Shown: positions 1-64,000 of the stretch, one piece after another
Position numbering within the stretch: position 1 is the first letter of the stretch
How the letters are laid out: every line of letters starts with the position of its first letter
Source of the DNA: Opitutales bacterium
Lineage (GTDB): Bacteria > Verrucomicrobiota > Verrucomicrobiia > Opitutales > PNEW01
Length of the DNA stretch: 64,000 nucleotides
Reading direction: 5' to 3'
Assembly (NCBI GenBank): GCA_965197745.1
Contig: CBDANS010000007.1
Location: forward strand, 1,052,306-1,116,305
Program-made: the position numbers and the translations under genes
Notes under the pieces: generated by a model
Databases searched by the model: none
Seen by the model: the letters and a program-made list of their open reading frames with translations, nothing else
Told to the model about the DNA's origin: nothing

Positions 1-278
1 CTAAGGAAATTAGCGAAACTGAAATATTGTTAAAAGATATAGAATCACTTAATCACCGGCAATATTCAATTATAAGCCATGCTTTACGTCATCCACGTCA
101 CAGATATACTATATCTAGTCATCGAAAAAGTCATAATGTTGCTTATGATACAGCAAGGCATGATCTTTTGAAGTTATCTAATTTAGGGTTTCTTAATCAG
201 AAAAAAATGGGTAAGAAAATATTATTTGATGTTAAAGATAATTTATTAGACGTCATCAGAGATACGTCATCAGAGTGA
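1..278 (+). CDS. Fic/DOC-family protein, C-terminal winged-helix part (5' end lies outside the window)
   Basis: The frame is open back to position 3. The C-terminal pattern HRQYSIISHAL...VAYDTARHDLLKLSNLGFLNQKKMGKK is typical of Fic protein C-termini. The stop codon TGA (276-278) coincides with the first bases of the IS3 terminus. Confidence 0.5.
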   Translation, partial: KEISETEILLKDIESLNHRQYSIISHALRHPRHRYTISSHRKSHNVAYDTARHDLLKLSNLGFLNQKKMGKKILFDVKDNLLDVIRDTSSE

Positions 279-884
279 TCGGACCCCGTTATTCGTACCA
301 GTTTAAGTGAGAAAGTTACCGGGTGTTAATGATTTTAGGATTGATGTGTTGGAGAGGTCTTGGCGAAGTGAGGGCGTAGCCCGAACGCGGCCAAGATCTG
401 AAAGGAATCAGACAAACTCTAGTGAGCTTCTAAAGCCTAAAGGACTGTGGAGATGTTCATAGTTATAAGTCTGACGCCATTGTTCGATTACTACTTGCGC
501 TTCAGTCACGCTAAGCAACACTTCACGATTTAAATATCCATCGCGTATGCAGTTATGAAGCGACTCGATGAAACTGTTTGTTATTCTCGATCTAGTTCGT
601 TGAAGTGTCGCTTAGCTCTGTAGCCAGGGACTGCCCGGATCGAAATATATCACCTTGATGTTTTGTCGGTCAACCACTGTTGCACTTGATGAGCGATGAA
701 TGGCTTCGCATGTCGTCGCTTCGCTCCTCGGAACACTGCCGTTGTCACTATGGATATAGCTGAGAGTTCACTCTCTTTCAATGGCCTCGCTATTGAACAG
801 AGAGAACATCGTTTGAGGTGGGCTGTCTAGCTACCCGGAGACGCAAACATCTACGTGTGTATTCATCGATTAGAGTCATCATCT

Positions 885-1202
885 TTAATGGACTGCCATT
901 ATCAGTTCGATCATGGACAAAGTCCCAGGACCAGACGTGATTGCGATCATTTGCTTTAGTGAGACACTCTGTTGAGACTCCTTGACGATGTCTACGTTTT
1001 TCGGTGGCTTAACCTGCAGACCCTCTGAACGTCGCACCGTATGAACAAACTTCCTGCTTGTTGTCCAGCCTTCCTTTACGAGCAAGGCACGGATACGCCG
1101 GTAACCGTAGCGGGGATGTTCCCAGGACAAGGGTACAATCCACTCGGCCAACCGCTGAGCTTCCTGCTGCCCTGCTTGGGCTGGTATCTGTAAGTTAAAC
1201 AA
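885..1202 (-). pseudogene. IS3 transposase OrfB, N-terminal fragment
   Basis: The motif HPRYGYRRIRALLVKEGWTTSRKFVHTVRRSEGLQVK is typical of the IS3 OrfB HTH region. The DDE part downstream is broken. Confidence 0.65.
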
Positions 1203-1291
1203 GCTGAAGCTGAGATAAGCACAAGCCCTCTAAAACGAGCACAGTCCTTTCTCAGCCGCATCTTTTACTACTCGCTCCTTCTGCTTTGGGC

Positions 1292-1558
1292 TCACCCCTT
1301 TTTTGACCGCGTTTCTTCCATTACCTGACTCTTGAGCATTTGATCAGCAAGCAACTTCTTCAGCGCGGTGTTTTCTTTTCCCAACTCCTTAAATCGCTTC
1401 GCATCGGCCAGTTCTAAATTGCCATACTTTTTACCCCAGCGATAGAAAGTCAGTTCACTTACGTTGTTGCTACGGCAGATTTCCTGAACCTTTTTACCGG
1501 TAACGGCTTGCCGCAGTATTGCGATGATCTGTTCTGTTGTGTATCTTTTTCTTTTCAT
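1292..1558 (-). CDS. IS3 transposase OrfA (HTH)
   Basis: Sequence MKRKRYTTEQIIAILRQ...ELTFYRWGKKYG...LKKLLADQ. The start was moved to the internal Met at 1558. Confidence 0.7.
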   Translation of the reverse strand: MKRKRYTTEQIIAILRQAVTGKKVQEICRSNNVSELTFYRWGKKYGNLELADAKRFKELGKENTALKKLLADQMLKSQVMEETRSKKG

Positions 1559-1699
1559 TAAGCTTATCCGTTTATCCCCATAACCTCTCTCTGTTAATGA
1601 TTCGATTTTTTGGGTCACTCCACCTACATGCACACCTTTTCCAACTGAGCAGTCGAGAATTGGAGGCTGAGAGGAGAGATTGCCAAGGCCGTCCGGCAA

Positions 1700-2096
1700 T
1701 TGTGCTACCGGATGCGGGGCTATGATCGGAAAGCAGAGAAGTATGGGGTTATATTCGTATTCAGGACACCACTTGGGAGGGAATCTCCTTTACTTTCGCT
1801 ACCGAAGGGCTGACAAACCTGGATGATTATGTGCTGAAAGCCTGCCTGGAAATCGCTGAGCCGCTGCTTGCGCGGTTTTTGCAGAAGGGACATAGAATTC
1901 GTGGTATCGGGCTACATACGATTGAAATGGATGCGACCAACCAGCTTGAACTCTTTTTTCGCGAAGACGAAAAGTTAGCGCGGATGTACTTCGCGGTGGA
2001 CAAATCAACAACCGCTTTGGCCTCGACACCATCATGCAGGCTTCCATGAAGTACGCCGTTAAGGGAAAAACTCATTTTCTGGAACGGAATGTTTAA
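1700..2096 (+). pseudogene. Y-family DNA polymerase (DinB-like) C-terminal remnant, frameshifted and 5'-truncated by IS3
   Basis: GIGLHTIEMDATNQLELFF...KLARMYFAVDK continues after a frameshift as INNRFGLDTIMQAS. This matches the little-finger/C-terminal pattern of DinB. Confidence 0.45.
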
Positions 2097-2391
2097 AGCA
2101 ATGATCGTTCTTTTTTACTTCGATTGATTATTGAACTGATCGAAAATGTGGCATGATGGTTTTATTTCGCCAGATCGATGCTCTTGTCAGTATTACCCTA
2201 TTTCTTCAGCTTGTCGTTATCTCTCCCACTGGTTTGTAAGAAACGGGTTCTCACGTTAAAAAGCAGCAACATAAAAAAGAGAGGGAGTTTAAGTATTTTT
2301 TGGTATTTAATAGGCATGAATAATTTCAACTATAGCGCTCGTCTGTAATTTGATAATGGTTAGGTTGGAACTCTAACCTAACCGACAAGTA

Positions 2392-4776
2392 ATGCTTCGA
2401 AAGCTCATATTTTTTGCGGTGACTGCTATAATGTTAAGCAGTTTCCAATTTCTTTACGCACATAATGTGTCTTTTCCTTTACCCAGTGATAAGATCAATG
2501 AATACCCTTTTAACATGGTGGGAAAAGTTTCCTCGAGAGATTTCGTTGGTTCTGGCACAGCAATATCACAAAAGGTTGTTCTCTCCGCAGCACATGTTTT
2601 TTTTGATATTGAGAATCTAGATTGGCATCCAAGCCCTTTTAGGTGGAACTTACGCCATTCTCCATCCGATCGAATTTTTGATATAAGTGCGCGATCTTAC
2701 AATCATTTTAGCGACTTTGCTTTAGCCACACGCCGTTTTCAACCTGATGATCCGGCTTTCAACTCATATGAACAATTTAATCGCGATGTCATTACTCTTA
2801 TATTTTATGAAGATGTAGCTAATGGAGGCCATGCAGGACGGGGTAGCAACCGAATCACCGATAACTCTGATAAAATGATCGTCGGATATCCTAACCTGAA
2901 CTACCCCGATTATGATCAGAGAAGAGACACAATGCATTCGACTAGTCTTGATGGGAGTCCTGCCAAATATGAACTGATAGACTACTATGACCGACAGGGT
3001 TCTATAAGTCGACTTTATGAAACTTACGATTTGTCTACAGGTCCAGGTAATAGTGGGGGTCCGGTATACGGGTTAATTAGATTTGCGAATGGTACTGTTG
3101 ATTGGGGTGTAGTGGGTATAACTGTTGGTGGCCGTACAGGCGAGTCTTCCGTGGCGGTAGGTATTGACCAAGCTATTTCTGATTTAATCAAAGAGGCGGA
3201 ATCCACTTTTGATACTATCTCATCCGACGACCATGGATATACTCGCAGCACAGCGACCACGGTAGAACTTAATCGCTCTATTGCGGGCAACTTAGATACA
3301 GTTGGTGATATTGATTATTTTCGTTTTGTAATAAAGAGCGATGGAACGATAAATGCATATACAACAGGTGATACCGATACCCTTGGAACATTACAGAATA
3401 ATTCAGGAAACGTTATTACGACAAAAGACGGTAGTGGTTCAGGGGAGAATTTTTTAATTACACGGGTACTCAATCCGGGAACATATTACATCGCCGTCAG
3501 CAATTTCTCTTTTGAAAAAACAGGTAGATATTCTTTTCGCGTTGATTTTACTGAGACCATTAAATTACCAGACTTAGCGGTTGATTTTATTAGCGTAGAC
3601 AGAAGGTCAGTAGTAGCAGGTGAATCGGTTCGTGTTGGTTTCAATAGAAGTAACACGGGGGATAAAAATTCTGGTATATTCGCTCATGGGATCTATTTAT
3701 CGGGGGATAAAATTATTACAACCAGAGATACACGATTGTTAAATTTGAAAAATATAAGTATGAATGTGGGTGCTTCAGGAAGAATCTCTTTTAAAGTAAT
3801 TATACCAACGAATACAATTCCGGGTATTTATTACCTAAGTTATATTCTCGACTCTGATATGAAGATTAAAGAAACCGATGAGACTAACAACACAGGTTAT
3901 GCTGAAATTACGGTATCGGAACCTATTTCAGACGATGATGGAGACTTAGTGCTTGGTGGCTTTGGTGATATAGCTGGAAAGGATATTCAGCACCCTAATG
4001 GAAACGTCTTTGACCAAATTTTGCTCACTGGACCATTCATAAAGCTCAAGGCGAAGCCAGGTCAGATCACGAGGGCATCGTTTATGGATGAAAACGAAGA
4101 CATTGTCCAGGTAGAGTTCTCAGGCAGCGGTACCTTTACCGTGACATTAGACCCGACCACTTTTTTACCTCCCGCTTTACCCCCACGCTATAACCAGCAG
4201 GTGGAGTACGTCACCGGCAAGCCCAGCGTGGTGATCGAAGGAGCAGACTCCTCGACCTTCTTCAGTATCTTCACGGTGGGATCGATCAACGCGGTGAACC
4301 AGACGTTGTTCCCCGAGGGACAGGTCTATGATGCGCAAGCGGATGTGACTCTGGTGGAGGTAATTAACTCCACGGGTACCGGAGGGATGCAGTTGTCGAA
4401 CACGGTGTTCAGTGGAAGCACGGGCAACGTCGGGGTGATTGCAAGAGTGGTGCCGATTGCAGTACGCTTAACAGTTGGTGATATCGATGCTGATGGCGAT
4501 GCAGTGCCGCACCTCTTGTTCGGAGAAGGTTCGTTCACGGTGCCATCTGGCAATCCCGGGTTGCGCATCACCGGTGGAGACTTGAAGCAAACAAACAGTG
4601 CTTCAATCGTGATCGCGGAGAGCAGATCGACAACTCCCGGGTTTGAGATCCTGATCTCTCAGAATAACTTCAAGTCCGATGGAATCCCTCAGCCCGCTCA
4701 AAGTATAGATGCTACCTTTGTAAACGAGGACGGAACTGTGATCCCCGTAACTGTGGATAATTTAACAATCGAATAA
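2392..4776 (+). CDS. Secreted multidomain trypsin-like (S1/V8-type) serine protease with PPC-like, CARDB-like and a shared 276-aa C-terminal domain
   Basis: Signal peptide present. His motif SAAHV and Ser motif GPGNSGGPVYG. DIDYFRF...GTYYIAVS (pre-peptidase C-terminal type). PDLAV...ETDETNNTG (CARDB-like). The C-terminus is about 80% identical to that of 60004..61980. Confidence 0.8.
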   Translation: MLRKLIFFAVTAIMLSSFQFLYAHNVSFPLPSDKINEYPFNMVGKVSSRDFVGSGTAISQKVVLSAAHVFFDIENLDWHPSPFRWNLRHSPSDRIFDISARSYNHFSDFALATRRFQPDDPAFNSYEQFNRDVITLIFYEDVANGGHAGRGSNRITDNSDKMIVGYPNLNYPDYDQRRDTMHSTSLDGSPAKYELIDYYDRQGSISRLYETYDLSTGPGNSGGPVYGLIRFANGTVDWGVVGITVGGRTGESSVAVGIDQAISDLIKEAESTFDTISSDDHGYTRSTATTVELNRSIAGNLDTVGDIDYFRFVIKSDGTINAYTTGDTDTLGTLQNNSGNVITTKDGSGSGENFLITRVLNPGTYYIAVSNFSFEKTGRYSFRVDFTETIKLPDLAVDFISVDRRSVVAGESVRVGFNRSNTGDKNSGIFAHGIYLSGDKIITTRDTRLLNLKNISMNVGASGRISFKVIIPTNTIPGIYYLSYILDSDMKIKETDETNNTGYAEITVSEPISDDDGDLVLGGFGDIAGKDIQHPNGNVFDQILLTGPFIKLKAKPGQITRASFMDENEDIVQVEFSGSGTFTVTLDPTTFLPPALPPRYNQQVEYVTGKPSVVIEGADSSTFFSIFTVGSINAVNQTLFPEGQVYDAQADVTLVEVINSTGTGGMQLSNTVFSGSTGNVGVIARVVPIAVRLTVGDIDADGDAVPHLLFGEGSFTVPSGNPGLRITGGDLKQTNSASIVIAESRSTTPGFEILISQNNFKSDGIPQPAQSIDATFVNEDGTVIPVTVDNLTIE

Positions 4777-5027
4777 GATCGGTATTAATTAACGTAATTC
4801 ATGGCTTTGTAAGGTCTTACCAGGTATTCGAAAATTCCTTCTGATTTCTTTGCTTTACTATTTTTAATCATCCCATTCCTTGATAGATTATATTCGAGTA
4901 TGGAAAGTCTTAGAATGGCTTGGGATCGCCTTGAATTAAAAACCGGTAGGACCCCTTTATCGCCCTAGCCTGTACTTTGCGTTACCCCGGCCGTTGCAGG
5001 TGTCTAGCTATTGATATTTATTCCCTC

Positions 5028-5267
5028 CTATAAATAGCTACTCTCACTTGCCATACGGGAGAGCCCAACATCGTCGCATAGTTCAAGCTGCGATTTGTCC
5101 CGGAAGGTAAAAGTATCTTCTTGATAGGTGATATTTTCGCGACAACTCTGCGCCTCCCTCCGGTTGTGTTTGTCGATGACGTCTTGTCTGGTGCCACGGT
5201 GTTGCCAGAGCAAGGACAAGCCAATCAAAGTAAAGACCAGAAGAAAGCAAATAAGAACGATAACCAT
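5028..5267 (-). CDS. Small hypothetical membrane-anchored protein
   Basis: 79-aa ORF with an N-terminal hydrophobic helix (VIVLICFLLVFTLIGLSLLW). No clear RBS. Confidence 0.25.
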   Translation of the reverse strand: MVIVLICFLLVFTLIGLSLLWQHRGTRQDVIDKHNRREAQSCRENITYQEDTFTFRDKSQLELCDDVGLSRMASESSYL

Positions 5268-6123
5268 GAGAGTAACTTTATACGTGGTTCTCTGGTTGTG
5301 ACTAGTTCAAAAATCTCATATCTTAACATTAGAAGCAAGACGCACGTCGTTTGGATAGGTCCTGGACAAATGCATTTTACAGTTTCTTATGACAGATTTC
5401 TATTTCGAGACAGGGACAGGGAAATCTCGAGCTTCCTGAATCTAAGAGCGGGACAGAGGGGGGCGGTTTTTTTTGCGTTAGGTTGACGCCGTCATGATGC
5501 CTTCAATATATAAATTTATAACTTTTCTTTTGTTTGTTGTTTTGCGCGCGCAAGTTGTAAAAACAGGACTTCAATCTTATCTGTAGACACACTTAAAAAA
5601 GAGAGGGAGGATCGACACGATTCTCTCTTATCAAGCTGTCCATTAATTAATGGATATTTTAGGTTGTCCGCAATGAAGACCAACCTGTGGACACACTAAA
5701 AAAGTGATCTATCGTTTCTGGGTTGCTTGAGCAGACCGTTATTGGCGGTAGTGTGCGCGGACCAAAAGGGGATACCCTAAAAGGAGATCTTAGAAGGAGA
5801 CCCGCACAATCGTTATTATGTCCAGTTGATTTGTAAATAATTGATATTCAACATATTAAATTTATACATAAAATTCCTAACGGTCTTAGAACGACGCTAA
5901 TTAAGGGGTAAGCCCCAGTTTAAAACCCTAATTAAGCCGGGGTTGACATACTATTGTTACACGCACTGCGCCCCATAATTCAGAGTATCCCTATCAAGAA
6001 AACGTTCGCCGTCTGACATCGCCGGTGTCCGCTAATTTGGGAATAAACCAATCTGGGAGCAAATCAGGTTACAGAGGGGCGGGGGGGTGCGATCGGAAGA
6101 CCGACCCTTAGTCCATATATCGA

Positions 6124-6500
6124 TTTACTCACCGGAAAATATTTTTACAAAGGGCAAAGTTTGGGAGCAAAATAATTTAAAAAGACCCTGCTTAAATTGG
6201 CTTTTAAATGTACGATTCCCCTCCGTTATGAAACCCCCTTTCTCGAGGCTCTCAGACCCCTTCACGGGCAAATCAAATCAAGCTTCCAGGCTTCAAAAAA
6301 TCCCCTCGGACACAAACCCATTCAAGCGAGCGTACGAAAGCACGCATTATCTTTTAGAATATTTCCCCGCAGTAAAATCTGTTCCTTAAAGATATTGTCT
6401 GTGTCTGCTTGGGACAGCTCATTTCAAATATTAAAATGTCCATTGATAAAAAACATGTAGGTAACCAAATTAAATCTTGGTTGCTTTCGAGGTTTTATTA
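6124..6500 (+). ncRNA. Candidate non-coding transcription unit U1 (promoter-like TTTACT-N16-TACAAA to hairpin plus U-tract)
   Basis: Paralogous to U2. It ends in GGTAACCAA-N8-TTGGTTGC followed by TTTCGAGGTTTTATTATTA. The G-T pair in the stem only works on the + strand. ORFs here are not conserved in U2. Confidence 0.35.
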
Positions 6501-6543
6501 TTACGGTTTTAATCAGCAGATCGACCGGGGGTCCCCCAATTAA

Positions 6544-6945
6544 TTTACTCACCGTAAAATATATTTACAAAGAGGGATGTAAGGGACCCAAAAAATAAAG
6601 CCACAAGCATTAAATTGGCTCTAAAAGGTACGATCACCCTTCGTCATGATATACATTATGCCTTAAGATACAACCGCCCTTTCTCGAGGTATTCAGCCCT
6701 CTTGAAGAGCAAATCAAATTAAGCTTAGAAGCTTTAAATATTCCCCCAGCCTTGAAAACATTCAATCGAGCGTACGAAAGCACACATTTTTATAACTTAA
6801 ACTATATTCCCCAGACAATGTCACCGTACTAAAATAGTATAGAAGAGAATTTGCCTACATTGCTCGTTTATTTATAAATGCATTAACAAAAAAACATAAC
6901 GGGTAACCAAATTAAACTTTGGTTACCCCAATGTTCTTTAATATC
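6544..6945 (+). ncRNA. Candidate non-coding transcription unit U2
   Basis: Starts with the same motif TTTACTCACCGTAAAATATATTTACAAAG. Shares the internal blocks CCCTTTCTCGAGG and GAGCGTACGAAAGCAC. Ends in the hairpin GGGTAACCAA-N8-TTGGTTACCC. No ORF of 60 aa or more. Confidence 0.35.
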
Positions 6946-7085
6946 TATGTTCTTATCAACCTTGTTCTTCGTACAAGTCTGCACCCTGTGCTGGTTTTAT
7001 CACAATAAAGATGTCCAGGGTGCATGTATAAGATCGATAAGGTGTCCAGTATGCATATTTATTAAACCTGTGCATAAAACTATTT

Positions 7086-7241
7086 CTGATCGATCAGGAT
7101 TTGCATTTTGGCATCATTTTCGTGATTTTTCGTAATCCTGATCGATCAGAACTTGTGTTTTTGTGTCATTTTCGCGATTTTTCGTAATCCTGATCGATCA
7201 GAACTTGTGTTTTAGCATTATTTTTGTGATTTAGCCTTTTT
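7086..7241. repeat. 52-bp tandem repeats, each carrying the 12-bp palindrome CTGATCGATCAG (iteron-like)
   Basis: Palindromes at 7086-7097, 7138-7149 and 7190-7201, spaced exactly 52 bp. Degenerate ATTTTCGYGATTTTTCG units continue to about 7330. Confidence 0.8.
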
Positions 7242-7520
7242 CGTTTTAGCAAGACTTACGTTTCAGGGCCATTTTGTGATTTTTCATGATTCGCTTTTGC
7301 GAGATTTGCATTTTTCCCCACGCCCGCACCTCGTAAAGAGGTTAATGATGCGGCGATAGCTACAGAGCCGACGCTACTCCAGGCAAACTTACTAGCATGT
7401 TTTTATTGATGACCTAAGTAATGGTTTTACTTAAGTAGAAGATGAACCCCGACCTGAATGACCCGGGGAATCCAAAAGAGTGGAAATAGTATTTTTTTTG
7501 CATGGATCATCTTTTTAAAA

Positions 7521-7668
7521 CGACCGGTAAATATATTTACAACTCAGACCCTTATCCCTCAGACAATATTTTCGTACTTAAATACCATACAAAAGAATTT
7601 GTCCGCAATGCCCGTTAATAAAAAAGCTGATGCTTGAGGGAAGGGGGTGTTACCAAGCACCCCCTTTT
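7521..7668 (+). ncRNA. Candidate short unit U3 (promoter-like start fused to the 3' part of the U2-type unit)
   Basis: CCGGTAAATATATTTACAAC start, then a 3' part homologous to U2 (CCCTCAGACAATATTTTCGTACTTAAATA). Ends in a strong terminator. Confidence 0.3.
7642..7668 (+). terminator. Intrinsic terminator hairpin
   Basis: GGGGGTG-TTACCAAG-CACCCCC followed by TTTTT. It abuts the stop of the convergent gene 7668..8273. Confidence 0.7.
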
Positions 7669-8273
7669 TATCTTGTTTTTGGAAAGTATTCCTTTCCAGC
7701 CAACCATAAATAAGTATCAATCTCTCTAAGCGAAAAACCGGTTAGCTTATAAAACATCTGAAATTTCTTAATAACATCTGAAAATATCTTGTAAGTCTTT
7801 AATTCATATCTTTTAAACTCAGCAAATTGATACATATTTCTAAAGTGCCATAGCATTTCACTTACGTGATGATCATAAATCGAATAAACATTTGGTTTAT
7901 GATAACTGTAGTATTTTGTCGCGAAAGAATAATTATTCCGGGATTTACCACCTATCTCGACTGAAGCAATTTCGTTTATTAAATCTCCTTTCCCGCTGTT
8001 CAAGTCTTCATCTATATCTGAAACATAGATATGGTTCGATACTGAATAAATATCAAATATATTGGTTCCGGAGAGTCGGTTTAATGCTGTAGTCTTCAAT
8101 AGAACAAATCTTAAATCGTTGTTTTCTGGACATAGTTTAGTAAATAAGACTTTCAATGCATCTTCTTGATCATTGTATTGTTTCATATATCTCCATTTCT
8201 TGAGATAAGATTTAACAATTCTTTTACTTGGTTTCTCAACTGATCTTTTCATTGTTCTCCTGGTCGTGACCAT
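7668..8273 (-). CDS. Hypothetical protein (201 aa)
   Basis: Clean AT-rich ORF with no recognisable catalytic motif. Confidence 0.55.
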   Translation of the reverse strand: MVTTRRTMKRSVEKPSKRIVKSYLKKWRYMKQYNDQEDALKVLFTKLCPENNDLRFVLLKTTALNRLSGTNIFDIYSVSNHIYVSDIDEDLNSGKGDLINEIASVEIGGKSRNNYSFATKYYSYHKPNVYSIYDHHVSEMLWHFRNMYQFAEFKRYELKTYKIFSDVIKKFQMFYKLTGFSLREIDTYLWLAGKEYFPKTR

Positions 8274-8306
8274 CCAAACCTAAATGACTATGGTCGGGTG
8301 ATCGGG

Positions 8307-8881
8307 TTACGTAAACTGGTCCACCGAGAGAGTTAGTCTGGAGAGGTTAATGTTGAAGTTAAGTTGGTAGAGGAAGTCAAGGCTTGGGCGCAATGAGGGC
8401 GTAGCCCGAATGGAGCACGAGCCTTGTTTATAGGCGTCCAAAGCGAAGCGTCTCGGTGTAATGTTGCCGAGACTGCGGTGTGGGCGAACGTTGTTATAAA
8501 GCCAGCGCCAGTCTTCGATAACGACACGCGCTTCGGTCAATGTCCATAATTGCTCGCGATTTAAGCACTCCTCGCGAAACCGGGCGTGGAAGGATTCAAT
8601 GTATCCGTTGTTATTCTCGCTATCGCTCGTTGAGGTGTCGCTTCGCTCGGTAGCCAGGGACTTCCCGGTTCGATGTAGATGGTTCTGATATTCATGGCAG
8701 CAAGCCAGGTCCGCAACTGCGTTTCTATTAAATGGCTTCGCATGTCGTCGCTTCGCTCCTCGGAACCGAACCGTTGTCGCTGCGGATATATGGTGGAGGT
8801 CCCTATTGCTTGATCAGCTTCTGCATGACAGCCCGTGCGCTCTGTGCATTGATAAGACGATCGACAGGGATGAACAGGCAC
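8307..8881 (-). pseudogene. IS3 OrfB (DDE) remnants
   Basis: Fragments TEARVVIEDWRWLYNNVRPHRSLG and IYIEPGSPW lie in different frames. Confidence 0.75.
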
Positions 8882-9260
8882 TCGCGCGTATAGGTCTTCG
8901 CTTCACTTGAGTGTCGTCGCTTTCAGCTCCTCGGTACATCGAGTATCGTCAGCATCTTGAGACGGCCACCGCGGATCGTCTTATCGTGGATAAAATCCCA
9001 GCTGAAAACGTGGTCAGGATATTCGGCGGCAGTCAGCAAGCCGGTGGAGACACCCCGTCGCCGGCGTTTCGGCCTTGCGCGGGGCAATGGCCAAACCTAA
9101 CTCGCGACGCAAGCGTTGCACCAAGCGTTTACCTACCTCCCATCTTTCGTCCTTCAACAACTTCGTGATCCTGGTATAGCCCCCAGCTGGCATATTGCCG
9201 GGATAACCGCCGTATCGCCGCTTTCAGCTTCATTAACCACACGCATCAGATTGCCTCGTC

Positions 9261-9659
9261 TCATAGACATACGTGGGACGGTGGAGGAGAAAATATCGGC
9301 ACGCTCCACGCATCGAACATCGGCCCCGAGCTGCATATCTTTCCGCCACCTGAGGTTTGTGCCCAGGGCTTACTACCGAGCGTATGCGACATCTCCCATT
9401 TTTTTTCGAGGGTCTCCTGCAGGATCTCTATCCCTAGCAGCTTGTCCGCCAGCATCCGCTTTAACCGCGTGTTTTCCTTCTCCAGTTCCTTCATCCGCTT
9501 GGCCTGATTCACATCAATCATCACAAACTCCCGTTTCCAACGGTGGAAGGTCTGTTCGCTGAGGTTATTCTCACGGCACACTTCCTGGGTCGACTTGCCT
9601 CTGTCTGCTTGCCGCAATATCCGTATCTTCTCTTCGGTTGTATATCTTTTGCCTTTCAT
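9261..9659 (-). CDS. IS3 OrfA (HTH), copy 2
   Basis: MKGKRYTTEEKIRILRQADRGKSTQEVCRENNLSEQTFHRWKREF...LKRMLADKLLGIEILQETLEKK. Confidence 0.7.
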   Translation of the reverse strand: MKGKRYTTEEKIRILRQADRGKSTQEVCRENNLSEQTFHRWKREFVMIDVNQAKRMKELEKENTRLKRMLADKLLGIEILQETLEKKWEMSHTLGSKPWAQTSGGGKICSSGPMFDAWSVPIFSPPPSHVCL

Positions 9660-10031
9660 TGTCTGAGTCCTTTCCAGGTTACCCAGAATAACTTTTCAAG
9701 GGGCTCAGTTTCCGTGGTCTCGACCAACTACTACCTTCTTGAAATAGAAGCAAAGCCTCGTGGATATGAGAATACTGTAGTCCATGCTTATTCGATTCCA
9801 AAACAACAGCTTTATGAAGTTTATCAATCGCTAACAAAGCATTTTCAGCCAAAATAGTTATATCACATTCTTCTTTAGTTAATGAGGGTTTATCACAAGT
9901 TTATATTAGTGTTTCCATAGTTGTATCTTTATATAAGTCAGTGTTTATTATTATTTTTTAGTTAAGATCTAATTCTAGGAAATTCCGTTAATAAATTCAT
10001 AAACACATCATTAAGTGTCTCATGTGTCTTT

Positions 10032-10613
10032 TTAATTATGACTTATGTTTTCGATGTCATCTTCCACTTTCTCATCGAACTTAATTAAAGACTTTTTCCA
10101 GTCAAATAACGCTTCCCATTGGCCAGTCGAGGGATTTTCTCTTTTCCAGTTATTTTTCTCTTGTAGTTCCCAAAATGAGTCAGCAGCTCTTTCGTCAATA
10201 CCCATAGCATCGCAAATATCGATGAACTCATCGTAATTTTTCGGAAGAGGACGGGGTGAAGGAAGGGCTCTTTGCCTCTCCTGCGCTGCGGGGGTCAATA
10301 AGGTGTAAGTATTATATACTCTCCTGCCTCGACCTGATTCTATTTTCAGCAACGTTATAGCGCTTAATATTTTAAGCACAGCGGAGGTTTTACTTTTCGA
10401 TAAACCCGCGCGGTAAGCGATCAATCCGATCGAAGCAGAGAAGGGACGAAATTGATCTCCATGATCATTAGCAATCCAGTTCAGGGCACTGTAAACAGAA
10501 ATTGTAAATGAAGCGTTGGTCCCCAGTACTTCCTGTAAAATAATTATATGCGCATCCTTATAATTTCGGTAATAGGAGAGCTCTTTACTTTGACCTGCTG
10601 GATTTTCAGGCAT
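10032..10613 (-). CDS. Winged-helix DNA-binding protein, possible replication/primosome organiser of the integrated element
   Basis: The N-terminal half looks like an HTH_36-type wHTH (LSKSKTSAVLKILSAITLLKIESGRG). The Trp-rich C-terminus is DnaD-like. It overlaps the upstream HTH gene by 8 nt. Family assignment is from memory. Confidence 0.45.
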   Translation of the reverse strand: MPENPAGQSKELSYYRNYKDAHIIILQEVLGTNASFTISVYSALNWIANDHGDQFRPFSASIGLIAYRAGLSKSKTSAVLKILSAITLLKIESGRGRRVYNTYTLLTPAAQERQRALPSPRPLPKNYDEFIDICDAMGIDERAADSFWELQEKNNWKRENPSTGQWEALFDWKKSLIKFDEKVEDDIENISHN

Positions 10614-10875
10614 GTCTCTTCCTGTGCTTGCGGGCTGCTGTCTGCTGATTCTCCAACTTTTCCAAAGTCGTTAAGAGCGTCTCCCGGCGGTATAACTTTC
10701 TGCCTCCTATGCGAATCGGTTTAAGCAGTCCGCGCCTGTCGTAATTTCGTACTGTGCGAATGGAGACCCCGAGTATTACTGCGGTCTCTGACTCCCTCAG
10801 CAACAGGGGCGGGTCGATACGAACTGAATTGAGTGTAGATGGGGTATCCATGGTGCCTTGTAATTTAAGGCACAC
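10606..10875 (-). CDS. Excisionase/AlpA-type (MerR-like HTH_17) DNA-binding protein
   Basis: LRESETAVILGVSIRTVRNYDRRGLLKPIRIGGRKLYRRETL. The likely true start is Met at 10851. Confidence 0.7.
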   Translation of the reverse strand: MCLKLQGTMDTPSTLNSVRIDPPLLLRESETAVILGVSIRTVRNYDRRGLLKPIRIGGRKLYRRETLLTTLEKLENQQTAARKHRKRHA

Positions 10876-10941
10876 ACTATACCATCACATTTCTCGATTT
10901 TTCCTGTAATCGCATACAGTAACTTTAGAAGATACTGTATG

Positions 10942-11253
10942 TTAATGGAGAACAGGTGAATTCCCTCTTTCAAGAGCGATTTTAATTATTTCTGTGACTG
11001 AAAAAACGTTTGGATAAACACGTTGTATCAACCCATTTTGATCGGGACAATCTTCGTTGCTATTATCTATCGCATCGGCTTGTCCCTCAATACGGGAATA
11101 GTATCGCCTTTTTCGAAGAACCGGGTTAAGGTTTTTACCAAATCCCCGCTCAACAATCGCTTTCTCAATTGCATCAGCCCGTGGTAGAGATTCAGATGTG
11201 CGAAAGTGCTCAACAGCCAGAAAGGATTTCCACTGCGCCTCTGTCCCAAACAA
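10942..11253 (-). CDS. Hypothetical protein (103 aa)
   Basis: The ORF starts where the DUF6499-like homology to module 2 ends. No homologue is recognised. Confidence 0.3.
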   Translation of the reverse strand: MFGTEAQWKSFLAVEHFRTSESLPRADAIEKAIVERGFGKNLNPVLRKRRYYSRIEGQADAIDNSNEDCPDQNGLIQRVYPNVFSVTEIIKIALERGNSPVLH

Positions 11254-11941
11254 CTGGACTTTTGTGGCGGGGAATCCTCTTCCAGTTTTTCGGTAATAAG
11301 CTTGATGATTTTATCACGGGAACTTTTGTCTCTCATAGAGACACGAGGGACGGCAAATAAACGATAAGTATTAACTGTCCAGTGCCAATACAGTGCCGTA
11401 TCCGAAAAACAGCTCTCAAGAGCTGCTTGCGAATGGTCTTCGTGGGGCAGCGCAGGGGCTATTTCTATATCAGGAGGTATTGCATCTTCGTTGGGATATA
11501 ATCCTGAAGGGACGATCTCGCAAATATCCGCCGTATAGTCCGCCCAATAATCTCTGTACGCCTTCTGAAATCCTCGCGGGGTATTGAGCCAGGTTGAATC
11601 AAGCTTTAAAGGGGCACGCCCTTTTTTCTTATCCTCTTTGTATTCTTCTAAAAACTCAACCTGGTCCTCTTCTATCCTCGGACCTACTACCTGACGATGT
11701 CCTTCTTTGGGCCCAAGCCCACGTGGGATTATTACTGGTTCATGCATCCAGTTCCAGGCCGCTCCCGCAAAATAATTACGGTCATCTTGAACGAACCTGA
11801 ATTTTTCCCATCTTCCCTCTTTGCCCTGAAGACTATGCTAAGCTCCTTTGTTTTTTCTTGAAACGCTTTATTGCGTCGAAGTAATTCCCATATCTTCGCC
11901 GGTATGCCGTCCTCACAGGGATTGTAGATTGATAAGCTCAT
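11067..11941 (-). pseudogene. DUF6499-like protein (WELLRRN motif), frameshifted copy; homology to the intact copy ends near 11240
   Basis: The gene is split into 11732..11941 and 11067..11747. Relative to 33766..34476 there are 2 extra nt near 11850, which breaks the frame. The N-terminal motif is IPAKIWELLRRNKAF. Confidence 0.6.
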
Positions 11942-12735
11942 GCACGCTAACGGTCTAATGGTTTAAATGTGACCACCCTTGGAATTCCATCCTTCACTCC
12001 TTGAAATGGACACAGCCCAGCGCTTCAATTGCTGGAGATGATCCCTGTTTATTTGCAATAACGTTAGCCCTCACAACTTCGCGAACGCAAGGTGCAATTT
12101 GAGATTTACCCGGTATCGTTCTCCCCGCCATGTTTGAAATTCGACTGGAAGCACGCTGGCTAATGTATCTCCCGCGACTCTCCCACTTCCTGCACCGACA
12201 GATCCTCTGGGGTGTTTCTATCCCTGTCCCTTAGCTGTCATGAGCGCTGTCCCGTGCGTGAGTTTCCCTGCCCCCGAACTGCGATGAAAAATTTCCTTGC
12301 CCACGAGGTTCCGTCCTTCCGCTCTAACTTATGCACTGGCGCAACCTTATGGCTGATTTCCCGCTCGCCCGTATCCAACACTACGACGCACGTAACAGGC
12401 TGCTTGCCATCGCGGGAATGTTTTGCTCTCTCCTTCACGATGAAAAATTATGACACAAAATCGGCGCGGTGCAAACGCAATATTTTTCAAACTGACCCAC
12501 TAACGGTAACCGTTAATCTGGCCAACCCCCTCGCTGGTGAGGCTGAAGATGTCACCCAAAGTAATCATGGAAAACTTTAAAACCCCTCTCAAATCTATAA
12601 GCGAAAATAGGATCGATAAGTTGGACTGCTGTTCGGCAATCAGGGCACAGATAGCGGTTGAAGGTTTGGAATCGAGTTGTTTTACAGCTAAATTCGCTGC
12701 TTAAGGGTATCATGAACCCGGATGGCAATACCCCA
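11942..12735. other. Conserved non-coding spacer of integrase module 1
   Basis: Long identical blocks with 34477-35177, but two non-triplet indels. Contains the palindrome TAACGGTAACCGTTA. Flanked by a 24-nt direct repeat. Confidence 0.6.
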
Positions 12736-14022
12736 TCAATCTAATGGTTTAAATGCGACAACCGATTGCTCTGCATTTGCCGGGAGAATTGAGAAATATT
12801 TTTCCCCCTCTGTTCTGCTAGCAAGACTCCGGTAATGATCAAACAGTACCTGGTCACTCGAACGATGGCCCAGCATCGCTGCTGTCTTGCTTGAATCACT
12901 GGTCAGGGCATAATAGTAGCTGCCGAAGCTGTGGCGCATCGCATTGCTGTAGTTTCCCCCCCAATGGGGAAAGCCCGCTTGTTTGGTTAACTTAGCAAAG
13001 TTTATGTATGAATTTGCGGGTGCAACTTTACCCTTTTTATTATGACATAGCTGCAACCATGCCACACAATTGTCCATAAGATCCATGACTCTTAACTGGC
13101 GCTTTTTAGCTATCTGTGGGCCAACCGTCAGTAACTTGCGCTCCAGATCAATAACCGACCAGTCAAGCCGGTAAATCTCAGTGCTCCTTAACCCTGCGAA
13201 CAGCCCTAGTGCCACCAATGGGAGCAGCCCCATATCTTCATCTGTCTTTGCCGCATGCAAAACCAAATCTTCTGCTTGAGTGACTTTGAGAATGACAGGG
13301 GGCTTCCAGTCTATTTTTGGGATTGGAATTTTCTTCACGGGGTTATCGACCCGAAATCCCTTGTTCACCGCATAGTTAAAAAAGCTGCTTAAGCATAAGC
13401 GGTAGTTTATAATGCTTCTCACAGAGAGATCGGTAAAGTTATTGAGCCACTCCTCTATTTCCGTTTGAGAAATCTCCTTGACCACTCGGCTCCCAAAGTT
13501 TCTAGAGAAGATTCCCAGCCGGGAGCGGATATCATTTATGGAGCGCGAGCGCAGATTCCGGTTTTCTTTTTCCTCAATCAATGTTGCCGTTAATTCCAGA
13601 ACCGTAATATCACCGGCAGGGGGATTCAAATGCAGCTTGGCAAACTCCGCTGCCTGCAAGAGGGTAATGTCGAAACCTTCCAGTATTTCGAATGCGTTGA
13701 AAGCGTCCTTGGACTGGTACCCGGTCAGGTTATAATGATGCTGCCCGTGTTGAAGCAATTGTTCGTGTTGTTCTTTTGCCCAGGCAAAAGCGACCTCTTT
13801 ATCCTTGAACTGTCTTCTCATTCGCTTGCCCGCGAACTTCGCGGGAATCAAAACCTGGTAGGAAAATCCGTAATCATCGCCAGCGGTTCGATTGATAACT
13901 TCCCTGATTGTGATAGCACTTTTTTTAGGGTGCTCCCAGCTATTAAGGGGACTCGATTTTTTACGTTTTCCTTTAGTTGCCTCCATCAAGCAAACTAATG
14001 CCTCAATCAGGTTTACTTGCAA
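12736..14022 (-). CDS. Tyrosine recombinase/integrase (module 1)
   Basis: 428 aa with catalytic-region motifs AGLRSTEI, MRHSFGSYY, LGHRSS and FDHYRS. About 88% identical to 35178..36464. Confidence 0.9.
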   Translation of the reverse strand: MQVNLIEALVCLMEATKGKRKKSSPLNSWEHPKKSAITIREVINRTAGDDYGFSYQVLIPAKFAGKRMRRQFKDKEVAFAWAKEQHEQLLQHGQHHYNLTGYQSKDAFNAFEILEGFDITLLQAAEFAKLHLNPPAGDITVLELTATLIEEKENRNLRSRSINDIRSRLGIFSRNFGSRVVKEISQTEIEEWLNNFTDLSVRSIINYRLCLSSFFNYAVNKGFRVDNPVKKIPIPKIDWKPPVILKVTQAEDLVLHAAKTDEDMGLLPLVALGLFAGLRSTEIYRLDWSVIDLERKLLTVGPQIAKKRQLRVMDLMDNCVAWLQLCHNKKGKVAPANSYINFAKLTKQAGFPHWGGNYSNAMRHSFGSYYYALTSDSSKTAAMLGHRSSDQVLFDHYRSLASRTEGEKYFSILPANAEQSVVAFKPLD

Positions 14023-14079
14023 GCTTTATTGACAATAATAATACAGGAACATTACAAGTCATTGATATATTTATATATA

Positions 14080-15107
14080 AACGATTCGATGATCCGTTCT
14101 GCCAAGGGCTTGCTGGTTCGATATAGAGGGTATTGATTTTCATCGCAGTTAGCCAGGCTCTCAATTCACTTCCAATAAATGGCTTCGCATGTCGTCGCTT
14201 CGCTCCTCGGAACCGATCCATTGTCGCTGCGAATATATTGTGGCGGCCCATGACGGTCGAGCAGTTTTTGCATGACCCCGCGCACCTTCTGCGCATTGAT
14301 ATGGCGATCGACATGGATCACCCGACACTCGCGGGTGTACTCGTCGAGGACGGTCAGCATTTTGAGATTCCCACCGCGAGCCGTCTTATCGTGGATAAAA
14401 TCCCAGGTCCAAACAGGGTCGGGATGTTCGGCCTTGGTCGGCAGCCCGGTGGAGATACCCCGGCGCCGACCTCTTGGCTTGCGTGGGGGGATCGCCAGAC
14501 CCAGTTCACGTCGCAGACCTTGCACGAGACGTTTACCCACCTGCCAGCCTTCGTCCTTCAACAGCTTCGTGATCTTCGGATAGCCCCACCTCGCCTATTG
14601 CCGTGATAACCGCCTTACTGCCGCCTTCAGTTTCGTTAGCCAGGCATCCGGATACTTCGCCCGATACGCATAGGTGGAGCGGTGCAGGTGAAAGTATCGG
14701 CACGCTCCACGCATCGAACACTGGCCCCGGGCCACAAGTCTCTCTGCCACTTGCCGCTTGTGCCCAGGGCTTACCGTTTTTTTTCGAGGGTCTCCTGCAC
14801 AATCTCTATCCCCAGCAGCTTGTCCGCCAGCATCCGCTTTAACCGCGCGTTCTCCTTCAAAGAGTTCCTTCATCCGCTTGGCCTGGTTGACATCGATCAT
14901 TCCAAACTCACCCTTCCAGTGGAGGAAGCTCAGTTCGCTTAGGTTGTTCTCACGGCATCCTCTTCCTGGGTCGATTTGCCTCTGTCTGCTTGCCGCAATA
15001 TACGTATCTTCTCTTCGGTTGTGTATCTTTTATCTTTCATTGTCTAAGTCCTTTTTAGGTGGCCCAGACCAACTTTTCAAGTGTCACAGTTTCCGTGGTC
15101 ACGACCA
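14080..15107 (-). mobile_element. IS3-family element, copy 3, truncated by about 420 bp at its orfB end
   Basis: Homology to copy 4 begins abruptly at AACGATTCGATG (14080), next to the integrase upstream region. The intact end is ...CCGTGGTCACGACCA at 15107. Confidence 0.8.
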
Positions 15108-15372
15108 ATAATATCCCTAGAACTAATATTATATGCATACTTAGAGGTAATATATTACCGATTACTTCTTTCACTTCCATTGTAATTTTCCTTTCTGTTA
15201 TTTGTTTATCTGAATTGTGACTTTTGTATATAATTCCCTAATTTAGCTTAATTTCTCGTTCTCATTGGATCATGGTCCAAACTCAACAAATTGGTTCAAC
15301 CGGACTTGTTTGACGAATGGAAGCAAGCTTCACGTTTGGTCTGGCTGAAATCGAAAGCGGATATAGGCGGAC

Positions 15373-17580
15373 TCACTGCTGGCGGGGCAGAGTTTCCGCG
15401 ATAGCTGGCGATGAGGTCGTGGGTAGCTCGATGATCATCTCGGTAAATGCAGCGGGTTCGGATTCCACTAGTATGCTTCCCCCGTGTTCGCGTACGATAT
15501 CATTGGAGAGGGCAAGGCCCAGCCCGGTGCCCTGATTCGTCGGCTTGGTCGTGAAGAACGGGGTAAATATCTTCTTGATGACATCGGGCTTTATTCCGTT
15601 TCCATTGTCGCGAATGCGGATTTGGATACAGTCCGTCATGCGCCGGGTGGTGAGCCGCAGAATGGGCTCGTAGTGCACGGTCTTTTTCCCTTCGGTGGCG
15701 GACGAATCGGGAGACTTGCCGTTACCCGCCTCGACGGCGCGCCGCTTCTCGTCAGTGGCATAACAGGCGTTGCTCGCCATGTTCAGGAACACCCGGCCCA
15801 GTTTCTGTTGAATGACGTCGAGTTCCCCCACCTCAGAGTCAAAGTCCTCTTCGATTTTCAGGCAGAATGTCGGGTCAGTGACCCGGGCGCTGTGGTAGGC
15901 AAACAGGGTGTGTTTGGAGAGCAGGGCGTTGATATCCGTCGGCTGCCGCTCGCCAGAGTGCCTACCCATCATAAGCATGCTTTGTACGATCTGGTTGGCC
16001 CGTTCGCCGTGCTCGTGGATGCGCTTGAGGTTGTCGGTAAGATCGCCACTGATCTCGTCGATCAGCTCGCGGCTTTCTTCACCGCCTTCACCAGTGGATT
16101 TTGGGATCTCCTCCAGTAGTTCTTCCAGTAGTTCCTCCGAAACCTCCGAAAAGTTCTTAATAAAATTCAGCGGGTTCTTGATCTCGTGGGCGACGCCAGC
16201 GGTCAATTCGCCGAGCGACGCTAGTTTTTCACGCATGATGAGTTGGTCCTGAGCCCGTTCCAGGTCGGCCAGTGCGCCCGCGAGTTGATCGTTCTTGCCC
16301 TTGAGCTCTTCGGCTAGCTTTTCCACCATATTCAGCCGTTGGACTTCCAATGCGTGGCGGCGAAAGACCTCAAGTGCCGCAGCCATATCCGCTATCTCAT
16401 CGTTCCCACTGATATCGACGGTTGCCTCCAAGTCACCCTTAGCCATGCGGCGCATTCGATCCGACAGCTGTCCAAGCCGACGTGACAGCACCCGGCCGAC
16501 ATACAGCCAAGCGATCAGTACCGCTCCGACGACGCTGATGACGCTCAACGCGAACAAGAGATTGCGTCCGGTAAGGATCGTTCGAGCGGATGTGAGGGAG
16601 GCATCCCGTACGCTTGCGTGAGCCGCACTTACCAGGCTTTCGACCTCGGACACGAGTTCTATGGCAAGAACACGATTATGGGTAAGCAAGTCTCTCTGGT
16701 ACTGGTCAAGCGCGAGTTCCCGTGAGCGGAGGTTGAAACCACCCTCCGGCCCAATGCCCAACTCAATCAACCGGGTGAAGAGAGGCGAGAGTTTCTGGCG
16801 CATCGCTGTTGATCCGAGTATGGACAGGCGCCGCTCGATACCGGAGGCGGTGGACTCGAAGCGCTCCCGCAGCGGTTCTAGCAGGGGGATGTCCGAGACA
16901 TTGAAGGCGGTTGCCAGAATCTGATCCCCAATGGTGGCATCAGCCTGTAACTCGGCAAGGTGGCGATAGCGATTGAACTCCGCTTGCGAGAAATGCTGTG
17001 CTCGGGGTGCGGGCATATCGTTAAGGTTGTCGTAGCCCGTCATTGCATAGAACAATTGATCGTCAATCGATGGAATCAGGATGTTGGTCAACTTGCTGCG
17101 CAGCGCCGCCAGTTCTCTGCGCAGCGCCTGTTGCAGGTTGGTCAGCGCGAAGTGTCCCTCCACCGAATCCTCAATGGCTTTGATGTTTGTAATCAGAGCA
17201 TCACCCCGCGCACGGATGCGCTTTGAGCGTTTCGCTTCCCCGCCTTTCCGTGTCAATGCGGCCAACTGCGTCTCGAAGGCCTTTCGATCCTCGTCGATTT
17301 TTCCAACGACGCGGGCCAAGTCCTCCGGCGACACAGCGGTAGTCAAGCGCAACGCGGCGTCTACGAGAGCGCCGCTTTGTTGCGCGGTACCAAAGGCGGC
17401 CGCCATCTTCGGGACACTATCCTCGTTCACGCGGCTCTGGACATCACCCACCCGGGCGAAGGATACCCAACCGACCAGACTGGCGACGATGGTGAGGGCA
17501 ACTCCGCCGCCGATACCTATATAGAGCTGCGTCGAGATTAGGAAACGGCTTTCAAATAGGCGTTTAAGTAGGTCTTTCAC
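15373..17580 (-). CDS. Sensor histidine kinase with two TM segments, a large periplasmic region and HAMP
   Basis: H-box AGVAHEIKNPLNFI, N-box NMASNACYA, G-boxes DNGNGI and GTGLGLALS. Confidence 0.9.
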   Translation of the reverse strand: MKDLLKRLFESRFLISTQLYIGIGGGVALTIVASLVGWVSFARVGDVQSRVNEDSVPKMAAAFGTAQQSGALVDAALRLTTAVSPEDLARVVGKIDEDRKAFETQLAALTRKGGEAKRSKRIRARGDALITNIKAIEDSVEGHFALTNLQQALRRELAALRSKLTNILIPSIDDQLFYAMTGYDNLNDMPAPRAQHFSQAEFNRYRHLAELQADATIGDQILATAFNVSDIPLLEPLRERFESTASGIERRLSILGSTAMRQKLSPLFTRLIELGIGPEGGFNLRSRELALDQYQRDLLTHNRVLAIELVSEVESLVSAAHASVRDASLTSARTILTGRNLLFALSVISVVGAVLIAWLYVGRVLSRRLGQLSDRMRRMAKGDLEATVDISGNDEIADMAAALEVFRRHALEVQRLNMVEKLAEELKGKNDQLAGALADLERAQDQLIMREKLASLGELTAGVAHEIKNPLNFIKNFSEVSEELLEELLEEIPKSTGEGGEESRELIDEISGDLTDNLKRIHEHGERANQIVQSMLMMGRHSGERQPTDINALLSKHTLFAYHSARVTDPTFCLKIEEDFDSEVGELDVIQQKLGRVFLNMASNACYATDEKRRAVEAGNGKSPDSSATEGKKTVHYEPILRLTTRRMTDCIQIRIRDNGNGIKPDVIKKIFTPFFTTKPTNQGTGLGLALSNDIVREHGGSILVESEPAAFTEMIIELPTTSSPAIAETLPRQQ

Positions 17581-18758
17581 GGGTGTGCCGAATCCCGGAG
17601 TGTCTTGATCGGGTAGTAGCGACCATCTGCGCCGATGACAGTGAGGAAAACCGCGTCCGAACCTTGGTTGTCGTTGTCGCTATAGTGGAGCTTGAACCCG
17701 TCGAGGTCAATGATATCGACGCGGCGCAGACTATCGAGAAAACATGCCCGGTCAGGCTCTCGTCCGCAGAGTTCAAGGGCGACAATAGCCAGACGGCCGG
17801 CCAAGTAGCCTTCGAAAGAGACAAAGCCGGGAAGTGCGCTGGGGGCATGAGTTTTTAGGGCCCGGCGGTAAGCCGCCGCGATGGAGGGTTCATCCGCTGT
17901 CGGGAAGGGCACCACCTGTGTGACAAAGACTCCAGTGCCGTCGGGGCCGAGTTCTCGGATCAACGCGTTGCTGCCTACGAAGGATATTGTTATAAAAGCC
18001 GGTTCGAACTTGATGTGTCGCGCCCAGGCGATCAGGGCCGCGACTGGCTGATAAGCCCCGACCAGAATCACTGCTTCAGGATCTCCGTCGCGCAGATCCA
18101 AGAGGGCCGTTTTTACGGCCGTGGTATTGCGCGGGTACACCCCGATTGCCGCCGGTTTCAGATCGCGCCTCCCGAGGGCGCGGCGAACGCCGCGGTAGCC
18201 TGCCCGACCAAAGGAGTCGTCCTGATACAACACTGCGATGCGGTAGATACCCAGGTCACTGATTATACGGGCTACCATTTCCTCGGTTTCTTGGAAGTAA
18301 GAGGCGCGCAGATTTATCACATTTCGCCACTTCGCTTCGCGAAGGAAAGCGGCTCCGGTAAATGGCGCGATATATGGAACGTCTGCAATCGCGGCGACCG
18401 GAGCAGCGGAGCGTGATGTCGGTGTTCCAACGGCTCCTATCAATGCAAAGACCTCTTCCTCCTCGATCAGCCGACGGGTGTTGGCGATAGCGGCTTCCGG
18501 TTCGTACGCATCGTCGAGGGAAAGAAGCTCAATCCGGCGCCCATGGACGCCACCCCGCCCATTTACCTCCCGGAAAGCCGCGTCGATACCGAGCCGCATG
18601 TTTTTGCCGAGATCCTGAGCGGGGCCGGTGAAGGCGGCGGACTGGCCGAAAAGGATACGTTGGGCGGAAACCCCGAACTCACCGGAGATCGGCGTGTTGC
18701 CCGCGCTGAGTACCGCGACAAGCAGAAAGGCTCCGTACCGCGGCAGCGACCCCTTCAT
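17577..18758 (-). CDS. Periplasmic Leu/Ile/Val-type (Peripla_BP_6-like) substrate-binding protein
   Basis: Signal peptide and the ABC branched-chain binding-protein architecture. Its stop overlaps the kinase start by 4 nt. Confidence 0.75.
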   Translation of the reverse strand: MKGSLPRYGAFLLVAVLSAGNTPISGEFGVSAQRILFGQSAAFTGPAQDLGKNMRLGIDAAFREVNGRGGVHGRRIELLSLDDAYEPEAAIANTRRLIEEEEVFALIGAVGTPTSRSAAPVAAIADVPYIAPFTGAAFLREAKWRNVINLRASYFQETEEMVARIISDLGIYRIAVLYQDDSFGRAGYRGVRRALGRRDLKPAAIGVYPRNTTAVKTALLDLRDGDPEAVILVGAYQPVAALIAWARHIKFEPAFITISFVGSNALIRELGPDGTGVFVTQVVPFPTADEPSIAAAYRRALKTHAPSALPGFVSFEGYLAGRLAIVALELCGREPDRACFLDSLRRVDIIDLDGFKLHYSDNDNQGSDAVFLTVIGADGRYYPIKTLRDSAHP

Positions 18759-19192
18759 CCGTTCCTCCGCTTAATTAAGGTTAGAAGGTTCTTGCCGCTC
18801 TCCCGCCGATAGTGCACCTCATCCATCAGGGTGCGCACCAGATGGATGCCGAGCCCGCCCACGGGGCGGTCTTCGAGAGACGCGTTGATATCGGGTGGGG
18901 GAGTATCGGTCAGTGGATTGAACGCACGGGCGTCGTCGGTGATCTCAACGGTGATTGTATCCATGTCCGAGACGATCTGGATTTCGACCTCGTGGGGGCC
19001 ATCGTCGCCGTGCCCATGATTCACGATGTTGATGCCTATCTCCTCGAACACGAGCTTAACCTGAAATTCGAGCTCGGGGGACCAGCTCTCCGTCCGCGCG
19101 AACTCTTCGATCGATTCGTCGATTCGTCGAAGCTCGTCGAGCGTCGTTTCCATGCGAAGTGATAACTTGGCGCTCATATGTCCCCTCCGCAT
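18755..19192 (-). CDS. Anti-sigma regulatory factor, Ser/Thr kinase (RsbW/SpoIIAB-like)
   Basis: GHKL ATPase core EIGINIVNHGH...GGLGIHLVRTLMDEV. About 140 aa. Confidence 0.75.
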   Translation of the reverse strand: MRRGHMSAKLSLRMETTLDELRRIDESIEEFARTESWSPELEFQVKLVFEEIGINIVNHGHGDDGPHEVEIQIVSDMDTITVEITDDARAFNPLTDTPPPDINASLEDRPVGGLGIHLVRTLMDEVHYRRESGKNLLTLIKRRNG

Positions 19193-20373
19193 CGGTGAAG
19201 CGTCAAACAGGTGATGTCGTCGAATTGGGGAGCGTCGTCGGCGAACGATTTCACCGCCTGGAAGACAGCAGTGGTGATGTCGTGGGCGTCCCCCGGCGGC
19301 AAACCGGCGAAGACCTCGCGCAGACGGTCGATCCCAAACTGCTCGCTCGCGTTGTTCTCCGCCTCGGTTACGCCGTCGGTATAGAGCACCACCGTGTCGC
19401 CCGGCGATAGACTCATGACACGCTTACCGTAGGGAAGATCCGGAGCGACCCCGAGGGCAATCCCGCCGGTCAACGGCAACAGCGTCGAGGTTCCAGCGGC
19501 GTTAAAGATGATTGGAGGATTATGTCCTCCGTTGACGTAAACTAGTTCATCACTCGCGGGATCGAAAACCGCCAGGAAGACGGTGACGAACATCAAGGAG
19601 TCGTTGTTCTCACAGAGCAAATGATTGGCCTGGCGTAGTATTTCGCTCGGATCTGAATGGCTAACGGCGGCCCCTTTGATCAGCGTGCAGATGGACATCA
19701 TGAAAAGGGCGGCGGGGACGCCCTTGCCCGAGACGTCAGCCACAACGAGGCCGATACGCCCGTCAGGCAAGCGCAAAACGTCGAAAAAGTCGCCGCCCAC
19801 ATCGCGAGCTGGCTCCATGCTCGCGAATACCTGATAGTCTGTGGCCTCGGGAAATTTAGTTGGCAGAATCGACTGCTGCATTCTGTTGGCTATGTCGAGC
19901 TCGTTCTCCAGTGCGACCAGTTTGTCTCGAGCCTCAAGGGCCGCACGCCACTGGGCGAGGTGTTCAAGGGTCCGTCTGATGGTTAACTGCAGATCTTCGA
20001 AGTCGATCGGCTTGATGACGAAGTCGAAGGCACCCCGGTTCATCGCCATGCGGATGTTCTCCATATCGCCATAAGCCGAGACCACCACTGCATGGATATC
20101 GGGGTTGACGGTCGGGATTTGCTCGAGAAGTGTGAGCCCGTCCATTTCGGGCATGTTGATGTCGGAGAGGACCATACCGATATTCTGGTCCTTATTCAGC
20201 CGATCAAGCGCCTCTACACCATTTCGGGCGAACACGAACTCATACAAGCCTCTACGAATCTCGCGGCGCATACGCTGGCGCACGAGTTGTTCCAGATCTG
20301 GCTCGTCGTCGACTACCAAAATCTTGTGGGGCTCTTGCATTATCACTTCTTCTGATTTTCCCTCACACCGCAT
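19174..20373 (-). CDS. Response-regulator receiver fused to a PP2C (SpoIIE/RsbU-type) phosphatase
   Basis: KILVVDDEPD...SDINMPEMDG receiver domain. C-terminal GGDFFD...DGVTE PP2C motifs. The likely start is Met at 20340. Confidence 0.85.
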   Translation of the reverse strand: MRCEGKSEEVIMQEPHKILVVDDEPDLEQLVRQRMRREIRRGLYEFVFARNGVEALDRLNKDQNIGMVLSDINMPEMDGLTLLEQIPTVNPDIHAVVVSAYGDMENIRMAMNRGAFDFVIKPIDFEDLQLTIRRTLEHLAQWRAALEARDKLVALENELDIANRMQQSILPTKFPEATDYQVFASMEPARDVGGDFFDVLRLPDGRIGLVVADVSGKGVPAALFMMSICTLIKGAAVSHSDPSEILRQANHLLCENNDSLMFVTVFLAVFDPASDELVYVNGGHNPPIIFNAAGTSTLLPLTGGIALGVAPDLPYGKRVMSLSPGDTVVLYTDGVTEAENNASEQFGIDRLREVFAGLPPGDAHDITTAVFQAVKSFADDAPQFDDITCLTLHRCGGDI

Positions 20374-20423
20374 ATAGTATACTATCCGGTCTCAATCGAC
20401 AAAAGCAGCCCCCTCGATTCACG

Positions 20424-20801
20424 TCAAACGCTGGGAGGCGGTTTTGTAATAGATTTCTGATCAAGGGAGGCGAGCACCTTGGCTCGGGATTCAAAGATTG
20501 CAATGATCTGGTCGAACCCGCTGATCTCAAAAATTTCCTTGATCGAATCCGACAGAGAATAGAGAGCAAACTTGATGTTCTGTTTCCCAAAAGTCTTGGC
20601 AATCAAGAGGACCGCCCGAAGGCCTGCGCTGCTGATGTAGGTAATCTTTTCAAAGTCGATTATCACGGTATAATCATTTTCCGTAATTGAGGTTCTGACC
20701 GCCTCCTCGAACTCACGTGCATTGGCGCCATCAATGCGCCCCTCCACCCTGATGGTCAAGATGGTGTCTTGTCGTTCAGATTTCAACTGCATCGCTGTCA
20801 T
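20424..20801 (-). CDS. STAS-domain anti-sigma-factor antagonist
   Basis: VIIDFEKITYISSAGLRAVLL contains the conserved phospho-Ser context. Confidence 0.8.
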   Translation of the reverse strand: MTAMQLKSERQDTILTIRVEGRIDGANAREFEEAVRTSITENDYTVIIDFEKITYISSAGLRAVLLIAKTFGKQNIKFALYSLSDSIKEIFEISGFDQIIAIFESRAKVLASLDQKSITKPPPSV

Positions 20802-20971
20802 CTCCTAAGTTTGTTCATGCCCCCAACTATATTTCCACTTGCACGGTGATTATACTTTGAAACACACTTCTATAATGTAGGGTAGAATATAATTTGCAAC
20901 TATAGTGGTAATGTTGCCTATATCAAGGTTTTTTGACAGCGCCCGCTATCTGAAAAGATCATATTAAATGC

Positions 20972-22357
20972 TTATTTGTCCTCCTCCGGCATCAGAACGA
21001 ATTCAGGGTAGGCTTCTATACCCAGTTCCCCCACGTCTTGGCCAAGGCCCTCGATAGACGGTGCGATCCGGGCTCCCAGAGTTTTATCGATGATTAGCCA
21101 GACAAGTAACGAAGTGAAAAATGTAAAGGCCCCGATGGCTGCGATGCCGACAATCTGCACTAGGAAATTACCACCGGCCGCAATACAGGTCGCAAGCGTT
21201 CCCCAGATGCCTGTAAAAAGATGGGCTGGAACCGCACCGACCACGTCATCAATCTTTAAGCTCTCCATCACTTTTATCCCGATGAAGCAAATCGCTCCGC
21301 CCACTGCCCGAATGATAACAGCCCAGTAGTGCACGACAATGTCGGGGGCTGCGGTGATCGCGACAAGACCGGCGATTACACCGTTCAGGCCCGCGAACAG
21401 GTCGACGCGTCCTAAAATGGGCCGCGACAAGCAGATCGCGGTCATAACCCCCGCTGCCGCCGCGAGATTGTTGTTGGCAAAAATATTGCTTATAGCCACG
21501 GCATCTGCCGCGCCGCTCATGGCAAGTTGCGAGCCTCCATTGAAACCAAACCAGCCCATCCAGAGGATGAAGACGCCGAGCATCACGATGGGCACATTCG
21601 AGGGCGGTGTCATCTTCACGGTGCCATCGGCGCGAAATTTGCCTTTCCGTGCCCCAATAACGATGGTCCCTGCGAGCGCCGCCCAACCACCGGTAGAGTG
21701 TACGATTGTCGATCCGGCAAAATCCTTGAATCCCATTTCGGAGAACCATCCGCCGCCCCATGTCCAGGCACCAACGACCGGGTAAATGATTGTCGTCAAC
21801 AATGTGATGAAGATGAAAAAAGACCATAGCTTCACTCGTTCGGCCAGGGTCCCGGACACGATCGACGCGGTCGTCGCTACGAACACCATCTGGAAAAACC
21901 AGTTCGCCATTGTGGATTTACCGCTCCTTAAGACGGCCTCAGCGGCGGCATCGTTTCCAGACAGCAACGCAATCTCCTCTCCTGTCGGCCCATACAGGAA
22001 CTTGAACGACCCGAACCAGTCGTCGACATACATGATATTGTAGCCAACTAGGTAGAAGGTAAGTCCCGCGATGGAATAGAGCCCGACATTCTTCAGACAG
22101 ATCATTGATGCGTTCTTGGTGCGCACGGAACCCGCTTCGAGCATGGTGAAGCCCGCGCACATCCACATTATCAGAACCCCCCATACTAGGAGCATGAAGC
22201 TGTTCAGAACGAATTGCGTTTCGCGATCAACGGCTGCGTACGCGTCCGTTGGGGAAATCAACAGAAAGAGAATGGCTGCAACGGCGACGAATCTGGCCGT
22301 ATGCCAGCAGTGCGCACCAAGACAGGCACCAAATAATCCGGTTTCGTTTCTACTCAC
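20972..22357 (-). CDS. amt: Ammonium transporter
   Basis: About 11 TM segments. Amt signatures FAGSTIVHSTGGWAAL and WGTLA. Confidence 0.9.
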   Translation of the reverse strand: MSRNETGLFGACLGAHCWHTARFVAVAAILFLLISPTDAYAAVDRETQFVLNSFMLLVWGVLIMWMCAGFTMLEAGSVRTKNASMICLKNVGLYSIAGLTFYLVGYNIMYVDDWFGSFKFLYGPTGEEIALLSGNDAAAEAVLRSGKSTMANWFFQMVFVATTASIVSGTLAERVKLWSFFIFITLLTTIIYPVVGAWTWGGGWFSEMGFKDFAGSTIVHSTGGWAALAGTIVIGARKGKFRADGTVKMTPPSNVPIVMLGVFILWMGWFGFNGGSQLAMSGAADAVAISNIFANNNLAAAAGVMTAICLSRPILGRVDLFAGLNGVIAGLVAITAAPDIVVHYWAVIIRAVGGAICFIGIKVMESLKIDDVVGAVPAHLFTGIWGTLATCIAAGGNFLVQIVGIAAIGAFTFFTSLLVWLIIDKTLGARIAPSIEGLGQDVGELGIEAYPEFVLMPEEDK

Positions 22358-22723
22358 TTCCCTCTTACCTCCCAGGTATCTTTTGATCCAAGGGTTTCAC
22401 GAAAGACTGAAACCACCAAAGAGCATACCACCCTGCTCCAAACAGGTGATCTAGGCTCATTTTCAGGTGTTGTTAAGGTGATCATGCAAGGCTTCTGCAT
22501 CAATCCATTTATAAAATAATATTAACTGGATTTATGCTATTATTACATGCACATCCCAGCTATAAGTCAATGTCATTCTTGATCCGTTTATTGGTTCGAA
22601 AAATCTGGCGATCGTCCATCCCGGACGCGTCAGCAACGGCGACAAGGGTACCATTCGGGCATGTGGTCCTGGGTATCCTTCGGCCGCTTATCTAGTCAGC
22701 AAACACCGACGGGCCGAGCGCAT

Positions 22724-25220
22724 TCAGAATAGCTTGCGCAATGTCACGCCGAAGGTCCGTGGTTCGCCCAGGAAGGCGTTAAAGGTCTGAGTCGAGTCCG
22801 GCCCCAGTTCCCCTACCTTGTAGCGGCGCGTCAAAGGCAATTTGAATGTAGTTTTTGGCGAACAGGTTCTTGGCCCACAGCTCCAAGCTCCAATCCCCGT
22901 TGATGCTCCCTATGCCAATGCGCCCATTTACCAAGGCAAAACTATCTTGAAGTTTCTCAACATCCAAGTCTGAACCGGTGTTATAGCTACTCATGTATCG
23001 CAGATTCAGATGCAGGAAACCGAGTAAGGCCCCGTTGAGATCGCGTTCATAGGTGGCAGCACCGGTAACAGTCCATTCAGGCGCGTTGGTGAGCTGTTGT
23101 CCCGCCAAGGATGCATTGGAAATGTTCGCGCCGTACTTCGTATCGGCGTAGGTTAGACCTCCACGCACCGTCAGACCCTCTGATAGCAGGGCTGTCGTTT
23201 CCAGTTCAAGCCCCCGAGAGGTCACCTCATCCAGATTCTCGACTATAAACTGGATTCCATTGAAGGTGTTAAGCTGGAAGTCTTCGAAGTCCATGTAAAA
23301 CATCGTCGCATTGACAGTCACACGCTGGTCGAAGAGGCCAAACTTGCCGCCAACCTCGAAGGAGTCCACTGTCTCCGGCTCGAATTAGAGATCCGCGATC
23401 GAAGGAATGGCGCCCAAGAGTGGATTGGACAGACCGGAACGGTCAAGATTGAAGCCGCCTCCCTTGTAGCCGTGCGCATAGTTGGCGAAGATCAAATCGT
23501 CATCACCGAAGTTATAGGCTATACTGAAGGTGCTGGACCATTCTGTCTCCTCGCGGTCGCCAGTGTATGCACCATCATTGAACGGATTGGTAGATGGCAG
23601 ACACACAAGCCCTATAATGGTGGGTGCCATTTCCGCTGGAATTAGTCCCGAAGCGACCGCCTGTTGCACATTAGTGACGAAAGAAGGGGTACAGGCACGG
23701 TTATTGCTTAGCAAGCTTGCATCGAGATCTTTGGTCTCTTTGGTGTAGCGCAATCCCACAGTGAACTCAAAGTCATCCGCGAAGGTCAAGGTATTATGAG
23801 TGAATATGGCCGAGCTCCTCGACTGCTGAAAAAATTCGTCCTGAACTACACCGTCACCTTCCAAGAACACGGTGCCAGGCGCCAAACCCGTGAACTGAGA
23901 GTAAAAACCACTGAATGGATCTCCGGAAACAAGGCCGTTGATGTAATTCTCATAGTGGGCCCCCGTACGGATGGCGTCTCGAAAAGCAAGGTCCTCCTTA
24001 CTGTAGAAAAACCCCACCAGCCAGTCCACCATTCCGATTTCGCCCTGGGCCCGAAGTTCCTGGGTAAATGTCTCGAACCCTTGGATAAAACTATCCTCGT
24101 CTCTGTACAGAATATCCACGTTGGTAAAGTCGACATCCTGGCTACGAGCCACCTGCCAATCGCGGTAGACTGTAATTGGGGTAACCGTGGCAAACTTTGC
24201 ATCCCAGTTGATCTCAGCTGACAGTCCCCATTCTTTCACATCCTGTTGATAGCCGCGATCAGCATCGACAGCGCTCTTGCGCTCGAACGGATCGCCAAGC
24301 AGTGTGCCGCCGAGGGCCTGTATGAGGCCAAGCGTCGGTCCAGGCACCCAAGTGACAGCACCGCAACACTGTTCATTGCGGTCGGCGTAGTCGCCGATCA
24401 TGCGGACGCTGATAAAGTCGTCCGGTTCCCAAAGCAACTGGCCACGGAATAGCACACGGTCCCGATCGTTGTAATCTCGTTCCAACTCAATATCTTCCAG
24501 AAATCCGTCCCGTTCACTGAACACGGCATCAATGCGCGCTGCCAAGACGTCTTTAATTAAGCTCCCCGTAGCGCCACCTGTCACCCGAATATTGCTATAA
24601 TCGCCGTAACCGACTTCAGCGTACCCGTTGCCTTGGTACTCTGGTGCCTTGGTAATGACATTGATCAGTCCTGCCGAGGTGTTGCGCCCAAACAGGGTTC
24701 CTTGCGGGCCGCGCAGGATTTCGATGCGCTCGACCTCGCCGAGTTCGGTCAAACCGACGTTGTTGCGGTTCCGGTAGACGCCGTCGACAAAAATGCCAAC
24801 TGCGGATTCGAGGCCAGGGTTGTCGCCCGTGGTACCGACACCGCGGATGCGCGCTACTGCGCCCGCGGATTCCGACCCGGAGCTAGATAAAAACAAGCTC
24901 GGCGAGATGGCCATGAGTTCGCGGATATCCTGAACACCGGCAAACTCAATCTGTGTCTCCGAGTAGGGCGTAACGGCAATGGGCACTTCTTGGGATAAGC
25001 GTTCCCGCTTTGTGGACGTCACCACAAATTCCTCCATATCTATCACCAGGATCGATTGTTCTTCCTGTGCCTCAATCTCCTTCCCTTGTCCGTTATCTCC
25101 ATCAAGGGGCTCATGGATCCTTGCAACAAAGAAAAGGCAGATTACAAAATACCTACCCTTATTGTTAAATGTCATATATTCTTCCCTCTCGCCTGATTTG
25201 GAGCCCGCACAGAGGTCCAA
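22724..25220 (-). pseudogene. TonB-dependent receptor with an in-frame TAA and a C-terminal frameshift
   Basis: Plug motifs IEILRGPQGTLFGRN. A TAA stop sits between ...IADL and FEPETVDSFEVGGK (23370-23384). The canonical end PRTFGVTLRKLF* is in another frame and stops at 22724. Confidence 0.8.
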
Positions 25221-25376
25221 TTAGAACAGTCTACTTTTAAGTAGACTCACATATTCCAGTGGAAATCAAGCAGGATAAGTGGTCTAGTCCACAAAATTCA
25301 TAATTTTGCGATTGCCTGGGTAGTTGAATTACATTAAGATATTTTCTGTCAACAAGATATCGTATAATCTCACCAT
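25077..25376. repeat. 300-bp direct repeat, copy 1 (5' end and leader of the TonB-receptor gene)
   Basis: Nearly identical to 27051-27350. Confidence 0.9.
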
Positions 25377-25525
25377 CCTACACACAATTATATGCGGTGT
25401 AATAACCCTATTGGAATTTCAAGCTTTAGCGAGGCGAGAGGGTTGCCGTTAAGAGAATTTGGAAATAAAAAGGCGATTGAGCTAGTGTTTCATAGATTCT
25501 CGTGGACAAGGGTTTGTTGAATCAA

Positions 25526-25687
25526 CCTGCAACTCGGCGAGGTGGCGATAGCGATTGAACTCCGCTTGCGAGAAATGCTGTGCTCGGGGTGCGGGCACAG
25601 CGTTAAGGTTGTCGTAGCCCGTCATTGCATAGAACAATTGATCGTCAATCGATGGAATCAGGATGTTGGTCAACTCGCTGCGCACCT
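25526..25687 (-). pseudogene. Fragment duplicated from the histidine-kinase gene (equivalent to 16945-17107)
   Basis: About 95% nucleotide identity. Encodes LTNILIPSIDDQLFYAMTGYDNLN... Confidence 0.85.
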
Positions 25688-25712
25688 TGACCAATGACCA
25701 CGATCCGACTGG

Positions 25713-26966
25713 CTAGAAATTGTAAATCAGGTTTAACTCGATGAAGCTGTCGCGTCGTAACTCATAGTCGAGAGCTGCTCTGTCGATACCGAGAAGAGCG
25801 ATTACCTCCAGGTGTAGAAACCACTGTTCAGAGATACGCCGGTTCAATTCGACAGCCATTACACGTGAAGTCATGTCCAAGTCTTTCAGGAAACTGGTGA
25901 GAATCTCTGTGCTTTGGGGATCGTTAAACGAAACGCGCGTGCCAAAGAATAGATCATTCTGGAAGATATTGGTCGCATTTCGGTCACGCTCATCGTAAGT
26001 CCATTCGCCGAGCAGGCTGATATCGGTAGTCGAACCCCATACGGAATAAAACGTATATTCACCGCCAAAAGCGGTAGCAACGTAATCCTCTTCCAGGCCG
26101 AGCCGGTTTCGAGTGCCGGAGCGCTGAATAGCCTCAAGCTTGAACAACCAGGAGCCGATAGTTAGCTGGGTGTCCAGCCCAAACTGGCGGATCTGCTCGT
26201 AGTGCGGAGCGAAGACCAGCGCGCCACTGCGGTCTCTGCTCGGCAGTAGTAAAGGCTCCCGGCTGGTACCATCGAATACGCTCAGACCAATATCCAAGGG
26301 TCCTAAACTGTGGCTGTAGCGGGCAGCGAGATCCAGATGCCACTTCTCGGCATCGCTCTCATAAGAGGTCTGCTCAGTGTCCACGACTAGTGGAAAGCGC
26401 AGACGGCCAAATCTGCTCGGAAAGGTGCGCGCGCGGTGGTAGGTCAGACCAAATATTTCTGCCACACCCCAATCTCCGGACCAAGTGAGATGGGCCATGG
26501 GTTGACCTAGCTTAGGTTCTTTGTATGGGTGTTCCACCAAGTCGATCTGGTTGATGATATTTACTAGGTGGCGGGATTCGGTAACTCCCCAGAATACCCG
26601 GTCAACGCCCAGGCGCAGTTCCCATTCATCATTGCCGATTTCGCCGAATAGCAAAAGGTAGGCTTCACGCAGATCGGCATGCGTGCGGTGTGGATCCCAG
26701 GCGTCGTAACGAAATAACGGCGCCAGAGTGAGGCTTCTACCCTCGACGTCCTCAAGATAGAGTTTTAGCTCCGCAACAAAACCGCTGGCATGCGAGCGCT
26801 GGTCGGAATGAGCGGCGGCTTGGGGATGCCACCGGCTTCCAACACTCAAGCGTCCAGAAAACTCGCGGTTAACGATCTCAGCACGTACTTCGACGGGTAA
26901 GACCAAGGCCAAAATCCAGACGGTGCTGAGAACCGTGCTTTGAAGAATAACACGAATCAGCATCAA
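25713..26966 (-). CDS. Putative outer-membrane beta-barrel protein
   Basis: Signal peptide, alternating beta-strand pattern and a terminal ...LIYNF. Confidence 0.55.
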   Translation of the reverse strand: MMLIRVILQSTVLSTVWILALVLPVEVRAEIVNREFSGRLSVGSRWHPQAAAHSDQRSHASGFVAELKLYLEDVEGRSLTLAPLFRYDAWDPHRTHADLREAYLLLFGEIGNDEWELRLGVDRVFWGVTESRHLVNIINQIDLVEHPYKEPKLGQPMAHLTWSGDWGVAEIFGLTYHRARTFPSRFGRLRFPLVVDTEQTSYESDAEKWHLDLAARYSHSLGPLDIGLSVFDGTSREPLLLPSRDRSGALVFAPHYEQIRQFGLDTQLTIGSWLFKLEAIQRSGTRNRLGLEEDYVATAFGGEYTFYSVWGSTTDISLLGEWTYDERDRNATNIFQNDLFFGTRVSFNDPQSTEILTSFLKDLDMTSRVMAVELNRRISEQWFLHLEVIALLGIDRAALDYELRRDSFIELNLIYNF

Positions 26967-27050
26967 CTTACTCGTCTCAGCCCTGTTTGGGTGAAATCGC
27001 AGTCATTGAGTTCAGTTCGGAACTGATAATCCGTCCAGGTCAACACGGTG

Positions 27051-27350
27051 CTCCTTCCCTTGTCCGTTCGCTCCATCAAGGGGCTCATGGATCCTTGCAA
27101 CAAAGAAGAGGCAGATTACAAAATACCTACCCCTATTGTTAAATGTCATATATTCTTCCCTCTCGCCTGATTTGGAGCCCGCACAGAGGTCCAATTAGAA
27201 CAGTCTACTTTTAAGTAGACTCACATATTCCAGTGGAAATCAAGCAGGATAAGTGGTCTAGTCCACAAAATTCATAATTTTGCGATTGCCTGGGTAGTTG
27301 AATTACATTAAGATATTTTCTGTCAACAAGATATCGTATAATTTCACCAT
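27051..27350. repeat. 300-bp direct repeat, copy 2
   Basis: Includes the orphan ORF 27012..27194, which repeats the TonB-receptor N-terminus. Confidence 0.9.
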
Positions 27351-27906
27351 AAAGGTGTCTTCCAGAATCTTAAGTGCAATCTCAAGGCTTACCAGAAGCG
27401 GTCCAATCTGGGGCTAGAGTGGCCATTCGGGGACCGCAGGCCATACGTTTTCCACACTGACTGTTTCGATGTAACCGTTGTACTCTCGCCGATCATCGCC
27501 AGCTGCGGACGCTGAACGTGAAAAGTCTGGATTGTGGTCCATTGGATAGGAAAGAGAAGTGTATACTTAATTAACAAACCTCCTCTTTTTTCGCATAGCG
27601 CTGACAATCTCGTTGGCTGAAAAGTGCCTGTCAAGATCCGATGACACTAAATTGACTGGTTTCTTGGTAATGTAGCACCCTGCACCGTGGCCCTGTTACA
27701 TTGCAATTTGGCACTTGTCGATCATTGCATCCAGAACTGGCTTCATTTGCTAGGGGACAAGACTCTGGATATTACGGTTGAGCCCTTCACCATGGATGGG
27801 AAGCGAACGCCCGACAAGCAGCCGCCGTTCAAAGGCGTGAGGCTCAGCCCCTGATACATATTACTATTGACACGCCAAAGAAATATCGACAAATTGAAAA
27901 TTTGAG

Positions 27907-29061
27907 ATGGTTAAAATACCAACGGCATATACGGAAAGTTATGCGAAGGCCTGTCTCGTCGACCCTACGGCGGCTGATAACTATATCAAGCACACCCTGA
28001 TTGGGGATCCTGAACTTGACCCGGTGATGGAGGAACTCTCCTCGTTGCCTCCTGGGGACCTGCACCGGTTCATCGAGGCTGGCATAGAGCAGCAGGATGA
28101 TGTCCTGCCCACTGCGCCGCGGGTACTGCGCGATTACTTCGAAAATTTTAAAGATCCTCCCTGGCTCGACTACGAAGCCTTTCGTCCAGGGATTCGCGCC
28201 TTCCACGCAAACGTAAACCTCATGCTCGTTGCATTCGTTACGGGGGTGCTAGTGGAAGGCTTTTCGACGCTTATCGCGAAGTCTTTCAATATTACCGGGC
28301 GGGTGGCCTCGACGAAAAGACGACTCCAGCAGAATAACCGCCACATGATGGATATTTTTTTCCCCGGTGGATTGCTAAGAAATGGCGATGGATGGAAGCT
28401 GTCCACGCGCATTCGCTTCATTCATACTCGGATAAGGAACCTGTTGGCGAAATCCGACGATTGGAATCACGAAGCTTTGGGCATGCCGGTAAGTGCTGCG
28501 CACTTGGGATTTGCCATATCCGTATTTTCCCAGCGCTTGGTAGAATACTCGTTGTTGGTGGGCGCGTTACTTAACAAGGAAGAACAAGAGAGTGTTATTA
28601 ATGTTTGGCGCTACACCGGTTATCTCATGGGGATACCTGAAACAATCCTGTATACCAGTCGCGCGGACGCGGTAAAAATGTACAAAATCGGGTATCTGTG
28701 CGAGCCGCCGCCGGACTCCGATTCGGTGACTGTGGCGAATATGTTGATTCAGTCCATTCCTTCAGTTGCGGATATAAACGATCCCGTTGAAAAGAAAAAC
28801 CTAGTAAAATTGGCCTACCGTCTTTCACGAGCCCTCATAGGAAACCGAATCGCCGACCAGTTTCAGTTCCCCAAGACCTCTACCCTAGGAACCCTGTGGA
28901 TTTACCGGATGAAACAACGCTTCCAGCGATTCCTGAAGAGCAATCAGATCCTTAGGTCGGAGAATTTTTCTCAACTTCTGAAAATCTCGGTGTACGACGA
29001 TCAAGGACTAAGTTACAGGATGCCCAACCACGTCCACACAGCAAAATCAATCGACTGGTGA
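27907..29061 (+). CDS. DUF2236/MpaB-family oxygenase-like protein
   Basis: Size and the motif STRIRFIHTRIRNLL resemble the MpaB/rubber-oxygenase fold family (from memory). Confidence 0.55.
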   Translation: MVKIPTAYTESYAKACLVDPTAADNYIKHTLIGDPELDPVMEELSSLPPGDLHRFIEAGIEQQDDVLPTAPRVLRDYFENFKDPPWLDYEAFRPGIRAFHANVNLMLVAFVTGVLVEGFSTLIAKSFNITGRVASTKRRLQQNNRHMMDIFFPGGLLRNGDGWKLSTRIRFIHTRIRNLLAKSDDWNHEALGMPVSAAHLGFAISVFSQRLVEYSLLVGALLNKEEQESVINVWRYTGYLMGIPETILYTSRADAVKMYKIGYLCEPPPDSDSVTVANMLIQSIPSVADINDPVEKKNLVKLAYRLSRALIGNRIADQFQFPKTSTLGTLWIYRMKQRFQRFLKSNQILRSENFSQLLKISVYDDQGLSYRMPNHVHTAKSIDW

Positions 29062-29214
29062 AGATGCTTAAGGCTGTTGTACAACCAACTTCGAATGGCA
29101 CCCGTTTCCGTCTGGTAACAGGAAACAGGGATTTGGCCATTAGAGGGAACAAAGGTATCTGTAGTCGGCAGTGTCGATAGCACTACGCAATCGAGTCGGC
29201 GATTCAGTCGCAGC

Positions 29215-31530
29215 TTGCAGCCCAGGAGCGTCGAGGCTATGAATCCTTTGCAATTGGACCGCTACATTGCGACCATTGTGAGCCACCGGTGGCTGGTCGC
29301 TGCTCTGGCCGTGTTGGTCATGGTGGTGATGGCGGCGGGCGTACGCTTTATTTCCGTGACAAACGATTACCGAATCATGCTGGGTGAAGACAATCCGCAA
29401 CTCGCGGCTTTTGACGCCCTGGAGAACACCTATTCGGTATCGAACAAGGCCCTGATTGCCGTCGCCCCTCAGGAGGGCTTGGTGTTCACTCGCGAGGCGC
29501 TTGGGGCGATTGAGGAGCTGACCGAAACCGCGTGGCGTGCCCCTTATTCCAATCGGGTCGACTCCCTGAGCAACTACTCCCATAGCGAGGCCTCCGGGGA
29601 TGATTTGATTGTCGAACCGCTCGTCGATAACGCGCAATCGCTGAGTGATGCTGACGTGGCGCGGATCGAGACGATCGCGCTGAACGCAATCGAGATTGCG
29701 GGGCGTCTGGTCTCCCATGACGGACGTGTGGGCGGGTTGGTGATCAATTTCGTACTGCCCGAAAATCCGGATGCCGCGGTGGTCGAGATAACCGATTATC
29801 TTGATGCCCAGCTGGAAAAGGCGCGCGCGCGCCATCCGGATGTCGCTTTTTACCTGACCGGCGATGTTATCATGAACCGCGCTTTCGCCGACGCCACCCA
29901 AGATGATTTGAAGACCCTCGTACCGGTCGTGTTTGTGATCATCACAGCCGCTGCAGCCTTTCTGCTGCGTTCGGTATGGGGCACTCTGGCCATCGTTGTC
30001 GTGCTGGTGTTCGTGGTCAACACCACTATGGGGTTCGCCGGCTGGCTCGGCACGGTGTTCAACCCCGCCAATTCTGGCGTACCGCTCATCGTCATGGCAG
30101 TCGCCGTCGCGCATTCGGTGCATATCGTCTTAACCACTTTACAGCGCATGAGCCATGGTCTGGACAGGAATGCGGCGATTGCGCAATCGCTTCGTAGCAA
30201 TGCCTATCCGGTGTTTCTTACCACCCTCACGACGGCGATCGGGTTTCTCAGCCTGAATGCATCGGATTCGCCACCTTTTCACGACTTAGGCAATTACGTG
30301 GCCTTTGGCGTGTTATGTGCCTTCGTCTACTCCATGACTCTCCTGCCAGCGATGCTTTCGCTCCTGCCATTGCGTGCGCCTCCTGTCCGCCCTGAACGGC
30401 CTGTCTTCTTCGACCGCTTCGGCGCCTTTGTCGTCGAATACCGCAGATTCTTGCTTTGGTTCGTCGTCCTTCTGGCCGTGTTGCTGGCCATGGGCATTCC
30501 CCGCAATGAACTGAGCGACAACTGGACGCGGTATTTCGATGATCGTTATGAGTTTCGGCGCCACACAGACTTCGTCATCGAAAACCTGACGGGTTTGGAA
30601 ACGCTGGAATACTCGCTGAACACGGGGTGCGAAGGCGGTATCACCGATCCCGAATACCTACAGACAATTAATGGTTTCGCCGAATGGTACCGGGGGCAAC
30701 CCGAAGTGGTCCATGTCCAGGCCTTTCCGGACATCATGAAGCGTCTCAACAAGAACATGCACGGCGACGACCCGGCCTTCTATCGGTTACCTGACAATCC
30801 GTCGCTCGCTGCGCAATATCTGTTGCTCTACGAGCTTTCACTTCCGTTCGGCAGTGATCTCAACGACCGTATTGACGTCGCCAAATCCGCAACGCGCATG
30901 ACCGTCGTGGTCCGCGGTTCGTCGGCTAGGGAGCAGCGCGAGCTTGATGCGCGTGCGCAGGTTTGGCTCCGCGACCATGCGCCCGACCTTACGACCGCAG
31001 CATCGGGCATCAGTATGGTCTTCGCTCACCTTTCCAAACGAAACATCGACAGCATGCTACGTGGCACGATCATGGCCATGGCCCTCATTTCGCTCATCCT
31101 GATCTGGGTTTTCAAAAGCGTGCGCCTGGGCCTCGTCAGCCTGATCCCAAATTTCCTTCCCGCAGTCATGAGCTTCGGTCTGTGGGGCTATCTCGTCGGC
31201 CGTGTGGGCATTGCCTCCTCAGTCGTCACCGCCGTCGCCTTCGGCATTATCGTGGACGATACCATTCATTTTCTGACCAAATACCTAAAAGCTCGCCGCG
31301 AGGGCCTCCAAGCGTCCGAAGCGGTGCGCTCGGCCTTTCGCACTGTAGGTCAGGCGTTATGGACCACGACCGCGGTCTTGTCGGCGGGCTTCCTGGTGTT
31401 CGCTTCATCGGGATTCGAAGTCAGTTGGGCGCTTGGTCTTCTGGTCACGATCACCGTCATCTTCGCGCTCCTCACCGATTTCTTTCTTCTGTCCACTCTG
31501 CTGATAGCCATCGACCGGGAGAAACCATGA
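29215..31530 (+). CDS. RND-superfamily (MMPL/HpnN-like) exporter
   Basis: Two six-helix bundles, each preceded by a soluble loop. The likely start is Met at 29239. Confidence 0.85.
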   Translation: MQPRSVEAMNPLQLDRYIATIVSHRWLVAALAVLVMVVMAAGVRFISVTNDYRIMLGEDNPQLAAFDALENTYSVSNKALIAVAPQEGLVFTREALGAIEELTETAWRAPYSNRVDSLSNYSHSEASGDDLIVEPLVDNAQSLSDADVARIETIALNAIEIAGRLVSHDGRVGGLVINFVLPENPDAAVVEITDYLDAQLEKARARHPDVAFYLTGDVIMNRAFADATQDDLKTLVPVVFVIITAAAAFLLRSVWGTLAIVVVLVFVVNTTMGFAGWLGTVFNPANSGVPLIVMAVAVAHSVHIVLTTLQRMSHGLDRNAAIAQSLRSNAYPVFLTTLTTAIGFLSLNASDSPPFHDLGNYVAFGVLCAFVYSMTLLPAMLSLLPLRAPPVRPERPVFFDRFGAFVVEYRRFLLWFVVLLAVLLAMGIPRNELSDNWTRYFDDRYEFRRHTDFVIENLTGLETLEYSLNTGCEGGITDPEYLQTINGFAEWYRGQPEVVHVQAFPDIMKRLNKNMHGDDPAFYRLPDNPSLAAQYLLLYELSLPFGSDLNDRIDVAKSATRMTVVVRGSSAREQRELDARAQVWLRDHAPDLTTAASGISMVFAHLSKRNIDSMLRGTIMAMALISLILIWVFKSVRLGLVSLIPNFLPAVMSFGLWGYLVGRVGIASSVVTAVAFGIIVDDTIHFLTKYLKARREGLQASEAVRSAFRTVGQALWTTTAVLSAGFLVFASSGFEVSWALGLLVTITVIFALLTDFFLLSTLLIAIDREKP

Positions 31531-32342
31531 TCCACGTCTATCTCACTCGATCGGCATGCTTGTTTCTCGTCCCCTGCCTGGCTTATCTGGGTACGCCCTC
31601 CCTCGCCCGTTCAGACGACGCCACTGCCGAGGAAGCTGGGCTGAAAATCGCGGTTGAAGCACGCGATCGTGCAAAGGGTTTTGGCAATTTTACGGCTCGC
31701 CAGACCATGGTGCTGCGCAACAGGCAGGGACAGGAGAGTCAGCGCGAACTGCGCGTAAAGGTTCTGGAGGTTGACGGTGACGCCGACATGAGCATGTTCG
31801 TGTTCGATCATCCGCGCGACATCAAGGGGACCGCACTTCTCATCCACGCCCACCGGAAAGGGGCGGACGACCAATGGCTCTATCTGCCCGCCCTGAAACG
31901 GGTCAAGCGCATCAGTTCCTCGAATCGTTCCGGTTCCTTCATGGGCAGCGAATTTGCCTATGAGGACATGAGCGCCCCGGAGGTGGAGAAGTTTACCTAC
32001 CGCTACCTGCGCGACGAGCCTTACGGCGAGTTGACATGCACGGTCTCCGAACGCGTCCCCGTCGATAATAAATCGGGCTACACTCGCCAACTCGTCTGGC
32101 GCGACAAGGACGAGCTTCGCGTCTTGAAAGTGTATTACTTCGACCGCAAGAATGAACACCTGAAGACTCTCACCATGAGCAACTACGCGCAGTATCTGGA
32201 TCGTTACTGGCAGGCGGGCACGATGACAATGGTCAATCATCTCACCGGTAAAAGCACCGTTATGACTTGGTCCGATTATCAGTTTCGTACCCAACTCGAT
32301 GCCTCCGACTTCTCCCAAACCGGCCTCAGACGCACGCGTTGA
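31527..32342 (+). CDS. Outer-membrane lipoprotein-sorting (LolA-like) protein partner of the RND exporter
   Basis: ATGA start/stop overlap with the exporter. Contains WLYLPALKRVKRISSSNRSGSFMGSEFAYEDM. The long upstream part of ORF 30963..32342 is a shadow. Confidence 0.75.
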   Translation: MIHVYLTRSACLFLVPCLAYLGTPSLARSDDATAEEAGLKIAVEARDRAKGFGNFTARQTMVLRNRQGQESQRELRVKVLEVDGDADMSMFVFDHPRDIKGTALLIHAHRKGADDQWLYLPALKRVKRISSSNRSGSFMGSEFAYEDMSAPEVEKFTYRYLRDEPYGELTCTVSERVPVDNKSGYTRQLVWRDKDELRVLKVYYFDRKNEHLKTLTMSNYAQYLDRYWQAGTMTMVNHLTGKSTVMTWSDYQFRTQLDASDFSQTGLRRTR

Positions 32343-32417
32343 TCCCTACCCCTCCTCATCACGCGCGCACCTTTTCTTGGCCGTCTGCGTTTCCGGCAAG
32401 ATAAAAATTAAGGGGAC

Positions 32418-32438
32418 AATATACAATGCTAGCCAAAA
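32418..32438. repeat. Left arm of a perfect 21-bp inverted repeat
   Basis: AATATACAATGCTAGCCAAAA is the exact reverse complement of 33770-33790. Confidence 0.95.
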
Positions 32439-32444
32439 GTAAGA

Positions 32445-32801
32445 TTAAAGAGATTTCTTCTCAAGAAGAGACAGAATCTGATCAAGTTTCTCGTCTATCG
32501 GTTTTAATCGATCAAAAATCTGATCTTGAGAAGCTGGCTTTAAATGCTTTGTTATCGATTGAAGAACTTGATATAGCTCTACAGCGTGAATCTGACAGGT
32601 TAAAGTCACAGGGGTATCCACCTGAGGATTGTAAAACGTTCTCCATGTTGCTTCGATCACTAGAGCGTAGGAACCATCTAGATCCGGATGGGGATGACAT
32701 GATATGTCAATTACGCGAAACGAATAGTCGTGTCTCCTTAATAACTCTCGCAACGAATCTGGTTGCATGGTATCGTCGTGGTTCTCCTTTGAATCGTTCA
32801 T
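32445..32801 (-). CDS. Hypothetical protein (118 aa)
   Basis: A C-terminal-like fragment (LYEVYQSLTKHFQP) recurs at 9770-9857 beside IS3 copy 2. This gene shares an upstream motif with 32920..33222. The fully overlapping + strand ORF is judged a shadow. Confidence 0.45.
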   Translation of the reverse strand: MNDSKENHDDTMQPDSLRELLRRHDYSFRVIDISCHPHPDLDGSYALVIEATWRTFYNPQVDTPVTLTCQIHAVELYQVLQSITKHLKPASQDQIFDRLKPIDEKLDQILSLLEKKSL

Positions 32802-32919
32802 AAGTTTTATATCTTTCGTTTGTTGTTAATCATTAAATAGTTAAAATATGATATTTATGTTTATACTCTTACAGGTAGTGTTTTATCTAGGGATCTCGGC
32901 TTTGTTTTTTATACATCCT

Positions 32920-33222
32920 CTAAGAAGCCCCCCTCCCTCTTCCAGCGAACCAGAAAGCAATTATACTGCTAGCTATCGGGAGAATTGTTGTGAACAGGTT
33001 CTTAGCATCATCGAGCTTATCGATATAAACAAGGAAACCAATAAAGAGGGGTCCTCCAAAAAAGAGAAACAAAGTTGCGGCCAAGCTAATAATGATACGA
33101 ACCCAACTTCTACGAATCTCCAATAATTCTAATCGTTGATTAACAGATAGCGGTTCTGTCTCACATAATCTTTCCCACCAACGCAATCTGATAGGTTTTT
33201 CTAGTAGTTCGTCGTTTCCCAT
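32920..33222 (-). CDS. Hypothetical two-TM membrane protein (100 aa)
   Basis: Hydrophobic segments IIISLAATLFLFFGGPLFIGFLVY and ILPIASSIIAFWF. Confidence 0.45.
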   Translation of the reverse strand: MGNDELLEKPIRLRWWERLCETEPLSVNQRLELLEIRRSWVRIIISLAATLFLFFGGPLFIGFLVYIDKLDDAKNLFTTILPIASSIIAFWFAGRGRGAS

Positions 33223-33765
33223 GTTTATACTTTCGTTTATTGTTGATTATTAAATAGTTAAATAAGAAAAAAATGAAATGTGTATTAAGTCAGCCTCGTA
33301 CAGGGGGAGCAGGCGGTGGAAATTATCTAACGATCAATGGATATTCACCAGCAGGCGGTGGAAATTATCTAAGAGAACTTAAACGTGATAACGGAAGCAC
33401 CCTTCGGAATGTTGAATTCTTTAATGTCTTGGATAATCCCAAGATCGCGAGCACGTTTAGGGAGCAAGATATCACTTTTACTGAATAATCTATTCGCTTG
33501 GTTCTTGGTGACTTTAGTCCTTTCGACCAGTATTGATTCTGCAAAGTTTTGGCCGGCGTTGAGCTGATTAACCATCTCGATAAGTTCATTCTGTCTATAG
33601 TTAAGGGGATGCTCGATAAGAGATTGACCTACAAAGGATTGGTATCTTAAAGGGGCTTATACCAAAAAAACCAAAACTTATTGAACCAGTAAAAGGAACT
33701 TTGAAACAAGTAGTTAAGTCTATCTTTATAAAAGACTTAAAGCCTAAGAGGGTTAAGAAAAAGAA

Positions 33766-34476
33766 TTAATTTTGGCTAGCATTGTATATTAGCCCCACTT
33801 TTGGTTCCGGTGAGCCCTCTTTCAGTTTTTCGGTAATAAACTCGATAACTTTATCGCGGGAACTTTTTTCTCTCAAAGAGACACGAGGGACGGCAAATAA
33901 ACGATTAGTTTTAACTGTCCAGTGCCAATACAGTGCCATATTCGAAAAGCAGCTCTCAAGAGCTGCTTGCGAATGGTCTTTGTGGGGTAGTGCAGGGGCT
34001 GTTTCTATCCCAGGGGGTATTTCATTTTCGTTGGGATATAATTCTGAAGGGACGATCTCATGGACATCCGTATAATCCGCCCATTTCGCCTTGAATGCAT
34101 TCTGGAATCCCCGGGGAGTATTGGGCCAGGTTGAATCAAGTTTTAATGGGGCACGATCTTTTCTCTTATCCTCTTCGTATGCTTCTAAAAACTCAACCTG
34201 GTCCTCTCCTATCCTCAGACCCAATCTTTGAGGCTGTCCTCTTTTGGGCCCAAGCCCACGTGGGATTATTACTGGTTCATGCATCCAGTTCCAGGCCACT
34301 CCCGCAAAATAATTATTTTCTTCTTTAACGGACAGGAATTTTTCCCTTCTTCCCTCTATGTCCTGAAAACTATTAAGCTCCTCTGACTTTTCTTTAAACG
34401 CTTTATTGCGTCGAAGCAATTCCCATACCTTTGCCGGTATGCCATGATTACAGGGATTGCAGTCTGATAAGTTCAT
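33766..34476 (-). CDS. DUF6499-like protein (WELLRRN motif), intact copy
   Basis: Start set at MNLSDCNP to match module 1. IPAKVWELLRRNKAF resembles the WEFLRRN signature of regulators found on integrative elements (from memory). Confidence 0.65.
   Translation of the reverse strand: MNLSDCNPCNHGIPAKVWELLRRNKAFKEKSEELNSFQDIEGRREKFLSVKEENNYFAGVAWNWMHEPVIIPRGLGPKRGQPQRLGLRIGEDQVEFLEAYEEDKRKDRAPLKLDSTWPNTPRGFQNAFKAKWADYTDVHEIVPSELYPNENEIPPGIETAPALPHKDHSQAALESCFSNMALYWHWTVKTNRLFAVPRVSLREKSSRDKVIEFITEKLKEGSPEPKVGLIYNASQN
33770..33790. repeat. Right arm of the perfect 21-bp inverted repeat
   Basis: It overlaps the last codons (IYNASQN*) of 33766..34476. Confidence 0.95.
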
Positions 34477-35177
34477 GCGCACTATTGCTTCTTCTAGTGG
34501 TATTAAATTTAACAAACGTTTGGACTCATCCTCCAATACTTAAAGTAGGCACTTTAGCCAGCGCTTCAATTGCTGGAGATGATTCCTGTTTATCTGCAAT
34601 AATGTTAGCCCATACAACTTAGCGATCGCAAGGTGCAATTTGAGATAACCCTGTATCGTTCTCCCCGCCATGTTAGAAATGCGACAGGAAACACGCTGGC
34701 TATTGTATCTCCCGTGACTCTCCCATTTCCTGCACCGACAGATCCTCTGGGGTGTTTCTATCCCTGTCCCTTAGCTGTCATGAGCGCTGTCCCGTGCGTG
34801 AGTTTTCCTGCCCCTGAAGCTTCGCCCTTCTGCCCGAACTTATGCACTGGCGCAACCTTATGGCTGAAATACCGCTCGCCCTTATCCAACACTACGAGGC
34901 ACTCGACAGGCTGTTTGCCATCGCGGGAACGTTTTGCTCTCTCTTTCACGACGAAAGACTATGACACAAAATCGGCACGGTGCAAACGCAATATTTTTCA
35001 AACTGACCCACTAACGGTAACCGTTAATCTGGCCACCCCCCTCGCTGCTGAGGCTGAAGATGTCACCCAAAGTAATCATGAAAAAAGGCACAGATAGCGG
35101 TTGAAGGTTTGGAATCGAGTTGTTTTACAGCTAAATTCGCTGCTTAAGGGTATCATGAACCCCGATGGCAATACCCA
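34477..35177. other. Conserved non-coding spacer of integrase module 2
   Basis: See 11942-12735. Confidence 0.6.
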
Positions 35178-36464
35178 TCAATCTAATGGGTTAAATGCGA
35201 CAACCGATTGCTCTGCATTTGCCGGGAGGATTGAGAAATATTTTCCCCCCTCTGATTTACGCGCAAGACTCCGGTAATGATCAAAGAGCACCTGGTCGCT
35301 TGATTTATGCCCGAGCATGGCTGCCGTTTTACTCGCATCGCTGGACAGGGCATAATAGTAACTGCCGAAACTGTGACGCATCGCATTGCTGTAGTTTTCT
35401 TTCCACTTGGGAAAGCCCGCTTCTCTGGTAAGTTCTGCAAAGCTTTTGAATAAATTGGTTGGTGCAATACGCCCTGTCTTTTTAAAGCATAACTGTAACC
35501 AAGCTACACAATTGTCCATAAGATCAACAACCCTTAATTGGCGCTTTTTAGCTATCTGCGGTCCAACCGTCAGTAACTTGCGCTCCAAGTCGATCGCAGA
35601 CCAGTCAAGCCTGGATATTTCAGTGCTCCTTAACCCTGCGAACAGTCCTAATGCCACCAATGGGAGCAGCCCTATATCTTCATCTGTCTTTGCCGCATGG
35701 AAGACTAAATCTTCCGCCTGATTGACTTTGAGAATGACAGGGGGCTTCCAGTCTATTTTTGGTATTGGAATTTTCTTCACAGGATTATCGACCCGAAATC
35801 CCTTGTTCACCGCATAGTTAAAAAAAGTGCTTAAGCATAAGCGGTAGTTTATAATGCTTCTCACAGAGAGAGAGGTAAAGTTATTGAGCCAGTCTTCTAT
35901 TTCCATTTGAGAAATCTCCTTGACCAGTCGGCTCCCAAAGTTTCTTGAGAAGATTCCCAGCCGGGAGCGGATATCATTTATAGAGCGCGAGCGAAGATTC
36001 TGACTTTCTTTTTCTTCAATCAATGTTGCCGTTAACTCCAACACTGAGATATCACCGGCCGGGGGATTCAAATGCAGCTTGGCAAACTCTGCTGCCTGCG
36101 ATAGAGTAATGTCGAAACCTTCCAGTATTTCGAGAGCATTGAATGCATCCTTGGATTGGTAACCGGTCATGTTATAATGATGCTGCCCGTGTTGGAGCAA
36201 TCGTTCGTGTTGCTCTTTTGCCCAGGCAAAAGCCACCTCTTTTTCCTTGAACTGTCTTCTCATTCGCTTGCCCGCGAACTTCGAGGGAATGAGTACCTGG
36301 TAGGAAAATCCGTAATCATCGCCAGCGGTTCGATTGATAACTTCCCTGATTGTGATAGCACTTTTCTTAGGGTGCTCCCAGCTATTAAGGGGACTCGACT
36401 TTTTACGTTTTCCTTTAATTGCCTCCATCAAGTAAGACAATGCCTCAATCAGGTTTACTTGCAA
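35178..36464 (-). CDS. Tyrosine recombinase/integrase (module 2)
   Basis: 428 aa, paralogue of 12736..14022. Confidence 0.9.
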   Translation of the reverse strand: MQVNLIEALSYLMEAIKGKRKKSSPLNSWEHPKKSAITIREVINRTAGDDYGFSYQVLIPSKFAGKRMRRQFKEKEVAFAWAKEQHERLLQHGQHHYNMTGYQSKDAFNALEILEGFDITLSQAAEFAKLHLNPPAGDISVLELTATLIEEKESQNLRSRSINDIRSRLGIFSRNFGSRLVKEISQMEIEDWLNNFTSLSVRSIINYRLCLSTFFNYAVNKGFRVDNPVKKIPIPKIDWKPPVILKVNQAEDLVFHAAKTDEDIGLLPLVALGLFAGLRSTEISRLDWSAIDLERKLLTVGPQIAKKRQLRVVDLMDNCVAWLQLCFKKTGRIAPTNLFKSFAELTREAGFPKWKENYSNAMRHSFGSYYYALSSDASKTAAMLGHKSSDQVLFDHYRSLARKSEGGKYFSILPANAEQSVVAFNPLD

Positions 36465-36519
36465 GCCTTATTGACAATAATAATACAGGAATATTATAAG
36501 TTATTGATATATTCTTTAA

Positions 36520-36543
36520 AAGACGGGGAGGAAGACCCGTCTT
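36520..36543 (-). terminator. Hairpin terminator candidate after hemY
   Basis: AAGACGGG-N8-CCCGTCTT. The homology between modules 1 and 2 stops just before it (about 36511). Confidence 0.5.
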
Positions 36544-36609
36544 CTTCTCGCGATCGCGGGACTACGCCGTGGCAAGCGAAGACGAAGCTTATTATAACAT
36601 TCAAAATCA

Positions 36610-37971
36610 CTATAGCTCCTCCATTATCTCTTCCGCTGTTTTGAGTCCGGCAAGCAAGCATTTCCCGACGGCGACACCGGTGTGGTAACTTCCCGTGATA
36701 TGAAGGGTGGGATTATTTTTTTCCACCTTATCAATAATTTCCAAAAACCGCCCATAACCTATGTTAAATTGAGGTATCGCATTAAGCCAATGAAACTGCT
36801 TGAGGTAAACCGGGTCGCCTTTTAATCCGAGCAGTTGGTCAAGTTCGTTTAAGACTAAAGACTGCTGTTTTTGTAAAGGCAATGTCGCTATTTCCGGCTG
36901 TCGAGTGCCGCCGATAAAAGTGGCTAAGGCGGCATGGCCTTCCGGAGTGTGAGAGGGAAAGACGGATGAGTTAAACAGTGTTCCCAGGATATTCATCTTT
37001 TCCTTTTCCGGAACGAGTAAACCAAAGCCATCTAAAGAATGCCTGATGTGCTCACGCTTAAATCCCAGGACAAGAATAGTTACGGGCGTATAAGGTATGG
37101 AAGCAAGCTGCTCGAGACTCGACGAGAGAGCATCCTCAAAGGGGAGAGAGGTCAGAGAGAATGCCGGTGTCGTAATAACGAGCGCGTCAAATTTAGTTTC
37201 TTCGCTCTTCCCGTTTCGTTTCCAGATAATATTCCAAGTGTCATTCCTGCTTATGGAAGTAATTTCAACATCGGTTTGAACAGGATCAGCCAATTTTAAA
37301 ACTATCGCTTGTGCCAGAGTGCTCATTCCCTTTTTAAAGGAGACAACACGTTTTTTAAATGGAGTATGGCCTTTCCTGCTTTTCAGGCGCGACTTTACGC
37401 CCCCTACAATCAATGAGCCGTACTCCTGTTCGAGATTATAGAAGAGGGGAAAGGCATAACGCGCAGAAAGTTTTTCGGGATCCCCAGCATACACGCCGGC
37501 GGCCAATGGGTTGATGGCATAGTCAAGTACCTCTTTTCCCAACCGGCGAAGCGCAAATGCGGCTAGACTTTCCTCACCATTTAATGGCCTTTTTTTAATG
37601 AAGGGCTCTTGCAGGAGCCGGAGTTTCGCGCGTGTTGAAAAAAGCGGTGTCGTGATCAGTGGAATAGGTGAAAGGGGCAGGGTAACCGGTTTCCCTTTTT
37701 TTACGACGAAGCGTTGTTTTATCCTGGGGTCGGGTTCAATAATTTCATTGTCCAGATTTAATTCATTAAGAAAGTTATCGAGGTCTTGATCCATTATCCG
37801 CATTGTATTGGGTCCAGACTCAGAAATAAATCCGTCCTCGATCGTTGTTTGAATAACGCCACCGACGTGATTTTTCTTTTCAAAGACAGTCACTTGAATC
37901 CCCAATTGATTCAAGCGATAGGCAGTTGCTAAACCGGTGATTCCGGATCCTATAATCGCTACCGATTTCAT
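36610..37971 (-). CDS. hemY: Protoporphyrinogen oxidase (FAD-dependent, HemY type)
   Basis: N-terminal IIGSGITGLATAY dinucleotide fold, 453 aa, in a cluster with hemE and hemF. Confidence 0.85.
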   Translation of the reverse strand: MKSVAIIGSGITGLATAYRLNQLGIQVTVFEKKNHVGGVIQTTIEDGFISESGPNTMRIMDQDLDNFLNELNLDNEIIEPDPRIKQRFVVKKGKPVTLPLSPIPLITTPLFSTRAKLRLLQEPFIKKRPLNGEESLAAFALRRLGKEVLDYAINPLAAGVYAGDPEKLSARYAFPLFYNLEQEYGSLIVGGVKSRLKSRKGHTPFKKRVVSFKKGMSTLAQAIVLKLADPVQTDVEITSISRNDTWNIIWKRNGKSEETKFDALVITTPAFSLTSLPFEDALSSSLEQLASIPYTPVTILVLGFKREHIRHSLDGFGLLVPEKEKMNILGTLFNSSVFPSHTPEGHAALATFIGGTRQPEIATLPLQKQQSLVLNELDQLLGLKGDPVYLKQFHWLNAIPQFNIGYGRFLEIIDKVEKNNPTLHITGSYHTGVAVGKCLLAGLKTAEEIMEEL

Positions 37972-38012
37972 CTCAACCAGGTGTTTATAATGGGATGGTT
38001 GTTCATGATCGC

Positions 38013-39035
38013 TTATGAGAATCGATGAACAGTTTCGACCAGGGCTTCCACATTTTCAATTTTAGCGTTGGGAAGAATGCCATGTCCCAGGTTAAAGATA
38101 TGGCCCTTTTTCCCTCGCATACCACTTAATATTTTTTCCGCTTCATCACGCACCGTTTCCGGTGTCGTGGAAAGGATGGCGGGGTCAAGGTTTCCCTGCA
38201 GGGCAATGGAAGATGAAAGTTTCAGACGTAATTCGTGTAATGGCACACTGCTGTCGACACTCAATACACGGGCACCGGCTCTGCAGAGACTTGAATGATG
38301 GTGGGCCATTCCCTTAGCAAATAGAATGATAGTCACATCATCGGGCAGGGCATCGATAATATCTTTAATCCAGCGTAAAGAGGCATCCCAGTAATCTTCG
38401 TCAGAACATAGACAGCCCCAACTGTCGAATATTTGCAGGGCATCGACACCCGCGTGAATTTTCATTTTGAAGTAATCGATCAGAGCAGAAGTCAGTTTTT
38501 CCATCAGGGCATTAAAAGCCGCACGATTATTCTGAAAGAGATCATTCACTTTAGGGAAAGATTTTGAGGCTCCACCTTCAGCCATGTATGCGGCCAGGGT
38601 CCATGGAGAACCGCCGAACCCGAGCAGCGCAGTTTCCGTGCCGAGTTCTTTTCTTAATAGGGCCAAAGCTTCTCCGACATAACTGAGCTTGTCTTCGATT
38701 CCAATACTATCGAGATCATCGATCTGCTCTTTCGACTCGAGCGCATAATCCATGGATATGCCTCTGTCATTAAACCGGTAACCCTGACCCAGCGCTTCAG
38801 GAATGACGAGAATATCACTGAAGAGAATCGCGGCGTCAAAGTCGAATCGTCGAAGCGGTTGTAATGAAATTTCTGCCGCAAGCTCCGGGGTTCGAACTAA
38901 ATCCAGAAAAGAATGGCTCTCCTTCAGTTTTCGATACTCGGGTAAATAACGCCCGGCCTGGCGCATGATCCAAATGGGAGTGCAGTCCACGGTTTGGGAA
39001 TGACATGCGGCAAGAAATCTTTCGCGACGGGTCAT
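38013..39035 (-). CDS. hemE: Uroporphyrinogen decarboxylase
   Basis: PIWIMRQAGRYLPEY signature. 340 aa. Confidence 0.95.
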   Translation of the reverse strand: MTRRERFLAACHSQTVDCTPIWIMRQAGRYLPEYRKLKESHSFLDLVRTPELAAEISLQPLRRFDFDAAILFSDILVIPEALGQGYRFNDRGISMDYALESKEQIDDLDSIGIEDKLSYVGEALALLRKELGTETALLGFGGSPWTLAAYMAEGGASKSFPKVNDLFQNNRAAFNALMEKLTSALIDYFKMKIHAGVDALQIFDSWGCLCSDEDYWDASLRWIKDIIDALPDDVTIILFAKGMAHHHSSLCRAGARVLSVDSSVPLHELRLKLSSSIALQGNLDPAILSTTPETVRDEAEKILSGMRGKKGHIFNLGHGILPNAKIENVEALVETVHRFS

Positions 39036-39059
39036 TGATAGCGATGGTAAATATAAGCT

Positions 39060-39971
39060 TTAACTTCCCAACCAGTCGCGGGGTTTAAGGAATTTTTCAT
39101 GCAGTTCCGCTTCTTTACTGCCCTTATCCGGTTGCCAATTATAATCCCAGCGGACAAGGGGAGGGAGGGACATTAAAATAGATTCCGTGCGCCCTCCCGA
39201 TTGTAATCCGAAAAGTGTACCTCGGTCATAAACGAGATTAAATTCAACATACCTGCCACGACGATAGAGTTGAAATCGACGTTCAGCTTCACCGTAAGGG
39301 TGGTCCTTTCGTCGAAGGACAATAGGATGGTATGCGGGCATAAAATGATCGCCCACACTTTTAATAAAAGCAAAGGAACGGTCGAAATCCAGTTCATTGA
39401 AGTCATCAAAAAAAAGACCTCCAACGCCCCGTGTCTCCTGACGATGTTCAAGGTAAAAGTAGCGATCGCAATTCTCTTTAAACTTCTGATAGTATTCGTT
39501 TCCGATGGGCTCACAGGCTTTGCGCGCCATGCGGTGCCATTCAATTGCATCTTCTTCAAAACCGTAATAAGGGGTGAGATCAAAACCGCCTCCGAACCAC
39601 CAGACCGGGGATGGGGTGTCATTTTTTATAATGACGAGGCGGATATTCATATGGGTGGTTGGGACAAAGGGATTTATGGGGTGGAAGACTAATGATACCC
39701 CCATCGCTCGAAATCCCATTCCTTTTAATTCCGATCGCGTTGCCGTTGCCGAAGGCGGGAGATGATCACCTTCCACGTCAGAAAAATTAATGCCCCCTTT
39801 TTCAATGACATCACCTTCTTCAAATATACGGGAGAGGCCACCGCCCACCTTGTAGTTCCACTTGTCCTCACGGAATCGCCCCCCGGGATCCAGGGTTTCT
39901 AAATCGGTGCAGAGGGAATGCTGCAGGTTTTTTAAATAGCTGCTTACCTCCTCGATATTGATCTTATCCAT
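39060..39971 (-). CDS. hemF: Oxygen-dependent coproporphyrinogen-III oxidase
   Basis: [13 protein letters not shown] and [22 protein letters not shown] motifs. Confidence 0.95.
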
Positions 39972-40077
39972 ACGTTATGAGGACTGTTGAAAAATGAAGG
40001 AAAAGTCTTTTAAATTTTTGTCCTTGTCGAGTGTAAAGAAGGTATAGTCATGTCACGATATATTTACTTGTCAAAAA

Positions 40078-41001
40078 ATGATTGAGAAAAAAGGGTTAAC
40101 ATTAACTATTTTCGGGTGCGGTTACATTGGCTCAGCCTTTGCACGTAGAGCAATCGAAGAGGGAATGTGCGTGGCCGCACTGACACGAAATCATGATACC
40201 GCAAATAAACTGCGTGACTTCGGAGTAAGTCCGGTTGTCGAAGCTGAACTGAATTCTTCAGACTGGTACCGAGAATTAAATCCTCAACAGGACTTTGTTC
40301 TCAATTGCGTCGGATCGGCAGGTGACGGCTTGAAGGGTTACATAAAATCATATTTTCAAGGCCAGGCCTCAATTCTTGCCTGGGCAAGCGGGGGAAGGAT
40401 AGGCACTTTTGTTTACACCAGCAGCACCTCAGTCTATCCACAATCTGACGGTAATTGGATCAGTGAATCGAATCCTCATAATGAAGTTTCTCCATACGGA
40501 AGGATTTTATTGGATGCAGAACAATTGCTCTTAAATAATCCCCGGGGTATCACCCGCTATTTCATTCTTCGCCTGGCCGGAATTTACGGTCCGGAACGCC
40601 ATCGTTTTCTAGATCAGCTTCGACAGGGTGAATCAATATTTGAGGGGTCAGGCAAGTATCATCTTAATCTTGCACACCGGGATGATATCTGTTCAGCCAT
40701 TCACGCCTGTCTCTTTGCTTCTTCCGAAATCAGTGACCAGATTTTTAACATTGCCGATGATAAACCCAGTCCGAAAAAAGAACTGGTCTACCATCTTGCA
40801 GATGAGTTGGGAACGGACCGACCCCTATTTCAATCAACCCATTCCAATCATAAGCTATCACAATCCAGGGGCAGAAGAAGTGGCACCGTGGATCGCAAGA
40901 TCAGTAATAAAAAAATAAAGTCAATGTTAGGATGGCATCCTGAATATTCTTCCTATAAAGAGGGCTATCAAAGTATTCTGGAAAAAATGCACGCGCCGTG
41001 A
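40078..41001 (+). CDS. NAD(P)-dependent SDR/epimerase-family protein
   Basis: N-terminal Rossmann motif IFGCGYIGSAF. 307 aa. Confidence 0.7.
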   Translation: MIEKKGLTLTIFGCGYIGSAFARRAIEEGMCVAALTRNHDTANKLRDFGVSPVVEAELNSSDWYRELNPQQDFVLNCVGSAGDGLKGYIKSYFQGQASILAWASGGRIGTFVYTSSTSVYPQSDGNWISESNPHNEVSPYGRILLDAEQLLLNNPRGITRYFILRLAGIYGPERHRFLDQLRQGESIFEGSGKYHLNLAHRDDICSAIHACLFASSEISDQIFNIADDKPSPKKELVYHLADELGTDRPLFQSTHSNHKLSQSRGRRSGTVDRKISNKKIKSMLGWHPEYSSYKEGYQSILEKMHAP

Positions 41002-41106
41002 TCATCTCTCTTAACCGGTTGTGGGTATCCCCTTGACTCATGAGCGCCACTTTATGATAGTCACTTTCTCACTGCTGAATTTATTCCCTCATAACATAGG
41101 ATAAAA

Positions 41107-41415
41107 ATGCCCGGTGTCGGAAAATTATTAAAGCAAGCGCAAAAAATGCAGAAGAAGATGGAAGCTTTGCAGGCGGAGCTTGCGCAGCGAGAAATTGAAG
41201 TTTCCAGTGGAGGTGGTGCCGTAAAATTGAAAGTAAATGGTCAGCAGGAAGTGATAGCATTGACGCTTGATGATGAATTTTTAAAAGAGGACAGGGAATT
41301 CATTGAAGAGACACTGCTTAACGCCATTCAGGAAGCGATAGCCAAAGCCAAAGAAATGAATGAAGAAGAGATGGGTAAAATTACTTCCGGTTTAAATCTC
41401 CCCGGCCTGGGGTAA
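41107..41415 (+). CDS. ybaB: Nucleoid-associated protein YbaB/EbfC
   Basis: LLKQAQKMQKKMEALQAEL...SGGGAVKLKVNG. Located directly upstream of recR. Confidence 0.9.
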   Translation: MPGVGKLLKQAQKMQKKMEALQAELAQREIEVSSGGGAVKLKVNGQQEVIALTLDDEFLKEDREFIEETLLNAIQEAIAKAKEMNEEEMGKITSGLNLPGLG

Positions 41416-41469
41416 GCTGACTGTTTTCTCTCAAATTGCTAACCGGTATCATTGATTCCGCCACCGTGA

Positions 41470-42066
41470 ATGACACCTGTTTTTGAAAAACTTCAGAAGA
41501 TACTTAAGCAATTACCCGGCCTGGGATACCGCTCGGCGGAACGTGTAGCATTACACCTCACCGTGGAAAAACCGGATTTGCTTCCACAGCTTGTAGATTG
41601 TCTGCAAGAGGCAGCACAAAAAATTAATCGATGCAGCATTTGTGGCAATCTCTGCGAAGATGAGAACTGTGAAATTTGTCTACATCCAAAACGTAACCAC
41701 GCGGAAATTTGCATCGTTGAGCAGGTGCCCGATCTCATTGCCATTGAGCGAAGCGCAGCCTATCGTGGATGCTATCACGTCCTGCATGGAAAACTCTCTC
41801 CTATTCATGATGTCGGACCGGACGATCTCAATTTCCAATCGCTTAAAGAGCGGTTGGACTCCGGAGAGGTAGAGGAAATAATCCTCGCTTTATCCAATGA
41901 TATCGAAGGTGAAGCGACCTGTCACTATATTCAGGAGACGATCATTGGTAATCAACCCCTTAAAGTAACCCGTATCGGATTCGGTTTGCCTAGCGGGGGG
42001 GGCATTGTCTATGCCGATGCTGTAACTTTGAAAAGCGCGCTTGAAGGGCGACGCAGCTATCACTAA
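41470..42066 (+). CDS. recR: Recombination protein RecR
   Basis: LPGLGYRSAERVALHL HhH motif, C4 zinc finger CSICGNLCEDENCEIC, and a Toprim domain. Confidence 0.95.
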   Translation: MTPVFEKLQKILKQLPGLGYRSAERVALHLTVEKPDLLPQLVDCLQEAAQKINRCSICGNLCEDENCEICLHPKRNHAEICIVEQVPDLIAIERSAAYRGCYHVLHGKLSPIHDVGPDDLNFQSLKERLDSGEVEEIILALSNDIEGEATCHYIQETIIGNQPLKVTRIGFGLPSGGGIVYADAVTLKSALEGRRSYH

Positions 42067-42113
42067 ATTATTTATTGTTCATTACCGAGCTGGTCTATTC
42101 AAGAGAAGTACAT

Positions 42114-42187
42114 GCGGACGTAGTATAGAGGTAATACGTGAGCTTCCCAAGCTTGAATCGAGGGTTCGATTCCCTCCGTCCGCACCA
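42114..42187 (+). tRNA. tRNA-Gly (anticodon CCC), CCA encoded
   Basis: Manual cloverleaf: acceptor GCGGACG/CGTCCGC, D stem GTAT/ATAC, anticodon loop TTCCCAA, T arm GAGGG-TTCGATT-CCCTC. Confidence 0.9.
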
Positions 42188-42451
42188 GGTATCAGTATTC
42201 GGAACCCCAACAATACTTTAATCGCTCTATTGCCTGGCGAAGGCTGCGCGCTGTAGTCCCGCAAACGCGGGACGAAGACGGGCATTTCGTGTACGTCAGC
42301 CGTTTACGCAATAAATTACGCCTTAATCTTGACGAAGGGCTATCTTCGTCGCATTGCCCGTGTTCAGGGGAGGGGGCCCTCAAACACCCCCCCTAAATCA
42401 TCCAATTGAAAAACCCATACACGGAATATACCCCTTCCTACCCCAAGGGGA

Positions 42452-42533
42452 TTCAACACTAGCGCAGTGCTGGTGAGTGCTGTGAAGCCGTGAAGGGGTT
42501 TTGATAGGTGGGGGTATTACCTGGATACCCCTC
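42452..42533 (+). repeat. Oriented repeat (OR) copy E, long variant
   Basis: ...GTGCTGGTGAGTGC...GGTTTTGATAGGTGGGGGTAT-TACCTGG-ATACCCC. Confidence 0.8.
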
Positions 42534-43656
42534 TCAATTATTTCCTCACTAATCCAACCCTAGAATCTGCTTTCGTTTTCGCTCAAGTACAATAAAACGC
42601 GGCTCTTTCCGGAGGAAGTCAAAATGTAGCAAATAGAGAGGATAATATTTCTCCTCCTCATAGGCTTGTTCAAGCGCTTCTAAGGTCTTTTCCTTCTGGC
42701 CTAAATTGGCGTAAAGGAAACGTGTCCAATTCAATTTTGCAAAAATAATTTCCAACTCTGGTGTAGCAGACACGGGCTTACCTGTACGCTTATGCTCTTC
42801 TACGAGCGAAACATAGTGCTGCATAGCTTCTTTATTTTCACCTGTAAGCTCAGCCCAGTGAACATACTCGCGTGTGGCATCCTCATACTTTTTTGCATGA
42901 AGATACGCAGCCCCTAAATGTAACCATGTAGTAGCGTTGTTTGAGTCCAGCTCAAGCGATCTCTGCAACTGATTAATAGCCACGTCGTATTGCCGCGATA
43001 CTAAGAGCGTTATTCCTAGCATAAATGAGTAATGGGCTGAAAAGGGATCAAGTTCATAAGCCTTTCTCCTTTCATTAAGAGATTCGTCTAAGCGATCCGT
43101 CAGATATAGCACACTCGCATAGAAGTGGTACGTCGGCGCATACTTTGGATTGAGTTCAATCGCACGCTGAAACTCCCTTTCAGCGCCTTTAAAGTCTTTC
43201 AGAAAATAGTCCTTATAACGCCCCATAGAAGCATGGGCTTCAGCAAGGTTCGGGTCGAGCGCTAGTGCCTTCTTCGCCACTTCTTCGGCTTGTGCTTTTA
43301 CATCGCTTTTTTTAACACTAGCTATTTTCATAGGAAGAAAATTATAAACATCCGCGAGCCCAGAGTATGCTAGGGCGTAGTTGGGATCCAAGGCAATGGC
43401 TTCTTTGAAGTGTTTCATCGCGGCCATTAAATCTTCATCAGTCTGCTGGAAATTTTCACCCCGTTTGTTCCAACGATAACGCCCTAATAGGTATGCGTTG
43501 TAGGCTTCGGTGTTCTCAGTATAGTGCTTTACCAGAGGCGCACCCGCTTCACCCATAAGCTCAACATGAAGAGATTTGGCAATCGCCTGAGAGATTTCAT
43601 CCTGGATGGCGAAGACATTTTTCAGCTCCCTGTTGTAGGTTTCTGACCAAAGATGA

Positions 43657-44974
43657 TGATCGGGTTACGTAAACTGGTCCACCGAGAGAGTTAGTCTGGA
43701 GAGGTTAATGTTGAAGTTAAGTTGGTAGAGGAAGTCAAGGCTTGGGCGCAATGAGGGCGTAGCCCGAATGGAGCCCAAGCCTTCGGTATTAATGTCTTCA
43801 GCGAAGCACCGTGGGGTGATATTGCCGAGGCTGCGGTGGGGTCGGACATTATTGTAAAGCCAGCGCCAGTCCTCGATCACCACGCGGGCTTCGGTCAAAG
43901 TCCATAGCTGTTCACGGTTTAAACACTCCTCGCGAAAACGGGCATGCAACGATTCGATGTATCCGTTCTGCCAAGGGCTTCCTGGTTCGATATAGAGGGT
44001 TTTGATTTTCATCGCAGTTAGCCAGGCTCTCAATTCCTTTTCAATGAATGGCTTCGCATGTCGTCGCTTCGCTCCTCGGAACGGAACCGTTGTCACTGCG
44101 AATATATTGTGGCGGCCCATGACGGGCAAGCAGTTTTTGCATGATACCGCGCACCGTTTCCGCATTGATATGGCGATCAACATGGATCACTCGACACTCG
44201 CGGGTGTACTCATCGAGCACGGTCAACATTTTTAAACTGCCACCGCGGACCGTCTTATCGTGGATAAAATCCCAGGTCCAAACATGGCCGGGATGTTCGG
44301 CCTTGGTCGGCAGCCCGGTGGAAACACCCCTGCCCCGACGTCTTGGCTTGCGTTGGGGGATCGCCAAGCCCAGTTCGCGTCGTAGACCTTGCACGAGACG
44401 TTTACCCACCTCCCAGCCTTCGTCTTTCAACAGCTTCGTGATCTTCGGATAGCCCCACCTGGCATATTGCCGTGATAACCGCCTTACTGCCGCCTTCAGT
44501 TTCATTAACCAAGCATCCGGATGCTTCGCCTTATACGCATAGGTGGAACGGTGCAGCCGAAAGTACCGGCACCCCGCTCGCATCGAACACTGGCCCCGAG
44601 CCACAAGTCTCTCTGCCACTTGCCGCTTGTGCCCAGGGCTTACAGTTTTTTTTCGAGGGTCTCCTGCAGGATCTCTATCCCCAGCATCTTGTCCGCCAGC
44701 ATCCGTTTTAACCGCGCGTTCTCCTTCAAAGAGTTCCTTCATCCGCTTGGCCTGGTCGACATCAATCATCCCAAACTCACGCTTCCAGCGGTGGAAAGTC
44801 TGTTCGCTAATGTTGTTCTCGCGGCATGCTTCCAGGATCGTTTTCCCTTTGTCCGCCTGCCGCAGCATCCGTATTTTCTCTTCAGTTGTGTATCTTTTGC
44901 CTTTCATTGTCTGAGTCCTTTCTAGGTTACCCAGACTAACTTTTCAAGTGTACCAGTTTTCGTGGTCACGACCA
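43657..44974 (-). mobile_element. IS3-family element, copy 4, complete ends (1318 bp) with a 4-bp target duplication ATGA
   Basis: TG...CA termini. TSD at 43653-43656 and 44975-44978. A8 slippery run at 44646-44653. Confidence 0.9.
44041..44907 (-). pseudogene. IS3 OrfA-OrfB fusion reading frame, terminated inside the DDE domain by a 33-bp insert
   Basis: An indel near KEL/FEG joins the orfA and orfB frames. ...YIRSDNG is followed by SVPRSEATTCEAIH*, which is encoded by the insert at 44047-44079. The rest of the DDE domain is in ORF 43665..44183. Confidence 0.8.
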
Positions 44975-45773
44975 ATGAAAACCATCAGCAACATTTATAA
45001 GCTGTGTCGTGATGCGGAGGTCGTTTCCTGATTTACGCACACTCCCTTCAAGCACCGTTGCAACTTTGAGTTGTTCACCGATTGATGGGATGTCTAAATT
45101 TTCTTCCTTGAATCTGAAGGATGAAGTTCGCGCAGCTACGTGCATACCTGCAATCTTGGTAAATGCATTAATGAGCTCCTCCGCCATCCCCTCACAGAAG
45201 TATTCCTGATCTTTATTCGGACTCATGTCGTGGAAGGGAAGGACAGCGATGGACTTTATTACAGACTCAGGCTCAGGTGCTTTTCTTAATATTAAATAAC
45301 CGATGACAGTTACCGCTAATAGCAATAAAGGGATCAGTCCCCCCAGGGCTACGTTCCGCCATGTGAAAATCTTATGTCGATGAACCTTTTCCTCTGTGCC
45401 CCCTTCTGTTGCAGCGTCATCAGGATCTGTCTCCTTGGGCTTCGCCCTTTCCTGGACAAACGCGGTAGCCACAACCATTGGGAAGCCGACAAGGAGCAAC
45501 ACTATTGCCATAGTTGGTGACCACTCGGGCAAACCGAGACTGGTCGTTAGATGCTGAACGACCTGCAAGACGATCCAGCTGCCAACAAGGTAGATTAATA
45601 TCACCTGCCAAAGTGAACGTCGATGAATCTCGTGTATAAGCTGGGTTAAGCTAGGCATGGCTATTGCAGCAAAAGATGGCGAATGCTTGAGAGGAACTGG
45701 GTCGTTAGTCTGAAGCCATTGCCTTAAACTGTAAAGGATGAAGCAAACGGCTATGTGAAGGGGCTATCTCACA

Positions 45774-45830
45774 GCTAACCATTCTCGAGCTTTGAAGAGC
45801 AATGAGCGCAAGAATGAATTTTTTGATCTT
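45774..45830 (+). repeat. OR copy H (degenerate, no hairpin), attached to the TPR-gene leader
   Basis: CTAACCATTCTCGAGCTTTGAAGAGCAATGAGCGC...TTTTGATC. Confidence 0.55.
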
Positions 45831-45928
45831 AATAAAACCTTGAAACCAACATCAAATGTTATATTTCTAGGAGGAAGCAGACGTTAGACTGCGGGGAGAC
45901 TGAAAGTCACACTTGTGGAAGACATAAA

Positions 45929-46931
45929 ATGACTGAAACTGATGGGTTAATTTGTGCCTATATATTAGACGGCAAGGGCGGTGGTCACCGTATAGAGTCT
46001 TTGCAGCGTCTCACACAGCCGCAGGAGGGCTTTCTCTGGGTTCATCTGCAAAGAACTGGCAAGGAAGCACGGGCGATGGCTATTGGAGAAAAGCGGTCTA
46101 GATTTAGTCATGTGCAACGCTCTGATCGGAACCACAGAAATGTCCACGGAACAATGGATCAAGGAAGGGCATCCCCATAGTATATTTTATAAGAGCGGTG
46201 TCTCGATAATCCTGCGAGGGGTTAACCTCAATCCAGGTGCTGACGTGAACGATATGGTCTCGATCCGTGCCTGGTTTGACTCGGATAAAGTCATTACAGT
46301 AAGGGAACGCCATATCAAAGCGATCGACGACATCCGGGATCGCATTGCCGAATCGAAGGGTCCGATAGGGCCTGCGGATTTCATGGGTTTACTCGCTGGA
46401 CGACTTGGCGATCGAATATCCGAAGCGCTCACAAGTCTACGGGAGGAGATAGACGACTTGGAAGAGGCCGTCATCATCGAACGAGCACCAGCGGTGGGCA
46501 AAAAACTCGGTTCATTGAGGCGGCGAGCCATCGCAAAGCGGCGGCACCTTCTCCCGCAACGCTATGCTTTGTTACAGCTTGCGCAGGAGAAGTTATCTTG
46601 GATTGAAGATCACCATCGAGCACAGCTCCAAGACATCGCAGACCGCACAGCCCGGCAGGTAGATGATCTTGACGCACTGAGGGAGAGAGCTGCCGTTATC
46701 CAAGACGAGATCATGAACCAACTCTCCGCACGGCTCAACCGCACCATGTATTTGCTGTCTGCCATCGCGGCGATCTTCCTCCCGTTGAGTTTACTTACGG
46801 GACTGTTCGGCATTAATCTCGGGGGTATCCCTGGACGCGACTGGACATGGGCGTTCCCAATCGCTTGTATCGTCTTAGCTCTCACAGCGATTATCGAAGT
46901 GTGGCTTTTCCGGCGTTGGAAGTTGTTCTGA
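45929..46931 (+). pseudogene. CorA/ZntB-family divalent-metal transporter with a frameshift near 46075-46085
   Basis: N-terminal part in 45929..46180 (GLICAYILDGKGGG). The remainder is in 46083..46931 and ends with two TM helices. A sequencing error cannot be excluded. Confidence 0.7.
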
Positions 46932-47000
46932 ACTTCCCTCAGGCTACAACACAGGGCATTATAGGAGACAGACGGAGGGGTTCAATAAACCTCTTACAGT

Positions 47001-47070
47001 TTAATGTTCTCGAGCGCTGAAGAGTGATGAGAGCGTTTTGATGGGCTGGGGTATACCTGGGATACCCCTT
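47001..47070 (+). repeat. OR copy A (reference full copy)
   Basis: TTCTCGAGCGCTGAAGAGTGATGAGAGCGTTTTGATGGGCTGGGGTAT-ACCTGGG-ATACCCCTT. Confidence 0.85.
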
Positions 47071-47142
47071 GGACGATTTAACAGTTCAGATTGCTACCAA
47101 ATTTTAAGAAATCTTAAACTTATATGAGAGGGTGTGCACTCT

Positions 47143-47436
47143 TCAAACTACTTTATTGATAATATTCCCTATCTCATCAGCCGAAAAGGCCCGCAGTGTT
47201 TGCGTCCGAACATTCCCCAACGATCCGACGCTTAGTCCAAGAGCAGTTATCGACTCATCGTCAGGTGCATCCATGGTTATAACTAAATCGTATTGGCCCA
47301 GAGTCCAGAATATATCTTTAACGGTAACACCAGCATCCTTCGCCATTGACTTGAAAGCTTCAGCTCGTTTTTCCGTTTCCTTAACATTGCGTATTCCCTG
47401 GTCGGTGAAATTTCCAAGCACTATATAATTTGCCAT
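47143..47436 (-). CDS. GYD-domain protein
   Basis: 97 aa. Contains GQYDLVITMDAPDDES and the typical GYD-family length and profile. Confidence 0.8.
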   Translation of the reverse strand: MANYIVLGNFTDQGIRNVKETEKRAEAFKSMAKDAGVTVKDIFWTLGQYDLVITMDAPDDESITALGLSVGSLGNVRTQTLRAFSADEIGNIINKVV

Positions 47437-47564
47437 TTTGAACCCCCTTTATTGATGTTATATTGATTACCAGTCACAGTTAAATATTACCCTTTAAATG
47501 TGAAAATCAAGTAATGGGGAAAGGAATATAATTGTCACCCCCCACAAATCCCCCAAGCCCTACC

Positions 47565-47607
47565 TTCATGTTCTCAAGCCACAGCTAGCGGTGAGAGCGT
47601 TTTGATG
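47565..47607 (+). repeat. OR copy D, truncated after TTTTGATG
   Basis: TTCTCAAGCCACAGCTAGCGGTGAGAGCGTTTTGATG is fused to a gene fragment. Confidence 0.7.
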
Positions 47608-47672
47608 CCACTTTCGCTAATGAGGATGGCATTGACATCAGTGTTACAGTGGAAGAGATGGTGATTGAGTAA
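47604..47672 (+). pseudogene. Last 22 codons of a third member of the shared C-terminal-domain family
   Basis: DATFANEDGIDISVTVEEMVIE*, compared with DATFANEDGDEITVAIDEITIE* (60004..) and DATFVNEDGTVIPVTVDNLTIE* (..4776). Confidence 0.75.
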
Positions 47673-47675
47673 TCC

Positions 47676-47737
47676 TAGCTTTAATTTCCACTGCTTTCAG
47701 GACGCAGAGTTTCCCCTTTACCTATGCGGGTTTCAGG
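47676..47737 (+). repeat. Inverted-repeat arm Y (degenerate tRNA-like part plus conserved 37-nt core)
   Basis: GACGCAGAGTTTCCCCTTTACCTATGCGGGTTTCAGG is the reverse complement of 59393-59428, with 2 mismatches. Confidence 0.8.
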
Positions 47738-47815
47738 GGCAGTTGCCAGAAAACAGAATATTTGGCAACTATTGTGAATTTTCAACTACTCGCGATAGGT
47801 TCTGAGATCAAAATG

Positions 47816-48205
47816 TTAATTTATATTTTTGCTTTGGGAAAGCATTATTTTGATTACTTTCTTAACATCATTCGATGATAGAATGGAATGAAGAGATCTA
47901 ATAAATTCTTCTTCATTTTCGACTTTATATTCTTCATTTGATATTTCGTTAAAAATTTTTAGAGGATAAAGAAAAAGTGGCTGTTCAATACGGAGCACGG
48001 TTACACTATAGTCGTCTAAATTTTGTGCTAAGATATCAAGTCTGATAGTGATTGTATTTGCAGATATGATGGGCCAAACTTGTCCTCTAAGAGTTCCATT
48101 TGTCTGTGTTCCTAAAATTTCTGCTTGCTTTTTGAGTATTGTAAATGGCGGTGTTATGTCATCACCAGTTGGCAGATCACCCCATAAATTTTCATCTTTA
48201 TTCAT
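47816..48205 (-). CDS. Hypothetical protein (129 aa)
   Basis: Clean AT-rich ORF with no recognisable motif. Confidence 0.55.
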   Translation of the reverse strand: MNKDENLWGDLPTGDDITPPFTILKKQAEILGTQTNGTLRGQVWPIISANTITIRLDILAQNLDDYSVTVLRIEQPLFLYPLKIFNEISNEEYKVENEEEFIRSLHSILSSNDVKKVIKIMLSQSKNIN

Positions 48206-48297
48206 GATAGCACCATCCTTTCTATCTCAATTTCAAAATCAAGGGGAAAATGGTCATCGCCAATGTCATAATGCGTATGATCGAGGTCAAACGTAAA

Positions 48298-48484
48298 GGG
48301 TCAGACTGCGAATTCTTTGATTTTATTCAAAGTTCTGTAGGCTTTACTTCTGTTCTTCTGCTCACGCCGAAAGATACTAACATAGAGTTCGTCGTTACTT
48401 TCAATCCTTGGCTTTCGAGCCATTCTCTCGCAATTCCAGTTCTCCCATAGTTTCTTATAAATCAAAGAATTCGCAGTCTGACCC
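48298..48484. repeat. Palindromic mini-element with 25-26 bp perfect terminal inverted repeats; its right tip is split by the IS4 insertion
   Basis: AGGGTCAGACTGCGAATTCTTTGAT (48298-48322) pairs with ATCAAAGAATTCGCAGTCTGACCC(T) (48460-48484, plus T at 50069). It encloses a 40-codon minus-strand ORF, MARKPRIESNDELYVSIF... Confidence 0.7.
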
Positions 48485-50057
48485 GAATGGCGTTAAGATA
48501 AGGGATAGAATGAGTGCAATAGATGCTTGTACAGGGACCGTTGGAGAGCTACCCTAACGAGCATGCAAAAACAAAACTTAACTCGTTATTTTCCAGGATT
48601 TAATCAGGTCCTGTTCGGTCGTGCTCCCCGAACAGCCCTTGCACAGATGGAGGGTAAGCTGGTAGAAATACGGCGGTCAAGTCTTTCCGAGCTATCGGAT
48701 ATCTTCGGGCAGTGGGTGCCGCAAAAGTATTTACACCGGAAGCCTCGAGGGGCTAACAGCCGGCGGAGATTGTTCAGCCAAAACGTGACCTTCTGGGCAT
48801 TTTTGTTCCAAGTGCTCTCACCACGGACTGCCTGCCGGGAAGTGGTGCGCAAGCTCCAGAGCTATTGCAGCATGAAGGGGCTGAAGTTGGCTAAAGGAAC
48901 GGCCTCGGCCTACTGTCAGGCGAGGCAACGGCTGTTGGTGCAAGACCTGCACGGGATCCATGAAGCGATCAGTGAAGAGGTGGCCGGGAGAGTGACCGAC
49001 GATCAACGGTGGAAAGGTCACGAGGTAAAAGTGGTCGACGGCACGGGTATCGCCACCGCCGATACGCCGTGCTTGCAGAGGTGTTACCCACAGCCTTCGC
49101 AGCAACGAAGCGGCTGCGGCTTTCCGGTGGTGAAGCTGGTGGGCTGTTTTTCTTTAGCCAGTGGGGCGCTTTTACACTGGATGGAGTCCTCACTAAGGCA
49201 TCATGACAGTGTGCTGTTGCGGGGCATGATCGGATTTTTTCAAAAGGGTGATGTGGTCCTTGCCGACCGGGGATTTTGCTCTTACCTCAATATTGCCCTG
49301 CTTAAAGGCCGCGGTGCTGAAGCGGTCATGCGTTTGCATCAGCAACGAAGAAGCGACTTTCGTCAGGGCAGGTCCTTGGGTAGGTATGACCGGCTGATCA
49401 TGTGGAAGAAGCCGCAAAATGTCTTCGGCTTCAGTCGCGAGCAGTGGCGGCAAATCCCTGATGAGATCCCCGTACGGCTGGTGAAGATTTTCATTTTCAT
49501 CAAAGGTTTCCGCGCCCATAGCGTAGACCTCGTGACTACCTTGAGCGATCCTCACCAATACTCCCACCACGATCTCGGAGAATTATACTATCGGCGCTGG
49601 GCAGTGGAGCTTTACTTTCGCCACATCAAAACCACCATGGGGATGGAGATCCTGCGCTCTCGCTCGGTCGCTCTCGTGCGCAAAGAGATTGCGATGTTTG
49701 CCATCGCCTACAATCTCTCATCCGCGCTCTTTTGCAGCAAGCTGCCAGTGCCTTCCACCGCGACCTCTCCCGGCTAAGCTTCAAGGGGGCTGTTGACACC
49801 CTCCGCCAATATCAAAGTGCGCTCGCGGCCACCCGGTTTAATCCCAGAGCCCAACGATCTGTCATTGACGAGATGATACACCTCATTGCCCTCGAATCGG
49901 TCCCCCTACGTCCCTTCCGATACGAACCAAGAGTCCTCAAACGTAGACCTATACCTTTCCAACGATTGACTCATCCACGAGCCATGATGACCGTCTCTGC
50001 TTCACGAAAAAACAAAGGCTTTTATCATCCTAAACCACCCTTATCTTAACGCCATTC
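48485..50057 (+). mobile_element. IS4-family insertion sequence (1573 bp) with an 11-bp target duplication
   Basis: Inverted termini GAATGGCGTTAAGATAAGGG. TSD CAGTCTGACCC at 48474-48484 and 50058-50068. Confidence 0.85.
48527..50049 (+). pseudogene. IS4-family DDE transposase with a frameshift near 49730
   Basis: YRRWAVELYFRHIKTTMGME (YREK region) lies in 48527..49777. The C-terminal LSFKGAVDTLRQY lies in 49732..50049. Confidence 0.75.
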
Positions 50058-50080
50058 CAGTCTGACCCTATTTCTTCTGC

Positions 50081-50162
50081 CCAGCCACAGCACAGTGCTG
50101 GTGAGTGCATATCAAGGCGTGAGGACGTTTTGATTGGGAAGGTATACGCCTAGATACCCCTT
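50081..50162 (+). repeat. OR copy F, long variant
   Basis: CCAGCCACAGCACAGTGCTGGTGAGTGC...GACGTTTTGATTGGGAAGGTAT-ACGCCTAG-ATACCCCTT. Confidence 0.75.
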
Positions 50163-50238
50163 GATCTAAAAAAATGCTCAATATATTTTAGTTCTAAGAG
50201 AAGCAAATTAAGATAGATACAGAAGGAGGTGAACGACC

Positions 50239-50637
50239 ATGAGGAAAGAAGAAAATGTAAACATAGTGCGGGAAATTTACGCGAACTTTGGTCGGGGGAA
50301 CATCCCTAGCATACTGAATGTCCTAGCGGATGATATTGTGTTTAAGCAGCCGACAGCAGGTCCATCACCGCTTGCTGGCACTTATCATGGACCTGAGCAA
50401 GTCGGAGAATGGTTTGGCAAGTTGGATGAAGTGGCAGAATCTCAGAACTTCGAGCCTCGAGAGTTCATCGCTCAGGGAAACAAGGTAATCGTCCTAGGTT
50501 ACTACAAGTTTCTGGCAAAACCCACAAATAAAACATGGGAAGCTGAGTGGGTGATGGTATGGACTTTCAAAGAGAGCAAGGTAGTAGGGTTCCAGTTCTT
50601 CGGTGATACTGCTGCTGAAACCGCAGCTTTCTCATGA
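50239..50637 (+). CDS. SnoaL-like/NTF2-fold protein
   Basis: 132 aa. N-terminal NVNIVREIYANFGRGNI and an overall pattern typical of ketosteroid-isomerase-like proteins. GGAGG RBS. Confidence 0.8.
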   Translation: MRKEENVNIVREIYANFGRGNIPSILNVLADDIVFKQPTAGPSPLAGTYHGPEQVGEWFGKLDEVAESQNFEPREFIAQGNKVIVLGYYKFLAKPTNKTWEAEWVMVWTFKESKVVGFQFFGDTAAETAAFS

Positions 50638-50654
50638 AGCTAGTTTCTCCCAGT

Positions 50655-50732
50655 CTTAACTTAGTATTCTCGAGTACTGAAGAGCGATGACGACGTTTTT
50701 ATGAGTGGGGGTATACCTAGGGGATCCCCCTT
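50655..50732 (+). repeat. OR copy B
   Basis: CTTAACTTAGTATTCTCGAGTACTGAAGAGCGATGACGACGTTTTTATGAGTGGGGGTATACCTAGGGGATCCCCCTT. Confidence 0.8.
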
Positions 50733-52065
50733 AAAATCCAAGGACACGAAAAGCTAATCCTGGCCGCATGAGGCTTTCTGGTGGTTTAACCAAGGACAAT
50801 GTATCCAGCAACGCCCGTCGGACTTCTAACCTTTTTTCGGCTTTGGCAAACAGACGTTTAACATACCAATTGATAAAATTCAGTTTCAAAGGTCTTCTGC
50901 CACGGGTCTGTGGATAAGCAAGATCAGACCCAGAAGTCAGTTCCCACGCCCAGTTTGCGCCAACGTTACCCATCTGGCTCCGAAATCTATCTGAAAATCC
51001 ATTCAGGGTGCTGCCTTTTTCGGCGAGAGCTGAGAGACTATTCCACAGGAACACACCCTCTTTAGCAGCCTTTGTCATGCCTTGGCCATAAATTGGATTA
51101 AGTTTACATACTGCATCACCCATGACTAATAATCTATCAGGAAAAGTCTTCAGGCGATCGAAACGTTGTAAGTGGCACGATGGGATCCGGTAGCTTCTGA
51201 ACTCCGAAACTGGTGTGGCATTTTGAAGGAATTCTGAAATATCGGGTGCATCCAATTTTTGAGCGAAAGCTTGGAAACCAGCGTCGTCTGAAGGGGCATT
51301 CTCACCGAAGTATCCCCAAAGAGTTACAATCCATTGATTGTCTTCAACTCTCTCCATTACACCCCCGAGCCATCCCTTAGGCGCATTCGGATTGAGTAAA
51401 AGCAAATTCCAATCAGGTGAAAATTCTGGAGCTTTGAAAAGGCGACTGGTGTAAGAAATGTCAACCTCTACAATTTCTGTTTCAGGTGCATCAAAACCCA
51501 AGCCAAGCAACTCTTTCGGTAGTGTGGATGCACTACCACGAGCATCAACTGTGAGATCGGAGTCGAGTTGAATTTCTTTATCTGGACCCCTGGCAACAAT
51601 GCCCATGACGCTTTTTCCTGATGGATCGGTTATCCACTCTGAGAATCTATAACCCTGCATGAACTCGACATTATTAAGACCTGCTACATATTGCCTAAGG
51701 TAGTATTCGTAAAACGGTCGGGTCGATCCGATAAAAGTTTGGTTGGTTTCTCCTCGTGCCAACCATTTGCCGAAATGTCTCCACTTCAATTCACTTCCTC
51801 CATCAAAGATGTGTGCCCCATTAGAAACCAGTTGCTCAATTACCTCTGGCATTAACTGCTTTAAAGCTTCGTAAGAGGGTGGTAATATTCCGTGAATGTG
51901 ATTCCCTTGTGGCACTCCCTTTCGTGGACTAAAATGTGTCTCCAAGTTGTCCCTCTCGACAACAACAACTCTCTCGAAGAAGTCAGCCAATGCACGAGCC
52001 GCGAAAAGTCCAGCGACACTTGCGCCAACAACTACAGCTTGACTGGAAAGCAAATGTTTAGCCAT
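50731..52065 (-). CDS. FAD-dependent monooxygenase/oxidoreductase
   Basis: VVVGASVAGLFAARAL...VVVVERD dinucleotide-binding motif. 444 aa. Confidence 0.8.
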   Translation of the reverse strand: MAKHLLSSQAVVVGASVAGLFAARALADFFERVVVVERDNLETHFSPRKGVPQGNHIHGILPPSYEALKQLMPEVIEQLVSNGAHIFDGGSELKWRHFGKWLARGETNQTFIGSTRPFYEYYLRQYVAGLNNVEFMQGYRFSEWITDPSGKSVMGIVARGPDKEIQLDSDLTVDARGSASTLPKELLGLGFDAPETEIVEVDISYTSRLFKAPEFSPDWNLLLLNPNAPKGWLGGVMERVEDNQWIVTLWGYFGENAPSDDAGFQAFAQKLDAPDISEFLQNATPVSEFRSYRIPSCHLQRFDRLKTFPDRLLVMGDAVCKLNPIYGQGMTKAAKEGVFLWNSLSALAEKGSTLNGFSDRFRSQMGNVGANWAWELTSGSDLAYPQTRGRRPLKLNFINWYVKRLFAKAEKRLEVRRALLDTLSLVKPPESLMRPGLAFRVLGF

Positions 52066-52093
52066 AACCTAACATACCCCTCTCAAATATAAC

Positions 52094-54112
52094 TTACTCC
52101 TCCAACCCCACCTTCCTCACAAGCTCTATGAAACGGGGATCTGATCGAAGAAAGTCAAATGCTGGCGTTATCTTTAAGAATCTAAGAATAACACCTCGGT
52201 GCTCGTAGACTTGCTCAAGAAACTCCAAGGTTTGTTCCTTTTCGTTTAACTCAGCATATAGCAAAGCGAATGCATAATAGGGTGGAAATCCATGCCTCGC
52301 AATAATAGCTTTTTTCTGCGCTTGCTCGAGTGATTCTAAAGCTTTTTCCTTCTGCCCCATTTTGACATAGAAGTGAGCAAGATAATAATCAGGGTCCTTA
52401 TTTTTCTCGGAGTATATGAAGTTTCTATAGTCTAGACCATTGAATTCAAGAAAACATACACCGATTTTAGGATCAGCCTCGAGTTTGGGTGGAAGAGACA
52501 TTGGGATTCCTGTCCGTTTATACTTGATCACATTTTTACAGAAAAGCCACAACGTTTCCTCATCTATAGAGATAGCCTTCTGCTCAGACCACCGACTGAA
52601 CGCATCGACAGCCTCGTCAATCCTTTCAGCCTTAAGATGTAATACCCCTATATTATTCAAATACCATTGTACTGCCTGGCGTTCCGGGTAAAGCATGATT
52701 GTCTTTTCATACTGCTGAATAGCTGCATCGTCCTGTCCTGCAATTTCAAGCAACATTGCGAGCGCACCATTGTAGGTGTGAGATATAGGATCCAACTCCA
52801 AGGCCTTATTTCCTCCCATCAAAGCCTCATCAAAACGACCCATGCTCGCCAGCATCATCGAATACCAATGGTGTGTGTCCGCATATTCCGGGTTTGAATC
52901 AATGGCCAGCAGAAATTCCTTTTCGGCACCACGCATGTCGTAGCTGTTACGCTTCATAAAACCAAGGAGGGCATGAGCTTCGGCAAGGTTCGGGTCAAGA
53001 GTGAGAGCATTCTCCAATGCTTCTTGGCTTTGTGTGATGTAGTCCTTTCTAAATGCAATTCTTTCAGCTACTGATATGTTTTCTGGAGGACGGTTTTGCG
53101 AAAAGAGAATAGCACTAGCAAGACCAGAGTATGCGAGCGCATAGTTTGGATCCAAGGCAATGGCCTCCTTGAAGTGTTTAATTGCAGTTTTTAAATATTC
53201 CGTTGTCTGCTCATCCGTGACGATTCGTTTGTTCCAAAGATAAAGACCTTGAAGGTAATGGTCGTAAGCTTCGATATTTGTAGTCGAGAGTTTAATTAAA
53301 GGAGCACCTGCTTTACCTATGAGTTTAACATGAAGTGCATTGGCAATTGCCTGTGAGATTTCATCTTGGATGGCGAAGACGCTCTTTAACTCTCGTTCAT
53401 AAGTCTTCGACCAGAGATGAAAGTTATCAGCAGCATTGTTAAGTTGAGCTGTGATCCGGATGGAGTTTCCCTCCTTTCGCACGCTCCCTTCGAGCACGGT
53501 TGTGACGTTGAGTTGCTCGCCAATCGTGGATATGGCCTCATTTCTGAGACGAAACGAAGAGGTTCGAGCAGCTACACGCAACCCTTCGACCTGAGCGAGA
53601 GCGTTCAGGATTTCCTCTGCCATACCCTCGCCGAAGTATTCCTGATCTTTATTCGGGCTCATGTCGCGGAAGGGGAGGACGGCGATGGACTTAATCACAG
53701 ACTCCGGTTCAGGCTCGGGCTCCGGTGCAGGTGCATTTCTCATTATTAAATACCCAATGACAGTTACCGCTAACAGCAATAATGGGATCAGACCGCCCAG
53801 GGCTGTGTTCCGCCATGTGAAAATCTTATGCCGATGAACCTTTTCCTCAGTGCCCCCTGTCGTTGAAGTGTCATCATCACCTGTCTGTTGGGGCTTTACC
53901 CTTTCCTGGACAAAGGCTGTTGCCACAACCATCGGGAAGCCGACAAGGAGCAACACTATTGCCATTGTTGGAGACCACTCAGGTAAACCGAGACTGGTCG
54001 TTAAATGCTGAACGACCTGCAAGACAATCCAACTGCCAACAAGGTAGATTAATATCACCTGCCATAGTGAACGTCGATGAATCTCGTGGATAAGCTTGGT
54101 TAAGCTGGGCAT
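52094..54112 (-). CDS. Membrane-anchored TolB-N-like/TPR repeat protein (intact paralogue)
   Basis: N-terminal TM pair. [25 protein letters not shown]...[19 protein letters not shown]. Multiple TPR units follow. Confidence 0.85.
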   Translation of the reverse strand: MPSLTKLIHEIHRRSLWQVILIYLVGSWIVLQVVQHLTTSLGLPEWSPTMAIVLLLVGFPMVVATAFVQERVKPQQTGDDDTSTTGGTEEKVHRHKIFTWRNTALGGLIPLLLLAVTVIGYLIMRNAPAPEPEPEPESVIKSIAVLPFRDMSPNKDQEYFGEGMAEEILNALAQVEGLRVAARTSSFRLRNEAISTIGEQLNVTTVLEGSVRKEGNSIRITAQLNNAADNFHLWSKTYERELKSVFAIQDEISQAIANALHVKLIGKAGAPLIKLSTTNIEAYDHYLQGLYLWNKRIVTDEQTTEYLKTAIKHFKEAIALDPNYALAYSGLASAILFSQNRPPENISVAERIAFRKDYITQSQEALENALTLDPNLAEAHALLGFMKRNSYDMRGAEKEFLLAIDSNPEYADTHHWYSMMLASMGRFDEALMGGNKALELDPISHTYNGALAMLLEIAGQDDAAIQQYEKTIMLYPERQAVQWYLNNIGVLHLKAERIDEAVDAFSRWSEQKAISIDEETLWLFCKNVIKYKRTGIPMSLPPKLEADPKIGVCFLEFNGLDYRNFIYSEKNKDPDYYLAHFYVKMGQKEKALESLEQAQKKAIIARHGFPPYYAFALLYAELNEKEQTLEFLEQVYEHRGVILRFLKITPAFDFLRSDPRFIELVRKVGLEE

Positions 54113-54227
54113 GGCTATTACAGCAAAGATGATGAATGCTCGTTAGGGAACTGGACCTTCAGCTTGAAGTTTTTGGATAAAACTGTAAAGGATGAAGCAA
54201 TTGACTGTGAGATGGGCTCTTTCTTAT

Positions 54228-54275
54228 ATTAACCATTCTCAAGCTTCAGCAAGAGAGTTTACAGAATTGCTTGAT
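54228..54275 (+). repeat. OR copy I (degenerate), attached to the TPR-gene leader
   Basis: TTAACCATTCTCAAGCTTCAGCAAGAGAG... Confidence 0.45.
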
Positions 54276-54375
54276 CCTATCGCTTCTATGAATAGGATGC
54301 CCAGTTAGCAGATGCGAAGAAGATAACTACAATATTTTAGGCCCCTTTACCCATCTCAACAATCAGGAGATTATA

Positions 54376-54717
54376 ATGATCTTTGAGATACGAAACTATC
54401 ATTTCAATCCAGCTCTTTTTGAATCCTACAAACAATGGGCAAAGAGCGAGGCGACTCCATATTTATTTAGCAAACTCGACATTGTTGGCTTCTGGGTAAA
54501 TACCAGTGACGAACCTGAAGTAAGGGGCCAGCCGCAAGACGATCTCGGATCAGCTAATATCACGTGGATTATCCGATGGAATGATATGGAACATCGGAAT
54601 AGAGTTCTCCCTGATGTTCTTTCAAGCCCTGAATGGCAGACAATTTTCACCAGAGTTCCTGGTGGTAGAGCAAGCTATCTGCGCATAGAGTCCAAATTTG
54701 CAGAGTCTCTTCAGTGA
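54376..54717 (+). CDS. NIPSNAP-family protein
   Basis: MIFEIRNYHFNP...; 113 aa with a dimeric alpha-beta-barrel profile. Confidence 0.75.
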   Translation: MIFEIRNYHFNPALFESYKQWAKSEATPYLFSKLDIVGFWVNTSDEPEVRGQPQDDLGSANITWIIRWNDMEHRNRVLPDVLSSPEWQTIFTRVPGGRASYLRIESKFAESLQ

Positions 54718-54725
54718 CAGCACTT

Positions 54726-54808
54726 CCTAACGTCTTGTGTCAAGCTACAGCGAGCGGTGAGAGCGTTTTGATGGGCTGGGGTATAGCTGAATACCCCTTG
54801 GGCTAACC
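54726..54808 (+). repeat. OR copy C
   Basis: CCTAACGTCTTGTGTCAAGCTACAGCGAGCGGTGAGAGCGTTTTGATGGGCTGGGGTAT-AGCTGA-ATACCCCTTGGGCTAACC. Confidence 0.85.
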
Positions 54809-54858
54809 AGCATTTTAAAATATTGTGGTCCCTACGAGAATAGGTTATTACGGATTGT

Positions 54859-55545
54859 ATGCAATCTAAGGTTGGAGCTGTTTCTGCAATTGCAGGAGCT
54901 ATTATTCTGCTCGTTGGAACTTCCCTACATCCTATGGAGGAAGATCCAAACGATCCAGTTGCCGCATTTACAGAATACGCAGATGACTCACTGTGGGTAG
55001 GCAGTCATTTAACTCAGTTACTAGGCATCGTTTTAATTGTAGCAGCACTTCTTACACTAACCCACCTATTGACTAATGATAAAGGTGGCGGGTGGTCACA
55101 GTTTGGCTCAGCGTTTGCTATTTCTAGTTTGGCCATTGCAGCGGCTCTTCAAGCTGTAGATGGTATTGCGCTAAAGGTGATGGTAGACAATTGGGTGGCT
55201 GCACCAGAATCAGAGAAGATGGCTATTTTTCATGCTACAATTGGCGTCAGGCAAGTTGATGTAGGACTGGCCAGCATGTTCAGTATGTTTATCGGTTTAA
55301 CTGTGGTGCTGTATGGTGTATCTATTGTGATGACCGATCGGTTTCCGAGCTGGCTAGGGTTGATCGCAATCTTTGGTGGCGGTGCGACAGTAACAGCTGG
55401 TGTAATGTATGCGTATACGGGGTTTTCAAAAGTAGCAATGTCTGTAAGCATGCCAGCAAGCTTGTTACTATTGCTTTGGTTGATTGTTCTTGGGGTAAGA
55501 ATGTGGCGAGTAAGTAACAAATGTAATATTACACCCCATTCATAG
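54859..55545 (+). CDS. Integral membrane protein (about 6 TM helices by eye)
   Basis: Hydrophobic repeat pattern. Family not securely recognised. Confidence 0.6.
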   Translation: MQSKVGAVSAIAGAIILLVGTSLHPMEEDPNDPVAAFTEYADDSLWVGSHLTQLLGIVLIVAALLTLTHLLTNDKGGGWSQFGSAFAISSLAIAAALQAVDGIALKVMVDNWVAAPESEKMAIFHATIGVRQVDVGLASMFSMFIGLTVVLYGVSIVMTDRFPSWLGLIAIFGGGATVTAGVMYAYTGFSKVAMSVSMPASLLLLLWLIVLGVRMWRVSNKCNITPHS

Positions 55546-55615
55546 CTTACCATTCTCGAGCGCTGAAGAGTGATGAGAGCGTTTAGTTAGCAGAGGGTAT
55601 AGCTTATTTACCTTC
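55546..55615 (+). repeat. OR copy G (intact 5' half, degenerate hairpin)
   Basis: CTTACCATTCTCGAGCGCTGAAGAGTGATGAGAGCGTTTAGTTAGCAGAGGGTATAGCTTATTTACC. Confidence 0.75.
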
Positions 55616-55745
55616 AGTGACAAAACGCTGTGGTTACTCGCTGTCGCTGTTCAGAGGTAAAATAAATGCTATATCTATGACCCCTTTTAGCCTTTCTTTG
55701 TTCAGGGGTAAAATTGATTCTGCATCTTTGACCCCTTACAACTCC

Positions 55746-55803
55746 TCAACATTGACATCATTATCCGCATACGCGAATATACAGAACTTTAGAACCACTT
55801 GTT
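55746..55803 (+). promoter_or_regulatory. Conserved 58-bp upstream module, copy 1 (TTGACA ... TATACA)
   Basis: About 90% identical to 57793-57850. It ends 18 nt before the 55822 start. Confidence 0.4.
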
Positions 55804-55821
55804 ATCCCACGAGAGCCGACG

Positions 55822-56754
55822 ATGGTTATTGACTGCGAAACACACATATTCCCACGGTGCTTTGATTATCGTCGCTGTCACGTTGAGGACCAGCTCGAGG
55901 ATATGAATCGCTGCGGCGTGGATCGGACCTTCCTCACGTTCTACTGTGACAGTACGCTCACCTCGCCATGCGGGGAGATCACGGATCCCAGTATCAAGCG
56001 GTTCGGTGACAGTGATGCGGAAGTCTGGGACTACTTCAAGGAATCATGGCTCGCGCATCAAGATAGATTCTTCTTCTTCAGTGTTCCCGATCCTCGTGAG
56101 CCGGACTGTATCGAACGACTCGAGGAGCAGTGCGAACTTGGGCTCCACGGCATCGGAGAAACCCAGCCGGCAACGCAGAACATTTTTCCGAATGGTCCCG
56201 AGTTCATGCGTGTATATCGGTTCGCGGCTGACAGAGGATTGCCGGTTGTGCTGACCATGGAACGATGGGAGGAGTGCCTGTGCTTTCGCGGCAGATACTT
56301 CGATGAGTTCTTCGACATGTTTGAGCAAGTGATCCGGGAGTTTGAGGATGTCCGGTTCATGATCGGCCACAGCGGCGATTGCGGCAGTGTCCGTTCAAAG
56401 GATTGGGATACCTACCTGGAAAGCAACCTGCGGTGCTACGAATTGGCTGCAAAGCTGGACAATGTGTGGGTCTGCTCATGCATGCCATGGTGGTTTGCCG
56501 ACAACAAGGTCAATCCTCTCCTGGAACGACAGGTCAGGTTCCTTAGAGACCACGTGGGCTTCTCGAAGGTGACATGGGGCAGTGACTGGCCGTACAACGG
56601 TAGTGGTACGAGCTTCTCCTTCAGGAGTGACTACGGGACGGTGGTCGATTACTACCGTAACCTGCCATTCTGCAGTGAGGAGGAACTGGAGAGCCTCCTT
56701 GGCGGAGCGGCTTATGAGTTTGTCACCGGCCACAAGATCGACTCCGACAGCTAG
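55822..56754 (+). CDS. Amidohydrolase-2 (TIM-barrel metal-dependent hydrolase) family protein
   Basis: VIDCETHIFP N-terminal metal motif, HSGD, and WGSDWPY. Confidence 0.75.
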   Translation: MVIDCETHIFPRCFDYRRCHVEDQLEDMNRCGVDRTFLTFYCDSTLTSPCGEITDPSIKRFGDSDAEVWDYFKESWLAHQDRFFFFSVPDPREPDCIERLEEQCELGLHGIGETQPATQNIFPNGPEFMRVYRFAADRGLPVVLTMERWEECLCFRGRYFDEFFDMFEQVIREFEDVRFMIGHSGDCGSVRSKDWDTYLESNLRCYELAAKLDNVWVCSCMPWWFADNKVNPLLERQVRFLRDHVGFSKVTWGSDWPYNGSGTSFSFRSDYGTVVDYYRNLPFCSEEELESLLGGAAYEFVTGHKIDSDS

Positions 56755-56913
56755 GAAGACCCGCGTGGGTCAACCGATGCATAGTGCACCGGTTGTCCCA
56801 AATTACTAGATCGTCCGGCTGCCATCTGTGTCGGTAGACAAATTGGGGTTGTACTGCTAACGCAGTAAGCTCTCTCAGAATACGCCTGCTCCCCCGATCA
56901 AATTCAAGCGGCC

Positions 56914-57687
56914 TTAACCTTTAGGACTCACCGCTTTCTTCTCCAGTACTGCCTGGTAGCGATCCGTTTTAAATACGGCCTGATTGAGAGTTTCGTTTTT
57001 GCAGGTAACCTCACCCGTTACCCAATGGGTGACGTAGGCGCGACGCCAGCGATCTGAATAATTGCGGTGTGAACTGTGCAGCGTTTGAATTTGATGAAAT
57101 ACAACACCCCCTTTATGGACAGGAGCCAGTCCTTCATTCTTCATTTTAATATCCTCTTCTCTCGGTAAGAAGCTGTGCGGCTCAGCGGCTGATTTTTGGT
57201 AGTGAGGTATAATTCCTACTTTGTGTGACCCACTGATATAGCGCAGGCATCCGTTTTCTTCGTTTACATCGTCGAGCGCGATCCACGCGGTAATAACATG
57301 ATCTGCGGGAAAGCACTGGTAATGAAAGTTATCCTGGTGATAAGGTACGGGGCCTCCGTGATGAGGGGGTTTCAAGAATACCTGATCCTTTAACAACAAT
57401 GGAGTGTCACCTAAGAACTCCTCAATTACACTATTAAAACAGTCGTCTAAAACAAATTCTTGAAATGAAGGATGCTTGAAATATGGATTTGTAATTTTAC
57501 GGGGAATGACCTCCCCGCTTTCCAGTCGTTCCCCGGCTATGGCAGCTACATCGGGGCTTTTTATTTCTTCTTCAATTATCGTCGTCGCTGTCTTCGCTAT
57601 ACCGTCCACAACGGCATGATCAAATACCCCTTCGATCACGACCCATCCTTTTTCCAAATAGTGATCCATCTGTTCTTGAGTAACCAT
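56914..57687 (-). CDS. Phytanoyl-CoA dioxygenase (PhyH) family Fe(II)/2OG oxygenase
   Basis: YHQDNFHY (HxD), ISGSHK, and a distal His. Confidence 0.8.
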   Translation of the reverse strand: MVTQEQMDHYLEKGWVVIEGVFDHAVVDGIAKTATTIIEEEIKSPDVAAIAGERLESGEVIPRKITNPYFKHPSFQEFVLDDCFNSVIEEFLGDTPLLLKDQVFLKPPHHGGPVPYHQDNFHYQCFPADHVITAWIALDDVNEENGCLRYISGSHKVGIIPHYQKSAAEPHSFLPREEDIKMKNEGLAPVHKGGVVFHQIQTLHSSHRNYSDRWRRAYVTHWVTGEVTCKNETLNQAVFKTDRYQAVLEKKAVSPKG

Positions 57688-57792
57688 TTCTGAGCCCTTT
57701 TTCGTTTTATAAAAAATTTATCTTTTAATAGTGAGACTTCAATAATTAAAATCCAGATCGCTTTTATTCTCGGGGAAGGGGAGGAAAAGGGG

Positions 57793-57850
57793 TCAACATT
57801 GACAACATTACCAGCATACGCAAATATACAGAACTTTAGAACCACTTGTT
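57793..57850 (+). promoter_or_regulatory. Conserved 58-bp upstream module, copy 2
   Basis: See 55746-55803. Lies about 138 nt upstream of 57989. Confidence 0.4.
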
Positions 57851-57988
57851 GAGCGAAGGAAGATCAGAGCTAACACACAACAGCAAAAAGGAGGACAGAT
57901 GATGCAAGATTCAAATAGCGTCGTCGAGCCGCCGCACTCCATGGAACAGCCGCTTGCCGGGCCCGATCCCCGAGAGTAAATAACCACC

Positions 57989-59206
57989 ATGAACCTGACT
58001 TTGGAGCAAGGACAATTTTACGACGAAAACTGTTATCTCGTCGTAAAGGGGGCGTTTACGGATGAAGAGTTGGAGCGCCTGGATCGTGGAGTGTACGGGG
58101 CGGTCACATCCGGCAATTGCAGCAGCTGCGGAAAAGTCTATCCGGCGCCAGAGACTTTGTATATTGTTGAAGGACAGTACCAGGACGATCCGGACTTGTT
58201 GTTGATTGGCGAGCATCCGGCCGTTACCGGTCCGGTCGAATCGCTTCTTGGCGGTCACGCCTGTCTATCGGCCTTCGTTTCTTACTTGAAAACGCCCGGA
58301 GCCGTCGGCACCAGTGGCGATTACCAGGGGAGTCACCCCACCGGGCACTGCGACTACAAAACCTACCAGCAGGCGGGTTCGTCGTTCAACTGGCTATTTG
58401 CGATTATTCCGCTCACCGATCTCGATGAAGAGACCGGGTCGCTACTCGTTTCCCCCGGCTCGCACAGGGAGTCGAAGATCGTGCCGGTCACCGACAAGGT
58501 TAGCGAGGTCCATCGCGCGCAGGCGTCCGACATCGCGCCGTTGATCGATGCGGAACTGAAGCGGGGCGACCTTTGCTTTATGCACGAGTTCACCTGGCAC
58601 GAGGGCAAGGGCAACAGTTCCAATCACGACAGGTACGGGATCTACCTCAAGTACCGGGCCGTCAATGCACCGCCGGGATGCGGCCCGCAGTTGTTTCGCG
58701 AGAGAGCTTTCTCGGCGTTCAGCGAGGCGGGCAAGCGATTTGTGCCGCATCACGGGGGCCGGTCTTTTGCGGAGGCGCGGTTGATTATCGATCATGGGGG
58801 AAATTTCCTGCTCGTGGAAGGCGATGCCAGGGATTGGAAACTGCCGGGTGTGGCTCCGCTGGAAAAGCTAGTGAAGGAGTCGGTGACGGCCGATGTAATC
58901 AGGCAGCTGGATATGTTGCTACAGAAGAAATACGGTCTCGAGATCCCGTGGATGACTTACATTGCCGATTATCGCAACGGGGACGGCGTCCGCCGGGTAT
59001 ATGCCTACCAGGACAGCGGAGGGGCAACGGCCGCTCGCACACCCGGGCTGGAGTTCCGGTGGTGCAGCGGTGAGGAAATTCGGGCTCTCGCCGACAGTGG
59101 AAAACTGGAGTCCGAAGACGCGGTTGCGATTCACCGATGGGAAACCGAGGGTTGCGTGCGCGGAGTCGGCGAATCGATGGAGCGCGCGAAGAAGTTCGCT
59201 CAGTAG
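57989..59206 (+). CDS. PhyH-family dioxygenase with an extra C-terminal domain of about 150 aa
   Basis: HCD (HxD) and SPGSHRES motifs. The C-terminal extension is of unknown fold. Confidence 0.75.
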   Translation: MNLTLEQGQFYDENCYLVVKGAFTDEELERLDRGVYGAVTSGNCSSCGKVYPAPETLYIVEGQYQDDPDLLLIGEHPAVTGPVESLLGGHACLSAFVSYLKTPGAVGTSGDYQGSHPTGHCDYKTYQQAGSSFNWLFAIIPLTDLDEETGSLLVSPGSHRESKIVPVTDKVSEVHRAQASDIAPLIDAELKRGDLCFMHEFTWHEGKGNSSNHDRYGIYLKYRAVNAPPGCGPQLFRERAFSAFSEAGKRFVPHHGGRSFAEARLIIDHGGNFLLVEGDARDWKLPGVAPLEKLVKESVTADVIRQLDMLLQKKYGLEIPWMTYIADYRNGDGVRRVYAYQDSGGATAARTPGLEFRWCSGEEIRALADSGKLESEDAVAIHRWETEGCVRGVGESMERAKKFAQ

Positions 59207-59235
59207 CAACAGCCAACGGCGAAATCTATGCTATC

Positions 59236-59393
59236 GGGGGAGGTAGAGGAGATTACCCTCGCCTTATCCAATGATATAGAAGGTGAAGTAACCTGTCACT
59301 ATATCCAGGAGACGATCATTGGTAAACAACCGCTTAAAGTAACCCGTATAGGATTCGGTTTGCCCAGCGGTGGGGGCATTGTCTATGCCGACC
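59236..59393 (+). pseudogene. Diverged duplicate of the recR 3' region (equivalent to about 41862-42018)
   Basis: Encodes EEITLALSNDIEGEVTCHYIQETIIGKQPLKVTRIGFGLPSGGGIVYAD. About 85-90% nucleotide identity to recR. Confidence 0.85.
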
Positions 59394-59428
59394 CGAAACC
59401 CGCATAGGTAAAGGGGAAATTCTGCGTC
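59393..59428 (-). repeat. Inverted-repeat arm X core
   Basis: Reverse complement of 47701-47737. Confidence 0.8.
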
Positions 59429-59466
59429 CCGAACGCAGCGCTTTACCGGGCTGAGCTACACCTCGC
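59422..59466 (-). pseudogene. 5' half of a tRNA-Pro(CGG)-like gene (acceptor 5' strand, D arm, anticodon arm) without T arm
   Basis: GCGAGGT-GT-AGCTCAGCCCGGTAAAGC-G-CTGCG-TTCGGGA-CGCAG. The downstream sequence is not tRNA-like. Confidence 0.5.
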
Positions 59467-59631
59467 TTAATACAGGGTAATACTTATATTACTTTTTAAA
59501 GTGTCAACGAAAGTAAATATTTACGGGGTGCTCGTATAATTCATTGATTGCCATTTACCATAGCGACCATGATCAGCCTTCGTCCCGCGGTAGTTTGACT
59601 AATGTAAGGCAGGGTATAGATTTATCCCTAT

Positions 59632-59768
59632 GTCATTGCGAGGATCCCGCAGCTGCGGGAGACGCGGCTACCGATGGCAAAGTCCGACATCTTCCATTCC
59701 AGGCGAATGAATGTACGCAACCGACATCCCCCTGGATCGCCACGGCTGACAAGCAGCCTCGCGATGAC
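59632..59768. repeat. 137-bp element with 12-nt terminal inverted repeats and an internal 16-nt palindrome
   Basis: GTCATTGCGAGG ... CCTCGCGATGAC (one G-T position). Internal TCCCGCAGCTGCGGGA. Confidence 0.6.
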
Positions 59769-60003
59769 AAATAGGATGCAAACTAGATCTGCTTTAATTT
59801 CGCTACAGTAGGACTACGGCTGTCAGGTAGTCTGCTCCACCTAATGTTAATTAATAATGTAAAGAGGTGGAACGCGGTGTCCCTACCGCGTTATATATTT
59901 AAATTGTAGTGATAAAATAAGTGTGCTGGGACAGCCCGCTCCACCTCACTTAATTGCGTAACACTTTAAACTTAATACTTAAAACTGATCGATAGATCAC
60001 ACA

Positions 60004-61980
60004 TCACTCGATCGTGATCTCATCAATAGCCACGGTAATCTCGTCACCGTCCTCGTTGGCGAAAGTGGCGTCGATACTCTGTGTCGGCTGAGGTGTTTCG
60101 TCGGACTTGAAGTTGTTCTGGGTGATCAGGGTGTCAAACCCGGTCGTTGTTGAACCACTCTCCGCGACCACGACCGCGACGCCGTTTGTCTGCAAGAGGT
60201 CGCCACCGGTGATCCGCAACCCAGGGTTGCCCGCCGGTATCGTGAAGGACCCATCAGCGAATAAGATGTGGGGCACCGCATCGCCATCAGCATCAATGTC
60301 GCCGATGGTTAAGCGTACCGCGATCGGTACGCCCCGTGCATCGAAGCCCACCTTGCCCGTGCTTCCACTGAACACGGCATTCGATAACTGTACCCCTCCC
60401 AGTCCCGTGGAGTTGACTACTTCCACGAGGGCCACATCGGCCTGGGCGTCATAAACCTGTCCTTCGGGGAACAGCGCCTGGTTAAAGGCGTTGATCCTGC
60501 CCACCGTGAAGATGCTGAAAAAGGTGTTGGCGTCCGCTCCGTCGATGACTACGCTCGGCTTACCCGTCACATACTCAACCTGCTGGTTGTAGCGTGGGGG
60601 AATGGCCGGGGGCAGGAAGGTGGCCGGGTCGAGGGTTACGGTAAAGGTACCGTTGCCTGAGAATTCTACCTGTACAATGTCCTCGTTTTCATCCATGAAG
60701 GAAACGCGGGTGATCTGTCCCGTTTTGACCTGCAGTTGGACGGACTCACCGGTGAGTAAAATCTGGTCGAAGACATTACCGTTGGCATGCTGGATATCTT
60801 CTCCGGCAATATCACCTGAGCCGTCGAGGACGAGGGGCACGGAGGGAGCGGCCACGGTGATGACCGCGGTATCGCTGTCGGGTGCGCCGATAGGGGTAAA
60901 CCCAAAATCATCGATAGAAATAAGTTGAAAACTGCCGCTCGTATCGGTTTCTGCACTATTAGTATAAGTAACTTTACCAATTCCACCTGGGGCCCCTAAT
61001 TCAGCGGCATTGAAATCAAAAAAAGTGAAAGGGACAATAGATGCAATATTGATACTTTGCGGGATTTCATCTGTCGAGGTAAGCAAAATGTCTTCGGTGT
61101 CAAAAACATTGATCTCTCCGTCACCCGAAATAAAGGAGGCGGCGTAAAACTGAACTTGAGCAGCCGGTGTTTCAAAGGTGATCGTCCCTGTCGTGTCGTT
61201 GAGTACCGCCCAGACTGCCCGACCGTCATTTCTAGAGAAATCAATGGGTAAAGAGTGATTGAATGCTGGTATATCAAAAACAACTTGCGCTATCCCGCCC
61301 GTAAAAGTGACAGTAGCGGGAGACTGACCGAGGGTAAAATTAACTCGGGCGGTGAAGTCACTCAGGACAGGATGAATGTTTAATCCCTCAAAATCTTCGA
61401 AAAGAGTATTGTTCGGCGGTCCTACCACATAAGTGAATCCAAGATCATCGAGGGAAAATTGCCCCGTTACGTTAGTGACCTTTAGTTCTATAACGCCGTT
61501 CACAAAATTGAGATCCGAAGTGTCCTGGGCATCTCCACTAAAGGCGGTGAAACTTTGAAATGCGGGACTAACGTCAGGGTTAATATTAGTCGGTAGTCCC
61601 TCAGCTATACCTTGCTCGGTTATAACTTGAAGACCCCTTTCTCTTAACTCGATCCTTCCCGCGCCATCTGTTTCAGCCGCATAGAACTGGAGGTGATTGA
61701 CCCCTCGTTCAAAAATAATTTTTCCCTCCTGTGCGCCTGGGACAAGGACCAATGCCTGGGTACCCGAATGGGCGAGATTCGGGTTGTCTACGGTTTCCAG
61801 GGTAAAGTTAATTACCCGGATAGTGAAGGGGGATTCGCCAATGACAAATTCAGTTCCCTCCACGGTTACTCCTTCAAAATCGATGAAGGTTTCAAGGTCT
61901 TGGGGTAGGGCATAGAGACACACCGGTAAATAGAGCAAAAGAATCAGAAGCGGAATTATTTTTATGGGTTTTATTTTCAT
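60004..61980 (-). CDS. Secreted protein with the shared 276-aa C-terminal domain
   Basis: Signal peptide MKIKPIKIIPLLILLLYLPVCLYA. The C-terminal domain (60007-60834) is about 80% identical to 3946-4773. Confidence 0.8.
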   Translation of the reverse strand: MKIKPIKIIPLLILLLYLPVCLYALPQDLETFIDFEGVTVEGTEFVIGESPFTIRVINFTLETVDNPNLAHSGTQALVLVPGAQEGKIIFERGVNHLQFYAAETDGAGRIELRERGLQVITEQGIAEGLPTNINPDVSPAFQSFTAFSGDAQDTSDLNFVNGVIELKVTNVTGQFSLDDLGFTYVVGPPNNTLFEDFEGLNIHPVLSDFTARVNFTLGQSPATVTFTGGIAQVVFDIPAFNHSLPIDFSRNDGRAVWAVLNDTTGTITFETPAAQVQFYAASFISGDGEINVFDTEDILLTSTDEIPQSINIASIVPFTFFDFNAAELGAPGGIGKVTYTNSAETDTSGSFQLISIDDFGFTPIGAPDSDTAVITVAAPSVPLVLDGSGDIAGEDIQHANGNVFDQILLTGESVQLQVKTGQITRVSFMDENEDIVQVEFSGNGTFTVTLDPATFLPPAIPPRYNQQVEYVTGKPSVVIDGADANTFFSIFTVGRINAFNQALFPEGQVYDAQADVALVEVVNSTGLGGVQLSNAVFSGSTGKVGFDARGVPIAVRLTIGDIDADGDAVPHILFADGSFTIPAGNPGLRITGGDLLQTNGVAVVVAESGSTTTGFDTLITQNNFKSDETPQPTQSIDATFANEDGDEITVAIDEITIE

Positions 61981-62153
61981 GCTGTTATAACGATTAAATC
62001 GAGGCCAGAGATGTGGCGAGGAAATTGCGCTTTCGGAAAACTCGATGGCCTTTCTTGAAGCAGTTAAACTTTACTTTTCCTCTCGATTGCCACAATAATT
62101 GTAATAGTATGCAACAGTTTTTTAGCCGGTTAGAAAAATCCATTATGGAGTGA

Positions 62154-62969
62154 TTGATTATGACGCCTGAAGAAAGATATTTATTCGACCTCCAAGGTTA
62201 CCTTTTCATCCCACAGGCGATACCGAGTGATTTGGTGCAGCGAATGAATGATGAAATTGACAAGCTGGAATCTCTTAATGATGAGGAGGCAGCCGATCTG
62301 GGAATAAGTCGGAAGTATCACGATGATCTCAAGTCCGGATGGAATGAGATATCAAAAAAGAATCAATCACGCGATTACGATTGCAATTTATTGCGCTGGG
62401 GAGGTCCTTTTGAGGAGATAATCGATTGTCCTCGGACTCTTCCCTACATCGACGCGATGATTAATGAGCCTCTGCGCCTCGATGGATATATGTTTATGAC
62501 ACGCAATCAGGGGCACTGCACCAAATTACATCACGGTTATGCTGAGCTTTTATCTTACAGTGAATATGCCATTGATGAAGGGCAGTTTAAATGTGTGAGT
62601 GTAAAAATTTCCTACGCACTCAGGGATGTTTCTACCGAGGAGGGTTCATTCGCCGTTATTCCGGGAAGTCACAAAAGCAATTTTAAAAATCCATTTGAAA
62701 GAGAGATACCCGATGAAAATCACCCTTTAATTGTAGCCTGTCCCTGCAAAGCGGGTGATGCGGTCATTTTCTCTGAAGATCTCACTCATGGATCATTAGT
62801 CAATAAAAGCAATAGGGCTCGCCGCACCCTCTTCATCTCTTACGCCCCGGCATTTCAAAGCCCCTGGGGTAAACTGGTGGATACCGCGGACGGTTTCGAA
62901 GATAGAGCTACTCCCAAGCGATTGGAATTGATTAAAGGCCCTGCACCATTTGCCATCGCGGGGACTTAA
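62154..62969 (+). CDS. PhyH-family dioxygenase
   Basis: IPGSHKSNF motif, with family-typical length and layout. Confidence 0.7.
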   Translation: MIMTPEERYLFDLQGYLFIPQAIPSDLVQRMNDEIDKLESLNDEEAADLGISRKYHDDLKSGWNEISKKNQSRDYDCNLLRWGGPFEEIIDCPRTLPYIDAMINEPLRLDGYMFMTRNQGHCTKLHHGYAELLSYSEYAIDEGQFKCVSVKISYALRDVSTEEGSFAVIPGSHKSNFKNPFEREIPDENHPLIVACPCKAGDAVIFSEDLTHGSLVNKSNRARRTLFISYAPAFQSPWGKLVDTADGFEDRATPKRLELIKGPAPFAIAGT

Positions 62970-62970
62970 C

Positions 62971-63073
62971 CGACGACCTGCAGAACTACCCAACTGCCAA
63001 TAAGGTAGATTACTATCACCTGCCAATGTGAACGTCGATGGATCTCGTGGATAAGCTGGGTTAATCTGGGCAT
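62971..63073 (-). pseudogene. 5' stub (about 34 codons) of a third TolB-like/TPR paralogue with its leader
   Basis: Encodes [34 protein letters not shown]. The upstream 120 nt matches the leaders at 45659 and 54113. Confidence 0.75.
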
Positions 63074-63192
63074 GGTAAATGCAGCAAAAGATGGCGAATG
63101 CTTGGGAGGAACCAGGTCGTTAGGCTGAAACCATTAGCTTAAACTGTAAAGGATGAAGCAATCGACTGAGTAAGGGGGGCATTTTGACCCAA

Positions 63193-63245
63193 TCGTTTTC
63201 AAGCCGTAGTAAGAGGAAACTCTATGGGGTCGGGGTGTAGTCTTA
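63193..63245 (+). repeat. OR copy J (degenerate)
   Basis: TTTTCAAGCCGTAGTAAGAGGAAACTCTATGGGGTCGGGGTGTAG. Confidence 0.45.
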
Positions 63246-63255
63246 ACTTTTATTA

Positions 63256-64000
63256 TTAATTATTCATCGCTTCGATAAAGCCCCAATCATCTAACCATTT
63301 TATCCAGCGTGCTCGCTTCTCACTGCCATCGGGATTTTCCAACCACCACGGATGATAGTATGGCGAATCGTGCAAATCCATTCTCGAACTGATGGATTTG
63401 GCATTTTCCGCCAGCGCGCGCAGTTCCTCTTCTTCTTGAGCCGTCTTTGGATTGCTGTAAAAAGCTAGTGAACAGTTCCTGCGGTCTTCATAACCCCCAA
63501 AAGCCGCGTGCCATAATCTCTGGTTAAAAGTGATGACATCACCCGGCTGCGAACAGAATATATAAGCGGGGATATCTTCACCACGCATGCCCGACTCATT
63601 TCGAAATGTTTCTTCGTTATCATCAGATATACTCAACCCTATGCGAATCAGTTCATCGAATAAGGGACTAATATGCGAACCCGGAATTAAACGCAATGAT
63701 CCGTGGTCACCGGAGGTGGGTTGCAGATAGGTGAGGTTTTTGAGACCGCGAATATGCCGCTGTATCATATCCGGGTGCCAGAGGGTGTCATGTCTATAGC
63801 TGTGGGCATTGGAATACACGGGGACCGTGTCTTCTCCTTGTAATTGCTCCGTTGGCACACAAATGCGCGGATCTTCCAAAAGACCCGCCATTAATGGTGT
63901 TTCTGGAATGAGGTTAGACCAATTAGGCCATTTACGGGTACGGAGATCTATCTTTTTATCAAAATCATCTTTAATCGTGTCGAGATGCTGATCGAACTCC
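63256..64000 (-). CDS. PhyH-like dioxygenase, 5' end outside the window
   Basis: The frame stays open upstream of the called Met through to position 64000. WHPD (HxD) and IPGSHISP motifs. Confidence 0.7.
   Translation of the reverse strand, partial: EFDQHLDTIKDDFDKKIDLRTRKWPNWSNLIPETPLMAGLLEDPRICVPTEQLQGEDTVPVYSNAHSYRHDTLWHPDMIQRHIRGLKNLTYLQPTSGDHGSLRLIPGSHISPLFDELIRIGLSISDDNEETFRNESGMRGEDIPAYIFCSQPGDVITFNQRLWHAAFGGYEDRRNCSLAFYSNPKTAQEEEELRALAENAKSISSRMDLHDSPYYHPWWLENPDGSEKRARWIKWLDDWGFIEAMNN

Follow-up and report, generated by a model that had tools for sequence, protein, structure and literature searches.

In Clostridioides difficile, proteins of the Cwp family carry a ~270-aa anchoring region built as an α/β triple repeat (CWB2 triplets, PF04122), which dozens of paralogues per genome combine with a variable region that can be a protease or an adhesin; the same anchor is found on the S-layer protein. 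In the Caulobacter S-layer protein RsaA, residues 1–249 are a Ca2+-dependent anchor to the LPS O-antigen and residues 250–1026 form the lattice (PMC6978808). Here, we analyzed a 64,000-nt stretch of DNA from an Opitutales bacterium (hereafter the window) encoding two copies of a 276-aa domain that may play a comparable role. We found no description of this domain or its family in the literature that we searched.

Copy 1 (positions 3946–4773, forward strand, HMM score 481) corresponds to residues 519–794 of a 794-aa secreted serine protease, and copy 2 (60007–60834, reverse strand, HMM score 486) to residues 383–658 of a 658-aa secreted protein. As originally predicted, these C-terminal domains are ~80% identical and their carriers otherwise unrelated. 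The copies show 79.0% identity over exactly 276 aa (tblastn), and the common part of the two proteins is limited to the last ~280 residues, with 77% identity over 291 aa by BLASTP (E = 2e-148) and a next-best segment at E = 0.52. At the nucleotide level, similarity begins sharply and in frame at the codons for LVLGG/LVLDG and ends at the stop codon, beyond which nucleotide comparison revealed no relation between the 3′ flanks. Since similarity is limited to the domain, a whole-gene duplication is refuted. The conserved stretches that had been pointed out were located, including HPNGN (3991–4005) and PPRYNQQVEYVTGKPSVVI (4180–4236) in copy 1, together with the TIE* ending common to both copies (...VDNLTIE/...IDEITIE), which has no hydrophobic stretch. 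The GDIDADGDAVPH loop of copy 1 (4477–4512, forward strand) is conserved across the family (consensus GDIDASGDA), and it fits a DxDxDG-type Ca2+-binding pattern. Copy 1 is all-β, acidic (pI 4.25), and devoid of Cys and Trp; pI is 4.1–4.3 in the window copies, both of which terminate with a Glu.

The two copies share 75% nucleotide identity, and their 206 differences fall mostly at third codon positions, as had been noticed (138, against 47 at first and 21 at second positions). With a dN of 0.13 and a saturated dS of 1.57, dN/dS is 0.083, which bears out the proposal of a selectively maintained module. The source is a metagenome assembly, in which repeats can in principle be mis-joined, and one might suspect a trivial similarity that stems from recent duplication, from chimeric assembly, or from a coincidence of low complexity. 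We give this virtually no chance, and it is refuted by the present data: dS between the window copies is 1.6, the boundaries are sharp and in frame, the domain is found in hundreds of independent sequences of varied sample and source origin, and the structure of the domain is predicted with confidence (pLDDT 94.6).

As for the first carrier, the protease gene (2392–4776, forward strand; an open reading frame with an orthologue in L001) encodes a modular protein with the domain at its C terminus. Its translation starts with a predicted Sec signal peptide, MLRKLIFFAVTAIMLSSFQFLYA (2392–2460, forward strand), without a lipobox cysteine. This is followed by a trypsin-like protease domain (aa 35–244; 2494–3123, forward strand), matched below gathering score by both PF00089 (E = 0.003) and PF13365 (E = 1e-4), with the catalytic His in a SAAHV motif (2584–2598) and the catalytic Ser in a GNSGGP motif (3046–3063). 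Next come a weakly supported PPC-like pre-peptidase C-terminal domain (aa 307–370; 3310–3501, forward strand; PF04151, E = 0.0056), with aa 296–378 matching a DVUA0089-family region in NCBIfam (E = 3e-4), and a CARDB domain (aa 393–501; 3568–3894, forward strand) scoring above threshold (PF07705, E = 4.1e-11). This carrier architecture is rarer than that of the lectin-like paralogue type, to which the second carrier belongs.

The gene for the 658-aa protein (60004–61980, reverse strand) is an open reading frame of the lectin-like paralogue family, in a sub-type without Ig domain, and has a 100% identical counterpart, P0287 (ENA ERZ25072076 ctg245869_35x_l). The predicted Sec signal peptide read from its translation, MKIKPIKIIPLLILLLYLPVCLYA (61909–61980, reverse strand), includes a helix at residues 5–23 in the AlphaFold (AF2) model, and it precedes an LPQDLE.F.DFE motif conserved in paralogues. 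In the full-length model, two tandem β-sandwich domains of the galactose-binding-like/CBM-like jelly-roll type are predicted at aa ~30–185 and ~190–365 (60886–61893, reverse strand). Foldseek matched this model (E = 1e-6 to 1e-3) to domains IV/V of Vip3A, reelin, the CBM32 of EngBF, domain III of Cry1Ac, allantoicase, and the MAM domain of meprin, and we attribute the CBM-type matches to the modeled N-part. Before the 276-aa domain, a linker (aa 369–380) is disordered, with AF2 pLDDT below 50.

A survey for more carriers uncovered two related Opitutales metagenome-assembled genomes (MAGs), one with at least 45 copies of the domain and the other with at least 32. The idea of two carriers has to be refined for the 658-aa protein, one of a very large set of paralogues that number dozens in each genome. 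Most copies in both MAGs are ~740-aa paralogues of it, in which a signal peptide is followed by a pair of divergent lectin-like jelly rolls, an Ig domain, and then the 276-aa domain, which is ~90% identical among them. The Ig domain directly before it is of the “CHU_C-associated” type PF19081, and the full-length MAG copies have signal peptides. Column identity in the paralogue family is ~0.90 for the domain vs. 0.4–0.55 for the N-part, and pN among 65 paralogues is 0.064 vs. 0.37; pS is 0.58 despite the ~90% identity. The jelly-roll pair is the divergent part of the family and looks specificity-determining. When all flanking ORFs of 77 loci were clustered, no family was found in more than 9 loci, so that there is no conserved neighbor gene. 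The neighbors of these loci are unrelated and include no partner gene, an observation that counts against an anchoring role.

This family bears the marks of exchange that is restricted to one module. Gene conversion swaps the domain between paralogues, since in orthologue pairs the N-part is ~100% identical and identity falls abruptly to 68–95% in the 3′ module, and since paralogues have perfect shared tracts of 100–371 nt. The earlier suggestion of a module shuffled between secreted proteins is supported by this exchange and by the many different passengers of the domain. The protease copy itself shows no recent exchange with the large lectin-like paralogue family. Its nearest relative is the domain of the protease orthologue in L001 (pS 0.45), the nearest non-orthologous copy being at pS 0.63; the nearest relatives of copy 2 are the C-domains of lectin-like paralogues (pS 0.37). 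The family is a clean natural case of module-restricted gene conversion in bacteria, its orthologues being the same over one half of their length and reshuffled over the rest, and, given this conversion, carrier genes would be risky for phylogeny or strain typing.

The domain is also GC-richer than the N-part in both window genes, as had been seen at the outset. From N-part to domain, GC rises from 0.40 to 0.51 and GC3 from 0.31 to 0.58 in the protease gene, and GC from 0.47 to 0.57 and GC3 from 0.44 to 0.70 in the 658-aa gene, i.e., a GC3 step of 0.26–0.27 at each domain boundary that involves mainly third positions. Related paralogues show the same step, and a single-copy stand-alone homologue has an ordinary GC3 of 0.48. 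We set aside the idea that GC-biased gene conversion explains the whole GC3 step, the evidence for it being partial and the protease copy being GC3-rich without recent exchange.

A third family member survives as a remnant, as the original prediction had it. The last 22 codons and the stop codon of a family gene, DATFANEDGIDISVTVEEMVIE*, are found at 47604–47672 (forward strand), with a blastn E value of 5.6e-11 to the 3′ end of L074 and 18/25 identical residues, and many family genes end in a matching stretch of 69 nt. Upstream of the remnant there are stop codons and no further family similarity. The domain HMM alone gave no support (i-E 1), because the tail is the most variable part of the domain. 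At the 5′ junction lies a truncated copy (47550–47607, forward strand) of a ~61-nt dispersed repeat (family D15, with five other copies); in the alignment, the repeat ends at ...GAGAGCGTTTTGATG, where the gene tail starts.

Searches with the domain support the view that it has no named family. Neither Pfam nor NCBIfam had a match on the domain for either window protein at E ≤ 1 or for the 25 distant members scanned at E ≤ 0.01. PDB sequences gave none with phmmer and the domain profile (E ≤ 10). The AF2 model of the domain (pLDDT 94.6, pTM 0.92) had no significant Foldseek neighbor in PDB or BFVD. We read the 276-aa segment as an autonomous, folded, all-β, acidic extracellular domain of an unnamed family. 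An internal duplication was rejected, hhalign of the two halves giving a probability of 2%. A phage or plasmid origin was likewise rejected, no relative being present in IMG/VR or PLSDB. We also dismissed a Planctomycete origin of the N-terminal-type carriers, which their MAKR..LE.LE.RQLLA motif had suggested, since matches to Planc_extracel were below threshold; it is further undercut by the occurrence of the motif in Opitutales genome OY829953.1 (P0420). The weak top Foldseek matches are β-helix proteins and “putative adhesins,” the best being a pectate lyase (E = 0.63, TM 0.15), and we base no conclusion on them. The domain might be an enzyme, such as a β-helix-type polysaccharide lyase or hydrolase targeted by N-terminal CBMs. 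Apart from the pectate lyase match, a CBM-CBM-Ig-catalytic order is common in CAZymes, and the domain has an invariant cluster of acidic, His, Arg, and Tyr residues. However, the pectate lyase match is not significant, a second catalytic domain would be unexpected in fusions to complete S1/S8 proteases and to S-layer-like proteins, and it would be unusual for one genome to encode at least 45 catalytic domains that are nearly identical. We see a very slim chance for such an enzymatic function.

A profile search with the domain retrieved 785 cluster representatives. Its passengers combine trypsin-like, PPC, and CARDB domains, lectin-like jelly rolls and Ig, S8 subtilase and Ig, or CARDB and Big_7, and they also include a DUF5122 propeller, RCC1, FG-GAP, LRR, RTX regions, and proteins with RHS or GH62 matches. 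Placement was tallied for 138 representatives (P0121–P0258) among the 150 matches listed: the domain is C-terminal in 57, near-C-terminal or internal in 39 (in this class, ~13 tails were looked at and proved to prolong the divergent domain end), N-terminal in 24, and stand-alone in 4. Double-copy carriers exist as well, and P0089 is a stand-alone single-copy gene found at the same locus in five contigs. The original view of a functional module (anchor, sorting signal, or binding domain) is supported, with the refinement that the domain is not strictly C-terminal. Its N-terminal, stand-alone, and double forms speak for a folded module that anchors or binds and against a sorting signal of the C-terminal kind.

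These forms bear directly on the possibility that the domain directs secretion or translocation across the outer membrane by a dedicated pathway, like T9SS CTDs or autotransporter translocators. Such a signal would fit a predominantly C-terminal position in many different secreted proteins of one genome, the location after an Ig_7 domain, which in Bacteroidota goes together with CHU_C sorting domains, and the conservation of the ..TIE end in Opitutales copies. It is at odds with the N-terminal, stand-alone, and double-copy forms, with terminal residues that vary across the wider family, where ..TIE is not conserved, and with a size three times that of T9SS CTDs. There is also no match to TIGRFAM/NCBIfam sorting models or to autotransporter barrels, and no conserved machinery gene adjoins the 77 loci. 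This leaves export signaling a slim prospect.

Three carriers are RsaA-like S-layer proteins. In P0194, P0251, and P0258, one of which is labeled “S-layer protein” by JGI, the domain occupies residues ~28–283, N-terminal to a region with homology to the C-terminal part of Caulobacter RsaA that builds the lattice (PDB 5n8p, 6p5t, and 5n97; E = 2e-41, 1e-20, and 4e-11). They also have RTX-type repeats and an RsaA-like C-terminal end, and the phmmer alignment of P0194 to RsaA is restricted to the C-terminal part. [quoted passage not shown] PDB, E ≤ 10) nor by Foldseek, and the parallel is positional only, with no homology. The presence of the domain in RsaA-like S-layer proteins might suggest that it self-associates, copies from paralogues (or the stand-alone protein) co-assembling into a lattice or fiber that displays the variable parts. 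In keeping with this, conservation extends to nearly the whole domain (~90% identity despite a pS of 0.58), as is typical of extensive homotypic contacts, and a single-copy stand-alone homologue occurs at the same locus in five contigs. However, the lattice of RsaA-like proteins is made by their RsaA-CTD-like part, and gene conversion adds to homogeneity, so that conservation over the whole surface is not needed as an explanation. We regard self-association as quite improbable.

We put at about an even chance that the domain is a new module for attachment to the envelope, with SLH and CWB2 as analogues, and infer both envelope binding and the nature of the partner. In sequence terms, anchoring is suggested by promiscuity of partners combined with terminal position, by copy number, and by the domain being the most constrained part of the proteins. 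By analogy, it is suggested by replacement of the anchor of RsaA with the domain at the same position and by placement after a PF19081 Ig, which is the site of the sorting/anchoring domain in Bacteroidota, while the model points to a flexible linker before the domain. A set of polar and aromatic positions is conserved in the domain (H, D, Q, R, D, D, E, Y, Q, Y, and N), and we interpret these, with the DxDxDG-like loop, as fitting a putative Ca2+-dependent glycan-binding site; the domain probably binds Ca2+. The stand-alone (P0089) and double-copy forms fit a general binding domain equally well.

A binding domain could also be directed outward, to an algal or host polysaccharide or matrix instead of the cell's own envelope, as the common adhesin or substrate-targeting part of proteins whose other modules are effectors. 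A lectin would be compatible with the conserved polar and aromatic residues and the Ca2+-loop-like motif, with secreted stand-alone and double copies, and with the genomic surroundings, where sulfatase and PhyH genes abound as they do in marine bacteria that degrade polysaccharides. However, the ~740-aa paralogues already have two divergent lectin-like domains, so that to give at least 45 proteins a further, invariant binder would be less economical; in RsaA-like proteins the domain takes the cell-proximal place of the anchor, not that of the outward-facing part; and Foldseek found no similarity of the domain to CBMs or lectins. We consider an external ligand unlikely.

If the domain is an envelope anchor, carriers would be exported through Sec by their classical signal peptides, after which the domain would form a non-covalent bond with an envelope component of the same cell that all carriers have as their partner. 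The likeliest partner would be a surface glycan, for instance LPS O-antigen, with a common surface layer as the other option. [quoted passage not shown] We propose that very strong purifying selection acts on the domain because every paralogue must fit the same partner, and that the resulting nucleotide similarity makes the domain a substrate for gene conversion between paralogues, which would homogenize it further and probably raise GC3. Going further, these proteins could represent an unrecognized system of surface display in Verrucomicrobiota (possibly wider), in which a ~29-kDa Ca2+-dependent envelope-glycan anchor of new fold is common to an S-layer-like protein and, in each cell, at least 50 enzymes and lectins of the surface, and in which gene conversion actively keeps the anchor homogeneous; we offer this fuller picture tentatively and lean against it as a whole. 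If true, Gram-negative cells would have their own equivalent of SLH and CWB2. Verrucomicrobiota are major marine polysaccharide degraders and frequent animal associates, for which retention of enzymes and binding proteins at the surface is little known. The domain is a concrete, testable anchor candidate and is what unites the members of the largest family of secreted proteins in these genomes, and a portable anchor could be of practical use in surface display. Having no name, annotated relative, or detectable structural neighbor, it also fills a gap in domain databases, where the 785 cluster representatives are now “hypothetical.”

How does the domain compare with described systems? It matches no named sorting domain in Pfam, NCBIfam, or PDB, a check that the original prediction had called for. 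T9SS CTDs (type A, TIGR04183; type B/CHU_C, TIGR04131) are similar in being C-terminal modules of many secreted proteins, after a PF19081 Ig. However, they are ~80–100 aa β-sandwiches and strictly C-terminal, whereas the unnamed domain, with 276 aa, is three times larger and also occurs N-terminally or alone. The TIGR04183 and TIGR04131 models had no match on the domain (window proteins, E ≤ 1; distant members, E ≤ 0.01), and no T9SS machinery was seen among the ORFs scanned within the window. PEP-CTERM/exosortase substrates would have a C-terminal PEP motif, a hydrophobic helix, and a basic tail, but the window proteins show no TIGR02595-type match and no hydrophobic C-terminal stretch. T1SS (RTX) substrates would combine GGxGxD repeats and an uncleaved C-terminal signal with the lack of an N-terminal signal peptide, but the window proteins have classical N-terminal signal peptides and no HemolysinCabind match. 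The autotransporter β-domain (PF03797) resembles it as a C-terminal, β-rich region of ~270 aa on secreted proteases and adhesins, but the unnamed domain is acidic, soluble-looking, and ends in Glu instead of an aromatic residue, with no PF03797 match and no Foldseek match to barrels, the translocator being a 12-stranded barrel of the outer membrane. Nor does the C-domain have a CBM/galactose-binding-like fold, the best Foldseek hit being at E = 0.63 and TM 0.15. For SLH-, CWB2-, and LysM-type repeats, there is no Pfam match on the domain and no two- or three-fold repeat (hhalign, 2%).

Closer parallels lie in organization. [quoted passage not shown] SLH triplets (PF00395) also provide one module, of ~170–280 aa, common to an S-layer protein and many unrelated surface enzymes, placed N- or C-terminally in proteins with ordinary Sec signal peptides and attached non-covalently to an envelope glycan, glycan binding being our inference for the unnamed domain. 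They differ in having a three-fold helical repeat, as opposed to a single all-β unit without internal repeat, and there is no sequence match; since the organism has an outer membrane, there is no obvious reason to expect a pyruvylated secondary cell-wall polymer as the partner of the unnamed domain. CWB2 is similar in that many surface paralogues combine a common ~270-aa region with a variable functional part. The two are not homologous, with no Pfam match, and the unnamed domain has a higher copy number (at least 45). The unnamed family differs further in its gene conversion, which is clear between paralogues and confined to the anchor end.

Two complete ORFs in the window share a 3′ end: the gene for a 794-aa protease (2392–4776, forward strand) and that for a 658-aa protein (60004–61980, reverse strand). 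By BLASTP, residues 504–794 of the protease align with residues 372–658 of the 658-aa protein with 77% identity (E 2e-148); elsewhere the two do not align, the second-best segment having an E value of 0.52. The shared domain itself (3946–4773 forward, 60007–60834 reverse) is 79.0% identical across 276 residues, which bears out the original prediction that two unrelated proteins have only a C-terminal domain, about 80% identical, in common. When the genes were aligned with 300-nt flanks, they were at background nucleotide identity until the codons for LVLGG/LVLDG and ~75% identical from there to the stop codon, and their 3′ flanks were unrelated. This excludes duplication of the whole gene, since the similarity starts at LVLGG/LVLDG and ends at the stop codon. 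As anticipated, nucleotide differences lie mainly at third codon positions (138/206). Since dN is 0.13, dS 1.57 and dN/dS 0.083 (Nei-Gojobori), the copies are old and strongly constrained by purifying selection, in keeping with the idea of a selectively maintained module; on the same values, a recent duplication of the window copies is rejected. The expected rise in GC content at the domain is seen in both genes, the protease gene going from a GC3 of 0.31 to 0.58 and the other gene from 0.44 to 0.70. The window is very uneven in GC (0.36–0.60 per kb; ORF GC3 0.30 to 0.70). Because the source genome looks compositionally mosaic, the GC step alone is a weak sign of foreign origin here.

Both proteins start with classical signal peptides lacking a lipobox, as read from their translations. 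A reading of the shared domain as an export-signal domain is very unlikely. In the protease, a trypsin-like protease part containing the motifs SAAHV (His) and GNSGGP (Ser) is followed by a PPC-like region, then CARDB, a short acidic linker and finally the shared domain. For the 658-aa protein, AlphaFold (pLDDT 83.8) predicts a signal helix followed by two beta-sandwiches (~30–185 and ~190–365), a disordered linker (369–380) and the shared domain. Foldseek matched the full-length model, with E values of 1e-6 to 1e-3, to Vip3A domains IV/V, reelin repeats, EngBF CBM32, Cry1Ac domain III, allantoicase and MAM domains. We assign these matches to the N-terminal part because the model of the shared domain alone matches nothing. 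As the matched folds are galactose-binding-like, CBM-type jelly rolls, this part, from its predicted structure, most probably comprises two lectin-like modules. That the shared domain is itself an outward-facing lectin common to its carriers we consider unlikely.

The original prediction could not assign the domain to a named family, and the HMM and structure searches it proposed yielded none. Scans of the window proteins and of distant members left the domain unmatched in Pfam and NCBIfam, and neither phmmer nor a profile matched it to PDB sequences. Homologues bear the source name "hypothetical protein," apart from P0190, whose name describes another domain (Opitutus sp., Opitutaceae bacterium), and one exception, P0194, called "S-layer protein" (JGI). 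The AlphaFold model of the domain, built on a 54-sequence alignment, is all-beta and very confident (pLDDT 94.6, pTM 0.92). Foldseek found nothing significant for it, the best PDB match having an E value of 0.63 and a TM of 0.15 and the best BFVD match an E value of 0.21, and its two halves show no mutual relationship. The domain is acidic (pI 4.1–4.3), has no Cys or Trp, and contains a DxDxDG-like loop, GDIDADGDAVPH. A role as an enzyme is very unlikely. Because the domain fits none of the known sorting or anchoring families, we rate it a novel shared terminal module; judging from the model, it would belong to surface proteins and have an unrecognised, possibly new fold.

When 1.84 billion cluster representatives were searched with a profile, the shared domain was found in 785 proteins at E<=1e-3, 589 of them at E<=1e-30. 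Its partners include an S8 subtilase with six Ig domains, CARDB with Big_7, a DUF5122 propeller, RCC1, FG-GAP, LRR and RTX repeats, and RHS repeat and GH62 matches. Among the 150 matches listed of these 785, domain position was classed for 138 representatives: C-terminal in 57, near-C-terminal or internal in 39 (~13 inspected tails proved to continue a divergent domain end), N-terminal in 24, stand-alone in four and a partial match only in 14. Several proteins carry two copies. P0089 (302 aa) is a signal peptide and the domain only; it lies at the same locus in five contigs, and several megabase-scale contigs carry 302-aa members of its 90%-identity cluster. Neither IMG/VR nor PLSDB yielded the domain. 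The locus of the stand-alone homologue (L078) is dense in PhyH and sulfatase genes, and five PhyH (phytanoyl-CoA dioxygenase family) genes likewise surround the 658-aa gene (56914–63891).

Besides these 785 representatives, the proposed survey for further carriers revealed a marked expansion. When GTDB species representatives were scanned with peptides of the window copy, giving 109 coding stretches, all 77 loci kept came from two Opitutales MAGs, OY829953.1 (4.49 Mb; at least 45) and CBDCNV01 (at least 32), counts that are lower bounds because the peptide scan reaches close relatives only. The window belongs to a third assembly (ENA ERZ25072076, ctg245869_35x_l, 2.29 Mb). Each copy is 78–84% identical to the window query, and flanking genes vary, no family occurring in more than nine loci. 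One locus, L001, holds an orthologue of the protease, and 65/77 encode ~740-aa paralogues of the 658-aa protein, with a signal peptide, LPQDLE.F.DFE, an N-part of ~470 aa, an Ig domain (PF19081) and the shared domain. The 658-aa protein is a sub-type without the Ig domain, a layout also seen in P0290–P0302 (635–651 aa).

Along the ~740-aa paralogues, mean column identity climbs from 0.4–0.55 (N-part) through ~0.75 (Ig domain) to ~0.90 (shared domain). For random paralogue pairs, pS and pN are 0.76 and 0.37 in the N-part, 0.63 and 0.13 in the Ig domain, and 0.58 and 0.064 in the shared domain. Among 21 reciprocal-best orthologue pairs between the two MAGs, 17 have higher synonymous divergence in the domain than in their own N-part (L014/L055, pS 0.27 vs 0.01; L058/L075, 0.43 vs 0.01; L023/L020, 0.55 vs 0.05), sliding identity falling abruptly from ~100% in the N-part to 68–95% once the linker and Ig domain are reached. 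Thirteen paralogue pairs, nine of them within one genome, share perfect tracts of 100–371 nt in the Ig or shared domain, with N-parts 55–60% nucleotide-identical; the median longest identical tract is 29 nt. Because orthologue identity drops and paralogues share perfect tracts, the 3′ module appears to have been repeatedly overwritten from other paralogues by gene conversion, a block pattern drawn from metagenome assemblies; this agrees with the predicted shuffling between secreted proteins. The cleanest single conversion event seen is between paralogues L057 and L058, 2.4 Mb apart in OY829953.1, which are 100% identical over ~1 kb covering the last part of the Ig domain and all of the shared domain, differ upstream and downstream, and lose identity at the stop codon. 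Since the single-copy stand-alone homologue has a GC3 of only 0.48, GC-biased gene conversion is a putative cause of the high GC3 seen where the domain is multi-copy. The protease copy is GC3-rich too, though the copy closest to it is that of its orthologue (pS 0.45; all other copies, at least 0.63).

The predicted third family member does survive as a remnant (47604–47672, forward strand), which encodes DATFANEDGIDISVTVEEMVIE* and has stop codons upstream; many family genes match it in their final 69 nt (blastn E 5.6e-11). Its exact 5′ junction, at 47604, falls within a truncated copy (47550–47607) of a ~61-nt dispersed intergenic repeat (consensus ...TTCTCGAGCGCTGAAGAGYGRTGAGAGCGTTTTGATGGGCTGGGGTATA...), other copies of which lie at 42461–42521, 46998–47058, 50658–50718, 54728–54788 and 55544–55604, with related pieces in L032, L052 and L062. 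A second short repeat directly follows the remnant's stop codon (47688–47780) and recurs ~570 bp downstream of the 658-aa gene (59395–59438, reverse strand) and upstream of family genes (L020, 1402–1488; L046, 1390–1477). At 60–140 nt downstream of the 658-aa gene lies a terminator-like or REP-like element, the inverted repeat GGTGGAGCGGGCTGTCCC and its near-complement (59866–59883/59928–59945), whose arm sequence recurs immediately downstream of family genes in L003, L025 and L057. An IS4-family DDE transposase ORF (48527–49777, forward strand) lies 850 bp downstream of the remnant. Other mobile-element features are an IS3-type OrfA piece (HTH_Tnp_1; 1292–1699, reverse strand) and three copies of an IS-like repeat (8299–9738, 14092–15119 and 43657–44986; 75–91% identity). 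Two ~3-kb direct repeats (11260–14022 and 33800–36464; 82–94% nucleotide identity), which could be tandem integrative elements, each end in a 428-aa tyrosine recombinase (12736–14022 and 35178–36464, both reverse strand; 89% amino acid identity). The 22 kb between them include a GC-rich block (16–20 kb, 57–60% GC) where genes for a histidine kinase, a TonB-dependent receptor and an MMPL transporter lie. A 300-nt direct repeat (25077–25376 and 27051–27350; 98% identity) flanks an ORF at 25713–26966.

As for function, three proteins of ~1070–1300 aa (P0194, P0251 and P0258) carry the domain at residues ~28–283, and their remainder shows homology to the part of the Caulobacter S-layer protein RsaA that forms the lattice, its C-terminal part (PDB 5n8p, 6p5t and 5n97; E 2e-41, 1e-20 and 4e-11). 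P0194 is collinear with RsaA over residues 433–1068, C-terminal end included, and P0194 and P0258 also have RTX repeats. In RsaA, residues 1–249 are a Ca2+-dependent anchor that binds LPS O-antigen, and residues 250–1026 build the lattice (PMC6978808). Since the domain precedes the lattice homology, it sits at the anchor position of RsaA, yet has no homology to the RsaA anchor. That it is instead a self-assembling unit is distinctly improbable. A second group of giant N-terminal-type carriers (P0185-like) occurs in OY829953.1, the genome with at least 45 C-terminal copies; its carrier there is broken into two ORFs of 447 and 612 aa (L084, 6001–9209), at the same place in two assemblies (L084 and L085), with two HlyD-family membrane-fusion genes 2–6 kb upstream. 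The P0185-like N terminus, MAKR..LE.LE.RQLLA, resembles the Planc_extracel motif, below threshold.

The original prediction of a functional module (anchor, sorting signal or binding domain) is thus supported, and we favor, at about an even chance, a new envelope-anchoring module. Such an anchor would tether diverse Sec-exported passengers to a common surface component, and would be conserved because every carrier must fit one partner, gene conversion homogenising the domain. In the SLH and CWB2 systems of Gram-positives, one module is common to the S-layer protein and many surface proteins. The layout seen here is similar, the module being N-terminal in an S-layer-like protein and C-terminal in many surface enzymes and binders.

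What the first reader, a model, noticed from the sequence alone, without database searches (positions are those of the whole stretch)
6124..7668. Tandem paralogous promoter-to-terminator units without conserved ORFs
Seen:
- Two units about 400 nt long start 420 nt apart (6124-6500 and 6544-6945).
- Both begin with TTTACTCACCG(G/T)AAAATAT(T/A)TTTACAAAG.
- They share the internal blocks CCCTTTCTCGAGG, AAATCAAAT(C/T)AAGCTT and GAGCGTACGAAAGCAC.
- Both end in AACCAA-N8-TTGGTT hairpins. The first has a U-tract and a G-T pair that is valid only on the + strand.
- A third, shortened unit (7521-7668) joins the start motif to the 3' part and ends in a strong terminator.
- The ORFs in unit 1 have no counterpart in unit 2.
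- Upstream lie two copies of CTGTRGACACAC(T)TAAAAAAG (5581 and 5685) and the palindromes CCATTAATTAATGG (about 5640-5653) and TTGCGCGCGCAA (5542-5553).

Inference: these may be a family of sRNA genes, or regulatory or incompatibility RNAs of a plasmid-like integrated element. Decayed duplicated genes remain possible.
Basis: partly seen in the sequence, partly recalled or inferred. Interest (0 to 1): 0.6.

Follow-up and report, generated by a model that had tools for sequence, protein, structure and literature searches.

The report
Tandem non-coding repeats on integrated island
Two roughly 420-base tandem repeats and a short third copy are real, do not code for protein, and belong to a 1.5 kb non-coding block shared by a few small self-replicating integrated islands of Opitutales-type bacteria, but nothing computed here shows that they make small RNAs.

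Summary
Units 6124-6500 and 6544-6945 are true paralogues (72-83% identical by block), and 7521-7668 is a shortened third copy.

They are part of a larger non-coding block, 5431-6945. It consists of a G/T-rich edge, a 385-nt "segment A" with two 21-nt direct repeats, a G-run, and the units.

I found the block in five other loci: one Opitutales MAG and four metagenome contigs, at 76-86% nucleotide identity. Where enough flank is held (window, L108, L111) it lies at the far end of a small island with a tyrosine integrase and an excisionase-like protein. L111 adds a replication initiator, a DnaC-like loader and iteron-like repeats; L112 carries homologues of both replication genes.

The units are not protein-coding. 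Orthologues differ by frame-breaking indels, substitutions show no codon periodicity, and no protein family matches.

Evidence for a structured RNA is also absent. There is no Rfam hit, no covariation, no excess of G-U over A-C mismatches, and unit folds are no better than shuffles.

My best guess is island-borne non-coding transcription units (confidence about 0.35). A cis-acting DNA module beside the origin is nearly as likely.

The family is rare and lineage-restricted. Interest is modest.

The parts
5431..5478 (.). Left edge of the conserved block: CTTCCTGAATCT...GGGGGGCGGTTTTTTTTGCG, a G-run followed by a T-run with no stem
   Evidence: Conserved in all six loci, while the sequence further left differs.
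5479..5580 (.). Clade-specific spacer. In the window it holds TTGACG-N18-TATATA and the palindrome TTGCGCGCGCAA
   Evidence: There are three different versions among the six loci. The promoter-like reading is my own inspection.
5581..5965 (+). Segment A: a 385-nt conserved non-coding stretch with 21-nt direct repeats CTGTRGACACAC(T)TAAAAAAG at 5581 and 5685
   Evidence: Mean column identity is 88% over the aligned 5560-6125 stretch in six loci, with long invariant runs inside segment A. Repeats. Fold z = -3.8 on the + strand and +0.4 on the - strand in the window. In homologues the values are only -2.5/-1.3 and -1.6/-1.3. No covariation.
5966..6065 (.). Second clade-specific spacer
   Evidence: Poorly alignable between the two clades (few identical columns) but nearly identical within the second clade. 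This points to mosaic replacement.
6066..6094 (.). G-run ACAGAGGGGCGGGGGGGTGCGATC. It repeats the motif at 5453-5466
   Evidence: family D13. Conserved in all loci.
6124..6500 (+). Unit 1. Start motif at 6124-6152. Conserved core at 6190-6345, including CCCTTTCTCGAGGCTCTCAGACCCCTT and the GAAA-loop hairpin GCGTACGAAAGCACGC at 6330-6345. Hairpin at 6461-6484
   Evidence: Orthologues are present in L110, L045 and L108.
6544..6945 (+). Unit 2, a paralogue of unit 1 with a different 3' third. Hairpin at 6901-6928
7081..7313 (.). Three 52-nt tandem repeats, each with the palindrome CTGATCGATCAG, followed by two degenerate ~50-nt copies. Iteron-like; a putative origin
   Evidence: An analogous 22-nt array in L111 lies next to the DnaC-like loader gene.
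7521..7668 (+). Unit 3, shortened. It joins the palindromic start motif GTAAATATATTTAC, CTCAGACCCTT and the type-2 3' part, then ends in a strong terminator at 7638-7669
   Evidence: Fold z = -2.3.
7668..8273 (-). Cargo ORF of 201 aa with no family match, convergent with the units
10032..10613 (-). 193-aa ORF with a weak match to O-like replication initiators
   Evidence: phrog_391, E = 0.0096.
10606..10875 (-). HTH_17/MerR-type excisionase-like gene
   Evidence: It is 45% identical to the L111 excisionase-like protein.
12736..14022 (-). Tyrosine integrase of the island
   Evidence: It is 44% identical to the L111 integrase.

Best explanation
The units are tandem duplicates of a non-coding module. 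The module belongs to a family of small integrative, self-replicating islands in Opitutales-type Verrucomicrobiota. These islands carry a tyrosine integrase, an excisionase-like protein, a replication initiator with or without a DnaC-like loader, and iterons.

My preferred mechanism is inferred, not shown. Each unit would be a rightward (+ strand) transcription unit. It would start just after the conserved, partly palindromic motif ATTTACTCACCGGAAAATATATTTACAA, which would act as promoter and operator. It would end at the AACCAA/TTGGTT hairpin or, for unit 3, at a canonical terminator. The products would be non-coding RNAs of about 350-400 nt, or about 125 nt for unit 3. These RNAs would run convergent to the island's leftward genes. 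In truncated copies they would run antisense into those genes. They would therefore act as counter-transcripts that modulate expression or replication next to the origin.

Shown: the repeats are real, they are non-coding, they are conserved across loci, and the island context is as described.
Inferred: that they are transcribed, on which strand, and any regulatory role.
For: - The repeats are real and far above chance.
- The block occurs in five other loci at 76-86% nucleotide identity. Meanwhile the island backbone proteins are only 31-45% identical and no similarity was found between the replication genes. The block is therefore a retained or exchanged module.
- It is not coding. Orthologues that are 87% identical differ by many 1-2 nt indels. 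Substitutions are flat over codon positions. The only protein-database relatives are spurious ORFs from the same loci.
- The start motif is kept in every copy that retains its 5' end, including four truncated ones: L110 u2, L045 u2, L108 u2 and window u3.
- Unit 3 has classic sRNA-gene anatomy: motif, a body of about 100 nt, then a GC-rich stem with a U-tail.
- Three short hairpins, including one with a GAAA loop, are 90% paired in seven copies.
- All neighbouring genes are on the opposite strand.
Against: - No Rfam family matches, even at E <= 10.
- RNAalifold covariation terms are zero or unfavourable: +6.3, +0.1, +4.7 and +0.35.
- The hairpins do no better than shuffles (142 of 500).
- G-U-type mismatches do not exceed A-C-type in Watson-Crick stems: 24 vs 15, 9 vs 14, 10 vs 14 and 31 vs 23. 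The strand is therefore unresolved.
- Unit folds are not better than shuffles: z = -0.9 on the + strand and +0.35 on the - strand.
- No good sigma-70 promoter is present, and the best -10 candidates lack a matching -35 (and inspection).
- The hairpins of units 1 and 2 have T-runs 6-9 nt away on both strands, so they are weak, bidirectional terminators at best.
- Rate heterogeneity along the units is only marginal (P = 0.017).
- No single intact unit survives in L111 or L112.
Confidence: 0.35

Rival explanations
1. The block is a cis-acting DNA module of the island: an origin-accessory, partition, packaging or transfer region. Segment A and the units would be arrays of protein-binding sites read as double-stranded DNA. 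Transcription would be irrelevant.
For: - It lies directly beside iteron-like repeats and, in L111, beside the replication genes.
- Segment A holds two 21-bp direct repeats 104-105 bp apart, about 10 helical turns.
- The start motif is a near-perfect palindrome (GTAAATATATTTAC in unit 3).
- 6-bp palindromes are enriched in the block: 42 against 27.5 +/- 5.
- Conservation is at the sequence level, with no covariation and no strand bias.
Against: - 1.5 kb with 420-bp tandem duplicates is large for known cis sites.
- The 21-mer and the start motif do not recur near the integrase or elsewhere in the 20-kb L111 locus.
- The block is shared by islands with apparently unrelated replication proteins and integrases only 31-44% identical. 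That fits poorly with sites recognised by those proteins.
- No similar DNA was found in phage, plasmid or viral collections, so a borrowed helper cos, pac or oriT site was not detected.
Confidence: 0.3
2. The units are relics of a duplicated protein-coding gene of about 140 aa on the + strand. It is now frameshifted, or appears so because of homopolymer indel errors in low-coverage long-read assemblies.
For: - The + strand is depleted in stop triplets and has longer open stretches than shuffles. L108 unit 1 is open for 143 codons (0 of 300 shuffles reach that). The window and L045 copies reach 100-102 codons (P about 0.03). The - strand never shows this.
- Several inter-orthologue indels lie in A or T runs.
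- L110 and L112 are 9x and 6x assemblies.
Against: - Substitutions are uniform over codon positions for orthologues and paralogues, for example 16/18/24, 19/22/20 and 47/41/42.
- In the stretch where P0002 and P0001 share a frame I counted 25 of 38 residues identical; by my own rough estimate that is about what random substitution would give.
- phmmer of the 143-aa ORF against 1.84 billion representatives finds only 4 short ORFs: three from the homologous loci, and one (P0005, locus L109) that I judge a false positive because nhmmer finds no block sequence in L109. No Pfam hit was found for the window ORFs 6087-6389 and 6197-6460; P0001 itself was not scanned.
- The ORF would begin inside the G-run and read through the start motif and the terminal hairpin.
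Confidence: 0.1
3. The units are functionless passenger DNA. A non-coding stretch was duplicated by slippage or unequal crossing-over. It hitch-hikes on a recently spreading island module, and its conservation only reflects recent common ancestry.
For: - Only six loci are known, all closely related.
- Unit 2 is truncated at a different point in every lineage.
- Within the second clade the 'variable' spacer is as conserved as segment A.
- Evidence for site-specific constraint is marginal.
Against: - The block is far better conserved than the surrounding island genes and is combined with different backbones and cargo.
- Segment A, the G-run and at least one start motif plus core are retained in all six loci.
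Confidence: 0.2

Closest known systems
Long direct repeats of type I toxin-antitoxin loci (E. coli ldr/rdl LDR-A to -D, ibs/sib); from my own knowledge
   Same: Tandem paralogous units of about 300-500 nt, unannotated, each running from promoter to terminator. They are often found on or near mobile DNA.
   Different: Those units encode a conserved small hydrophobic toxin peptide and an overlapping antisense RNA. Here no small ORF is conserved in position, length or hydrophobicity on either strand.
Phage-inducible chromosomal islands (SaPI/PICI) and P4-type satellites, including P4's RNA-based immunity (CI RNA with seqA/seqB/seqC repeats); from my own knowledge
   Same: A small integrated element with int, xis, a replication initiator and an adjacent iteron origin. 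Accessory DNA lies at the far end. In P4 a non-coding region with repeated sequences makes a regulatory RNA.
   Different: No packaging, capsid-redirecting or repressor genes were recognised. No helper phage or cos/pac similarity was found. The units are much longer than the P4 CI RNA, and no complementary target repeats were found.
Plasmid copy-control counter-transcripts (ColE1 RNA I/RNA II, R1 CopA) and the non-coding par locus of pSC101; from my own knowledge
   Same: Non-coding, conserved sequence next to a replication origin that acts as RNA or as cis DNA.
   Different: Those RNAs have well-defined stem-loops that overlap the rep leader or primer. Here the units do not overlap the rep gene, show no conserved structure, and co-occur with apparently unrelated rep genes.
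Multi-site transposon ends (Mu, Tn7, Tn5053); from my own knowledge
   Same: Segment A starts abruptly with C-TGT... and has a second copy of the 21-mer about 105 bp inside, in direct orientation.
   Different: No inverted copy lies anywhere in the 64-kb window or the 20-kb L111 locus. Conserved sequence resumes further upstream at 5431-5478, and no cognate transposase is present.

Membership tests
Any Rfam 15 RNA family | Covariance-model match at or above the gathering score | tested here: not met
   The only hit in the window is tRNA-Gly at 42114. Nothing credible appears at E <= 10 in 4700-7800. The five homologous loci give no hits.
Structured non-coding RNA (generic) | Helices supported by compensatory changes, and a fold more stable than shuffles | tested here: not met
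   Covariation terms are >= 0. Hairpins reach 89.8% paired against 89.1% in shuffles. Unit z-scores are -0.9 and +0.35. Segment A has z = -3.8 in the window only, not in L108 or L111. Power is low, with only 6-11 closely related copies.
Bacterial sRNA gene (promoter plus intrinsic terminator) | Sigma-70-type promoter at the 5' end | tested here: inconclusive
   The scan finds fewer promoter-like sites than shuffles (7 against 11). It finds only TTTACA-N18-CAAAAT in unit 1, and this is not well kept in orthologues on inspection.
Bacterial sRNA gene (promoter plus intrinsic terminator) | GC-rich stem followed directly by a U-tract | tested here: inconclusive
   Met for unit 3 (7638-7669). The unit 2 hairpin is flagged on both strands. 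The unit 1 hairpin is not flagged.
Type I toxin-antitoxin long direct repeats | Conserved small hydrophobic toxin ORF in every unit | tested here: not met
   ORF clustering over seven copies on both strands gives only peptides of variable length (9-24 aa, MRAFVRS...; 12-82 aa, MQTPFLEAL...) with no membrane-like segment.
Type I toxin-antitoxin long direct repeats | Overlapping antisense RNA | not testable with these tools
   This needs transcript mapping.
Protein-coding gene or recent pseudogene | Reading frame conserved among orthologues | tested here: not met
   Unit 1 of L108 and L045, which are 87% identical, differ by about six 1-2 nt indels.
Protein-coding gene or recent pseudogene | Excess of third-position substitutions, and homologues in protein databases | tested here: not met
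   Codon-position counts are flat. The only database relatives are spurious ORFs from the same loci.
Protein-coding gene or recent pseudogene | Open frames longer than chance | tested here: met
   This holds on the + strand only, and P ranges from below 0.003 (0 of 300 shuffles) to 0.36 depending on the copy. It remains unexplained.
Integron cassette array (attC sites) | Short (57-141 nt) imperfect inverted repeats at uniform cassette boundaries, next to an IntI-type integrase | tested here: not met
   The units are about 420 nt long. The junctions with cargo genes differ in every lineage.
Lambda-type attP/attL arm sites | The same arm-type repeat occurs at both ends of the integrated element | tested here: not met
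   The 21-mer occurs only twice, both inside segment A, in L111 and in the window, allowing up to 3 mismatches. No flanking direct repeats were found.
Integrative replicative island (PICI-like organisation) | Integrase, excisionase, replication initiator (with or without helicase loader) and an iteron origin in one block | tested here: met
   L111 has all of them. The window has integrase, HTH_17, a weak O-like protein and 52-nt repeats.
Integrative replicative island (PICI-like organisation) | Helper-phage dependence: packaging-interference genes, or a cos/pac site shared with a phage | tested here: not met
   No PHROG structural or packaging hits. No DNA similarity in phage or viral collections.
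Type III toxin-antitoxin (for the 52-nt array) | Tandem repeats immediately upstream of a ToxN-like gene on the same strand | tested here: not met
   The neighbouring 201-aa gene is on the opposite strand and has no PADLOC or Pfam hit.

The most novel reading that the evidence does not exclude
Segment A and the units would encode a previously undescribed family of long (about 0.4 kb), largely unstructured regulatory RNAs carried by small integrative replicons of Opitutales. They would act as counter-transcripts or immunity RNAs that control replication or expression of the island. The module would be swapped between islands with different integrases and replication proteins.
Probability: 0.2. 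Interest if true: 0.55.

Novelty: new member of a known kind. Interest (0 to 1): 0.3.

Why it matters
If the units are transcribed regulators, they would be the first RNA-based control module described for mobile elements of Verrucomicrobiota, a phylum with almost no characterised sRNAs. They would also be an example of a non-coding module exchanged between islands with different backbones.

If they are cis DNA or passengers, the finding is ordinary. Its main value is then as a marker for a small, rare family of integrative replicons.

Either way, gene callers occasionally produce spurious ORFs here, up to 143 aa, and these should not be annotated as proteins.

Tried and rejected
DNA searches that found nothing:
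- Plasmid and phage collections in distant mode gave no match.
- Six pattern scans of viral contigs gave only chance hits.
- A metagenome scan with a gapped pattern gave 0 hits. A 17-mer scan gave 23 chance hits.
- A genome scan with the 16-mer gave 81 stretches, of which only L045 was a true homologue.

Route that worked:
- I queried the protein databases with spurious ORFs from the units. This yielded loci L108, L110, L111 and L112.
- L109 (P0005) is a false positive.
- A repeat search with P0002 and the cluster look-ups added nothing.

Hypotheses considered and rejected:
- Type I toxin ORFs.
- Integron-like cassettes and attP arm sites: the breakpoints differ and the repeats are one-sided.
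- A Tn7/Mu-like transposon end: there is no inverted partner.
- A borrowed helper-phage cos or oriT site: no similar DNA was found.
- A DGR or retron: I saw no reverse-transcriptase gene among the ORFs scanned nearby.
- A type III toxin-antitoxin for the 52-nt array.
- Defence-system membership of the cargo genes.

Other attempts:
- The G-U versus A-C test for strand gave no bias.
- The rate-heterogeneity test was first confounded by truncated copies and was then marginal.
- A literature search returned nothing relevant.
- Exact look-ups of the two window proteins tried (201-aa ORF and CARDB protease) failed.
Full report
OBSERVATION. Window 4777-7667 is a 2.9-kb stretch without credible genes. 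It lies between a CARDB/trypsin-like protease gene (2392-4776, +) and a 201-aa ORF (7668-8273, -).
- The 29-nt start motif occurs exactly twice in 64 kb, and the 16-mer GAGCGTACGAAAGCAC also occurs twice. Chance expects about 0 for each.
- Repeat families D2-D8 align 6092-6482 with 6512-6924 at 72-91% identity and 418-442 nt spacing.
- The third unit (7521-7668) keeps the start motif, a CTCAGACCCTT remnant and the 3' third of the unit (nhmmer E = 4e-4). It ends in a canonical terminator.

HOMOLOGUES.
- Rfam gives nothing in the region, even at E <= 10.
- Plasmid, phage and viral collections give nothing.
- The genome scan found one true relative: an Opitutales MAG, locus L045, 76% identical over 1178 nt.
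- Because gene callers sometimes call spurious ORFs in such DNA, I searched the protein databases with the window's 100-aa ORF and then with the hit P0001. This led to four more loci: L108, L110, L111 and L112.
- Identities to the window are 78% (L108), 86% (L110, which is syntenic and includes the protease gene), 79% (L111) and 77% (L112).
- All five protein clusters are singletons, so the family is rare.
- nhmmer profiles find no further copy in the window.

ANATOMY OF THE CONSERVED BLOCK.
- A G-run/T-run edge at 5431-5478.
- A clade-specific spacer.
- Segment A (5581-5965). Mean column identity is 88% over the aligned 5560-6125 stretch in six loci, with long invariant runs inside segment A. 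It begins exactly at the first 21-mer.
- A second clade-specific spacer.
- A conserved G-run at 6066-6094.
- Then the units.

Unit 1 is intact in four loci. Unit 2 is complete only in the window and is cut at a different point elsewhere:
- after the start motif in L110;
- after CTCAGACCCCTT in L045 and L108.

In L111 and L112 it is unit 1 that is cut, after AAATCAAATCA. A dCache gene on the - strand follows, and then a 5'-truncated unit 2.

The breakpoints therefore do not define a recombination core.

CONTEXT. Where enough flank is held (window, L108, L111), the block lies at the end of a small island, and the island's genes all point towards it.
- L111 has a tyrosine integrase, an HTH_17 excisionase, a replication initiator (phrog_270, E = 8e-26), a DnaC-like loader (phrog_50, E = 2e-33), a 22-nt x 2.3 tandem array, and then the units.
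- L112 carries homologues of the L111 initiator and loader.
- The window has the integrase (12736-14022), an HTH_17/MerR protein (10606-10875), a weak O-like protein (10032-10613), an IS3 remnant, and three 52-nt repeats with CTGATCGATCAG palindromes (7081-7236) lying between units 2 and 3.
- The 'plasmid-like integrated element' guess is therefore supported.
- The backbone proteins are only 31-45% identical between loci, and no similarity was found between the replication proteins. The block, in contrast, is 77-86% identical at the nucleotide level, so it behaves as a retained or exchanged module.
- In the opposite direction, the adjoining protease gene is 99-100% identical between the window and L110, while the block is only 85-95% identical. 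These regions are mosaic.

CODING?
- Orthologues that are 87% identical differ by about six 1-2 nt indels within unit 1.
- Substitutions are flat over codon positions in the frame of the 143-aa ORF P0001, for example 16/18/24, 19/22/20 and 47/41/42.
- phmmer of P0001 against 1.84 billion representatives returns only short ORFs: three from the homologous loci, and one that I judge a false positive.
- No small ORF is conserved on either strand.
- The units are therefore not coding.
- One oddity remains. The + strand, and only the + strand, is poor in stop triplets and has longer open stretches than shuffles. Low-coverage long-read assemblies could also add homopolymer indels, so I keep a 0.1 rival.

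RNA?
- Unit folds are no better than shuffles on either strand.
- Segment A gives z = -3.8 (+) against +0.4 (-) in the window. In L111 it is only -2.5/-1.3 and in L108 -1.6/-1.3.
- RNAalifold covariation terms are never favourable.
- Three short hairpins (CCC/GGG, AAGCU/AGCUU, and GCGUAC-GAAA-GCACGC) are 90% paired, but shuffled controls give the same figure.
- Among Watson-Crick stems defined from single sequences, G-U-type departures do not outnumber A-C-type departures.
- The promoter scan finds nothing convincing.
- Only unit 3 looks like a textbook sRNA gene.
- Rate heterogeneity along seven full copies is marginal (P = 0.017).

INTERPRETATION. Established: a real, tandemly duplicated, non-coding module that is specific to a small family of integrative replicons in Opitutales-type genomes.

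Not established: its function.

I rank the readings as follows:
- (a) + strand non-coding transcription units acting as counter-transcripts next to the origin, 0.35. Reasons: retention of the start motif in every copy that keeps its 5' end, the anatomy of unit 3, convergent orientation, and module conservation.
- (b) A cis-acting DNA module, 0.30. Reasons: adjacency to the iterons, 21-bp repeats 10 turns apart, a palindromic motif, palindrome enrichment, and purely sequence-level conservation.
- (c) Passenger DNA, 0.20.
- (d) A relic gene, 0.10.

Membership was tested and not met for type I toxin-antitoxin repeats, integron cassettes, attP arms, transposon ends and type III toxin-antitoxin systems.

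VERDICT. As a kind of thing this is not new. It is a new, rare sequence family. Interest is 0.3.

Noticed in passing
window 7081-7313: Three 52-nt tandem repeats, each with the palindrome CTGATCGATCAG, plus two degenerate ~50-nt copies. They look like iterons or a centromere-like site. L111 has a comparable 22-nt x 2.3 array at 12020-12068, beside its DnaC-like loader gene.
   Followed up: partly
window 8299-9727, 14003-15114, 43657-45000: Three copies or remnants of one IS3-family element, 75-79% identical to L045 3654-4974. The copy at 8299-9727 is decayed and sits inside the island.
   Followed up: partly
window 35178-36464 (and tRNA-Gly(CCC) at 42114-42187): A second tyrosine integrase of the same family (44% identical to the L111 integrase). 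No copy of the non-coding block lies near it.
   Followed up: partly
window 2392-4776 versus L110 1177-3633: The CARDB/trypsin-like protease gene is 99-100% identical to the one in L110, while the adjoining non-coding block is only 85-95% identical. This is a sharp mosaic boundary at about 4450-4750. L111 has a fragment of the same gene at the same side of the block.
   Followed up: partly
window 5028-5267 (- strand): A 79-aa ORF with an N-terminal hydrophobic helix. Its C-terminal part (…DTFTFRDKSQLEL…) is recognisable in L111 at 9166-9302. It lies just left of the block.
   Followed up: no
units, + strand (window 6087-6500; L108 9369-9800): There is a deficit of stop triplets and there are unusually long open frames on the + strand only, including a 143-codon ORF in L108. 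No other coding signature is present.
   Followed up: yes
window 5453-5466 and 6071-6084: The G-rich motif ACAGAGGGG(G)GCGG flanks segment A on both sides. The first copy is followed by T8 with no stem.
   Followed up: no
window 14000-20000 versus 1-14000: G+C rises from about 40-47% in the island and IS region to 56-60% in the neighbouring sensor-kinase and response-regulator genes. This is consistent with the left part of the window being foreign DNA.
   Followed up: no

Follow-up and report, generated by a model that had tools for sequence, protein, structure and literature searches.

What could a short tandem array of 12-bp palindromes do in a stretch of DNA without gene calls? The array was found in a window of 64,000 nucleotides (the whole stretch analysed here) from a 2.29-Mb metagenome-assembled contig of an Opitutales bacterium; L001 is the second assembly of that contig, and L002 is a 12-kb contig. 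It sits in a 2.3-kb stretch without gene calls, past an HI_0787_N-domain gene and before a CARDB/trypsin-like gene on the plus strand. The palindrome CTGATCGATCAG occurs three times in the window at the exact 52-bp phasing that the earlier note had described (starts at 7086, 7138 and 7190), and no further copy was found in the 64 kb with one mismatch tolerated. By chance 0.19 copies would be expected (shuffle mean), and three copies were reached in 0 of 100 shuffles. Tandem Repeats Finder reported a period of 52 bp over 7086–7232 (2.8 copies, 85% matches), and a repeat search returned three 52-nt copies at 7081, 7133 and 7185, together with a weaker 50-bp pair at 7222–7263 and 7272–7313. Read on the strand of the nearby rep-like gene, the array comprises 4.5 units in 52-bp register (Table 1), of which U3 to U5 contain the perfect palindrome, while U1 and U2 carry TCGCAAAAGCGA and TTGCTAAAACGA at that position. 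The reported decay into further units up to about 7330 agrees with this layout, in which the register reaches about 7317 and U1 and U2 are degenerate. The two segments said to follow each palindrome are present at some copies and not at all three: AACTTGTGTTTT directly follows the second and third palindromes only (GGATTTGCATTTT follows the first), and the segment CATTTTCG(T/C)GATTTTTCGTAAT (the CATTTTCGYGATTTTTCGTAAT segment) follows the first and second only and is degenerate at the third. The DNA is AT-rich to a moderate degree, with 60–72% AT in 40-bp windows and a GC of 0.36 over 7001–8000.

Table 1. Features of the array region and of the element that carries it (window coordinates)
Feature	Coordinates	Strand	Remark
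Hairpin GGGTAACCAAA..TTTGGTTACCC followed by a T-run	6901..6928	-	likely terminator at the end of the rep-side non-coding region, start of a repeated module
Conserved non-coding block with repeated ATGCA-type motifs and three AAGAACA motifs	6929..7085	-	adjoins the array
DnaA-box-like TTATGCACA	7069..7077	-	match to TTWTNCACA; last palindrome 8 bp away
52-bp tandem array	7086..7317	-	from repeat searches and register layout
Array units	U1 7317-7266, U2 7265-7214, U3 7213-7162, U4 7161-7110, U5 7109-7086	-	
Palindrome CTGATCGATCAG in U5	7086..7097		corresponds by orthology to the only palindrome, or the last one, in L043 and L044
Palindrome CTGATCGATCAG in U4	7138..7149		
Palindrome CTGATCGATCAG in U3	7190..7201		
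Conserved 213-bp non-coding segment, from short module to array	7331..7543	-	91% identity to L043, 95% to L044
Repeated module, short copy with box A ACCGGTAAATATATTTACAA and box B	7523..7621	-	
Insertion dividing rep from the array	7622..9984	-	about 260 bp, IS3-family element, HI_0787_N gene and terminator
Terminator within the insertion	7638-7669		
HI_0787_N-domain gene within the insertion	7668-8273	-	
IS3-family element within the insertion	8299-9727	-	
193-aa winged-helix, replication-initiator-like protein	10032..10613	-	candidate palindrome binder
HTH_17/MerR-type protein, AlpA- or excisionase-like	10606..10875	-	
Conserved ORF, about 330 aa in relatives	11067..11941	-	frameshifted in the window
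Tyrosine integrase of the element	12736..14022	-	
Integrase-side junction	14022-14110		conserved

The array is a genuine, non-random feature that is subject to some constraint. A CRISPR array was rejected, as the whole 52-bp unit repeats and the sequence between palindromes is also conserved among units. The small open reading frames that span the array (62, 28 and 27 aa) were likewise rejected as genes; they are unconserved and are broken by indels in relatives. Rfam covariance models run at permissive thresholds over 5500–8500 gave chance-level matches only (E > 0.6).

The placement of the array on an integrated mobile element was borne out by a tyrosine integrase, an HTH_17 gene and a low-GC island (GC 0.36–0.49) against about 0.57 beyond 15.3 kb. 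The cargo of the island includes secreted-protease-like (CARDB) and dCache genes. Elements of this kind apparently insert site-specifically into IS3 transposase genes, and the element family contains cassette-like non-coding modules. The 330-aa open reading frame was rejected as a recognisable replication enzyme, with no match to Pfam, PHROG, PDB sequences or known folds and a model pLDDT of 66. No primase or helicase and no packaging or interference genes (terminase-small, capsid-remodelling) were seen on the element.

The gene content next to the array in the window is not that of its closest relatives. The 2.36-kb insertion between the array and the rep-like gene is flanked by TTATTAACGG and is missing from L043 and L044 (2x and 4x assemblies), whose Rep proteins are 84% and 81% identical to that of the window. 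The array is therefore ancestrally linked to the rep-like gene rather than to its present neighbour. A tie between the array and the HI_0787_N gene was rejected, since this gene and the IS3-family element form the insertion that L043 and L044 lack; HI_0787_N homologues also occur in unrelated contexts without the array. Both L043 and L044 show the same order, from the rep stop codon through the short module, the 213-bp segment, the array and the ATGCA/AAGAACA block to the hairpin and T-run. The array lies 450–560 bp downstream of the rep-like stop codon there, with no intervening gene, and the short module is found directly 3′ of that stop codon in L043, L044 and L038. The hairpin is likely the terminator that closes this rep-side non-coding region.

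The non-coding DNA around the array is better conserved than the gene upstream of it. The ATGCA/AAGAACA block (6929 to 7085 or 7097), in which the AAGAACA motifs read TGTTCTT on the plus strand at 6932, 6948 and 6963, is 95.2% identical to L043 and 95.8% to L044, above the 90.4% and 90.6% of the rep coding sequence. The block can also be aligned in L034 and L036 (Rep 71–73% identical), where it lies about 100 bp past the rep stop codon. For the 213-bp segment, RNA folding gave z = -2.0 on the minus strand and -0.6 on the plus strand; a structured RNA was set aside with z = -2.0 at best and too few sequences for covariation.

Within this conserved frame the repeats themselves vary, and the array evolves fast. 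L043 carries one good palindrome, L044 two, the window and L002 three each, and L001 four; L001 and L002 are identical to the window across the region except for one extra U3-type unit in L001, and this difference of three versus four copies between otherwise identical contigs indicates that the array is labile. In L043 the array is reduced to U1, U2 in degenerate form and a single perfect palindrome, TCGATCGATCGA, while L044 has two copies of TCGATCGATCGG with a spacing of 62 bp. The core GATCGATC is retained across lineages, whereas the outer two bases shift symmetrically, with CT..AG for the window and TC..GA for L043. This symmetric change amounts to a single evolutionary event, and TCGATCGATCGA can also be read as (TCGA)3. 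The palindromes are spaced by 52 bp in the window and by 62 bp in L044, distances that correspond to five or six helical turns, and A-tracts in the array are phased at about 10.25–10.5 bp with a vector strength of 0.62, matched by 45 of 2000 random placements.

More distant elements differ further. The earlier note had named absence of the array from all related elements as evidence against its reading, and here the outcome is mixed: a reduced array of one or two palindromes is present in L043 and L044, but none is found at Rep identities of 53–73%. The palindrome, which the note suggested looking for near rep or par genes in related elements, stands beside rep in L043 and L044 and not in L034 and L036, where other repeats occupy the place. 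These lack the array and have, between the rep stop codon and the ATGCA block, three copies of GTCTATTGACG with spacings of 22 and 10 bp, the palindrome GTCAATTGAC among them, followed by two copies of TTTACGGA. Both the array and the ATGCA block are missing from L037 and L038, which have an intact Rep (53%), and from L045 and L046, in which Rep is truncated by IS21; the latter pair is uninformative because the array region is deleted there.

Beyond these relatives the array was not encountered. A BLAST search with 6800–7700 returned no match among E. coli genomes, PLSDB plasmids and INPHARED phages. Scanning the GTDB representative genomes for two palindromes 30–50 bp apart gave 29 matches, none at 52-bp phasing; all had other spacings and belonged to unrelated organisms, chiefly Actinomycetota and Myxococcota. 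A pattern scan of IMG/VR gave two matches, both unrelated, an array-internal pattern gave none in the JGI metagenomes, and a search of the JGI metagenomes and IMG/VR with the Rep alignment recovered no relatives. In the literature, the palindrome sequences were found only in unrelated oligonucleotides. The element family around the array is undescribed in the libraries searched.

The lability and narrow distribution of the array bear on its main rival explanation, a minisatellite that is largely neutral and contains one functional palindrome at most, with the extra 52-bp units being recent products of slippage or unequal crossover. The change from three to four copies in otherwise identical contigs, the near identity of the newest units, the one or two palindromes of L043 and L044, the absence of the array from more distant elements and the empty searches of GTDB representatives (at 52-bp phasing), JGI metagenomes and IMG/VR would all be expected of such a sequence. 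However, the palindrome core is kept while the outer bases are altered symmetrically in every copy, the spacing holds whole helical turns, the surrounding non-coding DNA is more conserved than the adjacent coding sequence, and the older units U1 and U2 are still in register. We regard a neutral minisatellite as rather unlikely, although it is the strongest of the alternatives, and for a single ancestral site it is compatible with initiator binding.

The winged helix that the earlier note had assigned to the rep-like gene, whose product has 193 aa, is supported by an AlphaFold model (pLDDT 83; a winged helix at the N terminus, a small domain at the C terminus), by a profile match to an ArsR-type wHTH among PDB sequences (E 0.014) and by Foldseek. 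The top Foldseek matches in the PDB include the N-terminal domains of RepA_N initiators (4pql, 4pt7, 4pta and 5kbj; E 2e-3 to 2e-2, TM about 0.5), at a weak level equal to that of MarR/ArsR/CodY-type repressors, so that the two classes are not separated; in the viral library they include a replication protein/initiator, Replication protein C and the lambda GpO N-terminal domain. In an hmmscan of 12 family members, phrog_391 (“replication initiation O-like”) was matched by 8 and phrog_270 by 4, with a best E of 4e-4, and no non-replication family was matched; the phrog_391 match is marginal, at E 0.0096 for the window protein and E ≤ 0.1 in the 8 members, with a best value of 7.4e-4. A profile search recovered 238 remote homologues, one of them fused to a DnaB helicase, and 72 that were scanned matched phrog_270 (“replication initiation protein”) in 37 cases, phrog_8102 in 22, a DnaD-like loader in 15 and O-like proteins in 13. 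These indirect matches are strong, the direct ones weak. Close homologues number only 18, all in like modules. The protein has no match to the Pfam Rep families (Rep_3, RepA_N PF06970 and other plasmid-Rep families), and tblastn against plasmid and phage records returned none. On these profile and model data, it is best described as winged-helix, replication-initiator-like.

According to these results, the array is tentatively read as iteron-like, a set of predicted initiator-binding sites in a small integrative element, where they would belong to an origin or copy-control region. This is the reading that we favour, at a probability somewhat short of even, and it would most likely make the function of the array a variant of a well-known theme. 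The binder would most probably be the 193-aa initiator-like protein, acting as a dimer. We infer binding, the identity of the binder and replication alike, and the evidence for an origin or iterons consists of position, symmetry and phasing. The array stands directly downstream of the rep-like gene in L043 and L044. Moreover, the site appears to behave like a protein site, with its kept core, symmetric outer change, whole-turn spacing and phased A-tracts; the greater conservation of the non-coding DNA (91–96%) than of the rep coding sequence (about 90.5%) and the family-level affinities of the 193-aa protein to replication initiators, weak in direct comparison, point in the same direction. The other repeats found at the same place in L034 and L036 are the pattern expected if initiator and sites co-vary. 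Another DNA-binding protein of the element, the HTH_17 protein, was disfavoured as the specific binder, as the same HTH recurs unchanged whether or not an element has the palindrome; the 193-aa protein is preferred because it varies among lineages as the repeats do.

The equal fold matches to repressors are also relevant to a second alternative, a transcriptional operator array at which a dimeric repressor, either the winged-helix protein or a host factor, would control read-through from rep or the cargo cassettes. Perfect palindromes are typical of operators, MarR/ArsR/CodY-type repressors fit the predicted structure as well as initiators do, and the array lies in the transcribed path from the rep stop codon to the hairpin and T-run (6928–6901). 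Nevertheless, no sigma-70-like promoter was found in or beside the array, and in none of the relatives does a gene begin next to it; the core GATCGATC was found upstream of none of the element genes in the window, where its only further copy is at 4280 inside the CARDB gene. The lack of a promoter-proximal palindrome on the element argues against a classical auto-operator, and the family-level matches of the 193-aa protein are exclusively to replication-initiator families. An operator array is therefore considered unlikely. The earlier note had offered a replication origin, a partition site or a repressor operator, and of these the origin or iteron fits best, with neither ParA/ParB nor a promoter-proximal palindrome to sustain the other two.

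As for partition, the architecture is closest to that of F sopC, in which a 43-bp direct repeat occurs 12 times and SopB binds the 16-bp inverted repeat within each copy (PMC3177203). Tandem units of some 45–50 bp with one short inverted repeat each, as expected of a centromere-like site bound by a ParB-like protein, are also present here, but there are only 3–4 of them instead of 12, in an integrated element without SopA/SopB-type genes. ParA and ParB homologues (Pfam, PHROG) were detected neither among the element open reading frames scanned in the window nor among the precomputed calls of L001, which makes a partition site unlikely; a 171-aa open reading frame next to the region in L034 gave only sub-threshold P-loop matches (AAA_18 E 0.028; IPT E 0.0099). 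An integrated island needs no partition, and one site suffices in relatives. Taken together, a sopC-type site seems very improbable.

The palindromes contain a further signal that could be read by methylation. Each has two overlapping GATC sites, giving six in 110 bp, and the genome does not avoid GATC (observed/expected 1.39). Any two palindrome copies with their flanks form 26-nt inverted repeats (88%), and the single-strand DNA fold has z = -2.8. These properties could suit a methylation- or structure-dependent signal, such as Dam/SeqA-type sequestration, a phase switch or a cruciform recombination hotspot. However, L043 retains one palindrome only, a loop-less 12-bp palindrome makes a poor hairpin, and dependence on methylation would be compatible with initiator binding as well, so that a signal of this kind is judged quite improbable. 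In Vibrio, the RctB 12-mers of chromosome 2 need Dam methylation. The 11/12-mer iterons of RctB, a system listed in PMC11711613, are short and contain GATC as the sites here do, but they are not palindromic 12-mers of this sequence and RctB is unrelated to the 193-aa protein.

Arm-type integrase or excisionase sites of an attachment region represent the last alternative. Repeated sites are bound by proteins such as the tyrosine integrase and the excisionase-like HTH_17 protein that the element encodes. Nevertheless, the array is about 7 kb from the integrase-side junction and, in L043, about 3 kb from the int gene; the junction sequence lies elsewhere and is separately conserved, and the HTH_17 protein stays the same where the palindrome is missing. 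We consider arm-type sites extremely improbable.

Initiator binding also has to be set against known replicons. Theta plasmids possess auxiliary iteron arrays downstream of repA or repE (P1 incA, F incC) that serve copy control. Their iterons resemble the present array in being direct repeats near or downstream of a winged-helix initiator gene, in helical phase and in curved, AT-rich DNA, with an adjacent DnaA-box-like site, a variable repeat number and sites that differ among related replicons. They differ in having asymmetric units of 17–22 bp instead of a 52-bp unit with a perfect 12-bp palindrome; moreover, unlike theta plasmids, the element here is chromosomally integrated, and it has no plasmid-Rep Pfam match and no plasmid homologue by tblastn. 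SaPI and PICI islands (see also PMC9371898) carry int, an alpA-like gene, rep and an origin immediately 3′ of rep, with a helicase as the SaPI Rep and a primase as the PICI Pri-Rep. A similar order of int, HTH_17/alpA-like gene, initiator-like gene and repeat-rich non-coding region is seen in our element, although its initiator-like protein has only 193 aa, packaging and interference genes were not seen among its genes, and the cargo is of CARDB/dCache type.

Two further systems are closer in the form of their sites. The RepA_N initiator of PLE, a satellite in Vibrio cholerae, recognises semi-palindromic iterons that lie in non-coding DNA (PMC7145576). As here, the initiator of this integrative island is small and without helicase or primase domains, and the non-coding repeats have inverted sub-repeats and A-tracts, whereas PLE uses a serine recombinase and unrelated repeat sequences, in contrast to the tyrosine integrase and the missing RepA_N Pfam match of the present element. 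In lambda, O dimers bind 19-bp inverted-repeat iterons, which number 4 or 6 among lambdoid phages (PMC7466680). Tandem palindromic sites whose number varies among relatives, and a winged-helix binder (here predicted), are common to both, but the lambda iterons are closely spaced inside the O gene, while the sites here are 12 bp long, 52 bp apart, downstream of the gene and non-coding. Homology of the 193-aa protein to lambda O is marginal (E 7e-4 at best), with the O-like phrog_391 as its best direct family match.

Several observations weigh against initiator binding. The 52-bp unit is far longer than classical iterons of 17–22 bp spaced by about 22 bp and does not conform to them, and for a winged-helix dimer a palindrome of 12 bp would be short. 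L043 has one perfect palindrome only, which means that multiplicity is not required, and L037 and L038 have an intact Rep without the array or the ATGCA block. Neither an IHF consensus nor 40-bp windows above 75% AT were found near the array, leaving no striking unwinding element, and there is a single DnaA-box-like match. That match, TTATGCACA, belongs to a motif at background frequency (4 TTWTNCACA matches in 64 kb against 5 expected), so that only its position and its invariance in L043 and L044 count. Direct comparison gives weak homology to initiators (best E about 4e-4), and the fold matches would also fit MarR/ArsR repressors. That the symmetric base change is a single event, and that L043 and L044 are 2x and 4x assemblies, count on this side too.

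If the array is indeed a set of initiator sites, the element would first be excised, and initiator dimers would then bind the 12-bp palindromes, which would share one face of intrinsically curved, A-tract-phased DNA at intervals of 52 or 62 bp, that is, five or six turns. The resulting nucleoprotein complex may cooperate with the ATGCA/AAGAACA block and the DnaA-box-like site; this widely conserved block, including TTATGCACA, could serve host factors beside the variable repeats. There the complex may open the DNA or recruit host replication proteins. Alternatively, it may titrate and handcuff the initiator, similar to the incA and incC arrays of P1 and F. Slippage or unequal recombination would add or remove 52-bp units and thereby change the number of sites.

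A wider reading is that the array is a specificity or copy-control determinant of an undescribed family of small integrative replicons, which would jointly show site-specific insertion into a conserved PWQNG-coding motif of IS3-family transposase genes, cassette-like cargo genes between repeated, hairpin-ended non-coding modules, and a minimal 193-aa phage-type initiator acting on 12-bp GATC palindromes five or six turns apart. As a joint claim this is unlikely; if true, the gain and loss of units would be a fast-evolving dial for copy number or for incompatibility between co-resident elements. The array alone opens no long-standing question. Its value is that of a marker of the cis-acting core and an entry to the element family, the features of which may outweigh the array in interest. 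If the palindromes are initiator sites, the integrase, the excisionase-like protein, the 193-aa initiator and roughly 700 bp of DNA in cis would constitute a compact and tractable replicon from uncultured bacteria, with an unusual iteron geometry of one 12-bp palindrome per five or six helical turns, and the natural alleles with one, two, three and four sites would provide a series relating site number to copy number or incompatibility.

The alignment covers four independent genomic contexts, namely the window, the more distantly related elements L034 and L037, and L045, a relative with a truncated Rep; in all four, the element's integrase-side end adjoins an IS3-family orfB that is interrupted at identical conserved codons (...EPGSPWQNG-x-IE). 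The IS3 parts at these junctions are diverged (about 67-79% identical), and the roughly 95 bp of element sequence beside them are highly conserved across the four. Taken together, the common cut point in orfB, the diverged IS3 parts and the conserved element end suggest that the element integrates site-specifically into IS3 transposase genes. The window has a single full match to the putative target motif CCTTGGCAGAACGGATACATCGA, a copy that is intact and unoccupied; it lies at 43954-43976, within the IS3 copy that spans 43657-44975. The element's far end, opposite the integrase side, was not found.

A conserved ORF of roughly 330 aa (11067-11941, minus strand), with the integrase on one side and the HTH_17 gene on the other, is frameshifted in the window into ORFs of 69 and 226 aa; it was called as 290 aa in L001, the second assembly of this locus, and measures 328-334 aa in the relatives. 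Pfam, PHROG, PDB sequence and fold searches with it gave zero matches. Over the whole window, observed/expected ratios show a strong depletion of the tetranucleotides CTAG (0.32), GTAC (0.39) and ACGT (0.48) and an excess of GATC (1.39) and TCGA (1.47).

Related elements carry further repeats and losses. The non-coding DNA of L034 and L036, two of the more distant relatives, contains arrays of 8-bp units (GGTTGACT / GTTGACTC), 7-9 in tandem, which are absent from the window; the second array of L036 is inverted and lies about 500 bp from the first. An IS21-type insertion with IstB-like ORFs truncates the initiator-like gene to 114 aa in L045 and L046, both of which are without the 52-bp palindrome array and the ATGCA-block region.

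Coordinates of features in the window and in compared loci
Feature	Locus	Positions
Integrase-side junction	window	14022-14110 (junction) and 14101-15108
Integrase-side junction	L034	about 1540-1709
Integrase-side junction	L037	about 4300-4477
Integrase-side junction	L045	about 2650-2843
Module copies	window	6118-6480, 6540-6930, 7523-7669
Module copies	L034	10750-11096 and 12586-12841
Module copies	L039 (another compared locus)	28-293 and 1600-1831
Module copy	L043	6189-6392
Module copies	L044	4603-4894 and 6150-6349
Bidirectional-looking terminator within insertion	window	7638-7669
8-bp-unit array	L034	12890-12963
8-bp-unit arrays	L036	12778-12841 and 13296-13342
Region with IS21-truncated initiator-like gene	L045	6001-8074
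Region with IS21-truncated initiator-like gene	L046	3165-5222

A non-coding module of about 100-430 bp, composed of box A ACCGTAAAATATATTTACAA, box B TATTCCCCAGACAAT... and a hairpin at its end, recurs several times per element, and zero genes were called in window 5300-7668. Comparison with the closest relatives, L043 and L044, delimits a 2.36-kb insertion (7622-9984) holding about 260 bp, an IS3 element, an HI_0787_N-domain gene and a terminator; the 10-bp direct repeat TTATTAACGG on both sides of it, at 9994-9985 and 7621-7612 on the minus strand, falls where box B of the module begins. Beside the modules, the gene at 2392-4776 (plus strand) encodes a large protein with CARDB, trypsin-like and PPC domains that looks secreted, and the same cargo stands beside modules in the distantly related L038 (L037/L038 12218-15694), with the adjacent 1 kb 85% identical (window 5200-6231 versus L037 10749-11796). 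Module copies bracket cargo genes, including dCache, CARDB/trypsin-like and others, which is a cassette-like organisation.

What the first reader, a model, noticed from the sequence alone, without database searches (positions are those of the whole stretch)
10032..36515. Two paralogous integrase modules in direct orientation, 22 kb apart
Seen:
- Both loci carry the same arrangement: DUF6499-like gene, conserved spacer, 428-aa tyrosine integrase (about 88% aa identity), and about 55-60 bp of shared integrase-upstream sequence (14023-14076 and 36465-36511).
- Homology stops at one shared point on the right. After it, module 2 runs into the hemY terminator and module 1 into a truncated IS3.
- To the left the modules differ. 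Module 1 has excisionase-like and wHTH genes. Module 2 has small membrane and hypothetical genes.

Inference:
- These are tandem or nested integrative elements at a site downstream of the hemFEY operon.
- Everything between 14.08 and 32.4 kb could be cargo of the second element, or a separate insertion.
Basis: partly seen in the sequence, partly recalled or inferred. Interest (0 to 1): 0.6.

Follow-up and report, generated by a model that had tools for sequence, protein, structure and literature searches.

The report
Two integrase elements, different insertion sites
The window holds two separately inserted, partly decayed copies of a small integrase-carrying mobile element common in Opitutales bacteria: one sits in a hairpin just after the haem gene hemY, and the other sits inside the transposase gene of an IS3 insertion sequence, a target this element has hit repeatedly in other genomes.

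Summary
Window 11258-14071 matches 33797-36513 at 85-90% nucleotide identity, and each stretch carries an intact 428-aa tyrosine integrase.

The "tandem or nested at one site" reading is only partly right.
- Both modules belong to a multi-copy element family in Opitutales (Verrucomicrobiota). At least 9 further copies were fetched.
- Module 1 is 96-98% identical to copies elsewhere but only 89% identical to module 2. They are therefore independent insertions, not a local duplication.
- Module 2 joins a host repeat hairpin 70 nt after hemY. Module 1 joins an IS3 transposase gene at the QNGYIES codons.
- The same IS3 junction recurs in at least four other IS copies of two IS types. It also recurs at a non-IS site with a similar 20-mer.
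- An intact IS3 at 43657-44986 serves as the empty site.
- Distant relatives of the integrase sit next to tRNA or tmRNA genes with T-loop direct repeats, so these targets look like T-arm mimics (inferred).
- Module 2 is a remnant, cut at 33797 by a 1.4-kb element with inverted ends.
- The 18-kb high-GC block is bounded by IS ends and is not canonical cargo.
- A sister strain has one module at hemY, and a marine relative has none.
- The far-end att was never found.

The parts
12736..14022 (-). int1, an intact 428-aa tyrosine integrase (E1 sublineage)
   Evidence: Pfam PF00589 and phrog_1. The catalytic residues R279, K306/307, R363, H386 and Y397 are conserved. dN/dS is 0.15-0.19 against other copies.
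14023..14086 (-). Integrase-proximal end of element 1. It holds a promoter-like region and the junction at 14079|14080 with the exchange zone AATCGTT.
   Evidence: Junction alignments. The same end sequence, TATATATAAATATATCAATGAC, is present in L004, L005, L049 and L051, and with one or two substitutions in L006, L050 and L052.
14080..15109 (-). 5' three-quarters of an IS3-family element (IS44k type). It is cut at the codons for ...PWQNGYIES of orfB, and it is the target of element 1.
   Evidence: 90% identical to 43948-44976. It lacks the part equal to 43657-43947. The reading frame runs into the element.
11992..12735 (-). Conserved non-coding spacer between int1 and the roughly 330-aa gene
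   Evidence: A mosaic of conserved blocks and indels across 10 copies. No Rfam match for the homologous spacer of module 2 or at gathering threshold in the whole window.
11067..11991 (-). Clade-specific roughly 330-aa gene, frameshifted in this assembly, with an N-terminal WELLRRN motif
   Evidence: 290 aa in L047, 344 aa in L001, and 330-334 aa in 20 homologue clusters. The PF20109 hit is below threshold. No fold match.
10606..10875 (-). Excisionase-like HTH_17/MerR gene
   Evidence: Pfam PF12728, E=2e-8. phrog_66 and phrog_7735 excisionase. Homologues follow the integrase in 7 of 8 distant tRNA-linked relatives examined.
10032..10613 (-). 193-aa winged-helix protein, possibly a replication initiator or a regulator
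   Evidence: AF2 model with pLDDT 83. Weak fold matches to RepA_N-type initiators 4pql, 4pt7 and 5kbj and to MarR/ArsR proteins. phrog_391 O-like, E=0.0096.
7620..9991 (-). Secondary insertion into element 1: a full IS3 copy (8299-9727) plus a 201-aa ORF (7668-8273)
   Evidence: Absent from L001, L004 and L006 at the homologous point.
5446..7619 (.). AT-rich, repeat-laden distal backbone of element 1. It contains 3 x 52-nt iteron-like repeats (7081-7236) and modules of about 430 nt.
   Evidence: Collinear with L001, L006, L049, L050 and L051. Repeats.
15110..32411 (.). High-GC (51-59%) block: histidine kinase, binding protein, RsbW/RsbU/STAS-like proteins, an Amt transporter, a split TonB receptor, MPAB and MMPL
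   Evidence: Composition and Pfam. Bounded by the IS3 end at 15109 and the inverted-repeat element at 32412. Absent from L001.
32412..33796 (.). 1385-bp element with 31-nt terminal inverted repeats and three small ORFs. It truncates module 2.
   Evidence: (I4). Homology of module 2 to every other copy stops at 33797.
33797..35177 (-). Remnant of the roughly 330-aa gene (N-terminal part) plus the spacer of module 2
   Evidence: The excisionase and winged-helix genes are missing.
35178..36464 (-). int2, an intact 428-aa tyrosine integrase (E2 sublineage)
36465..36527 (-). Integrase-proximal end of element 2. It holds a promoter-like site (TTTAAA-16-TATAAT) and the 3' hairpin arm CCCGTC.
   Evidence: The arm CCCGTC also appears at the IS3 junctions of L006 and L052.
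36528..36596 (-). Host repeat ('leader'): TAGTCCCGC-N3-CGCGRGA followed by the 5' hairpin arm GACGGG. This is the probable attB side.
   Evidence: Shared with the htpG-linked copy L048. Paralogues without an integrase lie at 42254-42282 and at L047 4148-4166.
36610..39971 (-). hemY, hemE and hemF (protoporphyrinogen oxidase, uroporphyrinogen decarboxylase, coproporphyrinogen oxidase), the core flank
   Evidence: Pfam. Synteny in L001 and L041-L046.
43657..44986 (-). Intact IS3 (IS44k type). The unoccupied target CATCGAATCGTT is at 43948-43959.
   Evidence: The IS part of the interrupted copy in L050 is 99.9% identical to it.

Best explanation
The two modules are two independently inserted copies of one family of small integrase-excisionase elements that is multi-copy in a group of Opitutales genomes.

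The backbone, shown by comparing copies, reads: integrase end with its promoter, integrase, a spacer of about 0.75 kb, a clade-specific 330-aa protein, an HTH_17 excisionase, a 193-aa winged-helix protein, then an AT-rich repeat region.

How it probably works (inferred):
- The integrase belongs to a Verrucomicrobiota lineage whose other members integrate into the T-loop region of tRNA or tmRNA genes.
- This sublineage carries only a remnant of that site. The arm CCCGTC equals the 3' T-stem strand of tRNA-His in the nearest tRNA-linked relatives.
- It recombines with sequences that mimic a T-arm, of the form ACGG - 8 to 11 nt - C(C)GT(C/T), often with a TCGAAT-like loop.
- One such mimic is a host repeat hairpin just after hemY, which is the module 2 site. 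The same kind of site is used after htpG elsewhere in what is probably the same genome (same sample, similar coverage).
- Another mimic is the DNA that encodes QNGYIES, the motif around the catalytic glutamate of IS3 transposases. This is the module 1 site.
- Because IS3 copies are abundant here, the element has many landing sites and has multiplied. Each such insertion inactivates one IS copy.

State of the copies in this window (shown):
- Module 1 is nearly complete but has picked up another IS.
- Module 2 is a stump (integrase plus half a gene), cut by a 1.4-kb element with inverted ends.
- The 18-kb high-GC block between the modules is delimited by IS ends.
- The whole stretch of about 40 kb from hemY to its ancestral neighbour is a mosaic of mobile DNA.
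For: Homology and intact integrases:
- Self-BLAST and protein checks.
- dN/dS is 0.15-0.19, and 11 of 11 integrase ORFs are intact.

Independent origin:
- int1 is 95.8-97.9% identical to L004, L005, L049, L050 and L051 but 88.9% identical to int2.
- int2 is 93-96% identical to L001 and L048.

Fixed IS3 junction:
- Module 1, L005, L006 and L050 interrupt IS44k-type copies at the same nucleotide. Their outer flanks are unrelated.
- L004/L049 and L052 interrupt two variants of a second IS3 type at the homologous codons.
- L051 has the same element end next to a non-IS 20-mer, CAATCGGTTCATTCAATCGTT.
- The integrase always points the same way as orfB.
- The IS part of L050 is 99.9% identical to the intact IS at 43657-44986, whereas module 1's IS part is 90% identical. 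The two integrases are 97.9% identical. These are therefore separate events.
- Junction variants AATCGTT, AATCGTC and ACCCGTC fit a roughly 7-nt exchange zone.

tRNA ancestry:
- In 26 of the 29 more distant loci scanned (L008-L038), a tRNA or tmRNA gene ends about 70-150 nt upstream of the integrase on the same strand.
- Direct repeats that start in the T-loop delimit elements of 6.6-11 kb in L022, L023 and L035.
- The motif ATCAATGACTT follows the tRNA end in relatives and follows the junction here.

Host repeat at the hemY site.

Island status.
Against: - No far-end att repeat and no displaced IS3 3' fragment was found within 11-15 kb of any copy. Neither the element's length nor a clean insertion has been demonstrated.
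- No circular or excised form was seen.
- The T-arm-mimic motif was defined after looking at the junctions. The hemY and htpG copies share about 85 nt to the left of the hairpin, which I attribute to a host repeat on the strength of only two further copies.
- For module 1 against L005, the divergence of the IS part (88.5%) is about what neutral drift since one shared insertion would give. Not all IS44k-type junctions need therefore be independent.
- These genomes are riddled with IS3 copies, so IS-mediated rearrangement has certainly reshaped these loci.
Confidence: 0.6

Rival explanations
1. Classical tandem accretion. Both elements entered the same attB after hemY, one after the other. The IS3 and the 18-kb block arrived later between them.
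For: Both modules are in direct orientation inside one variable island next to hemY. Tandem arrays at tRNA-type sites are common (established knowledge; the Islander paper PMC4383910 describes island endpoints at tDNA).
Against: Module 1 has no copy of the hairpin or repeat to its right. Its right junction is an internal IS3 codon, identical to junctions at unrelated loci in other genomes. The modules belong to different sublineages.
Confidence: 0.1
2. Nested insertion with later erosion. Element 2 entered after hemY and acquired an IS3 and the cargo in its distal part. Element 1 then integrated into that IS3. Recombination between the homologous backbones and IS-mediated deletions removed the IS3 3' piece and the excisionase and winged-helix genes of element 2.
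For: This is compatible with the site-specific IS3 targeting argued above. It would explain the missing IS3 remainder and the truncation of module 2 at the inverted-repeat element. L001 shows that hemY-linked elements do carry variable distal cargo, there an OLD/UvrD pair.
Against: No element-2 backbone sequence is left between 15110 and 32411 to show that the IS3 sat inside element 2. This is a history that cannot be reconstructed from one window.
Confidence: 0.2
3. No integrase targeting of IS3. The integrase module became fused once to an IS3 fragment and has since spread by IS3-mediated transposition in trans or by homologous recombination between IS copies.
For: IS3 copies are everywhere around these modules. 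Full IS copies lie a few kb downstream of several of them: L004, L050 and module 1 in the same orientation as the integrase, L049 and L052 inverted. The far end was never found. Divergence of the IS part and of the integrase between module 1 and L005 is compatible with co-inheritance.
Against: The same breakpoint occurs in two IS3 types that are only about 50-60% identical. It also occurs at a non-IS site that shares only the 20-mer. The junction sequences differ exactly within a 7-nt zone. L050's IS part is 99.9% identical to an intact IS, while module 1's is 90% identical, for integrases that are 97.9% alike.
Confidence: 0.1
4. In-situ segmental duplication of one module, or conserved core genes rather than mobile DNA.
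For: Direct orientation and 85-90% identity.
Against: Each module has closer relatives in other genomes than in its neighbour. The sister strain has one module, and marine relatives have none at this site.
Confidence: 0.02

Closest known systems
tRNA/tmRNA-targeting genomic-island integrases (Islander-type islands; T-loop 'sublocation' class of Williams 2002, cited from my own knowledge; Islander database paper PMC4383910)
   Same: - A tyrosine integrase at the element's edge, reading away from the target.
- An excisionase about 1 kb downstream.
- Relatives at 30-51% identity sit next to tRNA-His, -Gly, -Arg, -Leu, -Cys, -Pro or tmRNA, and three of them have T-loop-to-3'-end direct repeats.
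- The conserved ATCAATGACTT / TTCCTGT arm region lies after the target.
   Different: - In this sublineage no tRNA gene adjoins any of the 12 copies examined.
- The targets are a host repeat hairpin and the coding sequence of IS3 transposases.
- The element no longer carries a replacement tRNA 3' end, only CCCGTC followed by an AT-rich 13-mer.
- There are several copies per genome instead of one per attB.
Integrase clades that home to genes of other mobile elements (for example the satellites that repeatedly target prophage late genes, PMC10111431, and the dusA-specific integrases, PMC4482086, as examples of protein-gene targets)
   Same: A site-specific integrase uses a conserved coding motif as attB. 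The host of the insertion is itself a mobile element.
   Different: Here the target is the catalytic-motif region of an insertion-sequence transposase. I found no described case of this in two literature searches, which is not proof that none exists. No helper relationship is evident.
Tandem arrays or accretion of islands at one att site
   Same: Two integrase modules in direct orientation within one island.
   Different: The att repeat that should precede each integrase is absent before int1. The two junctions are of different kinds.
Integrative plasmid-like elements (integrase plus Rep plus iterons)
   Same: A winged-helix protein with weak similarity to RepA_N-type or O-like initiators, next to 52-nt x3 repeats and an AT-rich region.
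   Different: The similarity is weak (Foldseek E about 1e-3, TM 0.36/0.5; PHROG E=0.0096). No plasmid or phage record encodes a relative of the integrase. No relaxase or conjugation gene was found among the backbone ORFs scanned.

Membership tests
Tyrosine recombinase / phage integrase (Pfam PF00589) | C-terminal catalytic domain with the R...K...(H)xxR...H/W...Y residues | tested here: met
   PF00589 at E=2e-9 and 1e-12. phrog_1 at E=3e-31. R279, K306/K307, R363, H386 and Y397 are invariant in 8 family members; the position three residues before R363 is N, not H.
tRNA/tmRNA-targeting island integrases (T-loop sublocation) | The integrase gene lies directly downstream of an intact tRNA or tmRNA gene | tested here: not met
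   The only tRNA in the window (Gly-CCC, 42114-42187) is 5.6 kb from int2. None adjoins the integrase in L001, L004-L007 or L048-L052; L004-L007 have no tRNA at all and L001's only one lies 5.6 kb away (junction sequences). The feature is met in 26 of 29 distant relatives scanned.
tRNA/tmRNA-targeting island integrases (T-loop sublocation) | A direct repeat of the target's 3' part marks the far end | tested here: not met
   Found in L022 (26 nt), L023 (23 nt) and L035 (21 nt). Not found for any copy of the window's sublineage.
Tandem island array at one attB | Each element is preceded by the same att sequence | tested here: not met
   The hairpin and repeat occur once in the window, at int2 only. 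int1 is preceded by IS3 coding sequence.
DUF6499 / PF20109 (Trans_reg_dom) | Pfam match above the gathering score | tested here: inconclusive
   E=0.019, 15.8 bits against a cut-off of 23.8, over residues 18-43 (WELLRRN). The hit is weaker on the full-length proteins.
Excisionase / HTH_17 (PF12728) | A small MerR-like HTH protein encoded next to the integrase | tested here: met
   Module 1: E=2e-8, plus PHROG excisionase families. Module 2 has none (it is truncated).
Integrative conjugative or mobilizable element | Relaxase, coupling protein or type IV secretion genes, or an oriT | tested here: not met
   No such Pfam domain in the backbone ORFs scanned. oriT was not tested.
Plasmid-type replication module (RepA_N / O-like initiator with iterons) | Initiator fold plus adjacent iterons | tested here: inconclusive
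   Winged-helix model with pLDDT 83. Foldseek hits 4pql, 4pt7 and 5kbj at E about 2e-3, among many MarR/ArsR hits. phrog_391 at E=0.0096. 52-nt x3 repeats.
IS3 family (the target) | orfA HTH_Tnp_1 plus orfB rve domain containing the DDE motif | tested here: met
   Pfam on 44041-44907, 9261-9659 and 1292-1699. The fragment at 14080-15109 aligns with them and stops at PWQNG(Y)IES.

The most novel reading that the evidence does not exclude
A lineage of tRNA-type integrases has given up tRNA genes. It now homes to short T-arm look-alikes, above all the codons for the catalytic-glutamate motif (QNGxIES) of IS3 transposases. The element therefore spreads within a genome like a transposon, using another mobile element as its landing pad and knocking out each IS copy it enters.
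Probability: 0.45. Interest if true: 0.65.

Novelty: new variant of a known kind. Interest (0 to 1): 0.45.

Why it matters
Integrase-bearing islands are routine, and taken alone the two modules are an ordinary mosaic island.

What stands out is the target choice.
- One closely related integrase clade is found at a fixed codon of several different IS3 copies, and in hairpins of a host repeat.
- Its more distant relatives sit at tRNA and tmRNA genes.

If the inference holds, it gives a natural series showing how a tRNA-specific integrase relaxes to a minimal T-arm-like core and becomes multi-copy. It would also be an example of one mobile element parasitising, and disabling, another.

There is a practical lesson for annotation. 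A "truncated IS next to an integrase" may be an att junction rather than debris, and island finders that require a tRNA would miss these elements.

Tried and rejected
- **Far-end att.** I searched the window for the hairpin with up to 3 mismatches, and all fetched loci for T-loop-like and CAGCCGT motifs. I also ran direct and inverted repeat scans of L001 and L007, BLAST of the IS3 3' remainder against all loci, and a test for a chimeric IS downstream of L050. Nothing convincing came out.
- **Empty hemY site.** The closest hemY homologues (69-74%) are on 2-5 kb contigs and lack the hairpin. They give synteny only.
- **Other collections.** JGI metagenome scan for the integrase start, no match. 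IMG/VR, no relative. PLSDB, no match.
- **Rfam.** Nothing in the module 2 spacer or the leader.
- **Function of the 330-aa protein.** No Pfam, NCBIfam or PHROG family, a poor AF2 model and no fold match.
- **Leader as part of the element.** I first read the shared 85-nt leader as element-borne. I rejected this when integrase-free paralogues turned up.
- **A T-loop regular expression.** My first version was mis-specified. The corrected version hits the IS44k sense strand once, at the junction, but it was built after seeing the data.

Full report
**Observation**

A self-comparison of the window pairs 11258-12574 with 33797-35085 (84.7%) and 12644-14071 with 35087-36513 (89.7%), in direct orientation. 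Each stretch holds a 428-aa ORF on the minus strand (12736-14022 and 35178-36464). Both match Pfam Phage_integrase and keep the catalytic Arg, Lys, Arg, His and Tyr. The two proteins are 89% identical.

To the right, homology ends at about 14071 / 36513. Module 1 additionally has an HTH_17/MerR-type excisionase-like gene (10606-10875) and a 193-aa gene (10032-10613). The right-hand core genes are protoporphyrinogen oxidase, uroporphyrinogen decarboxylase and coproporphyrinogen oxidase. An epimerase, ybaB, recR and tRNA-Gly(CCC) follow.

Two corrections apply. First, the 'DUF6499-like gene' is the N-terminus of a clade-specific protein of about 330 aa. It is 290 aa in a second assembly of this locus and 344 aa in a sister strain. 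Its PF20109 match is below threshold. Second, the small genes left of module 2 lie in a 1385-bp element with 31-nt terminal inverted repeats (32412-33796), whose outer end is the exact point where module 2 homology stops.

**Organism and copy number**

A scan of species-representative genomes with int2 returned Opitutales and Verrucomicrobiota MAGs only. Four loci in two other Opitutales MAGs carry integrases at 82-90% protein identity (L004-L007). Exact-protein look-ups added L001 (a sister strain), L048, L050 and L052 (a 3.1-Mb contig of the same sample and coverage, probably the same genome), L049 and L051.

The 90%-identity clusters of the two integrases hold 45 and 12 members, with several per large contig. 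The element is therefore multi-copy. All 11 integrase ORFs compared are intact, and dN/dS between copies is 0.15-0.19.

int1 groups with L004, L005, L049, L050 and L051 (95.8-97.9% nucleotide identity). int2 groups with L001 and L048 (93-96%). int1 against int2 is 88.9%. The two modules are thus not a local duplication.

**Backbone**

Pairwise comparisons give the shared order:
- integrase end
- integrase
- a spacer of about 0.75 kb
- the 330-aa gene
- the excisionase
- the winged-helix gene
- about 180 nt of conserved sequence
- an AT-rich region of 430-nt modules and 52-nt x3 repeats (window 5446-7619)

In module 1 this order is interrupted at 7620-9991 by another IS3 plus one ORF.

The winged-helix protein gives a confident model whose best fold matches include RepA_N-type plasmid initiators as well as MarR/ArsR regulators, all weak. 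A PHROG 'replication initiation O-like' hit is marginal. The 330-aa protein has no family or fold match. Both proteins are confined to this clade. No relative of the integrase was found in IMG/VR or PLSDB.

**The right-hand junctions**

Read in the integrase sense, every copy ends with ...ATATATCAAT(G/A)ACTT..., preceded by a 13-nt AT-rich stretch.

In module 1, L005, L006 and L050 the sequence to the left is an IS3-family orfB. It runs in frame up to the codons for PWQNGYIES (...CAGAACGGATACATCGAATCGT|). The outer flanks of these four IS copies are unrelated.

In L004/L049 (one locus in two genomes) and in L052, the interrupted IS belongs to a second IS3 type that is only about 50-60% identical. 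It is cut at the homologous codons. In L051 the flank is not an IS but ends in CAATCGGTTCATTCAATCGTT. The integrase always has the orientation of orfB.

The intact IS at 43657-44986 carries the unoccupied site (43948-59). It is 99.9% identical to the IS part of L050, whereas module 1's IS part is 90% identical to it. int1 and the L050 integrase are 97.9% alike. At least these two are therefore separate insertions.

Across junctions the last seven bases read AATCGTT (as in the IS), AATCGTC, or ACCCGTC. This is what a heterologous 7-nt exchange zone between an attP arm CCCGTC and the IS sequence would leave. That reading is inference.

The 'truncated IS3' is thus best read as an att junction, not as debris.

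**The hemY junction**

Module 2 and L001 end in GAAGACGGGTCTTCCTCCCCGTC|TTTTAAAG... The 3' arm CCCGTC is the same as at the L006 and L052 IS junctions.

The 85 nt to the left are shared (83%) with L048, where the element lies after htpG. I first took this as element-borne. However, its core (TAGTCCCGC-N3-CGCGRGA, then GACGG...CCGT) recurs without any integrase 67 nt downstream of tRNA-Gly (42254-42282). It recurs again 3.4 kb left of the window (L047 4148-4166). The alignment score is 40 against a maximum of 27 in 786 control windows, and pattern matches are 2 in the window against 0 expected. I therefore read it as a small host repeat whose hairpin serves as attB.

The hairpin can serve as the hemY terminator, although it fails a strict terminator scan. 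A TTTAAA-16-TATAAT promoter-like site for the integrase lies just inside the element.

**Ancestry of the integrase**

Of the 29 more distant loci scanned (30-51% identity), 26 have a tRNA or tmRNA gene ending about 70-150 nt upstream of the integrase on the same strand. The tRNAs are His, Gly-CCC, Arg, Leu, Cys and Pro.

In L022, L023 and L035 a 21-26-nt direct repeat that starts in the T-loop and runs to the 3' end delimits elements of 7.2, 6.6 and 11.1 kb. An excisionase homologue follows the integrase in 7 of the 8 relatives examined.

The spacer after the tRNA begins with (T)AATCAATGACTT, the motif that follows the junction in the window. The closest tRNA-linked relatives (L008, L009 and also L013) use tRNA-His, whose T-arm reads GCGGG-TTCAAAT-CCCGTC.

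I infer that the window's sublineage kept the 3' T-stem arm and now recombines with T-arm mimics:
- AACGG-ATACATCGAAT-CGTT in IS3
- GACGGG-TCTTCCTC-CCCGTC in the host repeat
- TACGG-TAGAGATCA-CCGTC in L007

A T-loop-like octamer occurs once on the sense strand of the IS, at the junction. That pattern was built after seeing the data.

**Island context**

The sister-strain contig L001 is 98-99% identical through the core and through module 2 up to 33797. It then continues with its own excisionase, winged-helix gene and AT-rich region (80% identical to module 1's), and further on with an OLD-family ATPase and a UvrD helicase. That strain therefore has one complete element where the window has a stump.

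Marine relatives with 73% hemY identity have, 68 nt after hemY, an ORF 72% identical to the C-terminus of a 578-aa protein. In this genome that gene lies 3.6 kb left of the window start. A 69% relative has ferrochelatase there instead. About 40 kb between hemY and that gene is thus inserted material. Besides the two modules it holds four IS3 copies or fragments in the window, more in the left extension, a Fic gene between inverted IS copies, a trypsin-like/CARDB protein gene, and the high-GC block.

**The 18-kb block**

The region 15110-32411 has 51-59% GC against about 45% elsewhere. It encodes signalling and transport proteins.

It starts at the outer end of the interrupted IS3 and ends at the inverted-repeat element that truncates module 2. 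It is absent from L001. Nothing ties it to the canonical backbone, so I treat it as a separate IS-associated insertion or rearrangement. A nested history cannot be excluded: element 1 may have entered an IS that sat in the distal part of element 2, with later deletions.

**What is missing**

I could not find the far end of any copy. There is no repeat of the exchange zone, no orphan IS3 3' fragment and no second copy of the hemY hairpin within 11-15 kb. No excised form was seen. The loci are heavily reworked by IS3 copies. Element length, cargo and present-day mobility therefore remain open, and an IS-mediated route of spread keeps some probability.

**Verdict**

As an island it is ordinary. 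The recurrent, orientation-specific insertion of one integrase clade at a fixed codon of IS3 transposases and in a host repeat hairpin, in a family that otherwise targets tRNA and tmRNA genes, is a new variant worth a specialist's look.

Noticed in passing
window 696-758, 8728-8790, 14175-14237, 44044-44106: A 63-nt block inside all four IS3 copies is 84-89% identical, even between IS types that are otherwise only about 50-60% alike. Two IS types also carry a 44-45-nt in-frame insert between the PW and NG codons of the PWQNG motif.
   Followed up: no
window 32412-33796: A 1385-bp element with 31-nt terminal inverted repeats, an internal 40-nt inverted repeat and three small ORFs. It has no homologue in any fetched locus and no family match.
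   Followed up: partly
window 42461-42521, 46998-47058, 50658-50718, 54728-54788, 55544-55604: Five copies of a 61-nt intergenic repeat ending in GGGGTATA(C/G)CT (D15).
   Followed up: no
window 36546-36564(-), 42254-42272(+); L047 4148-4166(+): A small host repeat, TAGTCCCGC-N3-CGCGRGA, followed by a GACGG...CCGT hairpin with a variable loop. A second palindromic repeat (CCACGACGGAGCGTGG) occurs four times in same-sample loci, including 10 nt from the element after htpG.
   Followed up: partly
window 16939-17102 ~ 25521-25684; 25077-25376 ~ 27051-27350; 22779-25220: The high-GC block has internal 96-98% repeats, and a TonB-dependent receptor is split into two ORFs.
   Followed up: no
L047 4957-9249 (left of the window and window 1-1640): A Fic-domain gene flanked by two inverted IS3 copies, which looks like a composite transposon.
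   Followed up: no
L001 19374-21362; L049 6821-8280: Defence-type genes lie near other copies of the element. The sister strain has an OLD-family ATPase/TOPRIM plus a UvrD helicase (Gabija-like). Another genome has SMODS plus SLATT genes upstream.
   Followed up: no
window 11992-12735 and 34537-35177: The integrase-to-330-aa-gene spacer is a mosaic of well-conserved blocks and indels among 10 copies. It repeats the sequence at the integrase 3' end (GGTTGTCGCATTTAAACCATTAG) just before the next gene. There is no Rfam hit, and its function is unknown.
   Followed up: partly
window 3958-4733 vs 60047-60822: An inverted 776-nt repeat (76%) links two paralogous trypsin-like/CARDB protein genes (2392-4776 and 60004-61980). 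Copies of this gene also accompany the element in L006, L007 and L051.
   Followed up: no
window 14080-14096 and 11067-11991 vs L047: The window assembly differs from the second assembly of the same locus by single-base indels: GGATCATCG against GGATACATCG at the junction, and a frameshift in the 330-aa gene. These are probably long-read errors or polymorphisms.
   Followed up: partly
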